Shown here: one piece after another, positions 1 through 33,925 of the stretch
How positions within the stretch are numbered: position 1 is the stretch's first letter
Layout of the letters: every line of letters starts with the position of its first letter
Assembly: GCA_963741205.1 (NCBI GenBank)
Contig: CAVUHW010000009.1
Location: 1 to 33,925 of the forward strand
Reading direction: 5' to 3'
DNA from: Nitrospirota bacterium
GTDB lineage: Bacteria > Nitrospirota > UBA9217
DNA length: 33,925 nucleotides
The notes under the pieces: model-generated
Seen by the model: the letters and a program-made list of their open reading frames with translations, nothing else
Databases searched by the model: none
What the model was told of the DNA's origin: nothing
Position numbers and translations under genes: made by a program

Positions 1-22
1 CTTGAGGCTGAACAGTTCGATT

Positions 23-76
23 AGAATAAATCAGGCTACTCTTTCCCGGTCGGCAACAACAGCACCTACTAGGTGA
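23..76 (+). repeat. ~50-bp imperfect direct repeat, copy 1 (copy 2 at 947-1000)
   Basis: agaataaatcaggctactctttcccggtcggcaacaac...cctactagg vs agaataagtcaggctgcctttctcggtcggcatcaac...cctactaag. Confidence 0.7.
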
Positions 77-196
77 TAGAGCGGTTCGTCAAAAATTCCG
101 TGATTTATGGGTTGTAACATGGAGAACACGCGCCTGACGCGCCGTCTTTGGTGCGTCGCTGTCGAGGCGCTGGTTAGTATATTTTTTATGATAATT

Positions 197-805
197 CTAT
201 ATCCCCAGCATAATTCTTGACCAGTCAATGATTTTACCTTGTTCTTGGTAGCTATATCCTGTACCTGTATATCCGCAGTCTTCGCGTTGAACAACATCGT
301 GTAGTTGATGCAAGAGTTCCACATGCGCTTTGTAGTATTTGTCAAAATCTCTGTCATCTGGGACCACTGGGCATGGCTTAGTTTGATCAGCCTTCCACTT
401 AACATAATCTTCGTGCAGGTCAGATCTCCCCCGTATCGGCAACGATGTAGTCTCGTATTTTGAATTGTACAATCCGTTGTTATGAAGATAGCAATTCCGA
501 AACCGTCTAACGTGATCAACGTCTCTTCTGTTTTGATCTAAGCGGGCTAGCATGCCCTGGGATCCGTAAGTTGTTTTTGTTAGCCGATCAAAAGCCCAAT
601 CTAGCCGTGGCCTGTAATCGGAATTTCTGCCCTTAGCTTGCGGAATATTACGAGATTCCAATATTTCCCAGAAATCGGTAAGGACCCCTTCGAATATCGC
701 TGCCATCGCGATAAGGCAACTGCGAACATGATAATGTGGAAAAGTGCCTCTCATCACTGCCACTAGGTCAGCGGGAGCATAAACTCTACTCCATTCGTTC
801 GTCAT
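197..805 (-). CDS. hypothetical protein (possibly 5'-truncated)
   Basis: 202-aa ORF with protein-like composition; no recognised motif; flanked on both sides by repeat units. Confidence 0.6.
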   Translation of the reverse strand: MTNEWSRVYAPADLVAVMRGTFPHYHVRSCLIAMAAIFEGVLTDFWEILESRNIPQAKGRNSDYRPRLDWAFDRLTKTTYGSQGMLARLDQNRRDVDHVRRFRNCYLHNNGLYNSKYETTSLPIRGRSDLHEDYVKWKADQTKPCPVVPDDRDFDKYYKAHVELLHQLHDVVQREDCGYTGTGYSYQEQGKIIDWSRIMLGI

Positions 806-842
806 TGGATGAAGAGGAGGCAGCCTAGATACAAGGTCGTTG

Positions 843-922
843 TTTTTCGGGGTAACTTTTTATCGAATACAAGGTGAAAACTGCAATTTCAGAAAGCCGC
901 AACTGTCAACGACTTCAGGATG
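843..922 (+). repeat. 46-bp-unit repeat family; intact equivalent of the IS110 target site
   Basis: 861-918 nearly identical to 13118-13175; cores TACAAGGTGA (868) and TTCAGGATGA (914) are 46 bp apart. Confidence 0.85.
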
Positions 923-946
923 ACAGTGAGACTAAACATTTCTACC

Positions 947-1000
947 AGAATAAGTCAGGCTGCCTTTCTCGGTCGGCATCAACGACACCTCCTACTAAGC
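947..1000 (+). repeat. ~50-bp imperfect direct repeat, copy 2
   Basis: aligns with 23-76. Confidence 0.7.
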
Positions 1001-1237
1001 GTCTGCTCTAACTTGAAAAACTACGAATTTCTACTTGAGCTTGCACTTGAACGCGCGGGTCATGCACCGCCTCTTTGTGTGTTACTGTGGCCCCGTTGGT
1101 TAATAGCCCCGTCAGAGGTTGTGAATACTCTACCAGTACAGCGTACGTCTGAACGACAATCCAACACTTACGAGAGACGTGCTGCCAAACCGATTCCGGC
1201 AAATATTCCTACTCTTAACCACCGAGAGAGCTGATTT

Positions 1238-1522
1238 TCAATATCCTTCGGGACACCAGCCGGCATGTCCTGCTTTAATACTTTTCAGCACATCATCCTC
1301 TACGATAATCTCCACTTTATCGCCGACTTTAAATTTATCGAGATCAATAGACTTGTCTGCCTTGAGCGTTACATCCTTCCCGCCCTCGGCGCAAAATACA
1401 ATCGTCGCTGTTTTCGTATCAACACTTTTAATGGTGCCTGTCAGTGTTGCCGCTGCAAAAGCCAGAGATACCAAGGAAATAAGCAGTGCGCATGCCGTGA
1501 ACGCTATTACCATTTTCTTCAT
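1238..1522 (-). CDS. small secreted OB-fold-like protein
   Basis: signal peptide MKKMVIAF...AFAA; GTIKSVD...KVGDKVEI pattern; GGAG RBS; directly downstream of the cytochrome gene. Confidence 0.75.
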   Translation of the reverse strand: MKKMVIAFTACALLISLVSLAFAAATLTGTIKSVDTKTATIVFCAEGGKDVTLKADKSIDLDKFKVGDKVEIIVEDDVLKSIKAGHAGWCPEGY

Positions 1523-1645
1523 TATTATTCTCCTTACAGGACCTGATGAAGCTTATACATTTCTCCTTTTCCATTGTCAGGGTTTTTCTCCAAACGCACC
1601 CCTGGTCCTGACCGGAGGCCATGAGGGTCCGATCTCGTATTCAGC

Positions 1646-2650
1646 TTACCGGCCAAGAAAGGCCTTCGGGGCTCTATATTCATGGCATGCCACACAGGTT
1701 TTCTTGGCCTGCTCGTTCGTTATTGTCCAGACATGGGGCTTGTGGCACTCCTTGCATTTCATGCCCGAATCCTGAACATGGGTCTTGTGTTTGCCGACCG
1801 CCATGATATTTTTATGGCATGAGAGGCAGTTGCCCCAGTCAGGCCGTGAGGCTTTGTGCGGCTTGTGGCATTCATAGCAGTTGAACTGCATGGGCCCGTT
1901 TTCCGGCCTGTCTATCTTTATCGCCCGGCTGGATCGTTTTTTCATCGGGCTGGAAATGGGTGACATCGAGTGTCGCGTCAGCCAGCAGTTCTTTCCTGTA
2001 TTTTTCGCGCGCCATGGCAGAAGAGGCACTTCTTCACCCCTGGTTTGAGGTCTTTTGTCCTGTCCGTATGGCAGTTGAGGCACGCAAGCTTCTCCATCCC
2101 TGTTCCGTGCACTTCTTTGTCCTTGTGGCAGGTCAGGCAATATCTTTCCTCGAGGCTGAACTGATGGGTCCGGTAGCCGTGACATTTTGTACATTCGATC
2201 TTTTCCATAAAGACATGCTTTGCGTGGTATCTCGAATTGGCTATGTTCGGCGCGTTCGGCTCTTTATCGTTCTTTTCCCAATGGCAGGAAAAGCATGATC
2301 TTCCACGGCACGATAACTTCACCGTGCCGGGGTGAAACCTTGTTATGGCCGAGCACGGCAAAATTGTAGACCTGTCTCATCTGGTCGAGCTTGGTGGAAT
2401 GGTGGCACTCATGGCAGTTTAGTCCATGATGTACGCTGGTCGACCATGCCTTGTTTGCGGCATCATGAACGTGACAGGTGGAGCATGCCTTGGGATCGTT
2501 CTCGAAATAATCGTTGATCTTATAGGCTGTAAAGAGGGACCCTAGTGAAAATATGATCAAGACTGCGATGATGATGATTCTGGCTCTGCTTGAAATGCCT
2601 GTGCTGAACCACTCACCTATTCTTTTGATAATTGAAAATGGATTGAACAT
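1646..2650 (-). CDS. membrane-anchored multiheme cytochrome c (NapC/NirT-like N-terminus, 11 CxxCH), frameshifted
   Basis: N-terminal TM helix then CSTCH, CHECH, CFSCH, CTKCH, CLTCH, CLNCH, CLFCH, CYECH, CLSCH, CKECH, CVACH across three overlapping ORFs; GGAGG RBS; frameshifts near 2297 and ~1920-2010. Confidence 0.85.
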
Positions 2651-3281
2651 GAAAAAAGCCTCCCTTGAGATCTGCTGCAAATTCTTATAGCTGTGCCAGT
2701 TATTGGTAAATGAAGAGGGGCAACAAGAAGTGTCATATTATTGCAACAAGATGCTGGTTGTCAAGGAATAATTGGAATTTGCTATGACCCGAATCAGCTT
2801 CCGACGCCTTAAATATGCCGATGATCCCCAAAACATTCGGCCTATCAGCACGCCATCCCGCATTGCTGCTTTCTGTTCCTGCCACATCATCTCTTCCTGT
2901 ATCGGTGACGTAGAGGATGAGCGGTAAATGAATGGAGATCTCCACAAAATACAATTGCACATGTATCAGCTCTCAGCATTCAAACTCGCAACAATTTCCG
3001 GAATTATTTTATAACGGGTCAATAATTTTCTCAATAAGTGATACAATCAATACAAGAGTAATTTAGTGCTGTATCGCTTGCTATGCGTTTTGTTCGCGGA
3101 TTGGAGATTGTAGAAAGTGTCGTTCAGGGTAAGCGGGAAGAAGGAACAACAATTATTTCGAGATGGAGAAAGTGCGGGAAGTGCTCATTATAACACACAC
3201 TTGGACCGAGCCTCTCATCCAATCATGGGGGCCAGTCAGCAGAACCGTCCAAGGCAGCTTGGCTTTTGATTGGAGGAAGAT

Positions 3282-4661
3282 ATGGATAACGGAAAGAGGT
3301 TGTTAATGAGCAAAGCGATATTATCAGAAATAAATGAGTACCCCGACGAGGCGCCTGAAGAAGTGATGGAAGAACTCGCGGACGAGCTGGCGGAAGAAGA
3401 GGAAGAAGAGCCTGCTTCGGCCGAAATCGCCGAGATTGGAGCGGAAGAGTTCGTCGGAGGCGTCGATCTGGTTGATTCCTACCTGAAGTCCGTAGGCAGA
3501 TTCCCCATGCTCAAGCTCGAACAAGAGCAGGAGTATGTCCGTATTCTCGAGGAAGGCAGGAGCGCGCTCAAAGCGATCGCGCTCAGCTCTCCCCTGGCAA
3601 TTCCGCGGGTCCTTGCGCTCGGCGCCAATATCGAGCAGGGGCTGGTCAAGGCGAAGGATGTACTGCGTTATCCGGGTGAATGGAACAACGCGTATGAGGC
3701 CGCTTTCATGCGCCTGCACGAGAGGCTCAAAAGACAATTCAGCCTACGCGATATGGTGGGGGCGACGGCTACTCTCAATGAAATGAGCCTCTCGTTCCGG
3801 GAGATAGAAAAGATGCTTAAGAAGCTCGTCACTATGGCAAAACACGCGGAGAGCGGCAATACCGCGGAGTTGGAAAAAATCAACATAGACCAGTTCACGC
3901 TTCGGGACATAGTCAACCGTATCGAGCTCGAGGAGGAGAGGGCAAAACAGGCCAAAGACGAACTGATCAAGGCCAATCTCAGACTGGTTGTTTCCATTGC
4001 CAAAAAGTATGCGAACCGCGGCCTTACCCTGATCGACCTCATCCAGGAAGGCAATATGGGTCTTATGAAGGCGGCGGACCGTTATGAATCGGGCAAGGGC
4101 ACCAAATTCAGCACCTATTCTTCGTGGTGGATCAGGCAGCGCATCATGCGCGCCATCCTTGATCAGGCGCGCACTGTCCGTCTGCCAGTACACCTTATCG
4201 AGGAAAGCACCAGAATCAGCCGTATTTATACCAGATACATGCGGGAAAAGGGCCGGGAGCCGGCAGCCGAAGAGATCTCAAAGATCCTGGGCTTGTCCGT
4301 CGCGCGGGTGAACGAAGTCCTTCGGGCAATCCAGCAGCCGGTGTCCCTGGAAACGCCCATCCTTGCCGAGGAGAAGGAGCTGAAGGATGTCATCATCGAT
4401 GAAAAATCGATTTCGCCTTTTAAATGCCTGGAGAACAGCGAGGCGTCCAGTTGCATCGAGGATGTGCTTGCCTCGCTGACGGACCGCGAAGAAAAGGTCA
4501 TCCGCATGCGCTTTGGCATCGGGGTTGGAAACGAATACACCCTTGAGGAAATTGGTAAATATTTCAAGCTGACAAGGGAACGCATCCGTCAGATCGAAAT
4601 CAAGGCCTTGAAAAAGCTCCGCCATCCTGCGCGCAGAAAACTGCTGCTGGAATACGCATAG
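3282..4661 (+). CDS. RNA polymerase sigma-70 factor, RpoD-like
   Basis: ANLRLVVSIAKKY, DLIQEGNMGLMKA, KFSTYSSWWIRQ, TLEEIG...TRERIRQIE; GGAGG RBS before ATG 3282. Confidence 0.93.
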   Translation: MDNGKRLLMSKAILSEINEYPDEAPEEVMEELADELAEEEEEEPASAEIAEIGAEEFVGGVDLVDSYLKSVGRFPMLKLEQEQEYVRILEEGRSALKAIALSSPLAIPRVLALGANIEQGLVKAKDVLRYPGEWNNAYEAAFMRLHERLKRQFSLRDMVGATATLNEMSLSFREIEKMLKKLVTMAKHAESGNTAELEKINIDQFTLRDIVNRIELEEERAKQAKDELIKANLRLVVSIAKKYANRGLTLIDLIQEGNMGLMKAADRYESGKGTKFSTYSSWWIRQRIMRAILDQARTVRLPVHLIEESTRISRIYTRYMREKGREPAAEEISKILGLSVARVNEVLRAIQQPVSLETPILAEEKELKDVIIDEKSISPFKCLENSEASSCIEDVLASLTDREEKVIRMRFGIGVGNEYTLEEIGKYFKLTRERIRQIEIKALKKLRHPARRKLLLEYA

Positions 4662-4751
4662 GTTTTGGCCGTGACACCGGGTGAGGGTATTAAAGTGCCT
4701 CTGGTTTCCGGAGGTTCAAGAAAACGCTTTGCCTATTGTTGTGGGATTAAC

Positions 4752-4810
4752 AAATTCGACAGGAAACGTATAAATTCGATAAATCTAAACGATTGCGACG
4801 TTCAGGATGC
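4752..4810 (+). repeat. 46-bp-unit repeat family copy
   Basis: aaattcgacaggaa (core 4755) and TTCAGGATGC (4801), spacing 46. Confidence 0.55.
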
Positions 4811-4856
4811 TAAATTCGCTGAATATTACGATCGCAAATATGGTTCTCTCAAACCG

Positions 4857-4894
4857 AAAAGAGCCTTCCAACCCGAGGTCAGAAGGCCCTTTTA
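4857..4894. terminator. probable bidirectional intrinsic terminator
   Basis: aaaagagccttc...gaaggccctttt hairpin between convergent sigma factor and HU genes. Confidence 0.65.
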
Positions 4895-4921
4895 CCGATG
4901 ATTGCTCACAGGTGATAGCTG

Positions 4922-5209
4922 TTATTTCTTCCCCAGGATCGCATCCTTTGCGGCCTTGGCAACCCGAAATTTGACAACCTTCTTCGCGGGAATTTTGATG
5001 GCCTCGCCGGTCTGGGGGTTCCTGCCCATGCGGGCCTTGCGCTGAACGAGCACGAGCTTCCCAATGCCAGGAAGTGTAAATGAGTTCTTTGCTTCCTTGT
5101 AGGCTATTTCAGCAATGTGAATAAGTATGTCACTCGCTGCCTTCTTGGTGATTCCGGCTTTCTCAGAAACACGCGTTACTAATTGAGCCTTGGTCATTGC
5201 TTTTGCCAT
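4922..5209 (-). CDS. hup: HU family DNA-binding protein
   Basis: MTKAQLV...RKARMGRNPQTGEAIKIPAKKVVKFR; GGAGG RBS. Confidence 0.95.
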   Translation of the reverse strand: MAKAMTKAQLVTRVSEKAGITKKAASDILIHIAEIAYKEAKNSFTLPGIGKLVLVQRKARMGRNPQTGEAIKIPAKKVVKFRVAKAAKDAILGKK

Positions 5210-5379
5210 TTGATCCTCCTTTGGATTTGTCGAATGTGCTTTACTCTTATGAATAACAATAGCACTAACAACTCACTTTTCATTTCGTCCGAGCAGATCC
5301 TGATATTTCGTTGGTGTGGTAGGTCAGCAAGAAACATGCATACTGGTGTATCAGTCAAAAACAACGCCCGTTTATGGAT

Positions 5380-6342
5380 CTACTTAAGTTCCATTTCCTT
5401 CAACTCCTTTATGCTCCTGTTAACTTCAAAGAAGTCATACCATTGTTCATTCTCGACCGGAAAGTTGACGTTGCTTCCGTAGACGATCCAGGAATCATCG
5501 TAGTTGGCAACATTCTCGTAATTGAGGAGACGAAGCACAAGATAGGTGTACGTGGACCGGGTCCCTGTCTGGCAGTGAGAGATGACGCGCGCTGTGCGGG
5601 GGATATCCTTGTATAGCGTTTCCACCTCGGAGAGCGGATGCATTCGGTATGTATCCGCAGTGTAATTCTTCTGGACCTTGATGTTCACGGCGCCGGGGAT
5701 GTGTCCTCCCCGCAAAGCCCGGATATCGGAGCCGCTGTATTCGGCCTCGGTCCTTGCATCGATGATAACCGCTTTCTTCCTGCCCTTCGCCGCGTCCAGG
5801 ACTTCTTCCGTGGTCGCCAACCGGGCTGGAATAACGTGTGCCTTGAACTGGGCCGGAGCGAGCGCGCTTTCCGTCTGCTCCACCTTGCCTCCATCCGTCT
5901 CCCACCTCTCGATACCGCCGTCATAGTAATGGACGGTGCATTTCAAGGATGGGCTGTTGCACCCGAGGTATTCCAGTACCCAGAAAGGCACGGTATTGTA
6001 GAAGACATCGACTGCCTTGCCGTACAGGATGATATGCTTGTCGCTGCCGATGCCTGCCGCCCCCAGGGTCTTTTCGATGGCTTGAACTATGGGATAAGAC
6101 CGGTGGGTGGGATCGCGCAGGGCCTTATCCGCTCTCTTCCCCAGATTGACCGCCCCTTGAATATGCGCTTCCATGTATTCCTCGGGAGTTCTTGTGTCCA
6201 GGATGACCCAGTCCGGTTTCCCGAGCTTTTCAGTAACGAATTGGGTATCCACGATCAGCTCCGATGGATACCCTGAGCCGGCGCCAACAATCGGCAGAAG
6301 TCCCGCAACAAATATGAGCAAAATGATTTTCGTTCTCTGCAT
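5380..6342 (-). CDS. secreted tandem-rhodanese sulfurtransferase
   Basis: signal peptide; ILDTR..EEY...HIQGA; GHIPGA; active-site CQTGTRS; YDDSW; AGGAGG RBS before ATG 6342. Confidence 0.9.
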   Translation of the reverse strand: MQRTKIILLIFVAGLLPIVGAGSGYPSELIVDTQFVTEKLGKPDWVILDTRTPEEYMEAHIQGAVNLGKRADKALRDPTHRSYPIVQAIEKTLGAAGIGSDKHIILYGKAVDVFYNTVPFWVLEYLGCNSPSLKCTVHYYDGGIERWETDGGKVEQTESALAPAQFKAHVIPARLATTEEVLDAAKGRKKAVIIDARTEAEYSGSDIRALRGGHIPGAVNIKVQKNYTADTYRMHPLSEVETLYKDIPRTARVISHCQTGTRSTYTYLVLRLLNYENVANYDDSWIVYGSNVNFPVENEQWYDFFEVNRSIKELKEMELK

Positions 6343-6437
6343 AATTGTCCTCCTTCCTCGTGGTTGCCTATATTCCGACGTGATAAGGTCCACCTTTGAA
6401 ATCTTTATATTCATACAGTATAGCATGGGTGTGTATT

Positions 6438-6569
6438 GAGCTGTTGCACGAATGCCGAATCTGCCCTGTTCATCGTTTTGAGCGTAAGCGAAGAATCTCG
6501 CTTTTCCAGGCCTGTTTCTGGACCCTTCACTTCGCTCAGGGTGACAAAATAGTGTTTGTGCAACAGGCT
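6438..6569. mobile_element. MITE/REPIN-like element
   Basis: terminal inverted repeats agctgttgcacgaa / tttgtgcaacaggct enclosing inner palindrome tgagcgtaagcgaag...cttcacttcgctca. Confidence 0.6.
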
Positions 6570-6604
6570 TTTCAGCGGTGGATTATTTGTGAGGTGCGTT
6601 AATT

Positions 6605-6646
6605 AATTCGAGATGAAGTGCGCAGATCCACGATTTGCATTTGACG
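6605..6646 (+). repeat. 45-bp-unit repeat family copy, left part (interrupted by the intron; continues at 7311)
   Basis: joining 6605-6646 to 7311-7325 restores a close homologue of 9828-9884. Confidence 0.85.
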
Positions 6647-7310
6647 ATCGCGGTAGGGATGCCCGTTACCGGCACCCCCGCACAGAACCGTGCGAGAAGG
6701 GTTACTTCACACGGCACCTACCTTGGGTAAATGACGCAAGACCGCTTGCAGACTACGACCTCACGTATCCTGTCAAGTCCGTTCAATTGCTTTCCCCGTC
6801 TCTGTGTACAGGTCGCAGACGACTTTCCAGAATTCCCCTTGGTCATCAGCCTTCCCTCCGGAACCTCCGCAACGAGTGAGGACACCTCGTATTGTTCGGC
6901 CCCTTCTTCGGTACTACGCCGATGTCAGACTGCTCGGCAGCGTGCATGTAAGGATTACGGCCACTGGCCTTCCCTTACCGTCCCGCCGATATTCCGGTCG
7001 GGAACTGCTGAGCTCTCCCGGTTCTCGAGCATAGAGTGTCCACGCATGCACAGGGTCTTCGACTCCGCGGGGCCGAACAGCAACTTGCTGTTAGCGCGCT
7101 GTTCGTGGTGCCTTCCCGATAGTTCAACTCGGTCGGCGCCCCGGACTCCAGATTTCGGAGCTCAATGGCTGGCCTACGTTTCCCCTGTCAACGCTTCACG
7201 TGCGGTCTCACGATCGCCCGCGCATGACTCGGGGCCATGATGGATCAGCTCGTCCTTTCATGTAGGGGACTTGCACCCCCTGCTCTATGCCGGTTTATCC
7301 CGGCGCTTTC
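6647..7310 (-). mobile_element. ORF-less group II intron (class E-like)
   Basis: minus strand: 5' GAAAGCGCCGGGATAAACCGGC...GGGGGTGCAAGTCCCCT; domain V GTGCCGTGTGAAGTAACCCTTCTCGCACGGTTC; domain VI ending CCCTACCGCGAT; EBS1 UGAACU (7121-7126) complementary to exon end AGUUCA. Confidence 0.92.
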
Positions 7311-7525
7311 TGAACTTCAGGATGATCTTCACACGGAACGTTTCGTTCGGAAGTTTTTATCCTTCAGCGTAAGTGCCCTTCTCGATGAACACCTACAACT
7401 GTTTTATCTCAATCGTACGCAACAGTCATCATGGCGGAGTGTAGGGTGCATATGAACGCACAACTGACTCATCGGTCGGGTTAATCAGCCCGACGGCGCC
7501 GAACTATTGGTTTGGATTGTCTATA

Positions 7526-7768
7526 TTAGGCCTTCACAGATAGGGTCCAGAGCGTCTCTGGTGCGATATCGATATTCCCCGGCCAAATGACAGTACCATA
7601 TTGGACGGACGCCTTAAAGAATAGCGGAGAATTGAAAAGTTTGACAAAGGGCTTTCTGTCGAAAAAGGGTTTCATGTCGAATATTCGTTGTTCTCCATTC
7701 TCAAAAACAAGCTCTAAAGTGTAATCTTCCCTAGTTTTTACGCTGACGACATCAAGTAGCGCTTCCAT
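7526..7768 (-). CDS. DUF2442 family protein (putative antitoxin)
   Basis: DYTLELVFENGE.RIFD...WPGNIDIAPETL. Confidence 0.88.
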   Translation of the reverse strand: MEALLDVVSVKTREDYTLELVFENGEQRIFDMKPFFDRKPFVKLFNSPLFFKASVQYGTVIWPGNIDIAPETLWTLSVKA

Positions 7769-7779
7769 AATATTCTCCT

Positions 7780-8049
7780 TTATTGAAGCGGCGCGATACG
7801 AAACGGCTCGTCACCAGCAACGGCGAGTTCCCAGTCTGCCATGAGTTCATCCCTATGAATATCAATCCAGACCTGCACCATTCGAAGTTGGCGAGGTGGA
7901 AAGTCTCCCGCAAGAACACGTCCGTCATCAATGGCTATCGAAACCTTTTTTCCTTGATATCGCGCGTGAATGTGCGGTGCATGATGTTGTTCGTTATCCT
8001 CATAAAAAATTGAAATAAGAATTCCGAAGAACATCGAGATTGTTGGCAT
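7780..8049 (-). CDS. DUF4160 family protein (putative toxin)
   Basis: MPTISMFFGI...HHAPHIHARY...IHRDELMADW...IAPL. Confidence 0.92.
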   Translation of the reverse strand: MPTISMFFGILISIFYEDNEQHHAPHIHARYQGKKVSIAIDDGRVLAGDFPPRQLRMVQVWIDIHRDELMADWELAVAGDEPFRIAPLQ

Positions 8050-8080
8050 TATTGCTCCTTCCTATCGATATTATAACATG

Positions 8081-9649
8081 TTACCGATATTTTGGATCTT
8101 TGCAATTGTTGCTTTCACTGAAGACCGAGCACACTACTTCCTCACCCCATATTTTTTTGCCTGCACGCTTTGGGTTTTCTAAGAAAGCCTGATTACGCTC
8201 GGTGAAATACCTATCTATTGCGAACTTGCACTCATCAACAGATTGATAGTCACTGTTGTGAATGACTGCCTTGGCCATGCCACTAAAAACGGATTCGATC
8301 ACATTTAAAAATTGCGCGCTCGAAGGAAGCGGGGCAAGTTCCACAAGTGGGGTATGATTTCTGTCTCTATATGTAGGTTCATTTACCTCTGTGACTTTTT
8401 CATAGAGTTTTTTGGAAGCGTGCCAAGAGGCCGCATCCCAGGAAAAATAAATTCGTTCTTCATCCGTGTATTTGGAAAGGAGAATTTCCAGTAATCTTAT
8501 CATTTCGGCGGTATTCTTTTTGCCGGAATAAAAGTGAGTAACTTGATTTGTGGTTAATTCTAATGCTGCAGTGCAGATAAGGCTGCCTTTACTCTTTTGC
8601 AATTGGGGTATTGTTCGCGTTTGATCTTTCGGGAAAAAAGCCCGCCCACCACGGATTCTAATTGCGACAGGACCAAACTCGTCGATGGAGAAGAACTTTT
8701 CGTTTTGTTTAAGACTGGAAAGAATATTGGTAATCTTTTTCAGCTTGGTACGATATTCTGGATCGGGACTTGTCAGAACCGTTCTTGCTTTCTTGAATGC
8801 ATAACCTTCTGAACGAACATATTCAGATATCATGGTTTTGCAAATTGTCTCACTATAAATATTTGAATATGCTTGTACTAACGTTTTTAAGCTCCAAGAG
8901 GTTCGATTGATATTATGGAGTGAAGGCGCTTCATGTATTAACTTGATTATTCGGTCCTTTTTGAGCTTAATGTTGTTAACTACCTGTTCTGGACTCTTTC
9001 TTGTCCTATGCAAGTCGAGATGCTCTAATCCTTTGTCTATAAAAACTGCATACCACTTTTTAATGGTCTTGCACGACCTTTCTATTTTCCTGCTTATTTT
9101 GGTTATCTGGCCTCATTTAAGCAAATCTAACAGGGCTACGGCTCGTTCCCATTTGCTCCGACTGTTCGAGGACCTCCATGCTCTCAGAGTTTTTTCAGTA
9201 TCCTTGGACACGTCTTTAATTTGCCATTTGTTGAATTTGACCTTAGCAAATCCATTCTTCCTGCGCCAGTTATGATAGAGAGAGACAAAATGTGAATATT
9301 TGAACCCCAAAGGCTCACTTTGATGATACTCATGCCAAAGAGTTATCAGGTTTGTATTTTCGTTTTCGAGGCGTTGATGGAATTGAAAAAGGCGATCAAT
9401 TAAACGGGCTTGTCTGACATTTTCGCAAATATTCTTCTGCGGCTTCAAGGAAGCCGCAACAATATTTGCAGACTGATTAACAATGTCAGTGTGAACAAGG
9501 TCGGAACTGTTGTACATTTTAATGTACGAGCGGACAGTAGATCGCGCGATTTTAAATGATCGTGCTATGGATGTAACACCAGCACCTTGAATAGCATGCT
9601 GGATTATCATACCTTTTATTTTCCCTGGGCTGATGCTTTTTTGAGTCAT
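8081..9649 (-). pseudogene. IS630-family DDE transposase with IstA(IS21)-like N-terminus; one in-frame TGA
   Basis: FSIDEFGP, WDAASWH, AQFLNVIESVF; ORFs 9113-9649 and 8081-9013 are in the same frame, separated only by TGA at 9113-9115. Confidence 0.85.
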
Positions 9650-9827
9650 GGCATGAATCCCGATAAGTTTAAAAAGTTAAGCAATGATTAGGCCATGTCG
9701 GTTTCAATATTTATGACGAATATATTACTGATTCATGGCGATGTCAATGATAACGATTGAGCTAGTCAACAATGGGGTTATCGAAAAGGACTGTCGATAT
9801 CGAAAAGGACAACGATGAGGTTTGTCA

Positions 9828-9885
9828 AATTCGGGATGAAGTGCGCAGATCTGCGATTAGCAATTGGCGTGAACTACAGGATGGA
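9828..9885 (+). repeat. 45-bp-unit repeat family, intact unoccupied copy
   Basis: TTCGGGATGAAGT-N30-ACTACAGGATGGA; cores at 9830 and 9875. Confidence 0.85.
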
Positions 9886-9930
9886 GGGCTCGATGAAAGT
9901 TACAAATGGCAATTGTGATTCTTCTGCGCC

Positions 9931-9994
9931 CTCATGGTCATTGACAACATCTTCGAGTCTGCACTACCAATATTGAGACAAGGGCATAGAATAC
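9931..9994 (+). repeat. second repeat subfamily (caatattgWgacaaggg)
   Basis: aligns with 20094-20127 and 29444-29492. Confidence 0.75.
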
Positions 9995-10079
9995 CGCATG
10001 AGTCATTACATGTCAGGATCATGACAAGACTCACGATAACCGATTCTTCGCTCTTGTTTGACACAGCTTCTATAACATA

Positions 10080-10694
10080 TCACGGATTAACGTCATTTTG
10101 GGTACGAACTATAAAATGCATGTCCTCAAGTGCATCAAAAATATCCTTTCTAAGGTGATCTGAGTCGTCAGCCGAAACTGTGAAGACCCCCATAATTTTA
10201 GCGTCTTTTATTCTCGTGAACTTAACAGTACCTTTATAACGGATCAACATTGTTTCTACTATGTAATCCGTATTGATTTCCCCGTTGGTAATATATTTTT
10301 CCACGCTTGTCGCTTGAATCTCCTCTCTCTGGACTCGCGCATTTGATTCGCTTGAAGCATCACTGTCATGTACTACTCCAGCGCCTTTCCTTTTCTCCAC
10401 CATTTTTGTGCCTCGAGGGGCCGCAACGAGATTTAGACCCGCTTTGAGTAGAACGCTTTCTACGTATGCTGCGAATTCTATCTGGTTCATATAATCATTG
10501 AAAGGGATGACCGTAAATTTCGCGTCATCATTAACGGATGCAACATATTTTGGCTCGGGAAGTGCCGGCGGAGGATTAGTAATCCGCCGCATGCTCTGGC
10601 AACTGCACAATCCTATCAGTAGTCCAATTAGAAGCAGCTTTCTCATAAGTGACAAGAACAGTCGCCTCATTCTGATCATCTGTATGTAACTCAT
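10080..10694 (-). CDS. hypothetical lipoprotein
   Basis: LLLIGLLIGLCSC lipobox-like sequence; AGGAGG RBS. Confidence 0.75.
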   Translation of the reverse strand: MSYIQMIRMRRLFLSLMRKLLLIGLLIGLCSCQSMRRITNPPPALPEPKYVASVNDDAKFTVIPFNDYMNQIEFAAYVESVLLKAGLNLVAAPRGTKMVEKRKGAGVVHDSDASSESNARVQREEIQATSVEKYITNGEINTDYIVETMLIRYKGTVKFTRIKDAKIMGVFTVSADDSDHLRKDIFDALEDMHFIVRTQNDVNP

Positions 10695-10801
10695 GTGCAA
10701 TTCCTCCTATAGCGTATGCGTATGATGGATGTGTTCCTCTCGCTGGCGACATCCGTTATTGGTTTTTAACGATTTCAGAGTTCATTTTGATAATTTCCCA
10801 C

Positions 10802-10860
10802 TCATAACGTCGCCGTGAGGAACGCAGCTCTCAGCGTCTCTCTCGACGGCGTTGTTAATG
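10802..10860 (-). other. solitary integron attC-like site
   Basis: minus strand: cattAAC-aacgccgtCgag...ctcacggcgac-GTTatga; 59-bp hairpin with one extra base in the L box. Confidence 0.65.
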
Positions 10861-11190
10861 TTATCACTTTTTTTCTAGGCTGTCTGCCCTTTTAATATAT
10901 TCATCGGAATTTAGAGGGTCAGGTCCTTTGTATTGGCCTCTGGATTTCTAAGCGCCCTCGTTAGTGATATATGCCAATACTCGTTCAACGCGTGTCTGCG
11001 GATTGCCTGAAACCTCCAGCACATCCACCTCTTAAGCTATTATAGCAACTTTAAAAGATGCGCCTTTGTCCTAGCGACCAGTTTATGATAAAAAGTATTT
11101 AAGAGAATACAGTGACGGCATGCATATGGGGGAGGAATTCGCCGTCTGCAGGGGAAAAGGTGAACGCCACAAGGATAGTCTAGGATATCA

Positions 11191-11247
11191 GATTCGAGGT
11201 GAAGTTGATAGTTTAAGCATCATTGCTGAGCGAGAACTTCAGGATGC
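11191..11247 (+). repeat. 45-bp-unit repeat family copy
   Basis: TTCGAGGTGAAGT-N30-ACTTCAGGATG; cores at 11193 and 11238. Confidence 0.8.
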
Positions 11248-11388
11248 AGGCTTGAAATAATACTTCAACTGGAAAGCGTCACGTCGGTCACGGGCATCTG
11301 ACATAATTTTTCTCGGTCCTTGCTTGTATTTCCATTTGTACGGGGTAAACTGATAGTAACTCAAGCATTTCACCTAAGGAGGTACCAC

Positions 11389-12002
11389 ATGAACTTTACA
11401 ACCGCTTTATCTTTTTTGTCTCGTGATTTTTGCAAGATATTCCTATTCTTTATTACCGCAACTGTTACACTTGCCGCGTTGACGATGTCAGCTGTCGGTG
11501 CCCCGAAGGAAGGGGCTGGCCCCATGTTCACCAAAGATGGGGAACTGCTTATGCCGAAGTATTTCCGGCAGTGGGTCTTTGTCGGAGCCCCTGTGACCCC
11601 AAACGATATGAACAATGGAAGTGCGGCGTTCCCTGAATTCCACGATGTCTACATAGACCCGATCAGTTTCAACGCATACCGCAAGACCGGCAAATTCCCC
11701 GACGTACCATTTTCGTTAAGGAGCTTGCATCGGTCGGCGCAAAGAGCGCCGCCAGCGGAAACGGTTATTTCCCAGGAGAATTCATCGGCGTTGCAATGGC
11801 GGTGAAGGACTCGAAGAGATTTGCCAAAGAACACGGCAATTGGGCCTATTTCAAATTCATAGGGGCTGACGGCAAAGCGCTAGCCGAGGCCAAGATGCAG
11901 CCGACCGAAAACTGCAACGAGTGTCACCAGAAGAATGCCGCTGAGGACTGGGTTTTCACCCAATTCTATCCTGTCCTCCGCGCAGCAAAAGCAACCAAGT
12001 AA
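11389..12002 (+). CDS. cytochrome P460 family protein, frameshifted near 11704
   Basis: WVFVG..VTPNDMNNG.A.FPEFHDVYIDP; second frame VKELASVG..SGNGYF..AVKDSKRF..GNWAYF..CNECH..DWVFTQFYPVLR. Confidence 0.9.
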
Positions 12003-12303
12003 CCTCCTTTAACATTTCTAAGATCAGCATCTCGGGAAACCTTCTCTCTCGATGCAGCTTGTTTGAAAAACTCGTTCTGAGAAATCGAGATATCTAATAA
12101 GACCTTCAATGAATTGAAGCCCATCATGACTGGTGGATGGGGGGACTCGTTCGATAAGCTTCAAACTTTGCTCAAGTTAAAAAAATAAGCCGGAACTAGT
12201 AGATGAGGCAGATCGAGGTTGAGACGGCCAATGGGAAGAACGTGGCCTAGGCCTGTCGAGCTGCCAGCATCACCGATCAAACTCTCTAAAGAAAGGAAAC
12301 CCC

Positions 12304-12954
12304 ATGCCTAAACTCGTCGTTCGCAGCTTCGCCATCTCTTTGGACGGCTTCAGCGCCGCTCCCGGGCAAAGCCAGGAAGAGCCTTTTGGCAAGGACGGCC
12401 TCAAACTCATGAACTGGGTCTTTGCCACCAAGTTCTTCAACACCATGTTCGGCCGGCCCGGAGGCGTCGAGGGCATCGACAACGACTTCATGGCCAAGTC
12501 TGATGACAACATCGGCGCAAGCATCATGGGCCGGCATATGTTCGGCCCGCCGCCTGATGCCAAGGACAAAGAAGCCTGGAAGGGCTGGTGGGGCGAGAAC
12601 CCGCCTTATCACCATCCGGTCTTCGTGCTGAGCCATCAAAAGAAGGCCTCCTTTGACATGAAAGGCGGCACCAGCTTCAACTTTGTGACGAACGGCATCG
12701 ATTCGGCCCTGAAACAGGCTTTTGCTGCGGCCAAAGGCAAGGACGTGCGCCTGGCCGGCGGCCCGGCCACGGTGCGCCAGTACTTGAAGGCGGGCCTGAT
12801 CGACGAGCTGCACCTGGTGCAGGTGCCCCTTTTGATGGGCCAAGGGGAGCGCATTTTCGAGGATGTGGGCGGAGTGGAAAGCATCTATGAATGCGTCGAA
12901 TTCACACCTTCCAAGGCGGTGTCCCACCTCCGTATCGTTAAAAAAGCCAAGTAG
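12304..12954 (+). CDS. dihydrofolate reductase / RibD C-terminal family protein
   Basis: ISLDGF, IMGRHMF, GWWGENPPYHHPVFVLSH, GGPATVRQYLKAGLIDE. Confidence 0.92.
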   Translation: MPKLVVRSFAISLDGFSAAPGQSQEEPFGKDGLKLMNWVFATKFFNTMFGRPGGVEGIDNDFMAKSDDNIGASIMGRHMFGPPPDAKDKEAWKGWWGENPPYHHPVFVLSHQKKASFDMKGGTSFNFVTNGIDSALKQAFAAAKGKDVRLAGGPATVRQYLKAGLIDELHLVQVPLLMGQGERIFEDVGGVESIYECVEFTPSKAVSHLRIVKKAK

Positions 12955-13099
12955 GTCGCCAGCCCGGGAGTGGCCCCTGGATCCAGGGGCCATTGTTATT
13001 CATACCTTTCAGTATCCTGATCAATGGACATACGAAGCTCACATTATCGTCGCTAAAAAGTACCGTGAAAGATACGGTGAAAGGGACGAACAAAAAAGT

Positions 13100-13175
13100 A
13101 TTTTCGGGGTATCTGATTATCGAATACAAGGTGAAAACTGCAATTTCAGAAAGTTACAACTGTCAACGACTTCAG
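13100..13175 (+). repeat. 46-bp-unit repeat copy interrupted by IS110 (continues at 14791)
   Basis: near-identical to 843-918; the expected continuation GATGA resumes at 14791. Confidence 0.85.
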
Positions 13176-13255
13176 ACCTTATGATTAAAATGGCAAGTCT
13201 GACTTAAGGTATATTTTCGTTAGGAAGACCAAAATACACCGAAAGGAGACTTGCC

Positions 13256-14326
13256 ATGATTAACATTAGCAAACTCGATTTCAGCGGTCAACATATTTAT
13301 GTCGGTTTGGACGTTCATAAGAAAAGTTGGAGTGTATGCATCTTGACTCAACAGTTTGAACATAAGACCTTCACGCAGCCACCAGATCCATCGGTCCTGG
13401 CCAACTACCTGAATCGGAACTTCCCTGGTGCAACCTATCACGCCGTTTATGAAGCCGGCTATTCCGGATTCTGGATCCACGACCAGTTAAGAGAAAAAGG
13501 CATCGACTGCATAGTGGTAAATCCTGCTGACATTCCGACAACAGACAAGGAACGGGCAGGCAAAACCGATAAGGTAGATTGCCGCAAACTTGCCCGATGC
13601 CATAGAAACGGAGAGCTCGTAGGAATCTATGTTCCCACGCGGATAAAGGTCGAAGATCGCAGCTTGATTAGAACCCGACGAAACATGGTCAAGAAGCAGA
13701 CCCGGTGCAAGAACCAGATCAAGTCCATGCTCGCTTTTTATGGCATTCATCTACCCACTGACATTGTTACCCGTAACTGGTCAAGCAAGTTCATTAAATG
13801 GCTTGAAGCGATTCGCATGGAAAAGGCTAGCGGCAATGTCTCCTTTATGGTGCATCTCCAAGAGTTACACCATATCCGGGGAATCGTCGTCGAATTGAAT
13901 CGGAACATTCGCGTCCTCTCTCGGTCAGATGAATATAAAGTTAATGTGAAATTATTAAAAACCGTATCGGGGATCAGCACACTCACCGCTATGACATTTC
14001 TCACGGAGCTGTGTAATATCGATCGGTTTGGATCACTCGACAAACTTGCGAGCTATGTCGGTCTCATTCCCAATACGGACTCCAGCGGAGAAAAGGACAT
14101 AACAACAGGCATTACCAACCGACGCAACCAATCACTTCGGCATTTGATTATTGAAAGCTCGTGGATTGCTACACGGAAAGACCCGGCATTACTTATGGCC
14201 TTTGAACGCCTCTCTAAAAACATGCCAAGAACAAGGGCCATCGTTCATATCGCCAGAAAACTATTGAATCGAATCAGATACGTCCTGAAGAATCAGAAGG
14301 AGTATGTGCCTGCGGTTATACAATAA
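13256..14326 (+). CDS. IS110 family transposase/recombinase
   Basis: YVGLDVHK, YEAG, KTDKVD (DEDD set), YVGLIP...SSG, ARKL. Confidence 0.96.
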   Translation: MINISKLDFSGQHIYVGLDVHKKSWSVCILTQQFEHKTFTQPPDPSVLANYLNRNFPGATYHAVYEAGYSGFWIHDQLREKGIDCIVVNPADIPTTDKERAGKTDKVDCRKLARCHRNGELVGIYVPTRIKVEDRSLIRTRRNMVKKQTRCKNQIKSMLAFYGIHLPTDIVTRNWSSKFIKWLEAIRMEKASGNVSFMVHLQELHHIRGIVVELNRNIRVLSRSDEYKVNVKLLKTVSGISTLTAMTFLTELCNIDRFGSLDKLASYVGLIPNTDSSGEKDITTGITNRRNQSLRHLIIESSWIATRKDPALLMAFERLSKNMPRTRAIVHIARKLLNRIRYVLKNQKEYVPAVIQ

Positions 14327-14329
14327 GAA

Positions 14330-14640
14330 ACGGGATCACGTTAGAGCGGTCGATCTTAGAACCTGATTCATCGTGGGTACCGCTTTGTTCCATCCTGCAG
14401 CCGGCTCATGAAGCGTGTCTGCACTACTACAGACTGCGGACCCACAACTTTAAAATATGATCAAGGAAATGCAGCTGCCTTTAATGATGTAGGCATGTCT
14501 GCTAATAAAAGCGTGGTTTTAAAGATTTGTCCGTTCTGCGAACAAATCCCGAGAAAGGATCCTACGGGGGGTATCAGGATATGGACTGCCCCGGGAAAAT
14601 CGATCCTGGGGCATTTGTGAGAACCGATTTCTGCCCCAAC
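14330..14640 (+). ncRNA. candidate bridge/seek RNA
   Basis: non-coding right end with stacked hairpins; internal loop carries TCCATCCT (14389-14396) and ACTACAG (14426-14432), matching both strands of the target motif; transcript limits are a guess. Confidence 0.65.
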
Positions 14641-15085
14641 AAAGAAAATTCTCACAAACGATCAATGCAGGGGGGGAATCCTCCGACTGGTACACTTTCA
14701 ATGACCATTAACGAAAACAAATAGCAAACAGGGAAAAACCTATCGGCCAGCCTGTTTAGTCTGAGCCAGGCTTGACTTTTAACATAAAAGGATGAAAACG
14801 AGGATTGTTTATACTTTTTAATATTGCGGAATTGTGGTTGGATTCTACACGTCTCAATTTTTGCAATTGTCGCAGACAACAGGAAGGTTGTTGATGTGAA
14901 ATGCCTCTCAGATGTAGTACACTTTTCAAGACCGGAGGCGTTCATTTTCTCATGACCGGGGAATGATGGAATGAAAGAAATCCTCGTTTTGGTTCCAATG
15001 ACCTTCGGGTGACTGGACCCGAAGGGGTGGACATTCCGAATGACTGACTTCGGATTATTCGATTAATTTTCGTTTAATGGTGTGC

Positions 15086-16456
15086 TCAATGCGAGTGCGT
15101 ATTGTTCTTGAGTTGTTCGCGGACGAAAATGATGTGTCCGCGGAGCACATAGAATTGGTCCGCGAATGACGCCGGCACTTTCATCTTATTGACCTCCGTT
15201 TCGATATGGCGTATCCGCCCGAGCAATGCTCCACGTTCCTCTGGCGCCGCGTGCGCCTTCGTATCCCGTTCGAGCGCCAGCAGCTCACGATACCACCGGT
15301 AGATCCGCATTCGGATCCGCCATCGATAGAGCGCGGGAATGATCCGCATCGCCGGGAGCAGCACGAAGATCGCCGGCACAAAGACCAGAAGGACACGTCT
15401 TACCAGATTTGCCATCCGGAACGGAAGGTATCGGTAGATAAAGCCCTTTCCTGATTTGTAGTAGCGCAGCGCATCGTCGCTTAAACGGAATTCATGCTCT
15501 ATCAGGGCTGGAAATTCATCGCGGCGTTTAAACAAACCCGCTTTCCCGTGCACCTCGTGTGCAGCCTCAATCAGCAGATCGGACAACGCAGGATGCAGGT
15601 TGGCCCGTGCGATAAGCTCGATCGTGGGGCCGATCAGATGGATATCGTGCGGGGGTATGTCTTTTCCAAGATCGATGGCGCCTTTCGGCAGCGTCAGCTT
15701 GTTCAAATAGCTGATGCGGCGCGTGTATCCGTCGGCCTGCGTGAAATCAAATAGGCGGATCCCCGGTGCACGCATCAGCGTGCGCATAACTTCGCCGGAC
15801 GAAGCGTCTCCCATCATAAACGCGGCGTCGATCGTGCCGTTTAGCAGCGCGATTTTCGCATCGTCCGCGTCCATATCGGAAAATCGAGTCGCGCCTCCCG
15901 GTTCGATGCCGTTGGCCGCCAGGAGGGCCAGCGCCAGTGTCCGCGTTCCGCTGCCCTCAGGACCGATGGCGAGCCGCATTCCCTCCATTTGGGAAAGCAT
16001 ATCCAAGGGCGCCTGGCTTCGGTAGAAGATCAGAAGCGGTTGGTAAGCCAGGCTGCCGAGAGAGACGAGCTTTTCAGTCTTCAGTCCGGCGGACACGCCG
16101 TTCTGAACAAATCCAACGTCAACGTTGAATGCGGGATCGGCGAGCCTCTTGAGGTTTTCGAGCGAACCCTCGGACTGAAGGACCTTCACTTTCACGCCGT
16201 TACGCGCCAGTATCTTTACGTACCTTTCGGCATTTACCTGGAAAACACTATCCTCGGGACCTGCCGTCATGATAATGGTGGAAGGCGGGGCCAGGTAAAA
16301 AAACCAGTAAACGGCGAAAAGAACAACCAGGCTGAACAAGACAACGACGCTGAGCGATACAGCGCGATTGAGCCCGAATAATTCCTCGAATAGTAAATGA
16401 AGCCTTGTGATGCCGATTTTACGCTTTGTAGTCACGTGCCCTGCCTTGTCTCCCAT
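15086..16456 (-). CDS. TAXI-family TRAP solute-binding-like membrane protein
   Basis: SEGSLENL, DVGFVQ, IGPEGSGT, C-terminal TM and LYRW..R.RIYRWY. Confidence 0.88.
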   Translation of the reverse strand: MGDKAGHVTTKRKIGITRLHLLFEELFGLNRAVSLSVVVLFSLVVLFAVYWFFYLAPPSTIIMTAGPEDSVFQVNAERYVKILARNGVKVKVLQSEGSLENLKRLADPAFNVDVGFVQNGVSAGLKTEKLVSLGSLAYQPLLIFYRSQAPLDMLSQMEGMRLAIGPEGSGTRTLALALLAANGIEPGGATRFSDMDADDAKIALLNGTIDAAFMMGDASSGEVMRTLMRAPGIRLFDFTQADGYTRRISYLNKLTLPKGAIDLGKDIPPHDIHLIGPTIELIARANLHPALSDLLIEAAHEVHGKAGLFKRRDEFPALIEHEFRLSDDALRYYKSGKGFIYRYLPFRMANLVRRVLLVFVPAIFVLLPAMRIIPALYRWRIRMRIYRWYRELLALERDTKAHAAPEERGALLGRIRHIETEVNKMKVPASFADQFYVLRGHIIFVREQLKNNTHSH

Positions 16457-16540
16457 TCGAGCCTCCCACCCGACTTTCTTTTGGAAATACCGTCTATTTT
16501 ATCTTTGAGTTTTTCCGCCCTCCTGTTTCTTTCTGCGGCA

Positions 16541-17236
16541 TCAACATTCCTCGTCAGTAAAACAGTCGATGAATTTTATCAGCAAGTCTCTATCTCTCTC
16601 CGTCAAATCGATGAACTCCGCCCGTGTTTCATAGTACGCCTGCCCCTTGTCTTTTGTCATTCGGCACGAGGCGACTCTCGCCATAAAACTGACCGGGCCG
16701 CAGGCATTCATGGAAAAATCTATGAGAATCATGCTCTCTGCTTTCAGCCCCTGCCCGGCTTGAATAAGTATGCCTCTCAAACTGATTTCAATTACGTTAA
16801 AATGTTCGGGAAAGTTCAGGATCTTTTCACTGGGCGTGGTGATGGAAAGCCGGATATGCCGGGGGTGCCGGTAAGCCGTCCCCGGGACCTCCGCTTTCTC
16901 GTCGTGTTCAATTGATTGCAGGAAATCCTTGATTTTGTCCTCCGGAACCTCCTTGAATACGATGCCGGCGGAGTAGACTGTAATCCGGTCCCCGTTTAAC
17001 CTCTCTTCAATTCCGCTTAATTCCGAACGAACGACGCTGCCCTTTACGTTGATGCTTTTTCCGCCGTGCCTCAGCGTGAGCAAACATTCTTTTCCGATAT
17101 CAAGTTTCCTGTATGCTTTCAGGGCGACTCCGCCCCGACTGATGTCAATAATATCCACCTTGCCGGCTGAGCTCATCTTGCCGTCAATGGCGATCAAGTC
17201 CAGTTTGAACCTCTTATGCCGCCTCTGGCTCCGCAC
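16541..17236 (-). CDS. tandem PilZ-domain protein
   Basis: RRHKR...DISRGG; second RHPRH.R...EISLRG. Confidence 0.85.
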   Translation of the reverse strand: MRSQRRHKRFKLDLIAIDGKMSSAGKVDIIDISRGGVALKAYRKLDIGKECLLTLRHGGKSINVKGSVVRSELSGIEERLNGDRITVYSAGIVFKEVPEDKIKDFLQSIEHDEKAEVPGTAYRHPRHIRLSITTPSEKILNFPEHFNVIEISLRGILIQAGQGLKAESMILIDFSMNACGPVSFMARVASCRMTKDKGQAYYETRAEFIDLTERDRDLLIKFIDCFTDEEC

Positions 17237-18049
17237 GATAGATCATCTCCAGTTCACACTATTTTTCTCTAATCGTTCATCTTATATCGGTAAAAGTATA
17301 TCGGAAATTAGATGATTTAGGAAGAATAAAGCCAGGGTATTGTCAGGGTGGGTCAATCTTGGTGCGACACTTTGCGCAATTTGCTGCGTCCTTCGCGCTG
17401 AAGGCCTTGGTTCCAAGCGGATGAGATTGGGCGGCCCAAGGCGTTCTCTTCCGTGAAAAAAAACCGCAAACTAATGCTCACGCACATCGTTTAAGCGGCC
17501 GTTTTTATCTTCATCAGTACCGCGCCGCCGGAAGCATCACAAGGAGGGCCGGCATCAAGGCATATGATCTTATCGTAGTTTCTTGTCCGCCGGGGCCGCG
17601 ACCACCTGAAAATCCTGCCAAGCGCCTGACATAATCACGCGCATGAAACAAGAAGCCGAACCACGAGGCAAAGAAACACGCTCCGCGCCATGGAAATGTC
17701 TCGCGGCCGCGGACATTCGCGACAGGACCTTACCCCCAATATGCATCTAAAATCACTATTAATATTGCTAATAACTTTTAATTTATAGTGAGACAGATTT
17801 GTTGTTTCCAATGATTACCTTAACACATGCGACATCCCGGTCCAGGCTCTAATTGAGATCTGTCGTAGTAATTCTTTTTAGTTGAAATAGTGATTGTTTC
17901 GAAGGTCTGAAGCTCCACCGATTTAGTGAGGAAGGGAGAATGTTAAGAAGGTTGTTTCTTATCTAAGTTTTCTGAGCTAGGTTGATTTATCAGATGCAAG
18001 TCAATCTAGTAACAATGTCCTCAAGTCAGCCGTCTGCCGATGAGGTCAA

Positions 18050-18337
18050 TCAATTTCTCGGTACGACTGAGACACCAGATTTTCTAATTATAACGGTTGA
18101 CTCTGGATTGTTTTTTAATTGGCTAGCTATATCAAGTCCCTCAAGTGTCTCGGCAAGTTCTTTTATATCACTATCTTCAATAAATGACGCTAAAATAGAA
18201 AGTAATAACACTGAGTCTTTTGTAACGATTCGGAATTTGTGTCCATATCGATCGAAATCGATTTCATCATCATGTCTTGCGTATGGGAAGCGGTAATTAA
18301 GATAGTCTCGAATAACTTGCATTTTATTAGGCACCAT
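18050..18337 (-). CDS. hypothetical protein
   Basis: 95-aa ORF with AGGAG RBS. Confidence 0.6.
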   Translation of the reverse strand: MVPNKMQVIRDYLNYRFPYARHDDEIDFDRYGHKFRIVTKDSVLLLSILASFIEDSDIKELAETLEGLDIASQLKNNPESTVIIRKSGVSVVPRN

Positions 18338-18923
18338 TTTTTCTCTCCTTTCTATTCGAGCGGCATCTCAATGATCATCTACTTTTACCTTTCCAAACGA
18401 TTTAAGCCTGACCGCAGCGGCTTTGAGGCATCGCGCGATAAGCTCATATTTATCTGATGTCATTACGTTCCTTTTTTGAGTCCACAGTATTTTTCATACG
18501 ATATTTTAGTTTGGAACGAAAATTAGTTTAACGTTGGATAGTTTCCGTAATGCACGTTTTGGGTGAAGTACTTCTCAATTCGTTTCTTTAATTATAAATC
18601 AGGACGGTTTTAGTATAAATAGGCAAAAATACCTAATTTAACACGACCGACGAGATCCAAAAAGCGATGCAGGCGCGATTACAACTCGCCTGCATCGCAA
18701 TTTGCAGAATAGTGGTTATCTGATCGTAAAAGATAAATGGAATCAAAAATGAAGAAATTGACCGGATTTGGCACATCAATTCTACGTGAAACATGGTATT
18801 TCGGTAAGACTCGCCTAGCTCTACGGGCTGCACCTACTTTTCTGCAATTGCGTCCTAATGCGACAATCGTTAAATACAGGCCGTTAATTGATAATGATCC
18901 GCTTCAGTCTCGGTTGGCTGCCG

Positions 18924-19336
18924 TCAGCCGGAAGCGTTGGTTAGGCATTCATCTTGCGGCCACTTCTGAAGCCAATCACGGGCAGTATCCATATCCATGA
19001 ATATGCCTACTGGGCCGCAAAAGTTGTGAACAACGTCGTCGAAAAAGGGGTCGATCATGTCCTTCCTTGCAAGTATTGCAATGCGAAGACCGACACGGGT
19101 CGCACATGCAGCATCTTGACCGGCCTTATACATCTCCATGGTATTAAAGTTAACCTGCAAATCCCTAGCATCAATCAATGTCTTTTACAGTTGTGGGCTG
19201 AGCATGCATCAATAAGCGGCTGGAAGCAATTCTTCCATTTGTCGAGTAGCTCATTTGGGAACTTCCCTGATAGGCGTATATGAAGCACGCCTTCTTCGAA
19301 TCGGAATTCTTCATTATACTTTGTCGTATCCTTCAT
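18924..19336 (-). CDS. SpoIIAA/STAS-like hypothetical protein, frameshifted near 19185
   Basis: MKDTTK..LHIRLSG.. joins LIDARDL...RIAIL...IFMDMDTARDWL; break lies in an A-run. Confidence 0.6.
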
Positions 19337-19483
19337 ATCCTTTGTCCTTCAATACCTAATGAGGAGATACCGAAGACCAAGTTGAAACTTACACATGAAC
19401 GTCGCAGTTCAGTGGCGGTGCGGCCTATTCACGTTTACTGTGGTTTCTTGTTTGTTGTTCTATATCGACCCGATAGCCGAACT

Positions 19484-19885
19484 CTATTTTGGGAAGTACT
19501 GTCGAACTCTCGCTGCAATCTGGCGATGAGTCATCTTGTCAACAGTTTCAATACCTACGATGCGTCCACTGAGCTTGTTCTTCTTGATACGTTTTTTCAG
19601 CTCGCCTTTCGCCTCGCCAGGACCAAATATCATAATAGCCTCTGCATCACGAATACAGGAAATTACCGCATCATAGTAAATGTTAAGATGCCTCATAAAC
19701 GTCCTCTCGAGGCTGTCATCTGCCAAAATTTGTTTTTCATAGGGAGCCGTAGTACGAACACCACCATAACGACCGGGCTGTTTTTCAACCTGCGATATTA
19801 TCAGTTTCGTTTCTTCCCCTTTGTCTGTAACAACCACGATCACAGCTTTCTTGTGGTCAATCCATAAACCCGCTGTTGTTTTCAC
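19484..19885 (-). CDS. eRF1-domain-2-like / host-attachment-like protein
   Basis: GLWIDHKKAVIV...IFGPGEAKGEL...TVDKMT..QI.A. Confidence 0.82.
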   Translation of the reverse strand: MKTTAGLWIDHKKAVIVVVTDKGEETKLIISQVEKQPGRYGGVRTTAPYEKQILADDSLERTFMRHLNIYYDAVISCIRDAEAIMIFGPGEAKGELKKRIKKNKLSGRIVGIETVDKMTHRQIAARVRQYFPK

Positions 19886-20093
19886 AGTTATCTCCTTTGT
19901 CTCGTCAAATATTTATTAAGCCGGCTCCATATATCCCGAATTGTGTGGACACGCTCTTACGAATGACTAGCTATATTGTGCAATAGATAAGTTCGGAAAA
20001 AAATGCATGAGGAAGAAGGCTTGATTGATAACTTCATATGATAATCTTCATTTCAGCCATGATTCAGGTACGCCGTGAAGCACCTACAAATCC

Positions 20094-20127
20094 GCACTGC
20101 CAATATTGTGACAAGGGCAAAGAATAC
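20094..20127 (+). repeat. second repeat subfamily copy
   Basis: gcactgccaatattgtgacaagggcaaagaatac vs 9961-9994; TTCAGG core 47 bp upstream at 20063. Confidence 0.75.
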
Positions 20128-20228
20128 GGCTTACGGCGCTTGAAGAGAGCGCTTCACGGTTAGGACCTCTGACGCGTTACGCGTCTTGATGAGGTCACTA
20201 TCGAGTTCGTCGGAGACGAAACACCATG

Positions 20229-20525
20229 TTAAGTGCTCGATGAAATTAGTCGCCGTTTCCAGGGCGATGTAATTGAATCTCGAATGGCTGACCACCCGAG
20301 TGGCAGGTCAGCCAGTTCGACTACACTGGAGTCACAATAAACGATTTCATCCAGTGCGGCGATCTTGGCATCAGATGCTAGAACTGTTTTCCCCGTGTGA
20401 AATTGCCACGCCCCATCGTCTTGATCGTGCGTGACAAGTAAGATAGGCTTATCTCTTTCGATAACGTCCCTTGTTGTAAAAATTATCGTCCTGCGCGCGT
20501 CTGTAAAAGGCCATTTTGTTTTCAT
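20229..20525 (-). CDS. hypothetical protein (DUF2185-like)
   Basis: WPF...PILLVTHD.DDGAWQF...ELADLPLGW.A.R...PW. Confidence 0.75.
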   Translation of the reverse strand: MKTKWPFTDARRTIIFTTRDVIERDKPILLVTHDQDDGAWQFHTGKTVLASDAKIAALDEIVYCDSSVVELADLPLGWSAIRDSITSPWKRRLISSST

Positions 20526-20544
20526 AATCTCGTCTGGCGGATAG

Positions 20545-20721
20545 TTACACCGTCGGCATCCCTTTCTCGAGCACCAGATCAATAGAACAGCCGAGACTTA
20601 AGGTGGTTAAAGCAGCGGCCTCCTGTCCGACCTGGTACACGCGGAATTCCTTTCGTCTCAACATCATCGAAAGAGCCTTTCCTCCTCCAAGGTTCTCGTC
20701 AAGCACAAGAATGGTCTTCAT
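20545..20721 (-). pseudogene. truncated response-regulator receiver fragment
   Basis: MKTILVLDEN...IDLVL..GMP then stop at about half a domain. Confidence 0.5.
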
Positions 20722-20877
20722 TTTTTTCCACCCCAAGTGTTCGTGTTCAACTTCTGTGGTAGGTGAGGGACTGTATAATAGAAGGTCGCCCTCTTCTTTT
20801 AACGACAGGTTCCGTAGCAGAGGACAATGATGTAGCGAGCAATGCAGTATATTCAAAAGGCCGGGGATTCAGAACAA

Positions 20878-21120
20878 TCAGTCGAAACCACTTTCCTGAT
20901 TTTCCTCTGTTTCCTCGCTCTCTTTTGCTTTTTCACCCTCGGTAGCAGCCTCTCCCAGTGAACTATCTTCTTCTTCGGGTTCCTCGATCTCCTGTCCCGC
21001 ATGCCTGGCTAATACGATCCGTTCCGCATCGAGCCAATTATCAAGGTCCCGTCCAGGGATATAGCCCCTCGCCTCATACAGTTCGCGTGCAACCGCTTCG
21101 ATTTCATCATGGAGATTCAT
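20878..21120 (-). CDS. DUF2934 domain protein
   Basis: IEAVARELYEARG..GRDLDNWLDAE; GGAGG RBS. Confidence 0.85.
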   Translation of the reverse strand: MNLHDEIEAVARELYEARGYIPGRDLDNWLDAERIVLARHAGQEIEEPEEEDSSLGEAATEGEKAKESEETEENQESGFD

Positions 21121-21265
21121 GTCATTCCTCCCTTCATCGCTATAAGGCGGTCGTACTCCTATAATAATGTCCCGTGTTGTAAAAACAGCTGTATTGCGCT
21201 CATCTGCAAATTGCCATTTTGTTTTCATAATCTTATCTTACTGACAGTTACACTATCAGTAGCCT

Positions 21266-21580
21266 TTACTCGACACAGATTACGCAATTATTGGTGCCGA
21301 AAGGATTTGGGGCCAATTCTGCGCCCGGAATATCTTGCATCCACGTACCGTCTACGAAATACTTATACTCGAACTTCCCGGGAGAAAGTTTGACCATGAT
21401 TTTCCAGGTCCCATCCTTGCCTTTTTTCATAGGCATTGATTCCGTATTCCAGTCATTGAATGTCCCTGCGATAAAAACTTTTTTGGCTTCTGGAGCACGG
21501 AACGTGAATTCTACTTGCTGCATTGTAGCAGCTCTACCTATAGACTTTTTTATTTTCTTAACCGCCTCCAATGCTGCCAT
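21266..21580 (-). CDS. CBM48 / AMPK-beta-like glycogen-binding protein
   Basis: APEAKKVFIAGTFNDW...GKFEYKYFVDGTW...NPFG.NN. Confidence 0.9.
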   Translation of the reverse strand: MAALEAVKKIKKSIGRAATMQQVEFTFRAPEAKKVFIAGTFNDWNTESMPMKKGKDGTWKIMVKLSPGKFEYKYFVDGTWMQDIPGAELAPNPFGTNNCVICVE

Positions 21581-21644
21581 AACTATTCCTCCTCCCCGTG
21601 ATGTGAATTGTTAAGTCCGTGAGGACTTTGAAGAACCGTACATT

Positions 21645-22313
21645 TTACACGCAGAATGTCGCCCCAGCGAGATACCATCGGTCTTCAAGCTTCTTTACCC
21701 ATTGTACTATACCCTCTTCAGTATCTGCCCTTCTAAAATAAAGCACCTGCCCTCGTTTGAGCAGAGTAGATGTCTTCAGGCAGATACCGTAACTGCTTAC
21801 GTTCACTGCTTGTGCGTCGATGTCAACATCTTTACCATGTAATCGAAACTGGACATATTTGCTAGAGGAATGCCTGTTTGCGCGACGCATAACAGCAAGT
21901 CTTTGCTTCAGGTCCATACGGTTTTCACAGTCTTTGACCCAAGTTTCAAATACGCCAAAATCGAGTGGATTTTCAAATATGGTAATGCCTTGGGCAGTAA
22001 TGTGATCAAACCTGTCACGAACGAGGGAAGGAGTGATGATCGTCTTGTTAGGTGATGCCAGTTTGCATCCGATCCGTAACTGCCTGCTAAAGAGATCAAC
22101 ATTCTTACTCTGCTCTAAATCTTGTACTGTGACCATGATATCACAGCAGAGGGCGGGGCAGACGCAGGTTTTGGTCTCATAAATACCAAAAATAGGACAT
22201 GTTACAGATCCCGTAACAATAATAGTTTCGTAGCCGATGTTATAAAAAAAAGTTGTAAGCTCATATTGAATGCGCCCACTGTAATTGAATATGACAACTC
22301 TTGGCTTTCTCAT
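21645..22313 (-). CDS. PilZ-domain protein with degenerate receiver-like N-terminus
   Basis: RRANR...NVSSYGICL...GIVQWV. Confidence 0.75.
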   Translation of the reverse strand: MRKPRVVIFNYSGRIQYELTTFFYNIGYETIIVTGSVTCPIFGIYETKTCVCPALCCDIMVTVQDLEQSKNVDLFSRQLRIGCKLASPNKTIITPSLVRDRFDHITAQGITIFENPLDFGVFETWVKDCENRMDLKQRLAVMRRANRHSSSKYVQFRLHGKDVDIDAQAVNVSSYGICLKTSTLLKRGQVLYFRRADTEEGIVQWVKKLEDRWYLAGATFCV

Positions 22314-22555
22314 GACCGATCTTTCTGCACTTATAAATTGAATCAGTCAATGTTACAAAAATTCTCGCTGTAATATGCGCAGCAATCCTTAAAACCACAT
22401 GTTTTTACAAGTTTTTGTCAGATGCAACGCATGTTGGCCTCCCAAAGGTGTGTTGATATTTATTCTCCGTAACACGTAGTAATAGTTAGTATAATCAATA
22501 GGGCCGAGGATGCAAGTGGGAATTATTATCTATAAAATATCTATGTGAAGTAATT

Positions 22556-23831
22556 CTACAAATTAGAAAGGAATGTTCTGAGGTTGGTTTTTTCCCTGAG
22601 AAGGCCGAGCTTTTTTCTGATGTTCCTTCGGTGTGCTTTAATTGTATAAATCGACAAATTAAGCATTTCAGAAATATCCTTATCCTGTCTGCCGTCATTA
22701 ATAAGATTGGCCACGAGCAGTTCTTGTGGCGTCAACCTGTGTAATTTCCCTGAAGCCGTCGTTGCTAAAGAGGATATCACTCCATGAAGATTGGCCTCGA
22801 TGATATTCAGGTATGCGGCATCTTCTCCGGATCTACGCTTCTTCAGCTTCTCGATATATGGCAACACAAGCTGCTTCACATTTGTTTGCACTTTCTCCTC
22901 AATTTCTCTCTTGTCATGTTCCCGCTGCCTAAGTAAGACCTTCAATGCGCTGTTCATCTCCTCGAGCTCCTGCGAACGCACACGCAATCTCTCTTCTGAT
23001 TCCTTGAGGTTCTCTTCTGCCTTTCGACGTTCGGTTATGTCACGCAGGAACACGACAACCCTCCCTCCTTCGACGGGCATGTACTGGACGCTGACTTCAA
23101 CGTTAAAAGTGCTTCCATCCTTACGACGGTGCACACTCTCAAAACGATCCTCACCTTCGGAAATAACTTTTTGGATGTGTGACGCCGTTTCAACAGGAAG
23201 TTCGGCGGCCTCCAGATCAGAAATACTCATGGTCAGCAGTTCCTGTTCGCGATAACCGCTCATTCGGCAATATGCCTCATTGACTTCTAAAAGATGTCCC
23301 TGCGTATCCACAAACCAGAACCCGTCCATTGCTGTCCCAAGGATTAACCTATGCCGCTCCTCGCTGGTACGTAGCATCCACTCGGACCGCTTACGCTCGG
23401 TGATGTCGCGAACCGTAGCCTGTAACGATGCCTGTCCATCTATTTCCATACGGGTAAGCAGTACATCGGCTGCAAACGGTTCGCCGTGCAACCGCTGGTG
23501 TTCCCATTCAAAAAAGAAGGAACCTTCGCGCATGGCCGTCGCAATCATTTCCTGCGCCTTCTCGGCTGATGGGCGTCTGTCAGATTGAAGTTCCGGCGAC
23601 ACATCCCACGGTCCCAGCTTAATGAAATCAGCTTCGCTCGCTAACCCAAACAATTCCAGCGCCGCCCTATTCGCTCGGGTAAACTTCCATGTCGGCGGCG
23701 CAAGCGTCATCAGAGCATCGCGTGAGCTCTCGAACAGCTGCCGATATTGCACTTCGCTTTTTCGCAACGCCTCTTCTGTTTTTTGTACAGATATCGCCCG
23801 CTTTTTTACCGCTTTCCCGACTTTGTGCCAT
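22556..23831 (-). CDS. PAS-PAS-LuxR HTH transcriptional regulator (probable frameshift near 23805)
   Basis: two PAS/PAC domains (RDITERK), LTPQELLVA...TIKAHRRNIRKKL; start uncertain. Confidence 0.88.
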
Positions 23832-24521
23832 AGAGACCTGGTTATCTATTTTCATGCTTATGACTCTTTTAGTACAACAGCAGGATTTAATCAGCCGTAT
23901 TTAACTCCGGATCCCGGTAGCATGTCATACTCATCGAGTATAGTGTACGACCGTTATTTTATCAAGCGAATTTCAAAGACTGTCCGCAAACGATAAAGTT
24001 TCGCCTATACAATAAAGTTCTAGCGATTTTTGCAGAAATGTAAAAGAACAAGGAACAATAAAGTTCTTACTTTCCAACTGCGTTCTATGCAACATTTGGC
24101 TGATGGACCAATCCCGTTAATTTTACTGTTAGGTATTTAAATCCCTATTAGCATCATCCCGCGTGGATAGAAATCATCGGCTCACCTACTAATTCTCGCC
24201 TTAACGCGATTGATAAACCGTGAATTTCGTGTTGAAAGTGAAACTCATGAAGTGCACAATCGATGACACTCCTCTCGAGAACTCCTGTAGTGTTTTGCAG
24301 AAACAAGTTTATATATTCGTACGTCTTCTGATATGATGAGGTTCATGACCGTCTCCTCCTTATACCAGCTTATGATGCGCAATGCCGTCTATATATGCAA
24401 CAAAGTAAGGAAACTGCCGCGAGCCGGGAAAGTGCTAAGATATACTATATATCCCTCCTTCAGTTGGCGCAGTTGGCGCCGTTTGATAGAATATGACCCC
24501 TGAGCGCGAGGTGTTAAGATC

Positions 24522-25268
24522 ATGCTGGAAATCGAGGGCCTTTCCGTCGGCATCAACGGGAAGCGAATACTTCATGATGTGAACCTGTCGGTGGGCGACG
24601 GCCAGATCATGGCCCTCTTCGGGCCGAACGGCTCCGGCAAGACGACGCTCCAGAAGACGATCATGGGGTTTCCGGCATACCGGGTCGAGTCGGGCCGGAT
24701 CATTTACAAGGGTGAAGACATCACCCCGCTTGCAATGGATGAACGGAGCAGAAGAGGTATCGGCCTGGCCTTCCAGACCCCACCGGTGGTCCGGGGCGTC
24801 AAGCTCCGGGACATTCTCAAGAGCACCATGAGCAAGGGAAATCCGGTGACTGAAGAAAGGATAGCGGAGTTTGCGCAGAGGCTCAACTTGTCCGGTTTCC
24901 TCTCCCGCGACGTCAACCTCGGTTTCTCAGGGGGCGAGATAAAGCGCTCCGAGCTTCTGCAGCTCCTTGCGCAGGACCCTGATTTGATCCTCTTCGATGA
25001 ACCGGACTCCGGTGTGGACTTGGAAAACATCAGGCTGGTGGGGGATGTCATGGGTGATCTTCTGGGAAAAGGCAAGGCCAGGGAGAAGCGCGTGAAGTCG
25101 GGCCTCATTATCACCCACCAGGGGTATATCCTTGATTACGTCAACCCGGACAAGGCCTGCATCATGATCGAGGGGTCTATCCGCTGCATCGGAAACCCGA
25201 GGGACATTCTCCAGGAAATCCGGAAGAGCGGCTATGAAGAGTGTGCGCGATGCCTGAGCCTGAAATGA
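24522..25268 (+). CDS. sufC: Fe-S assembly ABC ATPase SufC/SmsC
   Basis: GPNGSGKT, RDVNLGFSGGEIKR, DEPDSGVD, IITH; C-terminal CARC. Confidence 0.92.
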   Translation: MLEIEGLSVGINGKRILHDVNLSVGDGQIMALFGPNGSGKTTLQKTIMGFPAYRVESGRIIYKGEDITPLAMDERSRRGIGLAFQTPPVVRGVKLRDILKSTMSKGNPVTEERIAEFAQRLNLSGFLSRDVNLGFSGGEIKRSELLQLLAQDPDLILFDEPDSGVDLENIRLVGDVMGDLLGKGKAREKRVKSGLIITHQGYILDYVNPDKACIMIEGSIRCIGNPRDILQEIRKSGYEECARCLSLK

Positions 25269-26479
25269 TTAAAAAGATGGCCAGAGAGGCCGAAAAGAAG
25301 ACGGCGCTTCTGGGGCCCGACATCGACCTTTCCGCCTACACGAGCGAGGCGGAGGAACTCGGAAGGGTGGGCGCGCTGAGGGAGCTTCCGCCGGACGTAC
25401 AGGAGAGGGCACATGGCGCCGGAGTGGACGCGTGCGAGACAGGCAAGGCCGGTTCGTTTTTCCAGATCGATAACTCGGTGATGTTTACTTCGGCGCTCGA
25501 TCCCGGCCTCGAGGTGATGAGCATCACGGAGGCGCTCGAAAAATACGGCTGGCTCCGGGATTACTGGTGGCGGGCGGTGCGCGTTGACGCGGACAAGTAC
25601 ACGGCGCAGGCAGAGCTCAATCTTCATCACGGGTACTTCATCAGGGCTCTGCCGGGGGCCAAGGTCGCCGTTCCGGTGCAGGCATGCCTGTATCTCAACC
25701 GGGAGATGTTTTCCCAGAACGTGCACAATATCATCATTGCCGAGGAAGGCTCGGAACTTCACATCATCACGGGCTGTACCACGGGCAGCCACATCAAAAG
25801 CGGCGTCCACATCGGCATATCCGAGTTCTACATCAAAAAAAACGCACATCTTTCCTTCAGCATGATCCACAGCTGGGCCGAGGAGGTCGCGGTGCGTCCC
25901 CGCTCCGGAGCCGTCGTCGGGGAGGGCGGCGTGTTTTTAAGCAATTACATCTGCATGAAACCCGTCAAGTCACTCCAGATGTTCCCGGTCGCCTCTTTGA
26001 TCGGCAAAGGCGCGGTCGCCAGGTTCAACAGCGTCCTCTGGGGCCAGGAAGGATCCTGCATGGACGTGGGAAGCAGGGTCATCCTCTCCGCGCCCGCATC
26101 CCGCGCCGAGGTCATTGCGCGGACCATAAGCTCGGGCGGCGACATCGTCTCGCGGGGACACCTCGTGGGAGATGCGCCGGGCATCAAGGCGCACCTTGAA
26201 TGCAGGGGGCTGATCCTCAGGGAAGGCGGCAGGATCTACGCCGTCCCCGAACTAGAAGGCAAGGTCCCCAACATCGATATGTCGCACGAGGCGGCCGTGG
26301 GAAAGATAGCCGAGGAGGAGATCCAGTATCTCATGTCGCGAGGGCTGACCGCGGAGGAGGCGACCGCCGCCATTGTGCGCGGATTTCTGGACATCGAGAT
26401 CAAGGGGCTTCCCGAGCAGCTCCAGGAAGAGATCAGAAAGTCGATACGGACGGCGGAAGAAGGTGAACGGCTCTTGTGA
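25250..26479 (+). CDS. sufB: Fe-S scaffold SufB/SufD-family (SmsB)
   Basis: HLECRGL, VPELEG, SHEAAVGKI, YLMSRGL...IVRGF; overlaps sufC. Confidence 0.9.
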   Translation: MPEPEMIKKMAREAEKKTALLGPDIDLSAYTSEAEELGRVGALRELPPDVQERAHGAGVDACETGKAGSFFQIDNSVMFTSALDPGLEVMSITEALEKYGWLRDYWWRAVRVDADKYTAQAELNLHHGYFIRALPGAKVAVPVQACLYLNREMFSQNVHNIIIAEEGSELHIITGCTTGSHIKSGVHIGISEFYIKKNAHLSFSMIHSWAEEVAVRPRSGAVVGEGGVFLSNYICMKPVKSLQMFPVASLIGKGAVARFNSVLWGQEGSCMDVGSRVILSAPASRAEVIARTISSGGDIVSRGHLVGDAPGIKAHLECRGLILREGGRIYAVPELEGKVPNIDMSHEAAVGKIAEEEIQYLMSRGLTAEEATAAIVRGFLDIEIKGLPEQLQEEIRKSIRTAEEGERLL

Positions 26480-26999
26480 AGAATTAAATAATCGACAGTA
26501 GAGTTATTGCCATGGCTGGTTCACTGCGAAAAGAATACAAACGACCGGATAGAGAAGGTGCCCGGTTCGTCATCGATTGGGAGCATACCTTTGGTGTAAT
26601 GACGGATTTTGTCGCAATTATGGACACCCAGCTTTCCTTGTTTAAACGTTTATGCGCCGGTCACTCATGTAACTTTTATATTGATTATCATCATTCAGTT
26701 TAATCCCGCCGTTAATCCCTCTGTTTTTTCTCCGGACATAATATCTGTAATAAAGTGAATAGTTGCGCAAGCTTGAAATTGACGATTTCTCATGCCAGTG
26801 ATTTAATGTAGTTGTCCCCGATAAAGCCAAACTATTCGCAAAAGGTAGAGTGGAACTGAGAGTCTTAAAAACGAAATACAGCAGGGCTGCCGAGAAAAAA
26901 ACAAGACCGACTTTTTCTTGAGCAATACGAGCGAACAGTCTCGTTTCAATGTCATGTGGTCCCTTTTCATCCAGAAACCAGTGGAGGAGGTGCAAGGTC

Positions 27000-29137
27000 A
27001 TGAGGAGACTCCCGTTGATGATCATGGCAGGTATTCTCTTGGGTGCATTGGCTTCCCTGTATATCGCATCATGCGGGGGCGGAGGTGGTGGTGGAAATGA
27101 CATTGCCGTAGATCAGGGACCGCCAAGTGGTGTTGGAACCGGGGCGGACAGCGCCACGATCTTCTGGTACCCGTATGACGCCAACATCGCCGTCGGTGGG
27201 GGAACCTCGGTTCAAGAGACCAGCGACCACGGCTTCATCGTAGCCGGATCCCAATCGTCGGATTTCTCCTCTCCACTTGATGTATTCCTTATGAAGACCG
27301 ACGCTAAGGGCGCGACCCAGTGGAAGAAGCGTATTGCAGAGACAGGAAGCGCGACAGCAAATGCCATAAGAGAAACCAGTGACGGCGGCTATATCGCCGC
27401 AGGTCGGGCAAAGACGGCTGCGGGCGGTGACGATGTTTACCTGCTCAAAATTGACGCTTCGGGAAACACCGTTGCGGGCTGGCCGAAGACCTACGGAGGA
27501 ACGGGGGACGATGTCGCATATGCGGTATTGCCGGTAAGTGACGGTTACATCATAGCCGGGGCCAGAAATGTGGGATCCTCGGTAAATAGCTCTATGTCAT
27601 TCGTACGGACTTGGCAGGTTCTGTTGTGTGGGAAAAATTCGACTATGCAAGTTTCTGCGCCTGGAGGAAGCGAGTTCGGCCGTGACATTGCTGCCACACC
27701 TGACGGCAACATTGTGATTGCCGGCTACACCGGCTGTTTTGGGTGGAAGGGATTCCTTCTCAAGATTGACAGCCAGGGGACTGAACTCTGGCGAAATGCC
27801 TACAATACGCTCCTCGACAGACTTTGAAACCATCTCCTCGATCGCTGCGCTTCCTGACGGGTTCGTCCTGGCGGGTTCTCACGGTGTAGTAAGCGGACAA
27901 CCGCCGGCCACGGGTCCGCTCGACGCGCTTGTTATCAAAACCGACGCGAGCGGCAAAGAGATCTGGCGCCAGACCTACGGCGGCGCTGGGCGGGACGAAG
28001 CGCAGGGAGTAATACTGACCCAGGACGGCAATTACATGATTCTCGGTACAACTCAGTCCTATGGCGGACAAATTAGTGCGAATGCTGACGGCGACTTTCA
28101 ATTGGAGGATCTGTTCCTGATCAAGGTGGATACGAACGGCAATACGCTCTGGCAGAAGGTCAAGGGCAATCGGCCGACGGTGAGCGACCACGGCGGCGCC
28201 ATCTGCGCAGTATCAGACGGAGGATTTGCCGTCACCGGCAGCAGCGATGGTAACGTGCTCCTCGCCAAGCTCGACAAGAATGGCGACACCATCAACCTCG
28301 GTGAGACCGACCTGACCATCAGCGTTCCCGCCACTACGGGCACTATCAAGTTCGACAACGCCATCGAGGTGGCGGCTGCCGCCGTGTCGGGTCTTACCAA
28401 ACCGCGTCAACTCGGCTCAACAGCGCTCGATCTGCTGATCGCCAGACTCAAGAACGATCCGGTCACGAACTTCTGCAGCACTGGCACCTACACCTTCAAT
28501 CCCTTGCCGACGGATCTCGCTGCAGCCCGGGACTTCGTTCGATGTGACGTTCACTGGCTGTCTCACGGGTCAGGCCACGATCAACGGCGGTATCACCGTC
28601 ACGCTTGATGGGGTCACCGGAGATCCGCGGTTGTCGAACTATACCCTTCAGACGACACTGACCTCGATCAACCTAACGATCGTCGATTCCGTCGGGACGA
28701 GCACCATGGCTGGCGGGATGCATTTCCAGCGAGTGGCGGCAGGCGGCACGTTCACCGAACTCGCACGGTCCATTGATACGCCGGTGCAGCAGGCGTTCAC
28801 ATGGAGCGAGAGCAGTGCAACGATAAACCGCACGCACGCCATCGGACCATTCTCTGTCAGTGCAACTGTTACTAACACGAGCTTCAGCCTTGGTTCGACA
28901 ACTGATACGCTGACGGTGGACTCCGGGCTGGGGCCGCTCGTAGTGACAGTAGCGCAGCCGCTTCAAGGAGGGGCATTGGTCACTGCGCCAACCTCCGGAG
29001 CATTCAAGGTAGTTGCGACTGACGGTAGCCAACTGACCGTCACCGTGACGAATGGCGTGGCCGCTTCAGCTGTGGATACGAACGGTGACGGGTCGGTCGA
29101 CGGGACAATCTCGGCTCCGTGGGACGCCCTTGACTAA
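27000..29137 (+). CDS. large lipoprotein with beta-propeller-like repeats, two frameshifts
   Basis: lipobox IASC then poly-Gly; repeated T.DGG...G / L.K.D..G...W..TYGG; frame changes near 27815 and 28530. Confidence 0.78.
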
Positions 29138-29443
29138 ATGCGGCGAGTTCGGGACGGTGCAGCACAAAGGCTTCTTTGTGATGGTATTGCGAGCGGCAGA
29201 TCAGTAATCGCAGCAGTCGTGGAGTGCCTCGGGACAACGGGTCTGCCGCCGCCAGCTTAATCCTGCAAATCGGAAGATTCCTAGAGGATTTACTTATCCC
29301 CCCTAGGGCCCCTCTTTCAGGATTTGCCGTATTAACGGCAATGGGTGGATGTGCCGCTTATGCGCGCTTCTTCTCGATTTTCTCATCCATTTTCGAATCA
29401 AATTTATCTTTTATTTTGAATGGGTTTGTCGTTCTTCGACATT

Positions 29444-29492
29444 CTCGTGGTCATCGACAACAAGCATGGAATGTCAATGTTGTGACAAGGGT
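29444..29492 (+). repeat. second repeat subfamily copy
   Basis: ctcgtggtcatcgacaaca...caatgttgtgacaaggg aligns with 9931-9984. Confidence 0.7.
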
Positions 29493-29782
29493 GTAAAAAA
29501 ACCAGTATCATGCACTGAACGATGAATCGAATGAGTGCCTAAAGTCGATATGGTTTAAACATCCGGTAGGCCCTCTGCAGCGGAATGGCTCCTGTCCGCC
29601 AACTCAAAGACCGGTCTCATTGTGTACTATTCTTCCCACAACGGCTCCTTTTTGGGTAACTGTTTTTGTCGGCAAACAAAATGTTACCATTTTAGGGGCA
29701 GCTACTCAAAATTTCAAATAAATATAGAACTGAATCACACCTTGAGGCGTCAAGCATTTCGACTGGTTTTTTATGGGTAGGC

Positions 29783-29847
29783 ATCAACGACTACGGGTTG
29801 ATAATTGAAGCATTTCAGAGAGTGATAACTCACCAGCTTGAGGATGT
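29783..29847 (+). repeat. 46-bp-unit repeat family copy
   Basis: caacgacTACGGGTTGA (29792), gcatttcagagagt, TTGAGGATG (29838); spacing 46. Confidence 0.65.
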
Positions 29848-29976
29848 TGATGTTGCCGCTGAAACTTTCAATCAGAACAGATCAAACTTCTTTTTCTCGC
29901 CCAACATGAACGGCCTCAAACAAAACACGATAGGATTTCAAGTGATGGATAGTAGGCGTCTGGTGACGCCGCCTGT

Positions 29977-31070
29977 TCATCGGATCACAGGCTTTCCTTG
30001 CGGCTTGCCGATATAGCCCTCGAAGCGCTTGCGTAATTCTTGAACGAGTTTCTCATTCGTGATGAAGCTTCGAAAGTCGTTGGCAACTTGATAATCAAAG
30101 ATCGGCATGAGGCCGGTGGGCGGGGGCACATCCTGCCGAACCGACCAGGTGCCCATGCGGCCCTGCTGTTCTTTCGCCAGAAACCAGGTGATGAAGAGTT
30201 TGGCGGCATTGGGATGCGGGGCATGCTTGAAGATTGCCGCCGTCTGCGGCCAGATCGGCAGCGGATCGACGGACGAAAAGGCCACGTCGGTCGGCTGATT
30301 GTTCTTCTTCATGCCCAGCGACACGTTCGTCATCGTGTCAAAGGTGACCGCGGCCTGGCCGCTAGCGACGGCGCGAGCGACTCCCAGATGTCCGCGGACC
30401 CATTGAGGCTTGTTCGCCACGTACTTGTCCATGAAATCCCAGCCGTATTTCTGCACAATCGTATAGAACAGGTAGAGTGTGACGTCGTCGTCATTGGGAT
30501 AGGTCGTGATAACCTTTCCTTTGAACTCCGGTTTGAGGAAATCCTGTGCGGATTTTGGCACCTGACGCGGTGAAACGCTCAGTGTGTTGTAGGCGTAAGA
30601 AAGACTATACACTGCAAGACCTACGAACTGTCCGTCAGGGTCCTTGAAACTTGGATGGATTTGATCCCAGCCTTCCGGCTTGAAGGTCAAGAGTACGCCC
30701 TGCTTCTTCCACCGGCCGTAGTCCTGAAGCGTCTGGAATATCGTCAGATCGACGCTCAGTTTCCTTTCAGCGATCTCGCGATTGATTATTGGAGCTAGGA
30801 TGTTGCTGAAATCGGCGGTCAGTTTGACCTTGATACCGGGAAAGCGCTGCTCGAATTCCAGGACCCAGGCTCGTAGAGTCCGACGGGACCGCCGCCGTTC
30901 AAGGAAAGCTCACCCTCCTTCATGGCCGCCCTATAGAGTTCATCCATCGATTGGGCATGCGCTAGGCCACTAACGCCCGTTAGCAAAAACGCGAGGGCTA
31001 AATGGATAGAGAACTTATAAAGGTCCATGGCTACCGGGTGGTTCTTGATGAAAGCCTTAATGGTCGTCAT
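29977..31070 (-). CDS. ABC transporter substrate-binding protein (Fe3+/thiamine/polyamine-like fold), frameshift near 30865
   Basis: AHAQSMDELY.AA.KEG..; YNT; APHPNAAKLF. Confidence 0.82.
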
Positions 31071-31081
31071 GATGCTCTCCT

Positions 31082-31264
31082 TCAACTATTAAGCCCCGCC
31101 CGGAGCGGTTGTCGCAAGACCTGCCTGCGGTTGGCCGTGACAACCGCTGCGACAACGACCCACAGCGCAGTGGTCAAGACGAGGAACCAAGTCAAGAAGG
31201 CCACCCCTGTCGTCGCAGGTATGAGGATGGGTGTCGTGCTGGCGATGAGACTCGCGTGCATGAG
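31082..31264 (-). CDS. small membrane hypothetical protein
   Basis: one hydrophobic helix followed by a basic tail; same strand and immediately upstream of the binding-protein gene. Confidence 0.35.
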   Translation of the reverse strand, partial: LMHASLIASTTPILIPATTGVAFLTWFLVLTTALWVVVAAVVTANRRQVLRQPLRAGLNS

Positions 31265-31476
31265 TGTCGCCACGAGAAGGCTAACGGGCTTATCACCAAA
31301 TTGTATGTAATTACGAACAAATTGTTATCATACTGATTTATTGATCATTTTATCATATATTGCCTTTACTATGGATTATCACTGTCTAATAATCCATACA
31401 GCAAGACTATTTATCAGTCCAATAGTAATCACTATTAAATTCATAATATCAATAAGATGACACCTTATACCAATTC

Positions 31477-31492
31477 TGGCATTCTAGTTGCA
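31477..31492 (+). promoter_or_regulatory. sigma-54 (-24/-12) promoter
   Basis: TGGCATTCTAGTTGCA, GG-N10-GC, ~100 bp upstream of the cytochrome gene. Confidence 0.65.
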
Positions 31493-31586
31493 ATATGAAA
31501 CATAAAAGCACAGAAGCAACTACAAAAGAGCAGTTCGGCGCCGTGACGGAGTGAAGCACAATCCATTATGGATTTGAAGGAAGGAC

Positions 31587-31631
31587 AATACTATGAAAAC
31601 GGATACTATGAGGACGAATACTATGAAGACG
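31587..31631 (+). repeat. 3 x 15-bp tandem repeat, each unit containing an ATG
   Basis: aatactatgaaaacg / gatactatgaggacg / aatactatgaagacg. Confidence 0.85.
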
Positions 31632-33769
31632 GAAAACATCAACCTATTCGTGATCAACCTGATTGTGATTGGTGCGGTAATTCTGGCCTTCGCGCTTTTC
31701 GGATGCAGCAGCGGCAAATCGACGGATACGACAGGCTCGGGGACGATCGATGGGGCCGCTCTCTATAGCAGCGACTGCAGCGGATGTCATGGCTCCCTTG
31801 CCACGAGCGGCAAGAAAGGGGCATCAATATCCCAGATCCAAAATGCGATTGCACATAATATGGGCGGTATGGGGGCCTATACTAACCTCACCACCGATCA
31901 GCTCCAGGCAATCATGACCGCCTTGTCGGCAGCAGGAACGACAAACCCCGCCACAACGAACACAACGAACGCATCGGACACTCCCACCTCGTCAACCGCT
32001 TCGCTCGACGGGGCTGCGCTCTATACGGACAACTGCGCTTCGTGCCACGGTCCGCTTTCCGCAAGCGGCAAGGCCGGCGTAATGGCGTCCGCAATCCAGG
32101 CGGCGATTGCAAACAACAAAGGCGGAATGAGTATGTACTCGAACCTTACGACAGCCCAGCTTCAGGCCATTGCGGACGCGTTAGCGGCAACGCCTGCGCC
32201 AACACCCACGCCCACTCCAACACTGACAGATGGTGCTTCGCTTTACGCGACGTACTGTAGTTCGTGCCACGGCGCCCTTACGACGAGCGGTAAGCGCGGC
32301 GCGACGTCTGCCAGGATCCTGTCCGGCATCAGCAGTGTGAACCTCCATGGGATCCCTCTCAAACCTTACGATAGCTCAGATCCAGGCCATAGCAACCGTG
32401 TTGGGATCGGCGCCCGCGCAGACTCCCACGCCTGCGCCCACGACAAATGACGGGGCTGCGCTCTATGCGGCCAACTGCAGTTCATGCCACGGCCCGCTTG
32501 CCACGAGCGGCAAGTCGGGAGCAACATCGTCCCAGATCCAGAACGGCATTTCCCGCAACTACGGCGGCATGGGACAATTGTCGAATCTCACGACCACTGA
32601 AATCCAGGCCATTGCGACGGCATTAGGTGCAACCCCGGCCTCGGCCCCGACGCCAACACCTTCGCCGACTGACGGGGTTGCGCTCTATGCGTCCAACTGC
32701 AGTTCGTGCCACGGCCAGCTTGCTAACAGCGATAAGAGGAACGCAACGGCCTCTCAGATCCAGACCGGCATCAGCAACGTGAGCGGGATGAGGTCTCTCT
32801 CAAACCTCACGACCACACAGATCCAGGCCATTGCGACGGCATTAGGGACGACACCGGCCCCGGCCCCGACGCCGACACCAACGCCTTCGCCGACTGATGG
32901 GGCTACGCTCTATGCGTCCAACTGCAGTTCGTGCCACGGCCAGCTTGCTAACAGCGATAAGAGGAACGCGACGGCCTCTCAGATCCAGACCGGCATCAGC
33001 AACGTGAGCGGGATGAGGTCTCTCTCAAACCTCACGACCACACAGATCCAGGCCATAGCATCGGCCTTAGGCGACGACACCGACACCAGCGCCGACACCG
33101 ACACCAACGCCTGCTCCGACTGACGGGGCTGCGCTTTACACCACATACTGCAGTTCGTGTCATGGAACGCTGGCCGCGAGCGCCAAGACAGGAAGAACGG
33201 CTACTCAGATCCAGACGGCCATTACCAACGTGAGCGGCATGCGTTCTCTTTCAAATCTCACTGCAACGCAGGTCCAGGCTATTGCTACTGCCCTGGCAAT
33301 TGCGCCGACTCCGGCTCCAACCGACGGCGCAGCGCTCTACAGCAGCAACTGCAGTTCGTGCCACGGCCAGCTTGCCAACAGCGATAAGAGGAATGCAACG
33401 GCTGCTCAGATCCAGACCGGAATCAGCAACGTGAGCGGGATGAGGTCTCTCTCAAACCTCACAACAACGCAGATCCAGGCCATAGCGACGGCCTTAGGCA
33501 CGACACCAGCGCCTACGCCTACACCGACACCTACACCGACACCGGCGTGCGGTTCCTGCCACGCCATCCCGCCTGCGACCGGCCATCACACGTATCATGT
33601 AAACTCGCAAGGGGTGTCGTGCGGCACCTGCCACGGTACGGGCTATAGCAAGACTGCCGTGAATACGGCAACACACAATAACGGCGTGGTAAACATCGCG
33701 AGCACCCCGGGCTGGAACCCGACCTCGCGCTCCTGCTCGAACTCGTGCCACGGTAAGAAGAGCTGGTAG
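31593..33769 (+). CDS. lipoprotein cytochrome c: 8 tandem monoheme domains plus C-terminal 3-heme module; two +1 frameshifts
   Basis: lipobox LFGC; 8 x DGA.LY...CxxCHG...M domains with Pro/Thr linkers; CGSCH, CGTCH, CSNSCH; frameshifts near 32343 and 33073. Confidence 0.9.
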
Positions 33770-33791
33770 TAAGAAATAAGACTGTACCGAG

Positions 33792-33823
33792 CGCCCTGCC
33801 GCAGGGCAGGGCGTCCACTTTTC
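33792..33823 (+). terminator. intrinsic terminator
   Basis: cgccctgcc-gcag-ggcagggcg followed by T-rich tract. Confidence 0.7.
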
Positions 33824-33887
33824 TGTTTTCATAGTAAACACATAACAACGCGCCTTTTTCAGCTCGAGATACATACCAGCTGATAGA

Positions 33888-33925
33888 CGACAATACTAAA
33901 CCATCCGCGAGGGTGGGGCGGAAAA
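33888..33925 (+). promoter_or_regulatory. GEMM-I cyclic dinucleotide riboswitch, 5' half (cut by window edge)
   Basis: CGACAATACTAAACCATCCGCGAGGGTGGGGCGGAAA matches the P1-P2 start of Geobacter-type GEMM-Ib aptamers. Confidence 0.85.

Follow-up and report, generated by a model that had tools for sequence, protein, structure and literature searches.

Elements of the IS110 family find targets in intergenic repeats, REP in the case of IS621-like elements and the Neisseria dRS3/NIME in that of Piv-like enzymes, and both REP and dRS3 are short (20-40 bp), palindromic and dispersed in the genome. In integrons, crossover at attC takes place at the 3'-terminal R' box, after the G of GTTRRRY, and nearly the whole site stays with one cassette. 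The attC site is an imperfect palindrome that forms a single-strand DNA hairpin with its R and L boxes paired (PMC4889954). Group II introns are described as parasites of attC, IIC-attC introns running against the direction of the neighbouring genes (PMC3001079), and IS1111-type elements are linked to attC by the term 'IS1111-attC' (PMC11187229).

Here we describe a repeat from an uncultured Nitrospirota bacterium, starting from a stretch of 33,925 nt, the whole of which is called the window. Each locus is a single double-strand DNA site, about 110 bp long, in which three conserved blocks keep a fixed spacing (Table 1); the order is block A (core 1, consensus about TTAACAAATTCGACATGAAGT), spacer B, block C (GAACTWC-AG-GATG, of which CTWC-AG-GATG is core 2), spacer D and block E (about CGCTGAAnnTTwC). 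Among 37 aligned intact copies, mean pairwise identity is 0.62 in A, 0.39 in B, 0.80 in C, 0.31 in D and 0.53 in E. The spacers are variable in sequence, B being 28-29 nt long and D 7 nt in 37/37 copies, and the C-to-E span is 39 nt in 35/37. Core 1 lies at -45/-46 in 21/37 genome copies, and TTCAG in block C forms an inverted pair with CTGAA in block E across a 13-nt gap. Scored with a family model (R1) in genome and window, the genome holds about 62-66 copies. Eight carry a further conserved non-coding extension of ~160 nt, and some subfamilies have a short conserved reading frame after the core.

An earlier note had seen co-oriented cores 45-47 bp apart, mostly outside genes, and this observation of paired cores is partly confirmed. 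The window contains TWCRRGRTG 15 times as an exact match (12 on the + strand), where shuffled sequence gave 4.11 +/- 2.09 and 0/100 shuffles reached 15, and three exact same-strand pairs lie 44-48 nt apart, where 200 shuffles gave 0.005 (maximum 1). All 8/8 window matches of the family model are on the + strand, and 41/45 copies genome-wide are intergenic by crude ORF calls. Ten of the 15 cores listed are exact (868, 914, 4801, 6607, 7316, 9830, 9875, 11193, 11238 and 13125), those at 4755, 29792 and 29838 are degenerate copies and 13171 is cut by an IS, while 7363 drops out of the family because a third core at +47 is not enriched across 37 aligned sites. What had been taken for tandem, equivalent recombination sites are blocks A and C of a single ~110-bp unit, to which block E also belongs, and the RCAAYTG box said to precede the cores sits in variable spacer B of some subfamilies only. 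The long symmetry belongs to a single copy, reconstructed over the IS by joining 13157-13175 to 14790-14810, and the analogy with pseudo-palindromic serine-recombinase att sites stems from that copy too; no helix or palindrome is kept in the family beyond CTTC-AG-GAWG.

Table 1. Repeat sites, mobile elements and a duplicated module in the window.
Feature	Position	Strand	Details
Site S1, complete (blocks A-E)	857..963	+	core 1 868-876, core 2 914-922; R1 54.3 bits
Site S2, complete	4744..4842	+	degenerate core 1 at 4755, core 2 4801-4809; R1 65.1 bits
Site S3, left half (blocks A, B), intron-cut	6597..6646	+	R1 positions 3-52, 26.4 bits
ORF-less group II intron, 664 nt, within S3	6647..7310	-	RF02005 178.2 bits at 7273-7053
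Site S3, right half (blocks C, D, E)	7311..7366	+	core 2 7316-7324; R1 positions 52-108, 31.6 bits
Site S4, complete	9820..9925	+	cores 9830, 9875; R1 81.4 bits
Site S5, complete	11183..11281	+	cores 11193, 11238; R1 61.5 bits
Module, cytochrome P460-like and RibD_C-like genes	11241..13106		duplicate on contig C49; Pfam
Site S6, left half (A, B, CTTCAG), IS-A-cut	13115..13175	+	R1 positions 3-62
IS-A, IS1111-like, IS110 family	13176..14789	+	transposase 13256-14326; PF01548, PF02371
Site S6, right remnant (GGATG and atypical D/E)	14790..14830	+	read from sequence; missed by R1
Site S7, divergent subfamily	29782..29892	+	cores 29792, 29838; R1 37.7 bits

The sites bound unrelated, hypervariable gene modules, as the earlier note had proposed. 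Across 12 array stretches on several short contigs there are 66 model matches, spaced 0.7-3 kb apart, and 65 of them are co-oriented within their contig; the densest arrays have 12 sites in 15 kb (C41) and 15 sites in 30 kb (C5). The short modules between these sites hold unrelated genes, 12 of the 20 sampled being without a Pfam family at E <= 0.001, and the modules are not shared as units between the species compared. A search of 14 other genomes of the genus, G000 among them, gave no match of module length to the 7.2-kb array of G001, a near-complete relative; in the genome described here two sites enclose a gene that five relatives conserve without sites. No tRNA gene was found in the window, nor in 12 further stretches, of which 10 are arrays of this genome and two are arrays of G001. 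The repeat is found only in one family of uncultured Nitrospirota among the genomes surveyed: every genome of the genus (14/14) and 24/36 genomes of the family carry it, against 0/24 in the rest of the phylum.

These arrays resemble sedentary chromosomal integrons and CALIN in their co-oriented repeats every 0.7-3 kb, their unrelated and mostly unknown genes, contents that vary by species, group II intron and IS1111-type parasites and a fixed exchange point. They differ from them in having no hairpin palindrome, no R/L boxes, mid-site exchange and no link to IntI, and their genes mostly point against the site, in mixed orientation (both neighbours opposite at 16 sites, both the same at three). 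The attC-type single-strand fold is absent: five window sites fold no better than shuffles (z = +0.13, -1.15, +0.67, -1.08 and -1.86). DNA folds of 12 copies range from -5 to -15 kcal/mol with no common structure, pairing reaches 51-58% in an A/E helix (50.5-56.9% shuffled) and 61.7% in a C/E helix (63.5% shuffled), and the three helices tested show neither covariation nor pairing above shuffles. When all column pairs were scanned, neither strand had a conserved helix of more than 4 bp.

Three distinct mobile elements use the site for insertion: IS-A, IS-B and a group II intron. The earlier claim that two mobile elements target and parasitise the sites holds, and the intron (RF02005) and an IS110-family element both interrupt sites of the window. 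IS-A occupies four sites, as full copies on C9, C41 and C5 and as the start of a fourth on C36 (94-97% identity for the C41 and C5 copies, 99% for the 243-nt start on C36), always after CTTCAG and with GGATG next where the right end is present (C41, C5). It is flanked by AG on both sides and has a long non-coding region downstream of the transposase; this region contains TCAGGAT and CATCCTG at a chance-level count, their placement being suggestive by position only. IS-B is a different IS110-family element in a fifth site, on C45. The left junction is CAG/IS in all copies of both elements and the right junction was read as AG/GATG for C9, C41, C5 and C45, so that independent insertions share one position and orientation and the same dinucleotide on both sides, as at IS110/IS1111 targets. 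Relatives of IS-A with at least 73% amino acid identity use the same site family in other MAGs, at 10 loci that repeat this insertion pattern, and those of 69% use another target. The intron lies 14 nt upstream of the end of core 2, on the strand opposite to the site and 5 nt past the partly inverted TTCAG/CTGAA pair, a helix that is not kept across copies. An intron-less S3 allele is present on a metagenome contig, and G001 has longer intron copies with the same flanks, interrupted between query positions 6739 and 6761 by an insert that could hold an ORF. Unlike the IIC-attC introns described in PMC3001079, the intron here has, across the family, the orientation in which most neighbouring genes point.

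The DNA beside the sites is swapped at a single, constant position, the AG dinucleotide of block C. In pairwise comparisons, flank homologies of 224, 219, 215, 110, 85, 84 and 75 nt end at 0/+1 (the last G of CAGGATG), others begin at -12 to +6, and junctions fall at -6 to 0 of block C; every sharp junction and every IS insertion maps to core 2. The junction is internal and divides each site into a part of about 66 nt (A-C) and one of at least 30 nt (D-E), and similarity in B is uncorrelated with similarity in E across copies (Spearman 0.01). The part of S2 to the right of the core recurs on C45, C41, C6, C34 and C48 and always starts at the core, while S1 and S6 are 92% identical over 75 nt and the left half of S3 is 86% identical to S4. 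The left part of S5 is 96-97% identical to C34:83694-83912 with divergence after 11246, that of S7 is 96% identical to C10:72382 with divergence 9 nt past the core, and the P460 module is 96% identical to C49:8437-10304, its left boundary falling inside AGGATG after an unrelated left part; the genome is a MAG (84% complete, 4.9% contamination) and some 95-97% "paralogues" may be strain variants. Where metagenome contigs part from the window (4809, 11246 and 14795), they run on into other D/E blocks. The pile-up of breakpoints in block C could come simply from its being the most conserved stretch.

The repeat is best read as a new site of double-strand exchange and insertion at the borders of hypervariable gene modules. 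We tentatively propose, as a real possibility, that IS110/IS1111-type DEDD recombinases carry out the exchange or mediate it, with AG as the crossover dinucleotide, such transposases being the only enzymes seen at the junction. An IS would insert at the AG of block C, and two copies at different sites would then recombine, either by homologous recombination or through the transposase, which would bring together a left junction and a right junction far from it. Precise excision of the IS would leave hybrid sites, with modules moved, deleted or duplicated. The anatomy of the site, its co-oriented arrays, the place of the junction, the insertions and the independence from IntI are observed; the enzyme that makes the junctions and the movement of whole modules as units are what we infer here. 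Among whole-module duplicates just one has a boundary at the core, a deletion forming its other end, and further duplicated genes are bounded elsewhere than at the sites (window 10044-10807 with C41; C32:6031-8520 with C45:59619-62110). As a target, the repeat is like REP and dRS3 in being abundant, intergenic and used by DEDD transposases in fixed orientation at a defined dinucleotide, but it is ~110 bp long, tripartite and non-palindromic, forms arrays in one direction and bounds variable modules. Targeting by IS does not account for blocks A and E being conserved at fixed spacing, nor for the origin of the arrays, and by itself it can hardly explain why the site is conserved across a bacterial family.

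That conservation speaks for a true cassette platform, in which a tyrosine or serine recombinase of its own would bind A, C and E and circular modules would enter and leave at block C; here C and E would be partly inverted arms around the 7-nt spacer, and the IS and intron merely parasites. Three conserved blocks with fixed spacing and free spacers are the signature of a protein-binding assembly, and the inverted TTCAG/CTGAA pair, the sharp junctions and the hypervariable arrays of about 65 sites with many unannotatable genes point the same way. The site is likewise comparable to Tn3-family res and Xer sites with accessory sequences, which also have ~110 bp, three protein-sized blocks, fixed spacing, exchange in one block and direct-repeat geometry, but it has no adjacent resolvase gene, crosses over in the middle block and is present in dozens of copies per genome; by eye, block A does not resemble the consensus of the dif core. 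Tandem accretion of SCC-type elements or islands shares tandem modules, direct-repeat flanks and the frequent lack of an own recombinase, whereas here arrays lie on many contigs with no conserved-gene or tRNA anchor and no linked large serine recombinase. We nevertheless consider this platform doubtful. There is no recombinase gene in the window, in line with the earlier note's placing of it elsewhere, and none in or beside the arrays examined. One serine-recombinase match lies right where array contig C32 starts (194-595) and has a twin at C8:703-1104, a pair taken as IS-borne by size only (194 aa); the other such matches are away from the arrays, and the tyrosine recombinases of the genome are an IntI on C18, two Xer-sized genes and fragments. 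No circular module was seen, which counts against this platform and, like the lack of any observed excision product or module-order variant, against the DEDD-mediated exchange as well; the one long joint on metagenome contigs (4799 to 13170) is an IS copy in an S2-like site and not a deletion. The coincidence of the junction with the IS crossover has no explanation under such a model.

It is also rather improbable that the repeat is a dispersed intergenic element with another primary role (nucleoid or regulator binding, an insulator, or a non-autonomous REP/MITE-like repeat) that gathers in accessory regions as a safe harbour for IS and introns, with immobile modules and junctions that reflect turnover of its left and right parts. 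Copies are indeed also scattered over the chromosome in G001 and G002, near-complete relatives (99-100%), homologous pieces common to copies are mostly shorter than 250 nt and not whole modules, and the 16 to three orientation bias, the reading frame and the ~160-nt extension would fit such a role, as would a good -35/-10 pair in 3/37 copies of some subfamilies. However, 34/37 copies have no promoter, and some half of the copies in relatives read AAG in place of the ATG; the repeat is neither a general promoter nor a gene start. No terminal inverted repeats, target duplication or conserved hairpin were found at the repeat, and copies are strongly clustered (0.7-3 kb) where genes are absent from congeners. 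A REP/REPIN system with RAYT does not fit either, there being no palindrome and no Y1_Tnp gene with a listed repeat copy; those genes (C34:18326, C26:373741 and C23:5449, two of them of 154 aa) are on contigs or at places for which no copy is listed. A known structured RNA is rejected too, with no conserved base pairs, no RNAalifold consensus structure and no Rfam match for the repeat, the intron being the sole match in the window and an E-value scan of three array loci (28 R1 copies) giving none.

Ordinary attC sites, in an array or an integrase-less cluster served by the C18 IntI, can be set aside as highly improbable. In their favour, TIGR02249 finds an IntI in the genome above its curated cut-off (367.5 bits), the co-oriented arrays have cassette-like dimensions and many genes without annotation, and group II introns and IS1111-type elements are known attC parasites (PMC3001079; PMC11187229). 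Against them, the fold and the helices are missing, the junction is internal and not at the terminal GTTRRRY box, IntI is adjoined by different, GC-rich palindromic candidate sites on a contig with no copy of the ~110-bp repeat, and sites and IntI assort independently. Of the 26 genomes in which both were scored, seven have sites and IntI, seven sites only, six IntI only and six neither, and G001 and G002 have sites without IntI. The mechanism is therefore not integron-like, given the absent attC fold, the internal crossover and the independence from IntI, and the earlier tandem cassette-system interpretation is partly supported.

With exchange and insertion at a fixed point in arrays, the system works like an integron cassette array without being one. 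It may be, although we regard this as unlikely, a previously undescribed cassette platform that is independent of the integron integrase, in which modules are captured, excised and reshuffled at a tripartite double-strand site of ~110 bp, a task that would fall to RNA-guided DEDD recombinases of IS110/IS1111 type or to another recombinase. If true, this lineage of Nitrospirota would possess a functional analogue of the integron, separately evolved, with arrays of 60 or more modules per genome.

The sites separating the modules are copies of a tripartite repeat of ~110 bp arranged in co-oriented arrays, with a fixed exchange point at which two elements with DEDD transposases are joined exactly. 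Thirty-seven uninterrupted genome copies, first read with their flanks, were aligned (alignment A1) and divide into block A, spacer B, block C, spacer D and block E, with mean pairwise identities over these copies of 0.62, 0.39, 0.80, 0.31 and 0.53, respectively. Lengths are constant, spacer B measuring 28-29 nt, spacer D 7 nt in all 37 copies and the span from C to E 39 nt in 35 of 37. This constant spacing of the blocks, combined with spacers that vary freely, points to a double-stranded, putatively protein-binding site. Eight sites carry a further conserved non-coding extension of ~160 nt, which precedes core 2 (the core in block C) at positions -215 to -55 and starts sharply at about TGTGCACGCC. 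It lacks an ORF on the site strand, matches no Rfam family and gives no consensus fold. A 22-nt box recurs 45 nt past S1 (the first of the seven window copies, S1-S7), immediately ahead of S7 and close to the contig start, which suggests that the right part of one site can include the opening stretch of a further left part, and that the contig may start just past a site.

The core motif TWCRRGRTG is enriched in the window, with 15 matches (12 on the + strand) against 4.11 +/- 2.09 in dinucleotide-preserving shuffles, none of 100 reaching 15. Ten of the 15 core positions listed in the earlier note are exact matches, 4755, 29792 and 29838 are degenerate and 13171 is cut by an IS, whereas 7363 falls outside the family. 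The proposed core-pair spacing held against shuffled controls (three exact same-strand pairs 44-48 nt apart vs. 0.005 in 200 shuffles), and a second core is found at -45/-46 in 21 of the 37 aligned copies; a third core at +47 shows no enrichment over these copies. The description of the cores as paired and tandem has to be abandoned, however, since the two are parts of a single longer unit conserved to ~45 nt beyond core 2. A profile from the seven window copies, iterated with nhmmer, did recover a family of 45 genome copies, although of a unit longer than first described.

The source genome is a fragmented MAG (4.27 Mb, 50 contigs, 84% complete, 4.9% contamination), in which the window is the entire contig C9. 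Searches with R1, a sequence-only covariance model of the site, gave 62 matches in this genome. Matches were also obtained in every other genus member searched (14 of 14) and in 24 of 36 genomes at family level, and 24 genomes from eleven other families of the phylum gave none; the model was built from source-genome copies, so that divergent subfamilies are undercounted in relatives. The arrays comprise 66 matches in 12 stretches, 65 of them co-oriented within their own contig, at spacings of 0.7-3 kb (12 sites per 15 kb on contig C41, 15 per 30 kb on C5). Many array contigs are short and have a site at one end, which is why we consider that assembly probably split what had been a single large array or a small number of them. 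By crude gene calls, based on longest-ORF heuristics, 41 of 45 copies are intergenic, and both neighbouring genes oppose the site in 16 cases and share its direction in three.

The module genes are mutually unrelated. Those of the window encode a cytochrome c7-like protein, an extra sigma-70 factor, HU, a rhodanese, an IS630-like element, a cytochrome P460-like protein and RibD_C, and 12 of the 20 ORFs sampled on C41 and C5 match no Pfam family (E <= 0.001), the other eight being CAP, a zinc-ribbon protein, HU, MscL, a kinase-like protein, GGDEF, a response regulator and PKD. For a 7.2-kb array in G001, a near-complete relative, the 14 other genus genomes searched, including the source genome, gave no match of module length. 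One gene bracketed by two sites in the source genome is kept at 75-87% in eight relatives, with different neighbours in every relative compared and no site at any of the five relatives' loci examined (filters off). The window sigma-70 gene is full (regions 1.2, 2, 3 and 4), and its DNA identity to a second copy on C20 (78%) and to single matches listed in 13 of 14 congeners (73-77%) marks it as a putative extra paralogue carried by the array. HU/IHF homology begins directly past the site core on C9, C41 and C45, with a further homologue on C6; most congeners have 2-6 DNA-level homologues, none beside detectable sites. The IS630-like element occupies most of the S3-S4 module and has an 83%-identity copy in relative G003. 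Elsewhere, a c-di-GMP-I-GGC riboswitch within an array module is followed at a distance of 143 nt by a cytidylate-kinase-like ORF. A 1.2-kb element with at least 18 genome copies at 88-95% identity is probably a very active IS. A repeat of ~85 nt (a perfect GC hairpin plus a tRNA-T-arm-like stretch), found in relative G002 and in many copies in G001 and G011, adjoins a variable gene that is site-flanked in the source genome. Eight tandem repeats of ~222 nt in the window, each with a TGC...TGCCAC (CxxCH-type) motif, are predicted to form a repetitive multihaem cytochrome gene at the contig end.

Features of the site, its arrays and associated elements (C, contigs of the source genome; L, loci)
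Feature	Location	Strand	Detail
Block A			about TTAACAAATTCGACATGAAGT; contains core 1
Block C			GAACTWCAGGATG; contains core 2
Block E			about CGCTGAAnnTTwCrA..GGAA
Extension-bearing sites	C41:2891, C5:14180, C45:2565, C41:6259, C45:17458, C15:185835, C11:49103, C41:209
22-nt box	window 42-63, 965-986, 29770-29791		about TTTCTCGGTCGGCATCAACGAC
Sigma-70 gene	window 3270-4661		inside module
Second sigma-70 copy	C20:306603-307934
HU/IHF-family gene	window 4922-5209	minus
HU/IHF-family copies	C41:11239-11526, C45:~9300-9700, C6:~20400-20700
Group II intron	window 6647-7310	minus	RF02005, 178 bits
IS630-like element	window 7523-9666	minus	DDE_3 ORF 8081-9013; HTH ORF 9113-9649
P460 + RibD_C module	window 11241-13106
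IS-A	window 13176-14789		IS110 family
Tandem ~222-nt repeats	window 31749-33544
Riboswitch	L011 9083-9162 (C5)		RF03167, 69.7 bits
1.2-kb element	L021 4773-5977 (C34:85772-86976)
~85-nt repeat	L052 2367-2450 (G002)
Integron integrase	C18:131988-132923 (L009 7989-8924)	minus	TIGR02249, 367.5 bits
Small ORFs beside IntI	L009 9500-11900

An all-against-all BLAST of 800-nt flanks, registered on core 2, located the exchange point. Flank homologies of 224, 219, 215, 110, 85, 84 and 75 nt end at 0/+1 (the final G of CAGGATG), and further ones start at -12 to +6 and extend downstream. The copy at C34:83912 matches S5 in its left part and S2 in its right part, and that at C10:72382 combines a left part common to S7 with a right part common to C15:185835. 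The P460 and RibD_C module has a second copy on C49 (96% identity) after an unrelated degenerate left part; identity begins within AGGATG, and spacer D goes with the module. Logan contigs of metagenome run X1 depart from the window at exactly 4809, 11246 and 14795, continuing into other D/E blocks, and similarity in B is uncorrelated with similarity in E across copies (Spearman 0.01). The flank-homology ends, the C49 duplicate, the X1 contigs and the independence of B and E together place the junction within positions -6 to 0 of block C. The metagenome evidence consists of assembled contigs with small shares of the window, interpreted only where the window is covered; the DNA datasets share at most 10% of the window's words, and no RNA dataset was listed as containing the window. 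Where source-genome copies are 95-97% identical, strain variation may account for them instead of paralogy, with exchange at the site evident either way. The eight extension-bearing copies have looser homology ends at -30 to -49, just past core 1, which may reflect a second breakpoint or merely free variation of B.

The same sites are occupied by mobile elements. S3 is cut by an ORF-less group II intron of 664 nt, and one metagenome contig carries the allele that lacks it; in G001, longer copies have additional sequence between query positions 6739 and 6761, several of them keeping the same site flanks. The intron 5' end reads GAAAGCGCC and not GUGYG, the usual group II intron start. By crude gene calls, S3's own neighbours are on opposite strands, and the intron lies on the strand of most genes beside family copies, whereas IIC-attC introns are placed opposite to the cassette genes in an excerpt of PMC3001079. 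S6 is cut by IS-A, which comprises an IS110-family transposase gene and a 464-nt downstream non-coding region, an arrangement also given for the IS1111 group in an excerpt of PMC11187229. Full copies of IS-A lie within sites on C41 and C5, with the first 243 nt of another at the start of C36, and the transposase gene follows the site's direction in all three full copies. A different IS110-family element, IS-B (131.6 vs. 59.6 bits to PF01548), occupies the identical position within a site on C45. Both have junctions of the form ...CAG/IS...AG/GATG (slashes mark the joints), which fits AG as a shared crossover dinucleotide, either duplicated or IS-borne; IS110-family elements use such a core dinucleotide. 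Relatives of IS-A with at least 73% amino-acid identity, in other MAGs, occupy the same site family (10 loci), and those at 69% identity target TTTATCCRCAG instead.

We tentatively propose that exchange proceeds via DEDD elements of the IS-A and IS-B type. An IS would insert into a site, two IS copies at separate sites would recombine, either by homology or through the transposase, which would bring a left junction together with a right junction far from it, and precise excision would then generate hybrid sites, leaving modules relocated, deleted or duplicated. IS-mediated exchange would account for the coincidence of the junction and the IS crossover, but it leaves blocks A and E and the origin of the arrays unexplained. 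A dedicated recombinase binding A, C and E would account for those blocks and for array origin, and we regard it as rather unlikely. The linked serine or tyrosine recombinase that the earlier note envisaged was not found among the array genes sampled; matches to such recombinases and Y1 transposases lie elsewhere or are seemingly IS-borne, and one serine match lies at the start of array contig C32. It is similarly doubtful that the repeat has another primary role and merely accumulates in accessory DNA. Several observations speak against modules being mobile as units: they are not common as units between species, no circular core-to-core joint or deletion joint was seen among the metagenome contigs compared with the window, and two gene duplications end away from sites.

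On the large scale the pattern matches a chromosomal integron array, as in the earlier note's proposal of an integron-like cassette system, but the repeat shows none of the attC features for which it was tested. Bottom-strand DNA folds of five window sites gave z = +0.13, -1.15, +0.67, -1.08 and -1.86, and three stretches beside the integron integrase IntI (boundaries set by eye) gave -0.79, -2.60 and -1.42. There was no helix covariation, pairing being 61.7% for C/E vs. 63.5% in shuffles and 51.0-57.6% for A/E vs. 50.5-56.9%, and no conserved helix longer than 4 bp on either strand in a scan of all column pairs. IntI itself scores above the curated cut-off and is accompanied by two or three small ORFs between GC-rich palindromes, one ending GTTGGGC; its locus probably represents a small, canonical integron with no relation to the repeat of the window, of which contig C18 has no copies. 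Service of the sites by IntI was rejected, as of 26 genomes scored for the two features, 7 have both, 7 sites only, 6 IntI only and 6 neither, and G001 and G002 (99-100% complete) carry sites and no IntI at E <= 1e-40.

Other readings were dismissed. As a gene start, the core-2 ATG yields frames no longer than 104 aa (range 3-104, median 32, 37 copies) and is replaced by AAG in about half of relatives' copies, and the 104-aa frame at 920-1234 has no Pfam family and no homologue besides itself among 5.8 billion proteins; block E has a codon-like pattern (Leu, Ser and Arg synonyms). A general sigma-70 promoter was rejected, with good in-register -35 and -10 hexamers in just 3 of 37 copies and 22 promoter-like sites in the window vs. 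18.1 expected, only S2 overlapping one. A structured RNA or single-strand DNA element has no Rfam match and no conserved fold or helix, and accretion of a tRNA-anchored island has no tRNA gene in the window or 12 other stretches (10 source-genome and two G001 arrays). A dif/Xer-like core was dropped because reversed block A shows TGCGCA and TGTTAA at the wrong spacing and in one subfamily only (by eye, against a dif consensus). HU/IHF adjoins the site on three contigs, but as a linked accessory factor it fails, since relatives match the gene only and not the site flank, with no R1 match near it, and modules as IS1111-like elements show no sub-terminal inverted repeats by eye.

To our knowledge, among systems that store single-gene modules and reshuffle them at sites of their own, only integrons are well understood. 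Among the integron, intron and IS1111/seekRNA papers listed by the literature searches, no title or abstract opening describes this repeat, which falls among site-bounded cassette arrays or IS-targeted repeats. It represents a second kind of site with integron-like traits, namely long co-oriented arrays, species-specific genes without known function and parasitism by an intron and IS1111-type elements. If the modules are static, the repeat would be a clean lineage-specific safe harbour common to three unrelated mobile elements. If they move at the site, it would offer a separate way of achieving cassette-based genome plasticity, in a phylum that is uncultured and widespread in the environment, natural cases of DEDD/seek-RNA recombinases remodelling chromosomes beyond their own transposition, and a defined site of ~110 bp open to testing.

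Follow-up and report, generated by a model that had tools for sequence, protein, structure and literature searches.

The window analysed here is the whole of contig C9 (33,925 bp) of the Nitrospirota assembly G000, which is 84% complete and consists of 50 contigs. Its minus strand carries at 6647-7310 a group II intron ribozyme of 664 nt that is devoid of an open reading frame (ORF). The intron separates the two halves of a short repeat, of which further copies are found elsewhere in the window, and an IS110-family element with the IS1111 layout lies downstream in window coordinates, at 13169-14796 on the plus strand. An earlier note on this DNA had proposed that the minus strand carries a group II intron, and the Rfam search confirms it: the domain I core (7273-7053, minus strand) matches the full length of the RF02005 model (group-II-D1D4-6, model positions 1-225) with 178.2 bits and an E-value of 2.8e-52, and the region of domains V and VI (6719-6647, minus strand) matches RF00029 in an alignment that stops exactly at 6647, the 3' border of the intron. 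The second match, at 32.5 bits, falls short of the gathering score (40); since intact full-length relatives reach 35.2-35.3 bits and likewise stay under this threshold, a low score on RF00029 is typical of the lineage.

The borders at 6647 and 7310 given in the earlier note proved right, as they are fixed by several features. The halves of the flanking repeat meet at these positions, a contig from another sample (X4) joins the two flanks without the intron, and contig pieces from X1, X2, X4 and X6 break off at 6646-6648 or at 7310. Furthermore, a full-length relative on C10, another contig of this genome, aligns to intron positions 1-552 and 574-664. The intron begins with GAAAGCG and ends with ..CUACCGCGAU, and its removal is predicted to create the exon junction ..CCUGAAGUUCA / CGUCAAAUG.., that is, ..AGUUCA/CGUCAA.. 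as RNA. Group II introns are expected to start with GUGYG, to contain an AGC (or CGC) triad in domain V, and to have a bulged adenosine in domain VI located 7-8 nt from a 3'-terminal AY. The 5' terminus of the window copy (GAAAGCG, 7304-7310) is non-canonical in this respect. However, the same heptamer directly follows the intron-binding sequence IBS1 in 27 distinct relatives, while more distant relatives show GUGCG or GUGUG two bases further into the intron. GAAAGCG is thus common to a whole clade, and a clade-wide terminus of this kind would escape standard boundary rules. A full-text literature search, judged on titles and the beginnings of abstracts, returned no report of GAAAGCG as a group II intron terminus, although it may still have been reported.

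Domain V (6684-6717, minus strand) departs from the family pattern at two positions: its triad reads UGC (6716-6714) instead of the AGC found in 12 of the 15 aligned copies, and it has a U at 6687 where relatives have an A. The contigs of X1, X2 and X4, which are 95-99% alike to the window copy, have an A on the RNA strand at both 6716 and 6687. Domain VI (6650-6683, minus strand) contains a candidate branch-point adenosine at 6654, chosen by its position 8 nt before the 3' end, and the intron RNA terminates in ..CCCUACCGCGAU with AU as its last two bases. Since the triad is mutated, the present activity of the window copy is doubtful, and its splicing may be impaired.

To describe the insertion site we used a profile HMM built from copies of the repeat that flanks the intron, about 85 nt in length. 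The 3'-exon half (6599-6646, minus strand) matches model positions 3-50 (nhmmer E 1.5e-07), and the 5'-exon half (7311-7344, minus strand) matches positions 51-84 (E 0.003). As the two halves abut at positions 50/51, removal of 6647-7310 restores a continuous repeat. The claim that the intron precisely splits one member of a family of repeats is further upheld by the 86% identity over 42 nt between 6605-6646 and 9828-9869, and by the X4 contig mentioned above, a DNA contig from a soil metagenome in which the equivalent of 6637 is joined to 7311, with nine other letters replacing 6638-6646; this contig represents an intron-less relative of the interrupted repeat. For the 17-mer GATGAAGTGCGCAGATC, 0.14 occurrences were expected and two are seen. 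Other copies were detected in the window, all on the minus strand: an uninterrupted paralogue at 9822-9903 (E 3.6e-21), a copy at 11185-11251 (E 9.2e-07) with AGTTCT at the homologous site, and a more diverged one at 4747-4829 (E 0.07). The paralogue at 9822-9903 has TGAACT on the plus strand at 9870-9875, as had been noted before; its proposed role as a free target is no more than plausible, as the adjacent base differs (CCTGTAGTTCA versus CCTGAAGTTCA). Only 8 of the 33 near-full repeat copies, this one included, have AGTTCA at the homologous place.

Across G000 nhmmer detected 61 matches to the repeat at E <= 1, spaced 0.4-7 kb apart and in a single orientation within each contig, including arrays of ten copies within 28 kb on C5, eight copies on C41 and others on C45. 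The longest ORFs between the repeats are mostly on the strand of the intron, opposite to the orientation of the HMM; as the repeats are co-oriented and the intron shares the strand of most neighbouring ORFs, it lies in the sense orientation. In the orientation of the intron strand the repeat consensus reads ..TCGAAAC-ATTCA-GCG..CATCCTGWAGTTCA^CGCC..GCGCACTTCATGTCGAATTTGT-TAAY; the intron site, central within the repeat, is shown as ^.

The intron's guide sequence could be recognized in a hairpin at 7116-7132 (minus strand), CCGA-GUUGAACUA-UCGG. Its 9-nt loop displays UGAACU (7126-7121), which is complementary at all six positions to AGUUCA (7316-7311, minus strand), the final six bases of the 5' exon; by our own arithmetic the chance of an exact 6-mer in such a loop is about 0.001. 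The earlier note had read these two elements as EBS1 and its exon partner IBS1, and comparison with relatives substantiates this. We collected relatives from 41 related genomes, 10 of which (G000 included) had matches; a further 80 loci came from a genome collection at species level. In each copy the six loop bases at a fixed offset were compared with that copy's own 5' exon, allowing Watson-Crick or G-U pairs, and the result was set against 2000 shuffles. Among copies with a GAAAGCG or GAAAACG type of terminus, 20 of 27 distinct ones pair at 6/6 positions; the permutations gave 1.5 on average and 6 at most. The remaining copies, whose border lies two bases later and which include three GAAAGCG-like variants misfiled there by the search pattern, pair at 6/6 in 16 of 33 distinct cases (permuted mean 0.77, maximum 5). 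Examples of matched EBS1/IBS1 pairs are UGAACU/AGUUCA in the window copy, CCCAGG/CCUGGG in the C10 copy and ACGAAU/AUUCGU in G001. The seven GAAAGCG-type copies without complete pairing are L021 (5/6), L054, L069 and L071 (5/6), L064 (3/6), and the two G001 copies L045 and L047. L045 forms a reciprocal pair with L041, one of the misfiled variants (5' end GAAAGCU) and hence outside the seven: the EBS1 of each fits the exon of the other. This pairing between loop and exon across relatives identifies the loop as EBS1 and the G of GAAAGCG as the first base of the intron, and the comparison indicates that the match in the window copy is not due to chance.

The same data bear on an alternative in which the EBS1-exon match and the restored repeat are a coincidence of segmental duplication, with no guided insertion at all. 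It could appeal to the left half of the repeat, which is present in only two clear copies within the window. However, dozens of copies exist genome-wide, the two halves meet at neighbouring positions of the model, another sample (X4) contains an intron-less form, and EBS1 covaries with the exon far beyond the level of the permutations; we therefore give this alternative practically no credence.

Other exon contacts are less distinct. A candidate EBS2, UCUGGA (7147-7152, minus strand), lies 5' of the EBS1 hairpin in an internal loop and might form five of six pairs with UCCUGA at 7322-7317; the assignment is a weak one, with the same 2+3 pairing pattern recurring in the G001 copies and being inconsistent elsewhere. 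In a search for EBS3 among the first ~230 intron positions of 68 copies no column covaried with the first base of the 3' exon, and the best columns consisted of an invariant G. The EBS3 coordination loop is probably located outside the positions aligned.

The earlier note had also suggested that homologous introns with flanks unrelated to the motif would count against guided insertion. Taken literally, this is what is seen: the repeat HMM has no match at E <= 0.01 in the flanks of 100 related-intron loci, BLAST with the repeat paralogue as query gave no hit in any of 5 related genomes, and when the repeat was compared with the 5' exons of nine relatives only one gave a weak match (6.3 bits). 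These searches accordingly do not support a placement of the full-length copies of G001 in the same repeat family. Nevertheless, guided insertion is not refuted by these flanks, because the EBS1 of each relative fits its own flank. Three full-length copies of G001 follow ..TCAACCYGAATTYGT, a motif with 25 matches in that genome against 0 for the reversed control, and many copies in Desulfobacterota follow GGGGWC and five or six variable bases. The C10 copy and locus L045 of G001 are located inside fragments of other introns. Seen across these targets, the lineage retargets by changing EBS1.

A comparison with the C10 copy (C10:78356-80291), which is 84% identical to the window intron, illustrates how the latter came to be without an ORF. 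Segments 78356-78917 and 80199-80291 of C10 align to window intron positions 1-552 and 574-664, respectively, and between them domain IV of the C10 copy contains 1281 extra bases that encode a reverse transcriptase/maturase, the intron-encoded protein (IEP). At the corresponding deletion junction (6738-6758, minus strand) the window intron retains 21 nt. A remnant of the reading frame persists at 6718-6786 (minus strand), with a TTG start, 22 codons and a TAG stop, and can be compared with the IEP N-terminus LNGLDRIRE..; it is the longest intron-sense remnant within 6647-7310, and there is no intact IEP gene in this interval. The window intron is ORF-less and cannot move on its own. The IEP gene of the C10 copy is itself frameshifted, its reading being spread over three frames. 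The 84%-complete, 50-contig assembly encodes no intact IEP of this clade; in it the other reverse transcriptase matches are fragments of 31-47% identity. Intact IEPs of 441-442 aa are found in G001, G004 and G010, and the G001 relative scores 365.9 bits against TIGR04416 (cut-off 300). The sole Pfam match of the 442-aa IEP is RVT_1, indicating that the protein is without an endonuclease domain.

ORF-less copies are not confined to the window, as three more occur in G001 (676-682 nt) and one in G022, and their domain IV junctions look alike by eye. We considered a single origin for them, but a tree of ten copies based on the ribozyme only sets the window copy apart from the ORF-less copies of G001, grouping it with the full-length copy of G010 (support 98/97) inside a clade of full-length copies (100/99). 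This grouping suggests that the ORF may have been lost more than once, or that copies have recombined.

The placement of this lineage among known group II introns was approached through both the RNA and the protein. Class IIC was rejected given the predominance of the AGC triad in the family, the 6-bp IBS1 and the ribozyme of ~640 nt. The group IIC-attC introns are distinguished, in the available text of PMC7923331, by a CGC triad, an IBS1 of 3-4 bp after a stem-loop, and insertion at TTGT/T in antisense to the cassettes; the window intron does not fit this description. The IEP is 56-60% identical to IEPs of rhizobial and Burkholderia plasmids (56% to multi-copy IEPs of Sinorhizobium plasmids), and among its PDB relatives class C reverse transcriptases and LtrA have similar scores, which is not decisive for the class. 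Like RmInt1 and other introns of bacterial class D, as described in the consulted part of PMC4615759, the lineage has an endonuclease-less IEP of about 420-440 aa. Unlike them it is without the motif LX3AX3PXLF[V/A]HW in the IEP C-terminus (..CLIKTWIPAAKIKHPYPHQRLCVNHPR), and as this motif is absent membership in class D is unsupported. The lineage is best described, on present alignments, as endonuclease-less, non-IIC bacterial group II introns.

Taken together, it is very probable that the window intron is an ORF-less derivative of such an endonuclease-less, non-IIC intron, reverse-spliced into the ~85-nt repeat at a site paired with EBS1. This explanation starts from what was observed: which ribozyme it is, where exactly it begins and ends, that its ORF has been lost, and that EBS1 matches IBS1 and covaries with it across relatives. 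The intron would have entered one intergenic copy of the repeat by reverse splicing, with the site chosen by pairing of the EBS1 loop UGAACU with AGUUCA, the six bases directly upstream of it. A full-length relative would have supplied the reverse transcriptase/maturase in trans; the C10 copy, with its now frameshifted gene, is one such relative in the same genome. Given that the IEP of the lineage is without an endonuclease domain, priming presumably took place at a replication fork. Overall we see here a sound case of insertion by a mobile element, fairly ordinary but for a few unusual details, and regard the mechanism as well supported.

Whether the intron is still active is a separate matter. 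There is about an even chance that it is by now an inert fossil, inserted as proposed above but no longer splicing or moving, which merely splits the repeat and the read-through transcript. The UGC triad and the U at 6687 favour this, both being absent from contigs elsewhere that are 97% alike, as do the damaged triads of two ORF-less G001 copies (GGC and AUC) and the want of an intact cognate IEP in the assembly. On the other hand, the remaining ribozyme, with 178 bits on RF02005, scores no lower than the full-length copies (166-175 bits); EBS1 still pairs perfectly with its own exon; and, with the assembly only 84% complete, the IEP donor may simply be unassembled.

Two RNA libraries of one study, X1 and X2, yielded contigs that are 95-99% alike to the window intron, with EBS1 unchanged, and that cover 6648-7293 only (649 nt in X1, two pieces in X2). 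The word depth of the intron-only contig is 28 in X1 and 13-16 in X2. These contigs hint, though weakly, at the accumulation of a sister ORF-less RNA; however, assemblies also break at the borders of multi-copy elements, and such libraries can contain DNA. No sequencing run contained more than 0.13 of the sampled words, and the absence of flank cover in X1 and X2 is uninformative. Such RNA contigs, along with the recurrence of ORF-less copies in several genomes, might be taken to mean that the ORF-less RNA functions as a ribozyme in its own right, either domesticated or DNA-cutting in the manner of the HYERs, rather than a parasitic remnant. We consider this very improbable. HYERs belong to the class IIC introns and have no ORF, according to the part of the preprint consulted (bioRxiv 10.1101/2024.08.31.610620), and the window ribozyme, though similarly ORF-less, is not IIC-like. 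Moreover, the damaged domain V of the G001 ORF-less copies argues against selection, and the grouping of the window copy with full-length copies fits repeated decay better than one selected lineage.

The nature of the repeat is suggestive of an integron attC site, to which we give slightly less than an even chance. One trait of attC sites is evident, namely co-oriented copies that bound single-gene cassettes, as in the arrays on C5, C41 and C45, and the repeat ends in ..AAC and GTT... Several results speak against a canonical attC. RNAalifold predicted an empty structure for the consensus, and folding of 33 copies gave a mean z-score of -0.01. The arms of a given copy pair weakly better with each other than with shuffled partners (5.48 versus 5.13, a level reached in 195 of 5000 permutations). 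G000 encodes one integron integrase, intI (C18:131988-132923; TIGR02249, 367.5 bits), and neither repeat copies nor other arrays were found beside it within 110-160 kb on C18. No intI scored above the cut-off in the near-complete congeners G001 and G002. The arrays could represent CALINs.

Several known systems offer parallels to individual aspects of this locus. In Thermosynechococcus elongatus, as related in the consulted portion of Mohr, Ghanem & Lambowitz 2010 (PMC2882425), ORF-less copies are mobilised by the IEP of a relative and target specificity has diverged. The present lineage resembles those introns in the derivation of ORF-less copies from an ORF-containing intron, in diverging targets and in insertion into other introns; it differs in being another lineage from another phylum (Nitrospirota), in its non-canonical 5' end, in targeting a short intergenic repeat, and in that its mobility is deduced from sequence. 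Group IIC-attC introns such as S.ma.I2 are likewise group II introns lodged in a short repeat that resembles a recombination site and belongs to a cassette array. The available text of PMC7923331 describes them as class C introns that recognize an IBS1 of 3-4 bp together with a stem-loop; their insertion point is TTGT/T in R'', on the bottom strand and in antisense to the cassettes. The window intron, in contrast, uses a 6-bp IBS1, comes from a family with the AGC triad, occupies a central site and lies on the same strand as the ORFs. Another counterpart is UHB.I2, an IIB/CL1 intron of a soda-lake metagenome cassette array treated in the same source, which is also non-IIC, runs in the cassette orientation and has non-consensus borders (5'-UUGCG..GU-3'). 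Compared by its description there, UHB.I2 is of full length with an IEP and is inserted just after the attC, whereas the window intron is ORF-less and located inside the repeat. Current understanding is not overturned by these findings; rather, proliferation of the Thermosynechococcus type and the behaviours of IIC-attC introns and IS1111-attC elements are extended to another intron lineage and phylum. The locus also provides a natural example in which an exact empty site, a retuned EBS1 and a series of more than 40 copies come together, with a six-base guide that changes with the target.

The second mobile element of the window uses a nearby position in the repeat. The IS110-family element (13169-14796, plus strand, with its true ends inside these coordinates) is inserted at ..ACTTCAG/GATGA.. 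in a diverged repeat whose empty paralogue lies at 844-960. Its transposase gene (13256-14326) encodes the Pfam domains DEDD_Tnp_IS110 and Transposase_20 and is followed by a long non-coding region. On C5 a repeat copy is divided by an element 94% identical to this one, flanked by GGCGTGAACTTCAG (left) and GATGAAGGTCTCG.. (right), and both insertions have ..ACTTCAG as left flank and GATGAA.. as right flank. The intron site is 10 bp from the IS site and 5 bp from the start of TTCAG, in agreement with the distance to the TTCAG core that the earlier note had given. That note had gone on to infer that two unrelated RNA-guided elements converge on one motif. The convergence at the site is real, though the guide of the IS is assumed by analogy and there are parallels in integron attC sites already described. 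In particular, attC sites are used by IS1111-attC elements with a seekRNA, such as ISKpn4/ISPst6, in the account consulted (PMC11187229), and by the IIC-attC introns (PMC7923331). The window element shares with IS1111-type elements a long stretch of non-coding DNA downstream of the transposase, and it has a fixed insertion point in a repeat; in this comparison the repeat is only a candidate attC. Two types of RNA-guided element on one 15-bp stretch bear on the role of repeats, possibly integron attC sites, as landing pads.

A broader proposal would be that a widespread, unclassified endonuclease-less clade has exchanged the canonical GUGYG terminus for GAAAGCG and in this Nitrospirota genus spawns expressed, non-autonomous ORF-less ribozymes, with an EBS1 newly adapted to a repeat of cassette arrays that an RNA-guided IS of the IS1111 type also uses, 10 bp away. 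We put this forward tentatively and consider it rather doubtful as a whole. If true, two mobile elements, both RNA-guided and independent of each other, would have a common safe harbour in the repeat, on the cassette sense strand, and splicing in that orientation could keep the array expressible. As a minor observation on the IS itself, reading its non-coding part by eye reveals CCATCCTG (14390-14397), which is complementary to CAG/GATGG across the insertion point.

Among the loci related to the window's group II intron (L052-L131 and L019-L047), a clade of relatives of the intron-encoded reverse transcriptase/maturase (IEP) is characterized by introns that begin with GAAAGCG or GAAAACG instead of GUGYG, and this clade reaches across Nitrospirota, Desulfobacterota and other phyla; GUGCG or GUGUG is mostly retained in relatives with lower IEP identity. 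In the domain V consensus (GAGCC../..GGAUC) of all aligned copies, A rather than U faces the G of the AGC catalytic triad. This position, which is usually a G-U wobble in group II introns, is therefore a G.A pair in this family.

An intron graveyard is found in the source genome at C10:78106-84473 (loci L002, L009-L011 and L015), where a second match to the Rfam group II intron model RF02005 (141 bits) directly precedes a full-length, frameshifted intron copy, which is followed by at least three more RT fragments of 34-47% identity. On contig C1 of the related genome G001, the full-length introns' target motif of 17 nt changes strand along the contig: each of its 10 sites below 620 kb is minus-strand and each of the 6 above 814 kb is plus-strand, a switch that would fit a replication-related orientation bias. 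Two further G001 introns show a reciprocal mismatch between EBS1, the loop pairing with the last six 5'-exon bases, and the adjoining exon: the EBS1 of L041 (C9:512236-512911), UCAGCU, pairs with the 5' exon of L045, AGCUGA, and that of L045 (C1:964512-965193, with its 5' exon within an intron fragment), ACGUAC, pairs with the L041 exon, GUACGU. Such a swap would point to ORF-less copies that have recombined or undergone conversion with each other, or else to an assembly chimera.

The non-coding region (14327-14789) downstream of the transposase gene of the IS110-family element contains CCATCCTG at 14390-14397, whose complement CAG|GATGG spans the insertion point of the element in the repeat. 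Close by, ACTACAGAC is similar to the target's left flank joined to the end of the IS, and the stretch may be the seekRNA/bridge-RNA guide. In one repeat copy of the source genome (C5:7602-7685), the point where the IS inserts holds five additional bases, ATAAA, which match the right end of the IS (..ACATAAAAGGATG) and may be the footprint of a departed IS.

An IS630-like element with two ORFs (DDE_3 and HTH; 8081-9649, minus strand) is flanked by two repeat copies; as it lies between them, mobile elements of three kinds occur within 8 kb of the window's repeat array. At the window's end, eight tandem coding repeats of ~222 nt (31593-33769), each with a CxxCH-type motif (..CSSCHG..), have the appearance of a multi-haem cytochrome c gene of repetitive structure.

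Follow-up and report, generated by a model that had tools for sequence, protein, structure and literature searches.

A Nitrospirota insertion sequence of the IS1111 type and its predicted bridge/seek RNA, whose target loop very probably spells an empty copy of the host repeat

The window (the whole stretch of DNA analysed, 33,925 nucleotides of contig CAVUHW010000009.1 in the Nitrospirota assembly GCA_963741205.1) contains an insertion sequence lodged in one copy of a genomic repeat, and a second copy of the same repeat that is uninterrupted. The features needed to describe the element and its sites are the following:

9817 to 9954, forward strand: uninterrupted repeat copy with an empty site (nhmmer E 2.1e-34; alignment of 23 near-full copies)
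13169 to 13175, forward strand: left half of the occupied target, ACTTC-AG (junction reading)
13176 to 14790, forward strand: insertion sequence of the IS110 family (IS1111 type), 1615 bp (ends from copy similarity and junctions)
13179 to 13204, forward strand: left subterminal inverted repeat, holding TATGAT, the candidate -10 box of a junction promoter
13256 to 14326, forward strand: transposase/recombinase gene, 356 aa (Pfam and NCBIfam matches, motif)
14764 to 14787, forward strand: right subterminal inverted repeat, holding TTGACT, the candidate -35 box
14791 to 14796, forward strand: right half of the occupied target, GATGAA (junction reading)

The 356-aa reading frame of the transposase gene is intact, and its translation matches in Pfam both DEDD_Tnp_IS110 (PF01548; 1.2e-15, residues 16-162), the N-terminal DEDD/RuvC-like domain, and Transposase_20 (PF02371; 6.9e-17, residues 232-311), the C-terminal domain. 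NCBIfam NF033542, "IS110 family RNA-guided transposase," is matched with 208 bits against a cut-off of 140. The translation also carries GLIPNTDSSG, which corresponds to the GL-P----S(T)G motif defined in the C-terminal domain for the IS1111 group (Siddiquee et al., 2024; PMC11187229). Judged by its sequence, this is a transposase element of the RNA-guided IS110 family. The translation matches the solved transposases of IS621 and ISCro4 weakly (E about 3e-6), that of IS621 over the C-terminal domain only (residues 213-345, E 3.8e-6), and its pairwise identity is about 22-24% to IS4321/IS5075 over residues 16-308 (82% of the length) and at most 37% to any plasmid-borne relative.

Copies of the element in the genome are similar to each other from 13169 up to 14794-14797, and contigs assembled from soil metagenomes diverge from the window at 13169-13173 and at 14794-14795. 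Empty sites read ..CAG|GATG.. with a single AG, so the target is not duplicated; occupied sites have AG at both junctions, and one AG therefore belongs to the element, the choice of which of the two is counted within it being arbitrary. The inverted repeats measure 26 nt, are imperfect with two gaps and start 3 nt from each end, thus longer than the 11-13 bp given for the IS1111 group (PMC11187229) and less perfect; the local alignment score of the left end against the reverse complement of the right end was reached by 1 of 2000 shuffles. Depending on the AG allotment and on the repeat start chosen, 3/3, 5/1 or 7/3 bp lie beyond the repeats on the left and right, respectively, the figure for IS1111 being 7 (or 6)/3. 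The non-coding sequence is distributed as in the IS1111 layout, with 80 nt 5′ of the transposase gene vs. 464 nt 3′ of it. In one soil-metagenome run, one contig joint skips positions 13527-13736.

The genome holds three full copies of the element and two partial ones, the full ones being 94-100% identical over about 1.63 kb. The sequence-only reading had raised the case of other copies inserted at unrelated sequences; all of them sit at the identical point of one repeat family.

The long 3′ non-coding region holds the putative RNA, whose parts are listed here with the site that they appear to read:

9873 to 9885, forward strand: empty site, guide match 13/13 (exact 13-mer search)
14373 to 14445, forward strand: target-binding module of the bridge/seek RNA (RNAalifold consensus and pair counts, 21 homologues)
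14389 to 14396, forward strand: right target guide UCCAUC with the core complement CU, complementary to the top strand of AG-GATGGA
14426 to 14432, forward strand: left target guide ACUAC with the core AG, a loop strand that tracks the flanks
14448 to 14524, forward strand: predicted donor-binding module (RNAalifold consensus and pair counts, 21 homologues)
14459 to 14466, forward strand: candidate guide for the left end of the element ("right donor guide"), GAUCA and AAGG against ACCTTATGATT, discontiguous
14505 to 14511, forward strand: predicted guide for the right end of the element ("left donor guide"), AUAAA with the core AG, identical to the last 7 nt

In the RNAalifold consensus of 21 sequences, positions 14373-14524 fold into two modules, each made of a stem, an internal loop and a further stem. 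Of the 32 pairs in the consensus, 14 show compensatory change, and 97.1% of 664 cells were paired, vs. 33.1-46.3% with the partners slid by 1-3 columns; on four of five fold measures the observed value was reached by none of 500 shuffles. The target module consists of an outer stem (GUGGGU.CCG.C / G.CGG.ACCCAC), the internal loop and an inner stem-loop (GCAGCC..GUCUGC), the predicted donor module of an outer stem (CUUUA/UAAAG), an internal loop and the inner stem-loop GCAGCUGC..GGCAUGUCUGC, so that both are built alike, with an inner stem GCAGC..GUCUGC and an internal loop. Variation within the first module is confined to the two loop strands, and the rest is conserved among homologues. The stems proposed from the letters of the window fall where they had been placed (ccgc at 14380-14383 with gcgg at 14436-14439, gcag at 14397-14400 with ctgc at 14419-14422), as do the loop segments TCCATCCT (14389-14396), ACTACAG (14426-14432) and ATAAAAG (14505-14511). 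Whether the two guide segments share one loop had been left to folding, and they lie in a single internal loop in the minimum-free-energy fold as well as in the consensus. The former, computed on the single sequence (-48.1 kcal/mol, z -2.51), has UCCAUCC and CUACU on opposite sides of that loop and an extra UUUGU/ACAGA helix that is missing from the 21-homologue consensus, where both segments are fully unpaired. The covariance model R1 gave 177.6 bits at the target module and, over the genome, three matches, one per full copy and none elsewhere.

Read jointly, the two guides specify ACTAC-AG-GATGGA, and the exact occurrence of this 13-mer in an unoccupied repeat copy at 9873-9885, as announced by the sequence-only reading, was confirmed. 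The 13-mer ACTACAGGATGGA occurs in the window at that single place, any match to it appeared in 0 of 100 shuffles, and its two occurrences in the 4.27-Mb genome are both in uninterrupted repeat copies. The 13-mers specified by the guides of the element copies have 2 and 3 genome-wide occurrences, all of them within repeat copies. The occupied site of the window, ACTTC-AG-GATGAA, likewise differs as had been reported from the guide-specified sequence at 2 of the 13 positions, and the copy on contig C5 is mismatched to its own site to the same extent, while the copy on contig C41 has a guide pair with a one-base variation (ACUUCAG/UCCAUC) and lies in a site, ACTTCAG|GATGGA, that fits it at 13/13. 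Since IS621 is described as poorly tolerant of mismatches (Durrant et al., 2024; PMC11208160), the two mismatched copies may reflect imperfect insertion, guiding in trans by the RNA of another copy, or later drift. The bases just 3′ of AG in each loop, inspected by eye for a handshake-type pairing, gave a mixed pattern. The hairpin singled out by the sequence-only reading very probably forms the target-reading loop of an IS110/IS1111-type bridge/seek RNA that spells an empty copy of the repeat.

The agreement between guides and insertion sites was evaluated on 31 insertions, which were collapsed into 20 guide-pair groups. From the 34 related loci, six were left out ahead of the guide-target count: L024, in which a second copy of the RNA region abuts the right end, L025, at a contig end, and the partial loci L033, L036, L037 and L038. 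The left flank was missing for L023, L029, L026, L039 and L041, and the right flank for L013. Left guides matched their own site at 4.71 of 7 positions and the sites of other groups at 2.92 (16 groups), right guides at 5.97 of 8 and 3.56 (20 groups), and the observed score was not attained by any of 20000 permutations, on the left or on the right, figures that overstate independence because the homologues are related. The register of the right guide relative to the inner stem varies among homologues, and three registers (-1, 0, +1) were allowed for all pairs in its scoring. Left-side matches were modest, about 4-6 of 7, and with two-register scoring the right side matched its own site at no more than 4 of 8 positions in 4 of the 20 groups (L015, 4; L035, 2; L040, 3; L041, 3). 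The agreement can be followed in single cases: the guides of L017-21/31 predict ATTACGCA and the sites found are ATTACGCA/ATTACACA/ATTACTCA, those of L023 predict (G)AATGCGGC at a site that reads AATGCGGC, and those of L027 predict (G)ATTTTGGT at a site that reads ATTTTGGT.

RNAs of this kind were named bridge RNA by Durrant et al. (2024; PMC11208160) and seekRNA by Siddiquee et al. (2024; PMC11187229), and the element shares traits with the systems of both accounts. IS1111 elements have the RNA on the 3′ side of the gene (PMC11208160), and their seekRNAs have the match to the top strand 5′ of that to the bottom strand, the two overlapping in the target; ISEc11, ISPa11 (target REP), ISKpn4, ISPst6 and ISPa25 (target attC) are given as examples with a 3′ seekRNA (PMC11187229). 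Like the elements of that account, ours combines a DEDD transposase carrying GL-P----SG, subterminal inverted repeats, a long 3′ non-coding region and the lack of a target duplication with two short guides, the top-strand complement first, which overlap in a target that is a repeated sequence. Unlike them, it encodes a protein distant from the characterised members and a predicted RNA, and its target repeat failed two attC hairpin tests and is not palindromic as REP is. With IS621 (PMC11208160; structures 8WT6 and others) it shares two modules whose loops would each read both DNA strands around a common 2-nt core, a candidate left-end guide that would pair discontiguously, as does the IS621 right donor guide, and a junction promoter on the circle, here predicted; however, its RNA follows the gene (3′) rather than preceding it (5′), the guide strands of the loop are ordered as in IS1111 seekRNAs and in reverse to IS621, and the core is AG instead of CT. 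The putative donor nucleotides lie in a plain internal loop here, whereas many IS1111 orthologues have their donor nucleotides in a multi-loop according to Durrant et al. (PMC11208160). A further parallel is ISPpu9/Ssr9 of Pseudomonas putida, an IS110-family element that sits in a genomic repeat and has, behind its transposase gene, a gene for a small RNA (PMC12288879), the arrangement predicted here; orphan copies of the RNA gene occur elsewhere in that genome (PMC12288879), while here the RNA is found only inside the three full copies.

We regard as highly likely the explanation that this is an IS1111-type element with a 3′ bridge/seek RNA whose loop targets the repeat. The earlier proposal that the element is programmed toward this repeat family gains support from the RNA structure, from the tracking of flanks by guides and from the placement of all copies in the same repeat. 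The element would excise as a circle, and its joined ends would yield the predicted promoter TTGACT-17 nt-TATGAT, directed into the transposase gene and, after it, the RNA; no sigma-70-like promoter was detected directly upstream of the RNA. The transcript, probably processed to roughly 150 nt (14373-14524), would fold into the two like-built modules and be bound by the recombinase. The target pairings of the two guides would overlap at the AG core, the putative point of strand exchange, and in the second module AUAAA-AG would pair with the right end and GAUCA/AAGG, discontiguously, with the left end. The DEDD/serine recombinase would insert the circle between CAG and GAT of the roughly 130-nt repeat, without target duplication, and may still do so at present.

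Another interpretation concerns the role of the second module. The functional RNA could be the first module only, about 80-100 nt, with the protein reading the ends through the subterminal inverted repeats and the second stem-loop being structural or a processing or termination signal; Siddiquee et al. (PMC11187229) describe predominant RNAs of 82-96 nt with target matches only. The second stem-loop had been noted to carry ATAAAAG, equal to the element's own right end, which stands, and its left donor guide had been called unclear; a candidate can now be put forward, (G)AUCA followed by AAGG, which would pair with CCTT..TGAT(C) at the left end, a short and discontiguous match, which counts for the first-module-only reading. 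Because homologues hardly vary at their ends, there is little donor covariation, and it hinges on one A/G position and on the divergent L027, and in L024 and L034, with AAGA in the loop, and in L022, with CCCT at the left end, no compensation was observed. Nonetheless, the second module is built like the first, in 16 of 18 homologue groups (10 with ATAAAAG, 6 with ATAGAAG) the 7-mer on the 3′ side of its loop is identical to the element's terminal 7 nt and varies with the A/G difference, two changes in L027 are compensatory, its equivalent UACGAU being the exact complement of the left end ATCGTA, and donor-binding nucleotides have been reported in IS1111 bridge RNAs (Durrant et al.; PMC11208160). 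We consider an RNA limited to target reading unlikely.

The RNA and its guides could also be genuine in origin in a copy that has become immobile, the match at 9873-9885 reflecting nothing beyond the consensus of the repeat family. Such a relic would fit the two mismatches of the window copy to its own site, the truncated or interrupted copies on contigs C36 and C4, and the contigs of four soil-metagenome DNA runs, among which neither a circle junction nor an empty-site join at 13175/14791 was found. It is, however, quite improbable given the intact reading frame, the near identity of the full copies, and the preservation of the RNA modules, of both ends and of the candidate junction-promoter hexamers; moreover, the guides of the copies differ by single bases and one of them fits its own site exactly, which argues for recent movement. 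That the hairpins are instead a terminator or protein-binding structure of the transposase transcript, with a chance likeness to the flanks, is extremely improbable, for although a match of 6-8 nt can arise by chance and no family of Rfam 15 matches the region, both guide segments came within 60 nt of each other in 0 of 20000 mononucleotide shuffles of the element, and the loop strands, sole variable blocks of an otherwise conserved structure, follow the flanks in 20 guide groups.

The element adds an example to a mechanism known since 2024 and leaves the knowledge of that mechanism unchanged. A literature search on IS110 bridge RNAs in Nitrospirota returned no relevant report, and the supplementary lists of predicted IS1111 bridge RNAs in the 2024 papers might include relatives. 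Its interest lies in a bridge/seek loop that was read from raw sequence and correctly predicted a possible landing site, in the addition of a divergent lineage of RNA-guided recombinases, marked by a compact RNA of two loops, the AG core and a target of 13 nt that can be read off, and in about 20 natural guide variants paired with their sites, which could help to work out guide rules in the IS1111 branch or serve as further recombinase orthologues.

The target repeat itself, of roughly 130 nt, is abundant and occurs in co-oriented arrays, with genes between the repeats in both orientations. BLAST, an insensitive search for this purpose, returned it in 2 of 30 relatives, with one match each, and Rfam had no match for it. 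A coding function was discarded, since among the 23 copies each of the three forward frames contains stop codons. Group IIC introns target the attC sites of integrons, whose single strand folds into a conserved imperfect hairpin made up of R''/R' and L''/L' boxes and which lie in arrays beside an integron integrase gene. An attC nature of the repeat was considered on account of the co-oriented arrays, of its left box, which starts TAAC-AAATTCG, of the targeting of attC by IS1111 elements and group IIC introns, and of an integrase in the genome. It was set aside: two copies examined on both strands gave no significant single-strand DNA hairpin (z -0.03 to -1.28), RNAalifold on 23 copies returned no consensus pair on either strand, and the sole integron integrase (TIGR02249, 367.5 bits) is on contig C18, which has no repeat copy in this fragmented assembly. 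An ORF-less group II intron is also inserted in the repeat, on the opposite strand and in the same 10-nt stretch as the element. The repeats might then belong to a cassette-like array system not described before, which by the fold tests would not be an integron, with two unrelated invaders in the same 10-nt stretch, and the single-base guide differences between copies, one of which fits its site exactly, might represent a natural reprogramming in progress that follows the repeat variants, a doubtful idea that we offer only tentatively.

The sequence-only reading had interpreted the loop behind the transposase gene as an IS110 bridge RNA that directs its element (13176-14790) to a family of repeats, and we consider this very probably correct, since the guides track the flanks of insertions, the fold is conserved and the element copies lie in one repeat. 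The window features concerned are the following.

13256-14326, forward strand: transposase open frame, 356 aa, with the structured RNA segment 3' of it
~860-990, 4737-4880, 6593-7372, 9817-9954, 11177-11283 and the flanks of 13176-14790: copies of the target repeat, a ~130-nt family
~6647-7310, reverse strand: ORF-less group II intron, ~664 nt, splitting another copy of the target repeat

The target loop, its coordinates and the empty site that it had been said to specify were confirmed. Pairing of ccgc (14380-14383) with gcgg (14436-14439) and of gcag (14397-14400) with ctgc (14419-14422) is correct, as are the positions of TCCATCCT (14389-14396), ACTACAG (14426-14432) and ATAAAAG (14505-14511). 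Folded as a single sequence, 14370-14530 forms two hairpins (-48.1 kcal/mol, z -2.51), the first of which holds UCCAUCC opposite CUACU across one internal loop; an extra UUUGU/ACAGA helix in this fold, not drawn previously, is not conserved in homologues, and in the consensus of 21 sequences neither guide segment has any pairing and the two share one loop, as proposed. Durrant et al. define bridge RNAs as having internal loops that each read the two DNA strands around a core dinucleotide (PMC11208160). Here UCCAUCCUG is complementary to CAGGATGGA, ACUACAG is identical to the top strand, and the two overlap at CAG. The predicted 13-mer, ACTAC-AG-GATGGA, does occur once in the window, at 9873-9885 (any match in 0 of 100 shuffles), and twice in the whole genome, both times within repeat copies, while the occupied site differs from it at 2 of 13 positions. 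Against the 34 empty repeat copies of the genome, the window guides match two exactly, six with one mismatch and seven with two.

When one genome was scanned for each species, 34 related loci came up (51-91% protein identity), in MAGs bearing the labels Nitrospirota, Deltaproteobacteria, Syntrophaceae, Bacteroidota and others. Behind the gene they have in common GTGGGYA.CG-[variable]-CTGCAGC..hairpin..GTCTGC-[variable]-AGACTGCG.ACCCAC, followed by another module built alike. RNAalifold on 21 sequences gave a fold of two stem/internal-loop/stem modules, with 32 pairs in the consensus and both-side changes in 14 of them. Paired cells amounted to 97.1% of 664, vs. 33.1-46.3% when partners were slid by 1-3 columns, and the observed value was reached in 0 of 500 shuffles for four of five measures and in 36 of 500 for the fifth. 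The covariance model built from the homologue alignment hits the window's genome exactly three times, once within each full copy, and of 121 genomes sampled from the phylum it hits three, the window's own among them; the RNA region matched no family in Rfam 15. In the homologue L024 a second bridge-RNA region directly follows the element's right end, from ~480 nt past the gene to the contig end, which could reflect insertion in tandem or into another copy, or an artefact of the assembly. In L013 the sequence is broken ~215 nt past the gene, just behind the second RNA module, by unrelated DNA in which a new reading frame opens, and no right end was found within the locus. L023 and L029, two copies on one contig, are identical over 170 nt or more upstream of the gene; the usual left-end motif is missing from this stretch, so that no left boundary could be assigned to either.

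Guide-target covariation, named earlier as a check, was supported. Element ends of the homologues were placed by conserved terminal motifs and loop strands taken from alignment columns, giving 31 insertions in 20 guide-pair groups; six of the 34 loci, together with some individual flanks, were left out. The left guide showed a mean identity of 4.71/7 with its own site vs. 2.92 at the sites of other groups (16 groups), and the right guide 5.97/8 vs. 3.56 (20 groups); on either side the observed mean was reached by 0 of 20,000 permutations, in which related elements are not independent. The own site ranked strictly first for 6 of the 16 left-side groups and for 9 of the 20 right-side groups. Because the right-hand register varies by one base among lineages, three registers were scored for every pair. 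Among the clear examples, on the right, L017-21/31 predict ATTACGCA and show ATTACGCA, ATTACACA or ATTACTCA, L023 predicts (G)AATGCGGC and shows AATGCGGC, and L027 predicts (G)ATTTTGGT and shows ATTTTGGT; on the left, L022 predicts CCTCTCAC and shows CTTCTCAC. Two-register scoring of the right side gave poor matches for L015 (4/8), L035 (2/8), L040 (3/8) and L041 (3/8).

The second stem-loop indeed matches the element's own right end, its 3' loop strand ending in AUAAA-AG, the last 7 nt of the element. The right end is known for 18 groups, and in 16 of these it agrees with the loop 7-mer (ATAAAAG in 10, ATAGAAG in 6); in the other two the 7-mer is off by one base or one deletion. For the left-end guide, not found in the sequence-only reading, the 5' strand of this loop (..GAUCAAGG..) and the left end (ACCTTATGATT) offer a candidate, AAGG/CCTT plus GAUCA/TGAT(C/T) with two bases skipped; the right donor guide of IS621 is described as likewise pairing discontiguously (PMC11208160). 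The most divergent element, L027, combines loop strand UACGAU with left end ATCGTA, i.e., two compensatory changes, and L022, L024 and L034 show no compensation between donor loop and end. The second loop is likely a donor guide, a less secure reading than that of the target loop.

The window belongs to a 4.27-Mb genome (50 contigs, 84% complete) that contains three full copies of the element, namely the window copy and those on contigs C41 (97% identical) and C5 (94%). Contigs C36 and C4 each carry a partial copy, and C14 has a 71-nt piece. Flanking sequences of the C41 and C5 copies, and of the partial copies on one side only (left for C36, right for C4), align mutually and with the uninterrupted repeat at 9817-9954, with the pattern ..GCGTGAACTWCAG|GATGRAGG.CGMTGAA.GTT.. 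at the insertion point. All copies with flanks occupy the same point of one repeat, and not unrelated sequences. Their guides are not identical: those of the C41 copy (ACUUCAG and UCCAUC) match its site, ACTTCAG|GATGGA, at 13 of 13 positions, and this 13-mer has three further occurrences in the genome, each within the repeat, while the C5 copy (guide UGCAUC) has two mismatches to its own site. Own-site mismatches are found in two of the three full copies, the window copy and the C5 copy. Contigs bearing relatives of the element, from four soil-metagenome runs, leave the window sequence at 13169-13173 on one side and 14794-14795 on the other, and past these points their flanks resemble other copies of the target repeat.

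The copies resemble one another from 13169 up to 14794-14797, and the junctions read ..ACTTC-AG|ACCTTATG.. on the left and ..CATAAA-AG|GATGAA.. on the right; the element thus spans 13176-14790, with an AG at both junctions, and the single AG of empty sites implies the lack of a target duplication. An imperfect subterminal inverted repeat of 26 nt begins 3 nt from either end (score reached in 1 of 2000 shuffles). Joined end to end, the element brings TTGACT and TATGAT 17 nt apart, a candidate junction promoter of the kind described for IS1111/IS110 elements. The 356-aa protein carries Pfam DEDD_Tnp_IS110 and Transposase_20 and scores 208 bits with NCBIfam NF033542, 'IS110 family RNA-guided transposase' (cut-off 140); its GLIPNTDSSG fits the IS1111 transposase motif, GL-P----S(T)G (PMC11187229). 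The short left end and the 464-nt non-coding region behind the gene give an IS1111-type layout, the RNA of IS1111 elements being located in the right end by Durrant et al. (PMC11208160). For IS1111 members, Siddiquee et al. report that transposase and RNA co-purify, that the top-strand complement lies 5' of the bottom-strand complement, in reverse of the IS110-type order, and that both guide matches overlap in the target (PMC11187229). The window element has exactly this seekRNA order and overlap, and its architecture is what suggests its placement in the IS1111 clade. Judged by its sequence, the protein is far removed from the members characterised so far: it is at most 37% identical to any plasmid-borne relative and shares 22-24% identity with IS4321/IS5075 across 82% of its length, while the solved proteins of IS621 and ISCro4 match its C-terminal domain only (E ~3e-6). 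The element is a divergent new case of a kind described in 2024, the mechanism itself not being new.

About 195 nt of the non-coding region (14530-14725) are missing from shorter homologues, whose right end lies ~270 nt past the gene vs. 467 nt in the window element. A G+C-rich piece of ~60-70 nt from this stretch recurs in other contexts, at C14:39531-39601 and on metagenome contigs, and contigs of metagenome run X4 break at 14566 and 14622; this suggests a small nested repeat.

A profile made from ten copies of the target repeat has 55 matches in the genome, mostly in co-oriented arrays on C5, C41, C45 and C9, and 34 of them are uninterrupted across the insertion point. Spaced 1-4 kb apart, the copies enclose unrelated genes in both orientations (sigma-70 factor, rhodanese, cytochrome c7-like protein, cytochrome P460, RibD_C, IS630-type transposase), and the arrays look cassette-like. 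The integron integrase of this genome (L042; C18:131988-132923, reverse strand; TIGR02249, 367.5 bits) lies on a contig where the profile search found no copy of the repeat; short G+C-rich palindromic sites after small genes, unlike the ~130-nt repeat, were seen by eye on its upstream side. The repeat has no significant single-strand hairpin, no conserved pairing among copies and no match in Rfam, and it is not coding.

The group II intron separates two halves of its repeat copy, 6593-6646 and 7311-7372; it is on the opposite strand and sits 10 nt upstream of the repeat point used by the element. Its domains D1-D4 match RF02005 (178 bits) and D5-D6 match RF00029 below the gathering score (32.5 bits, E 2.6e-4), with no reverse-transcriptase frame inside. 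The IS630-type transposase between two repeat copies (8081-9649, reverse strand) is split into two frames, one with DDE_3 (8081-9013) and one with helix-turn-helix domains (9113-9649), and may be frameshifted.
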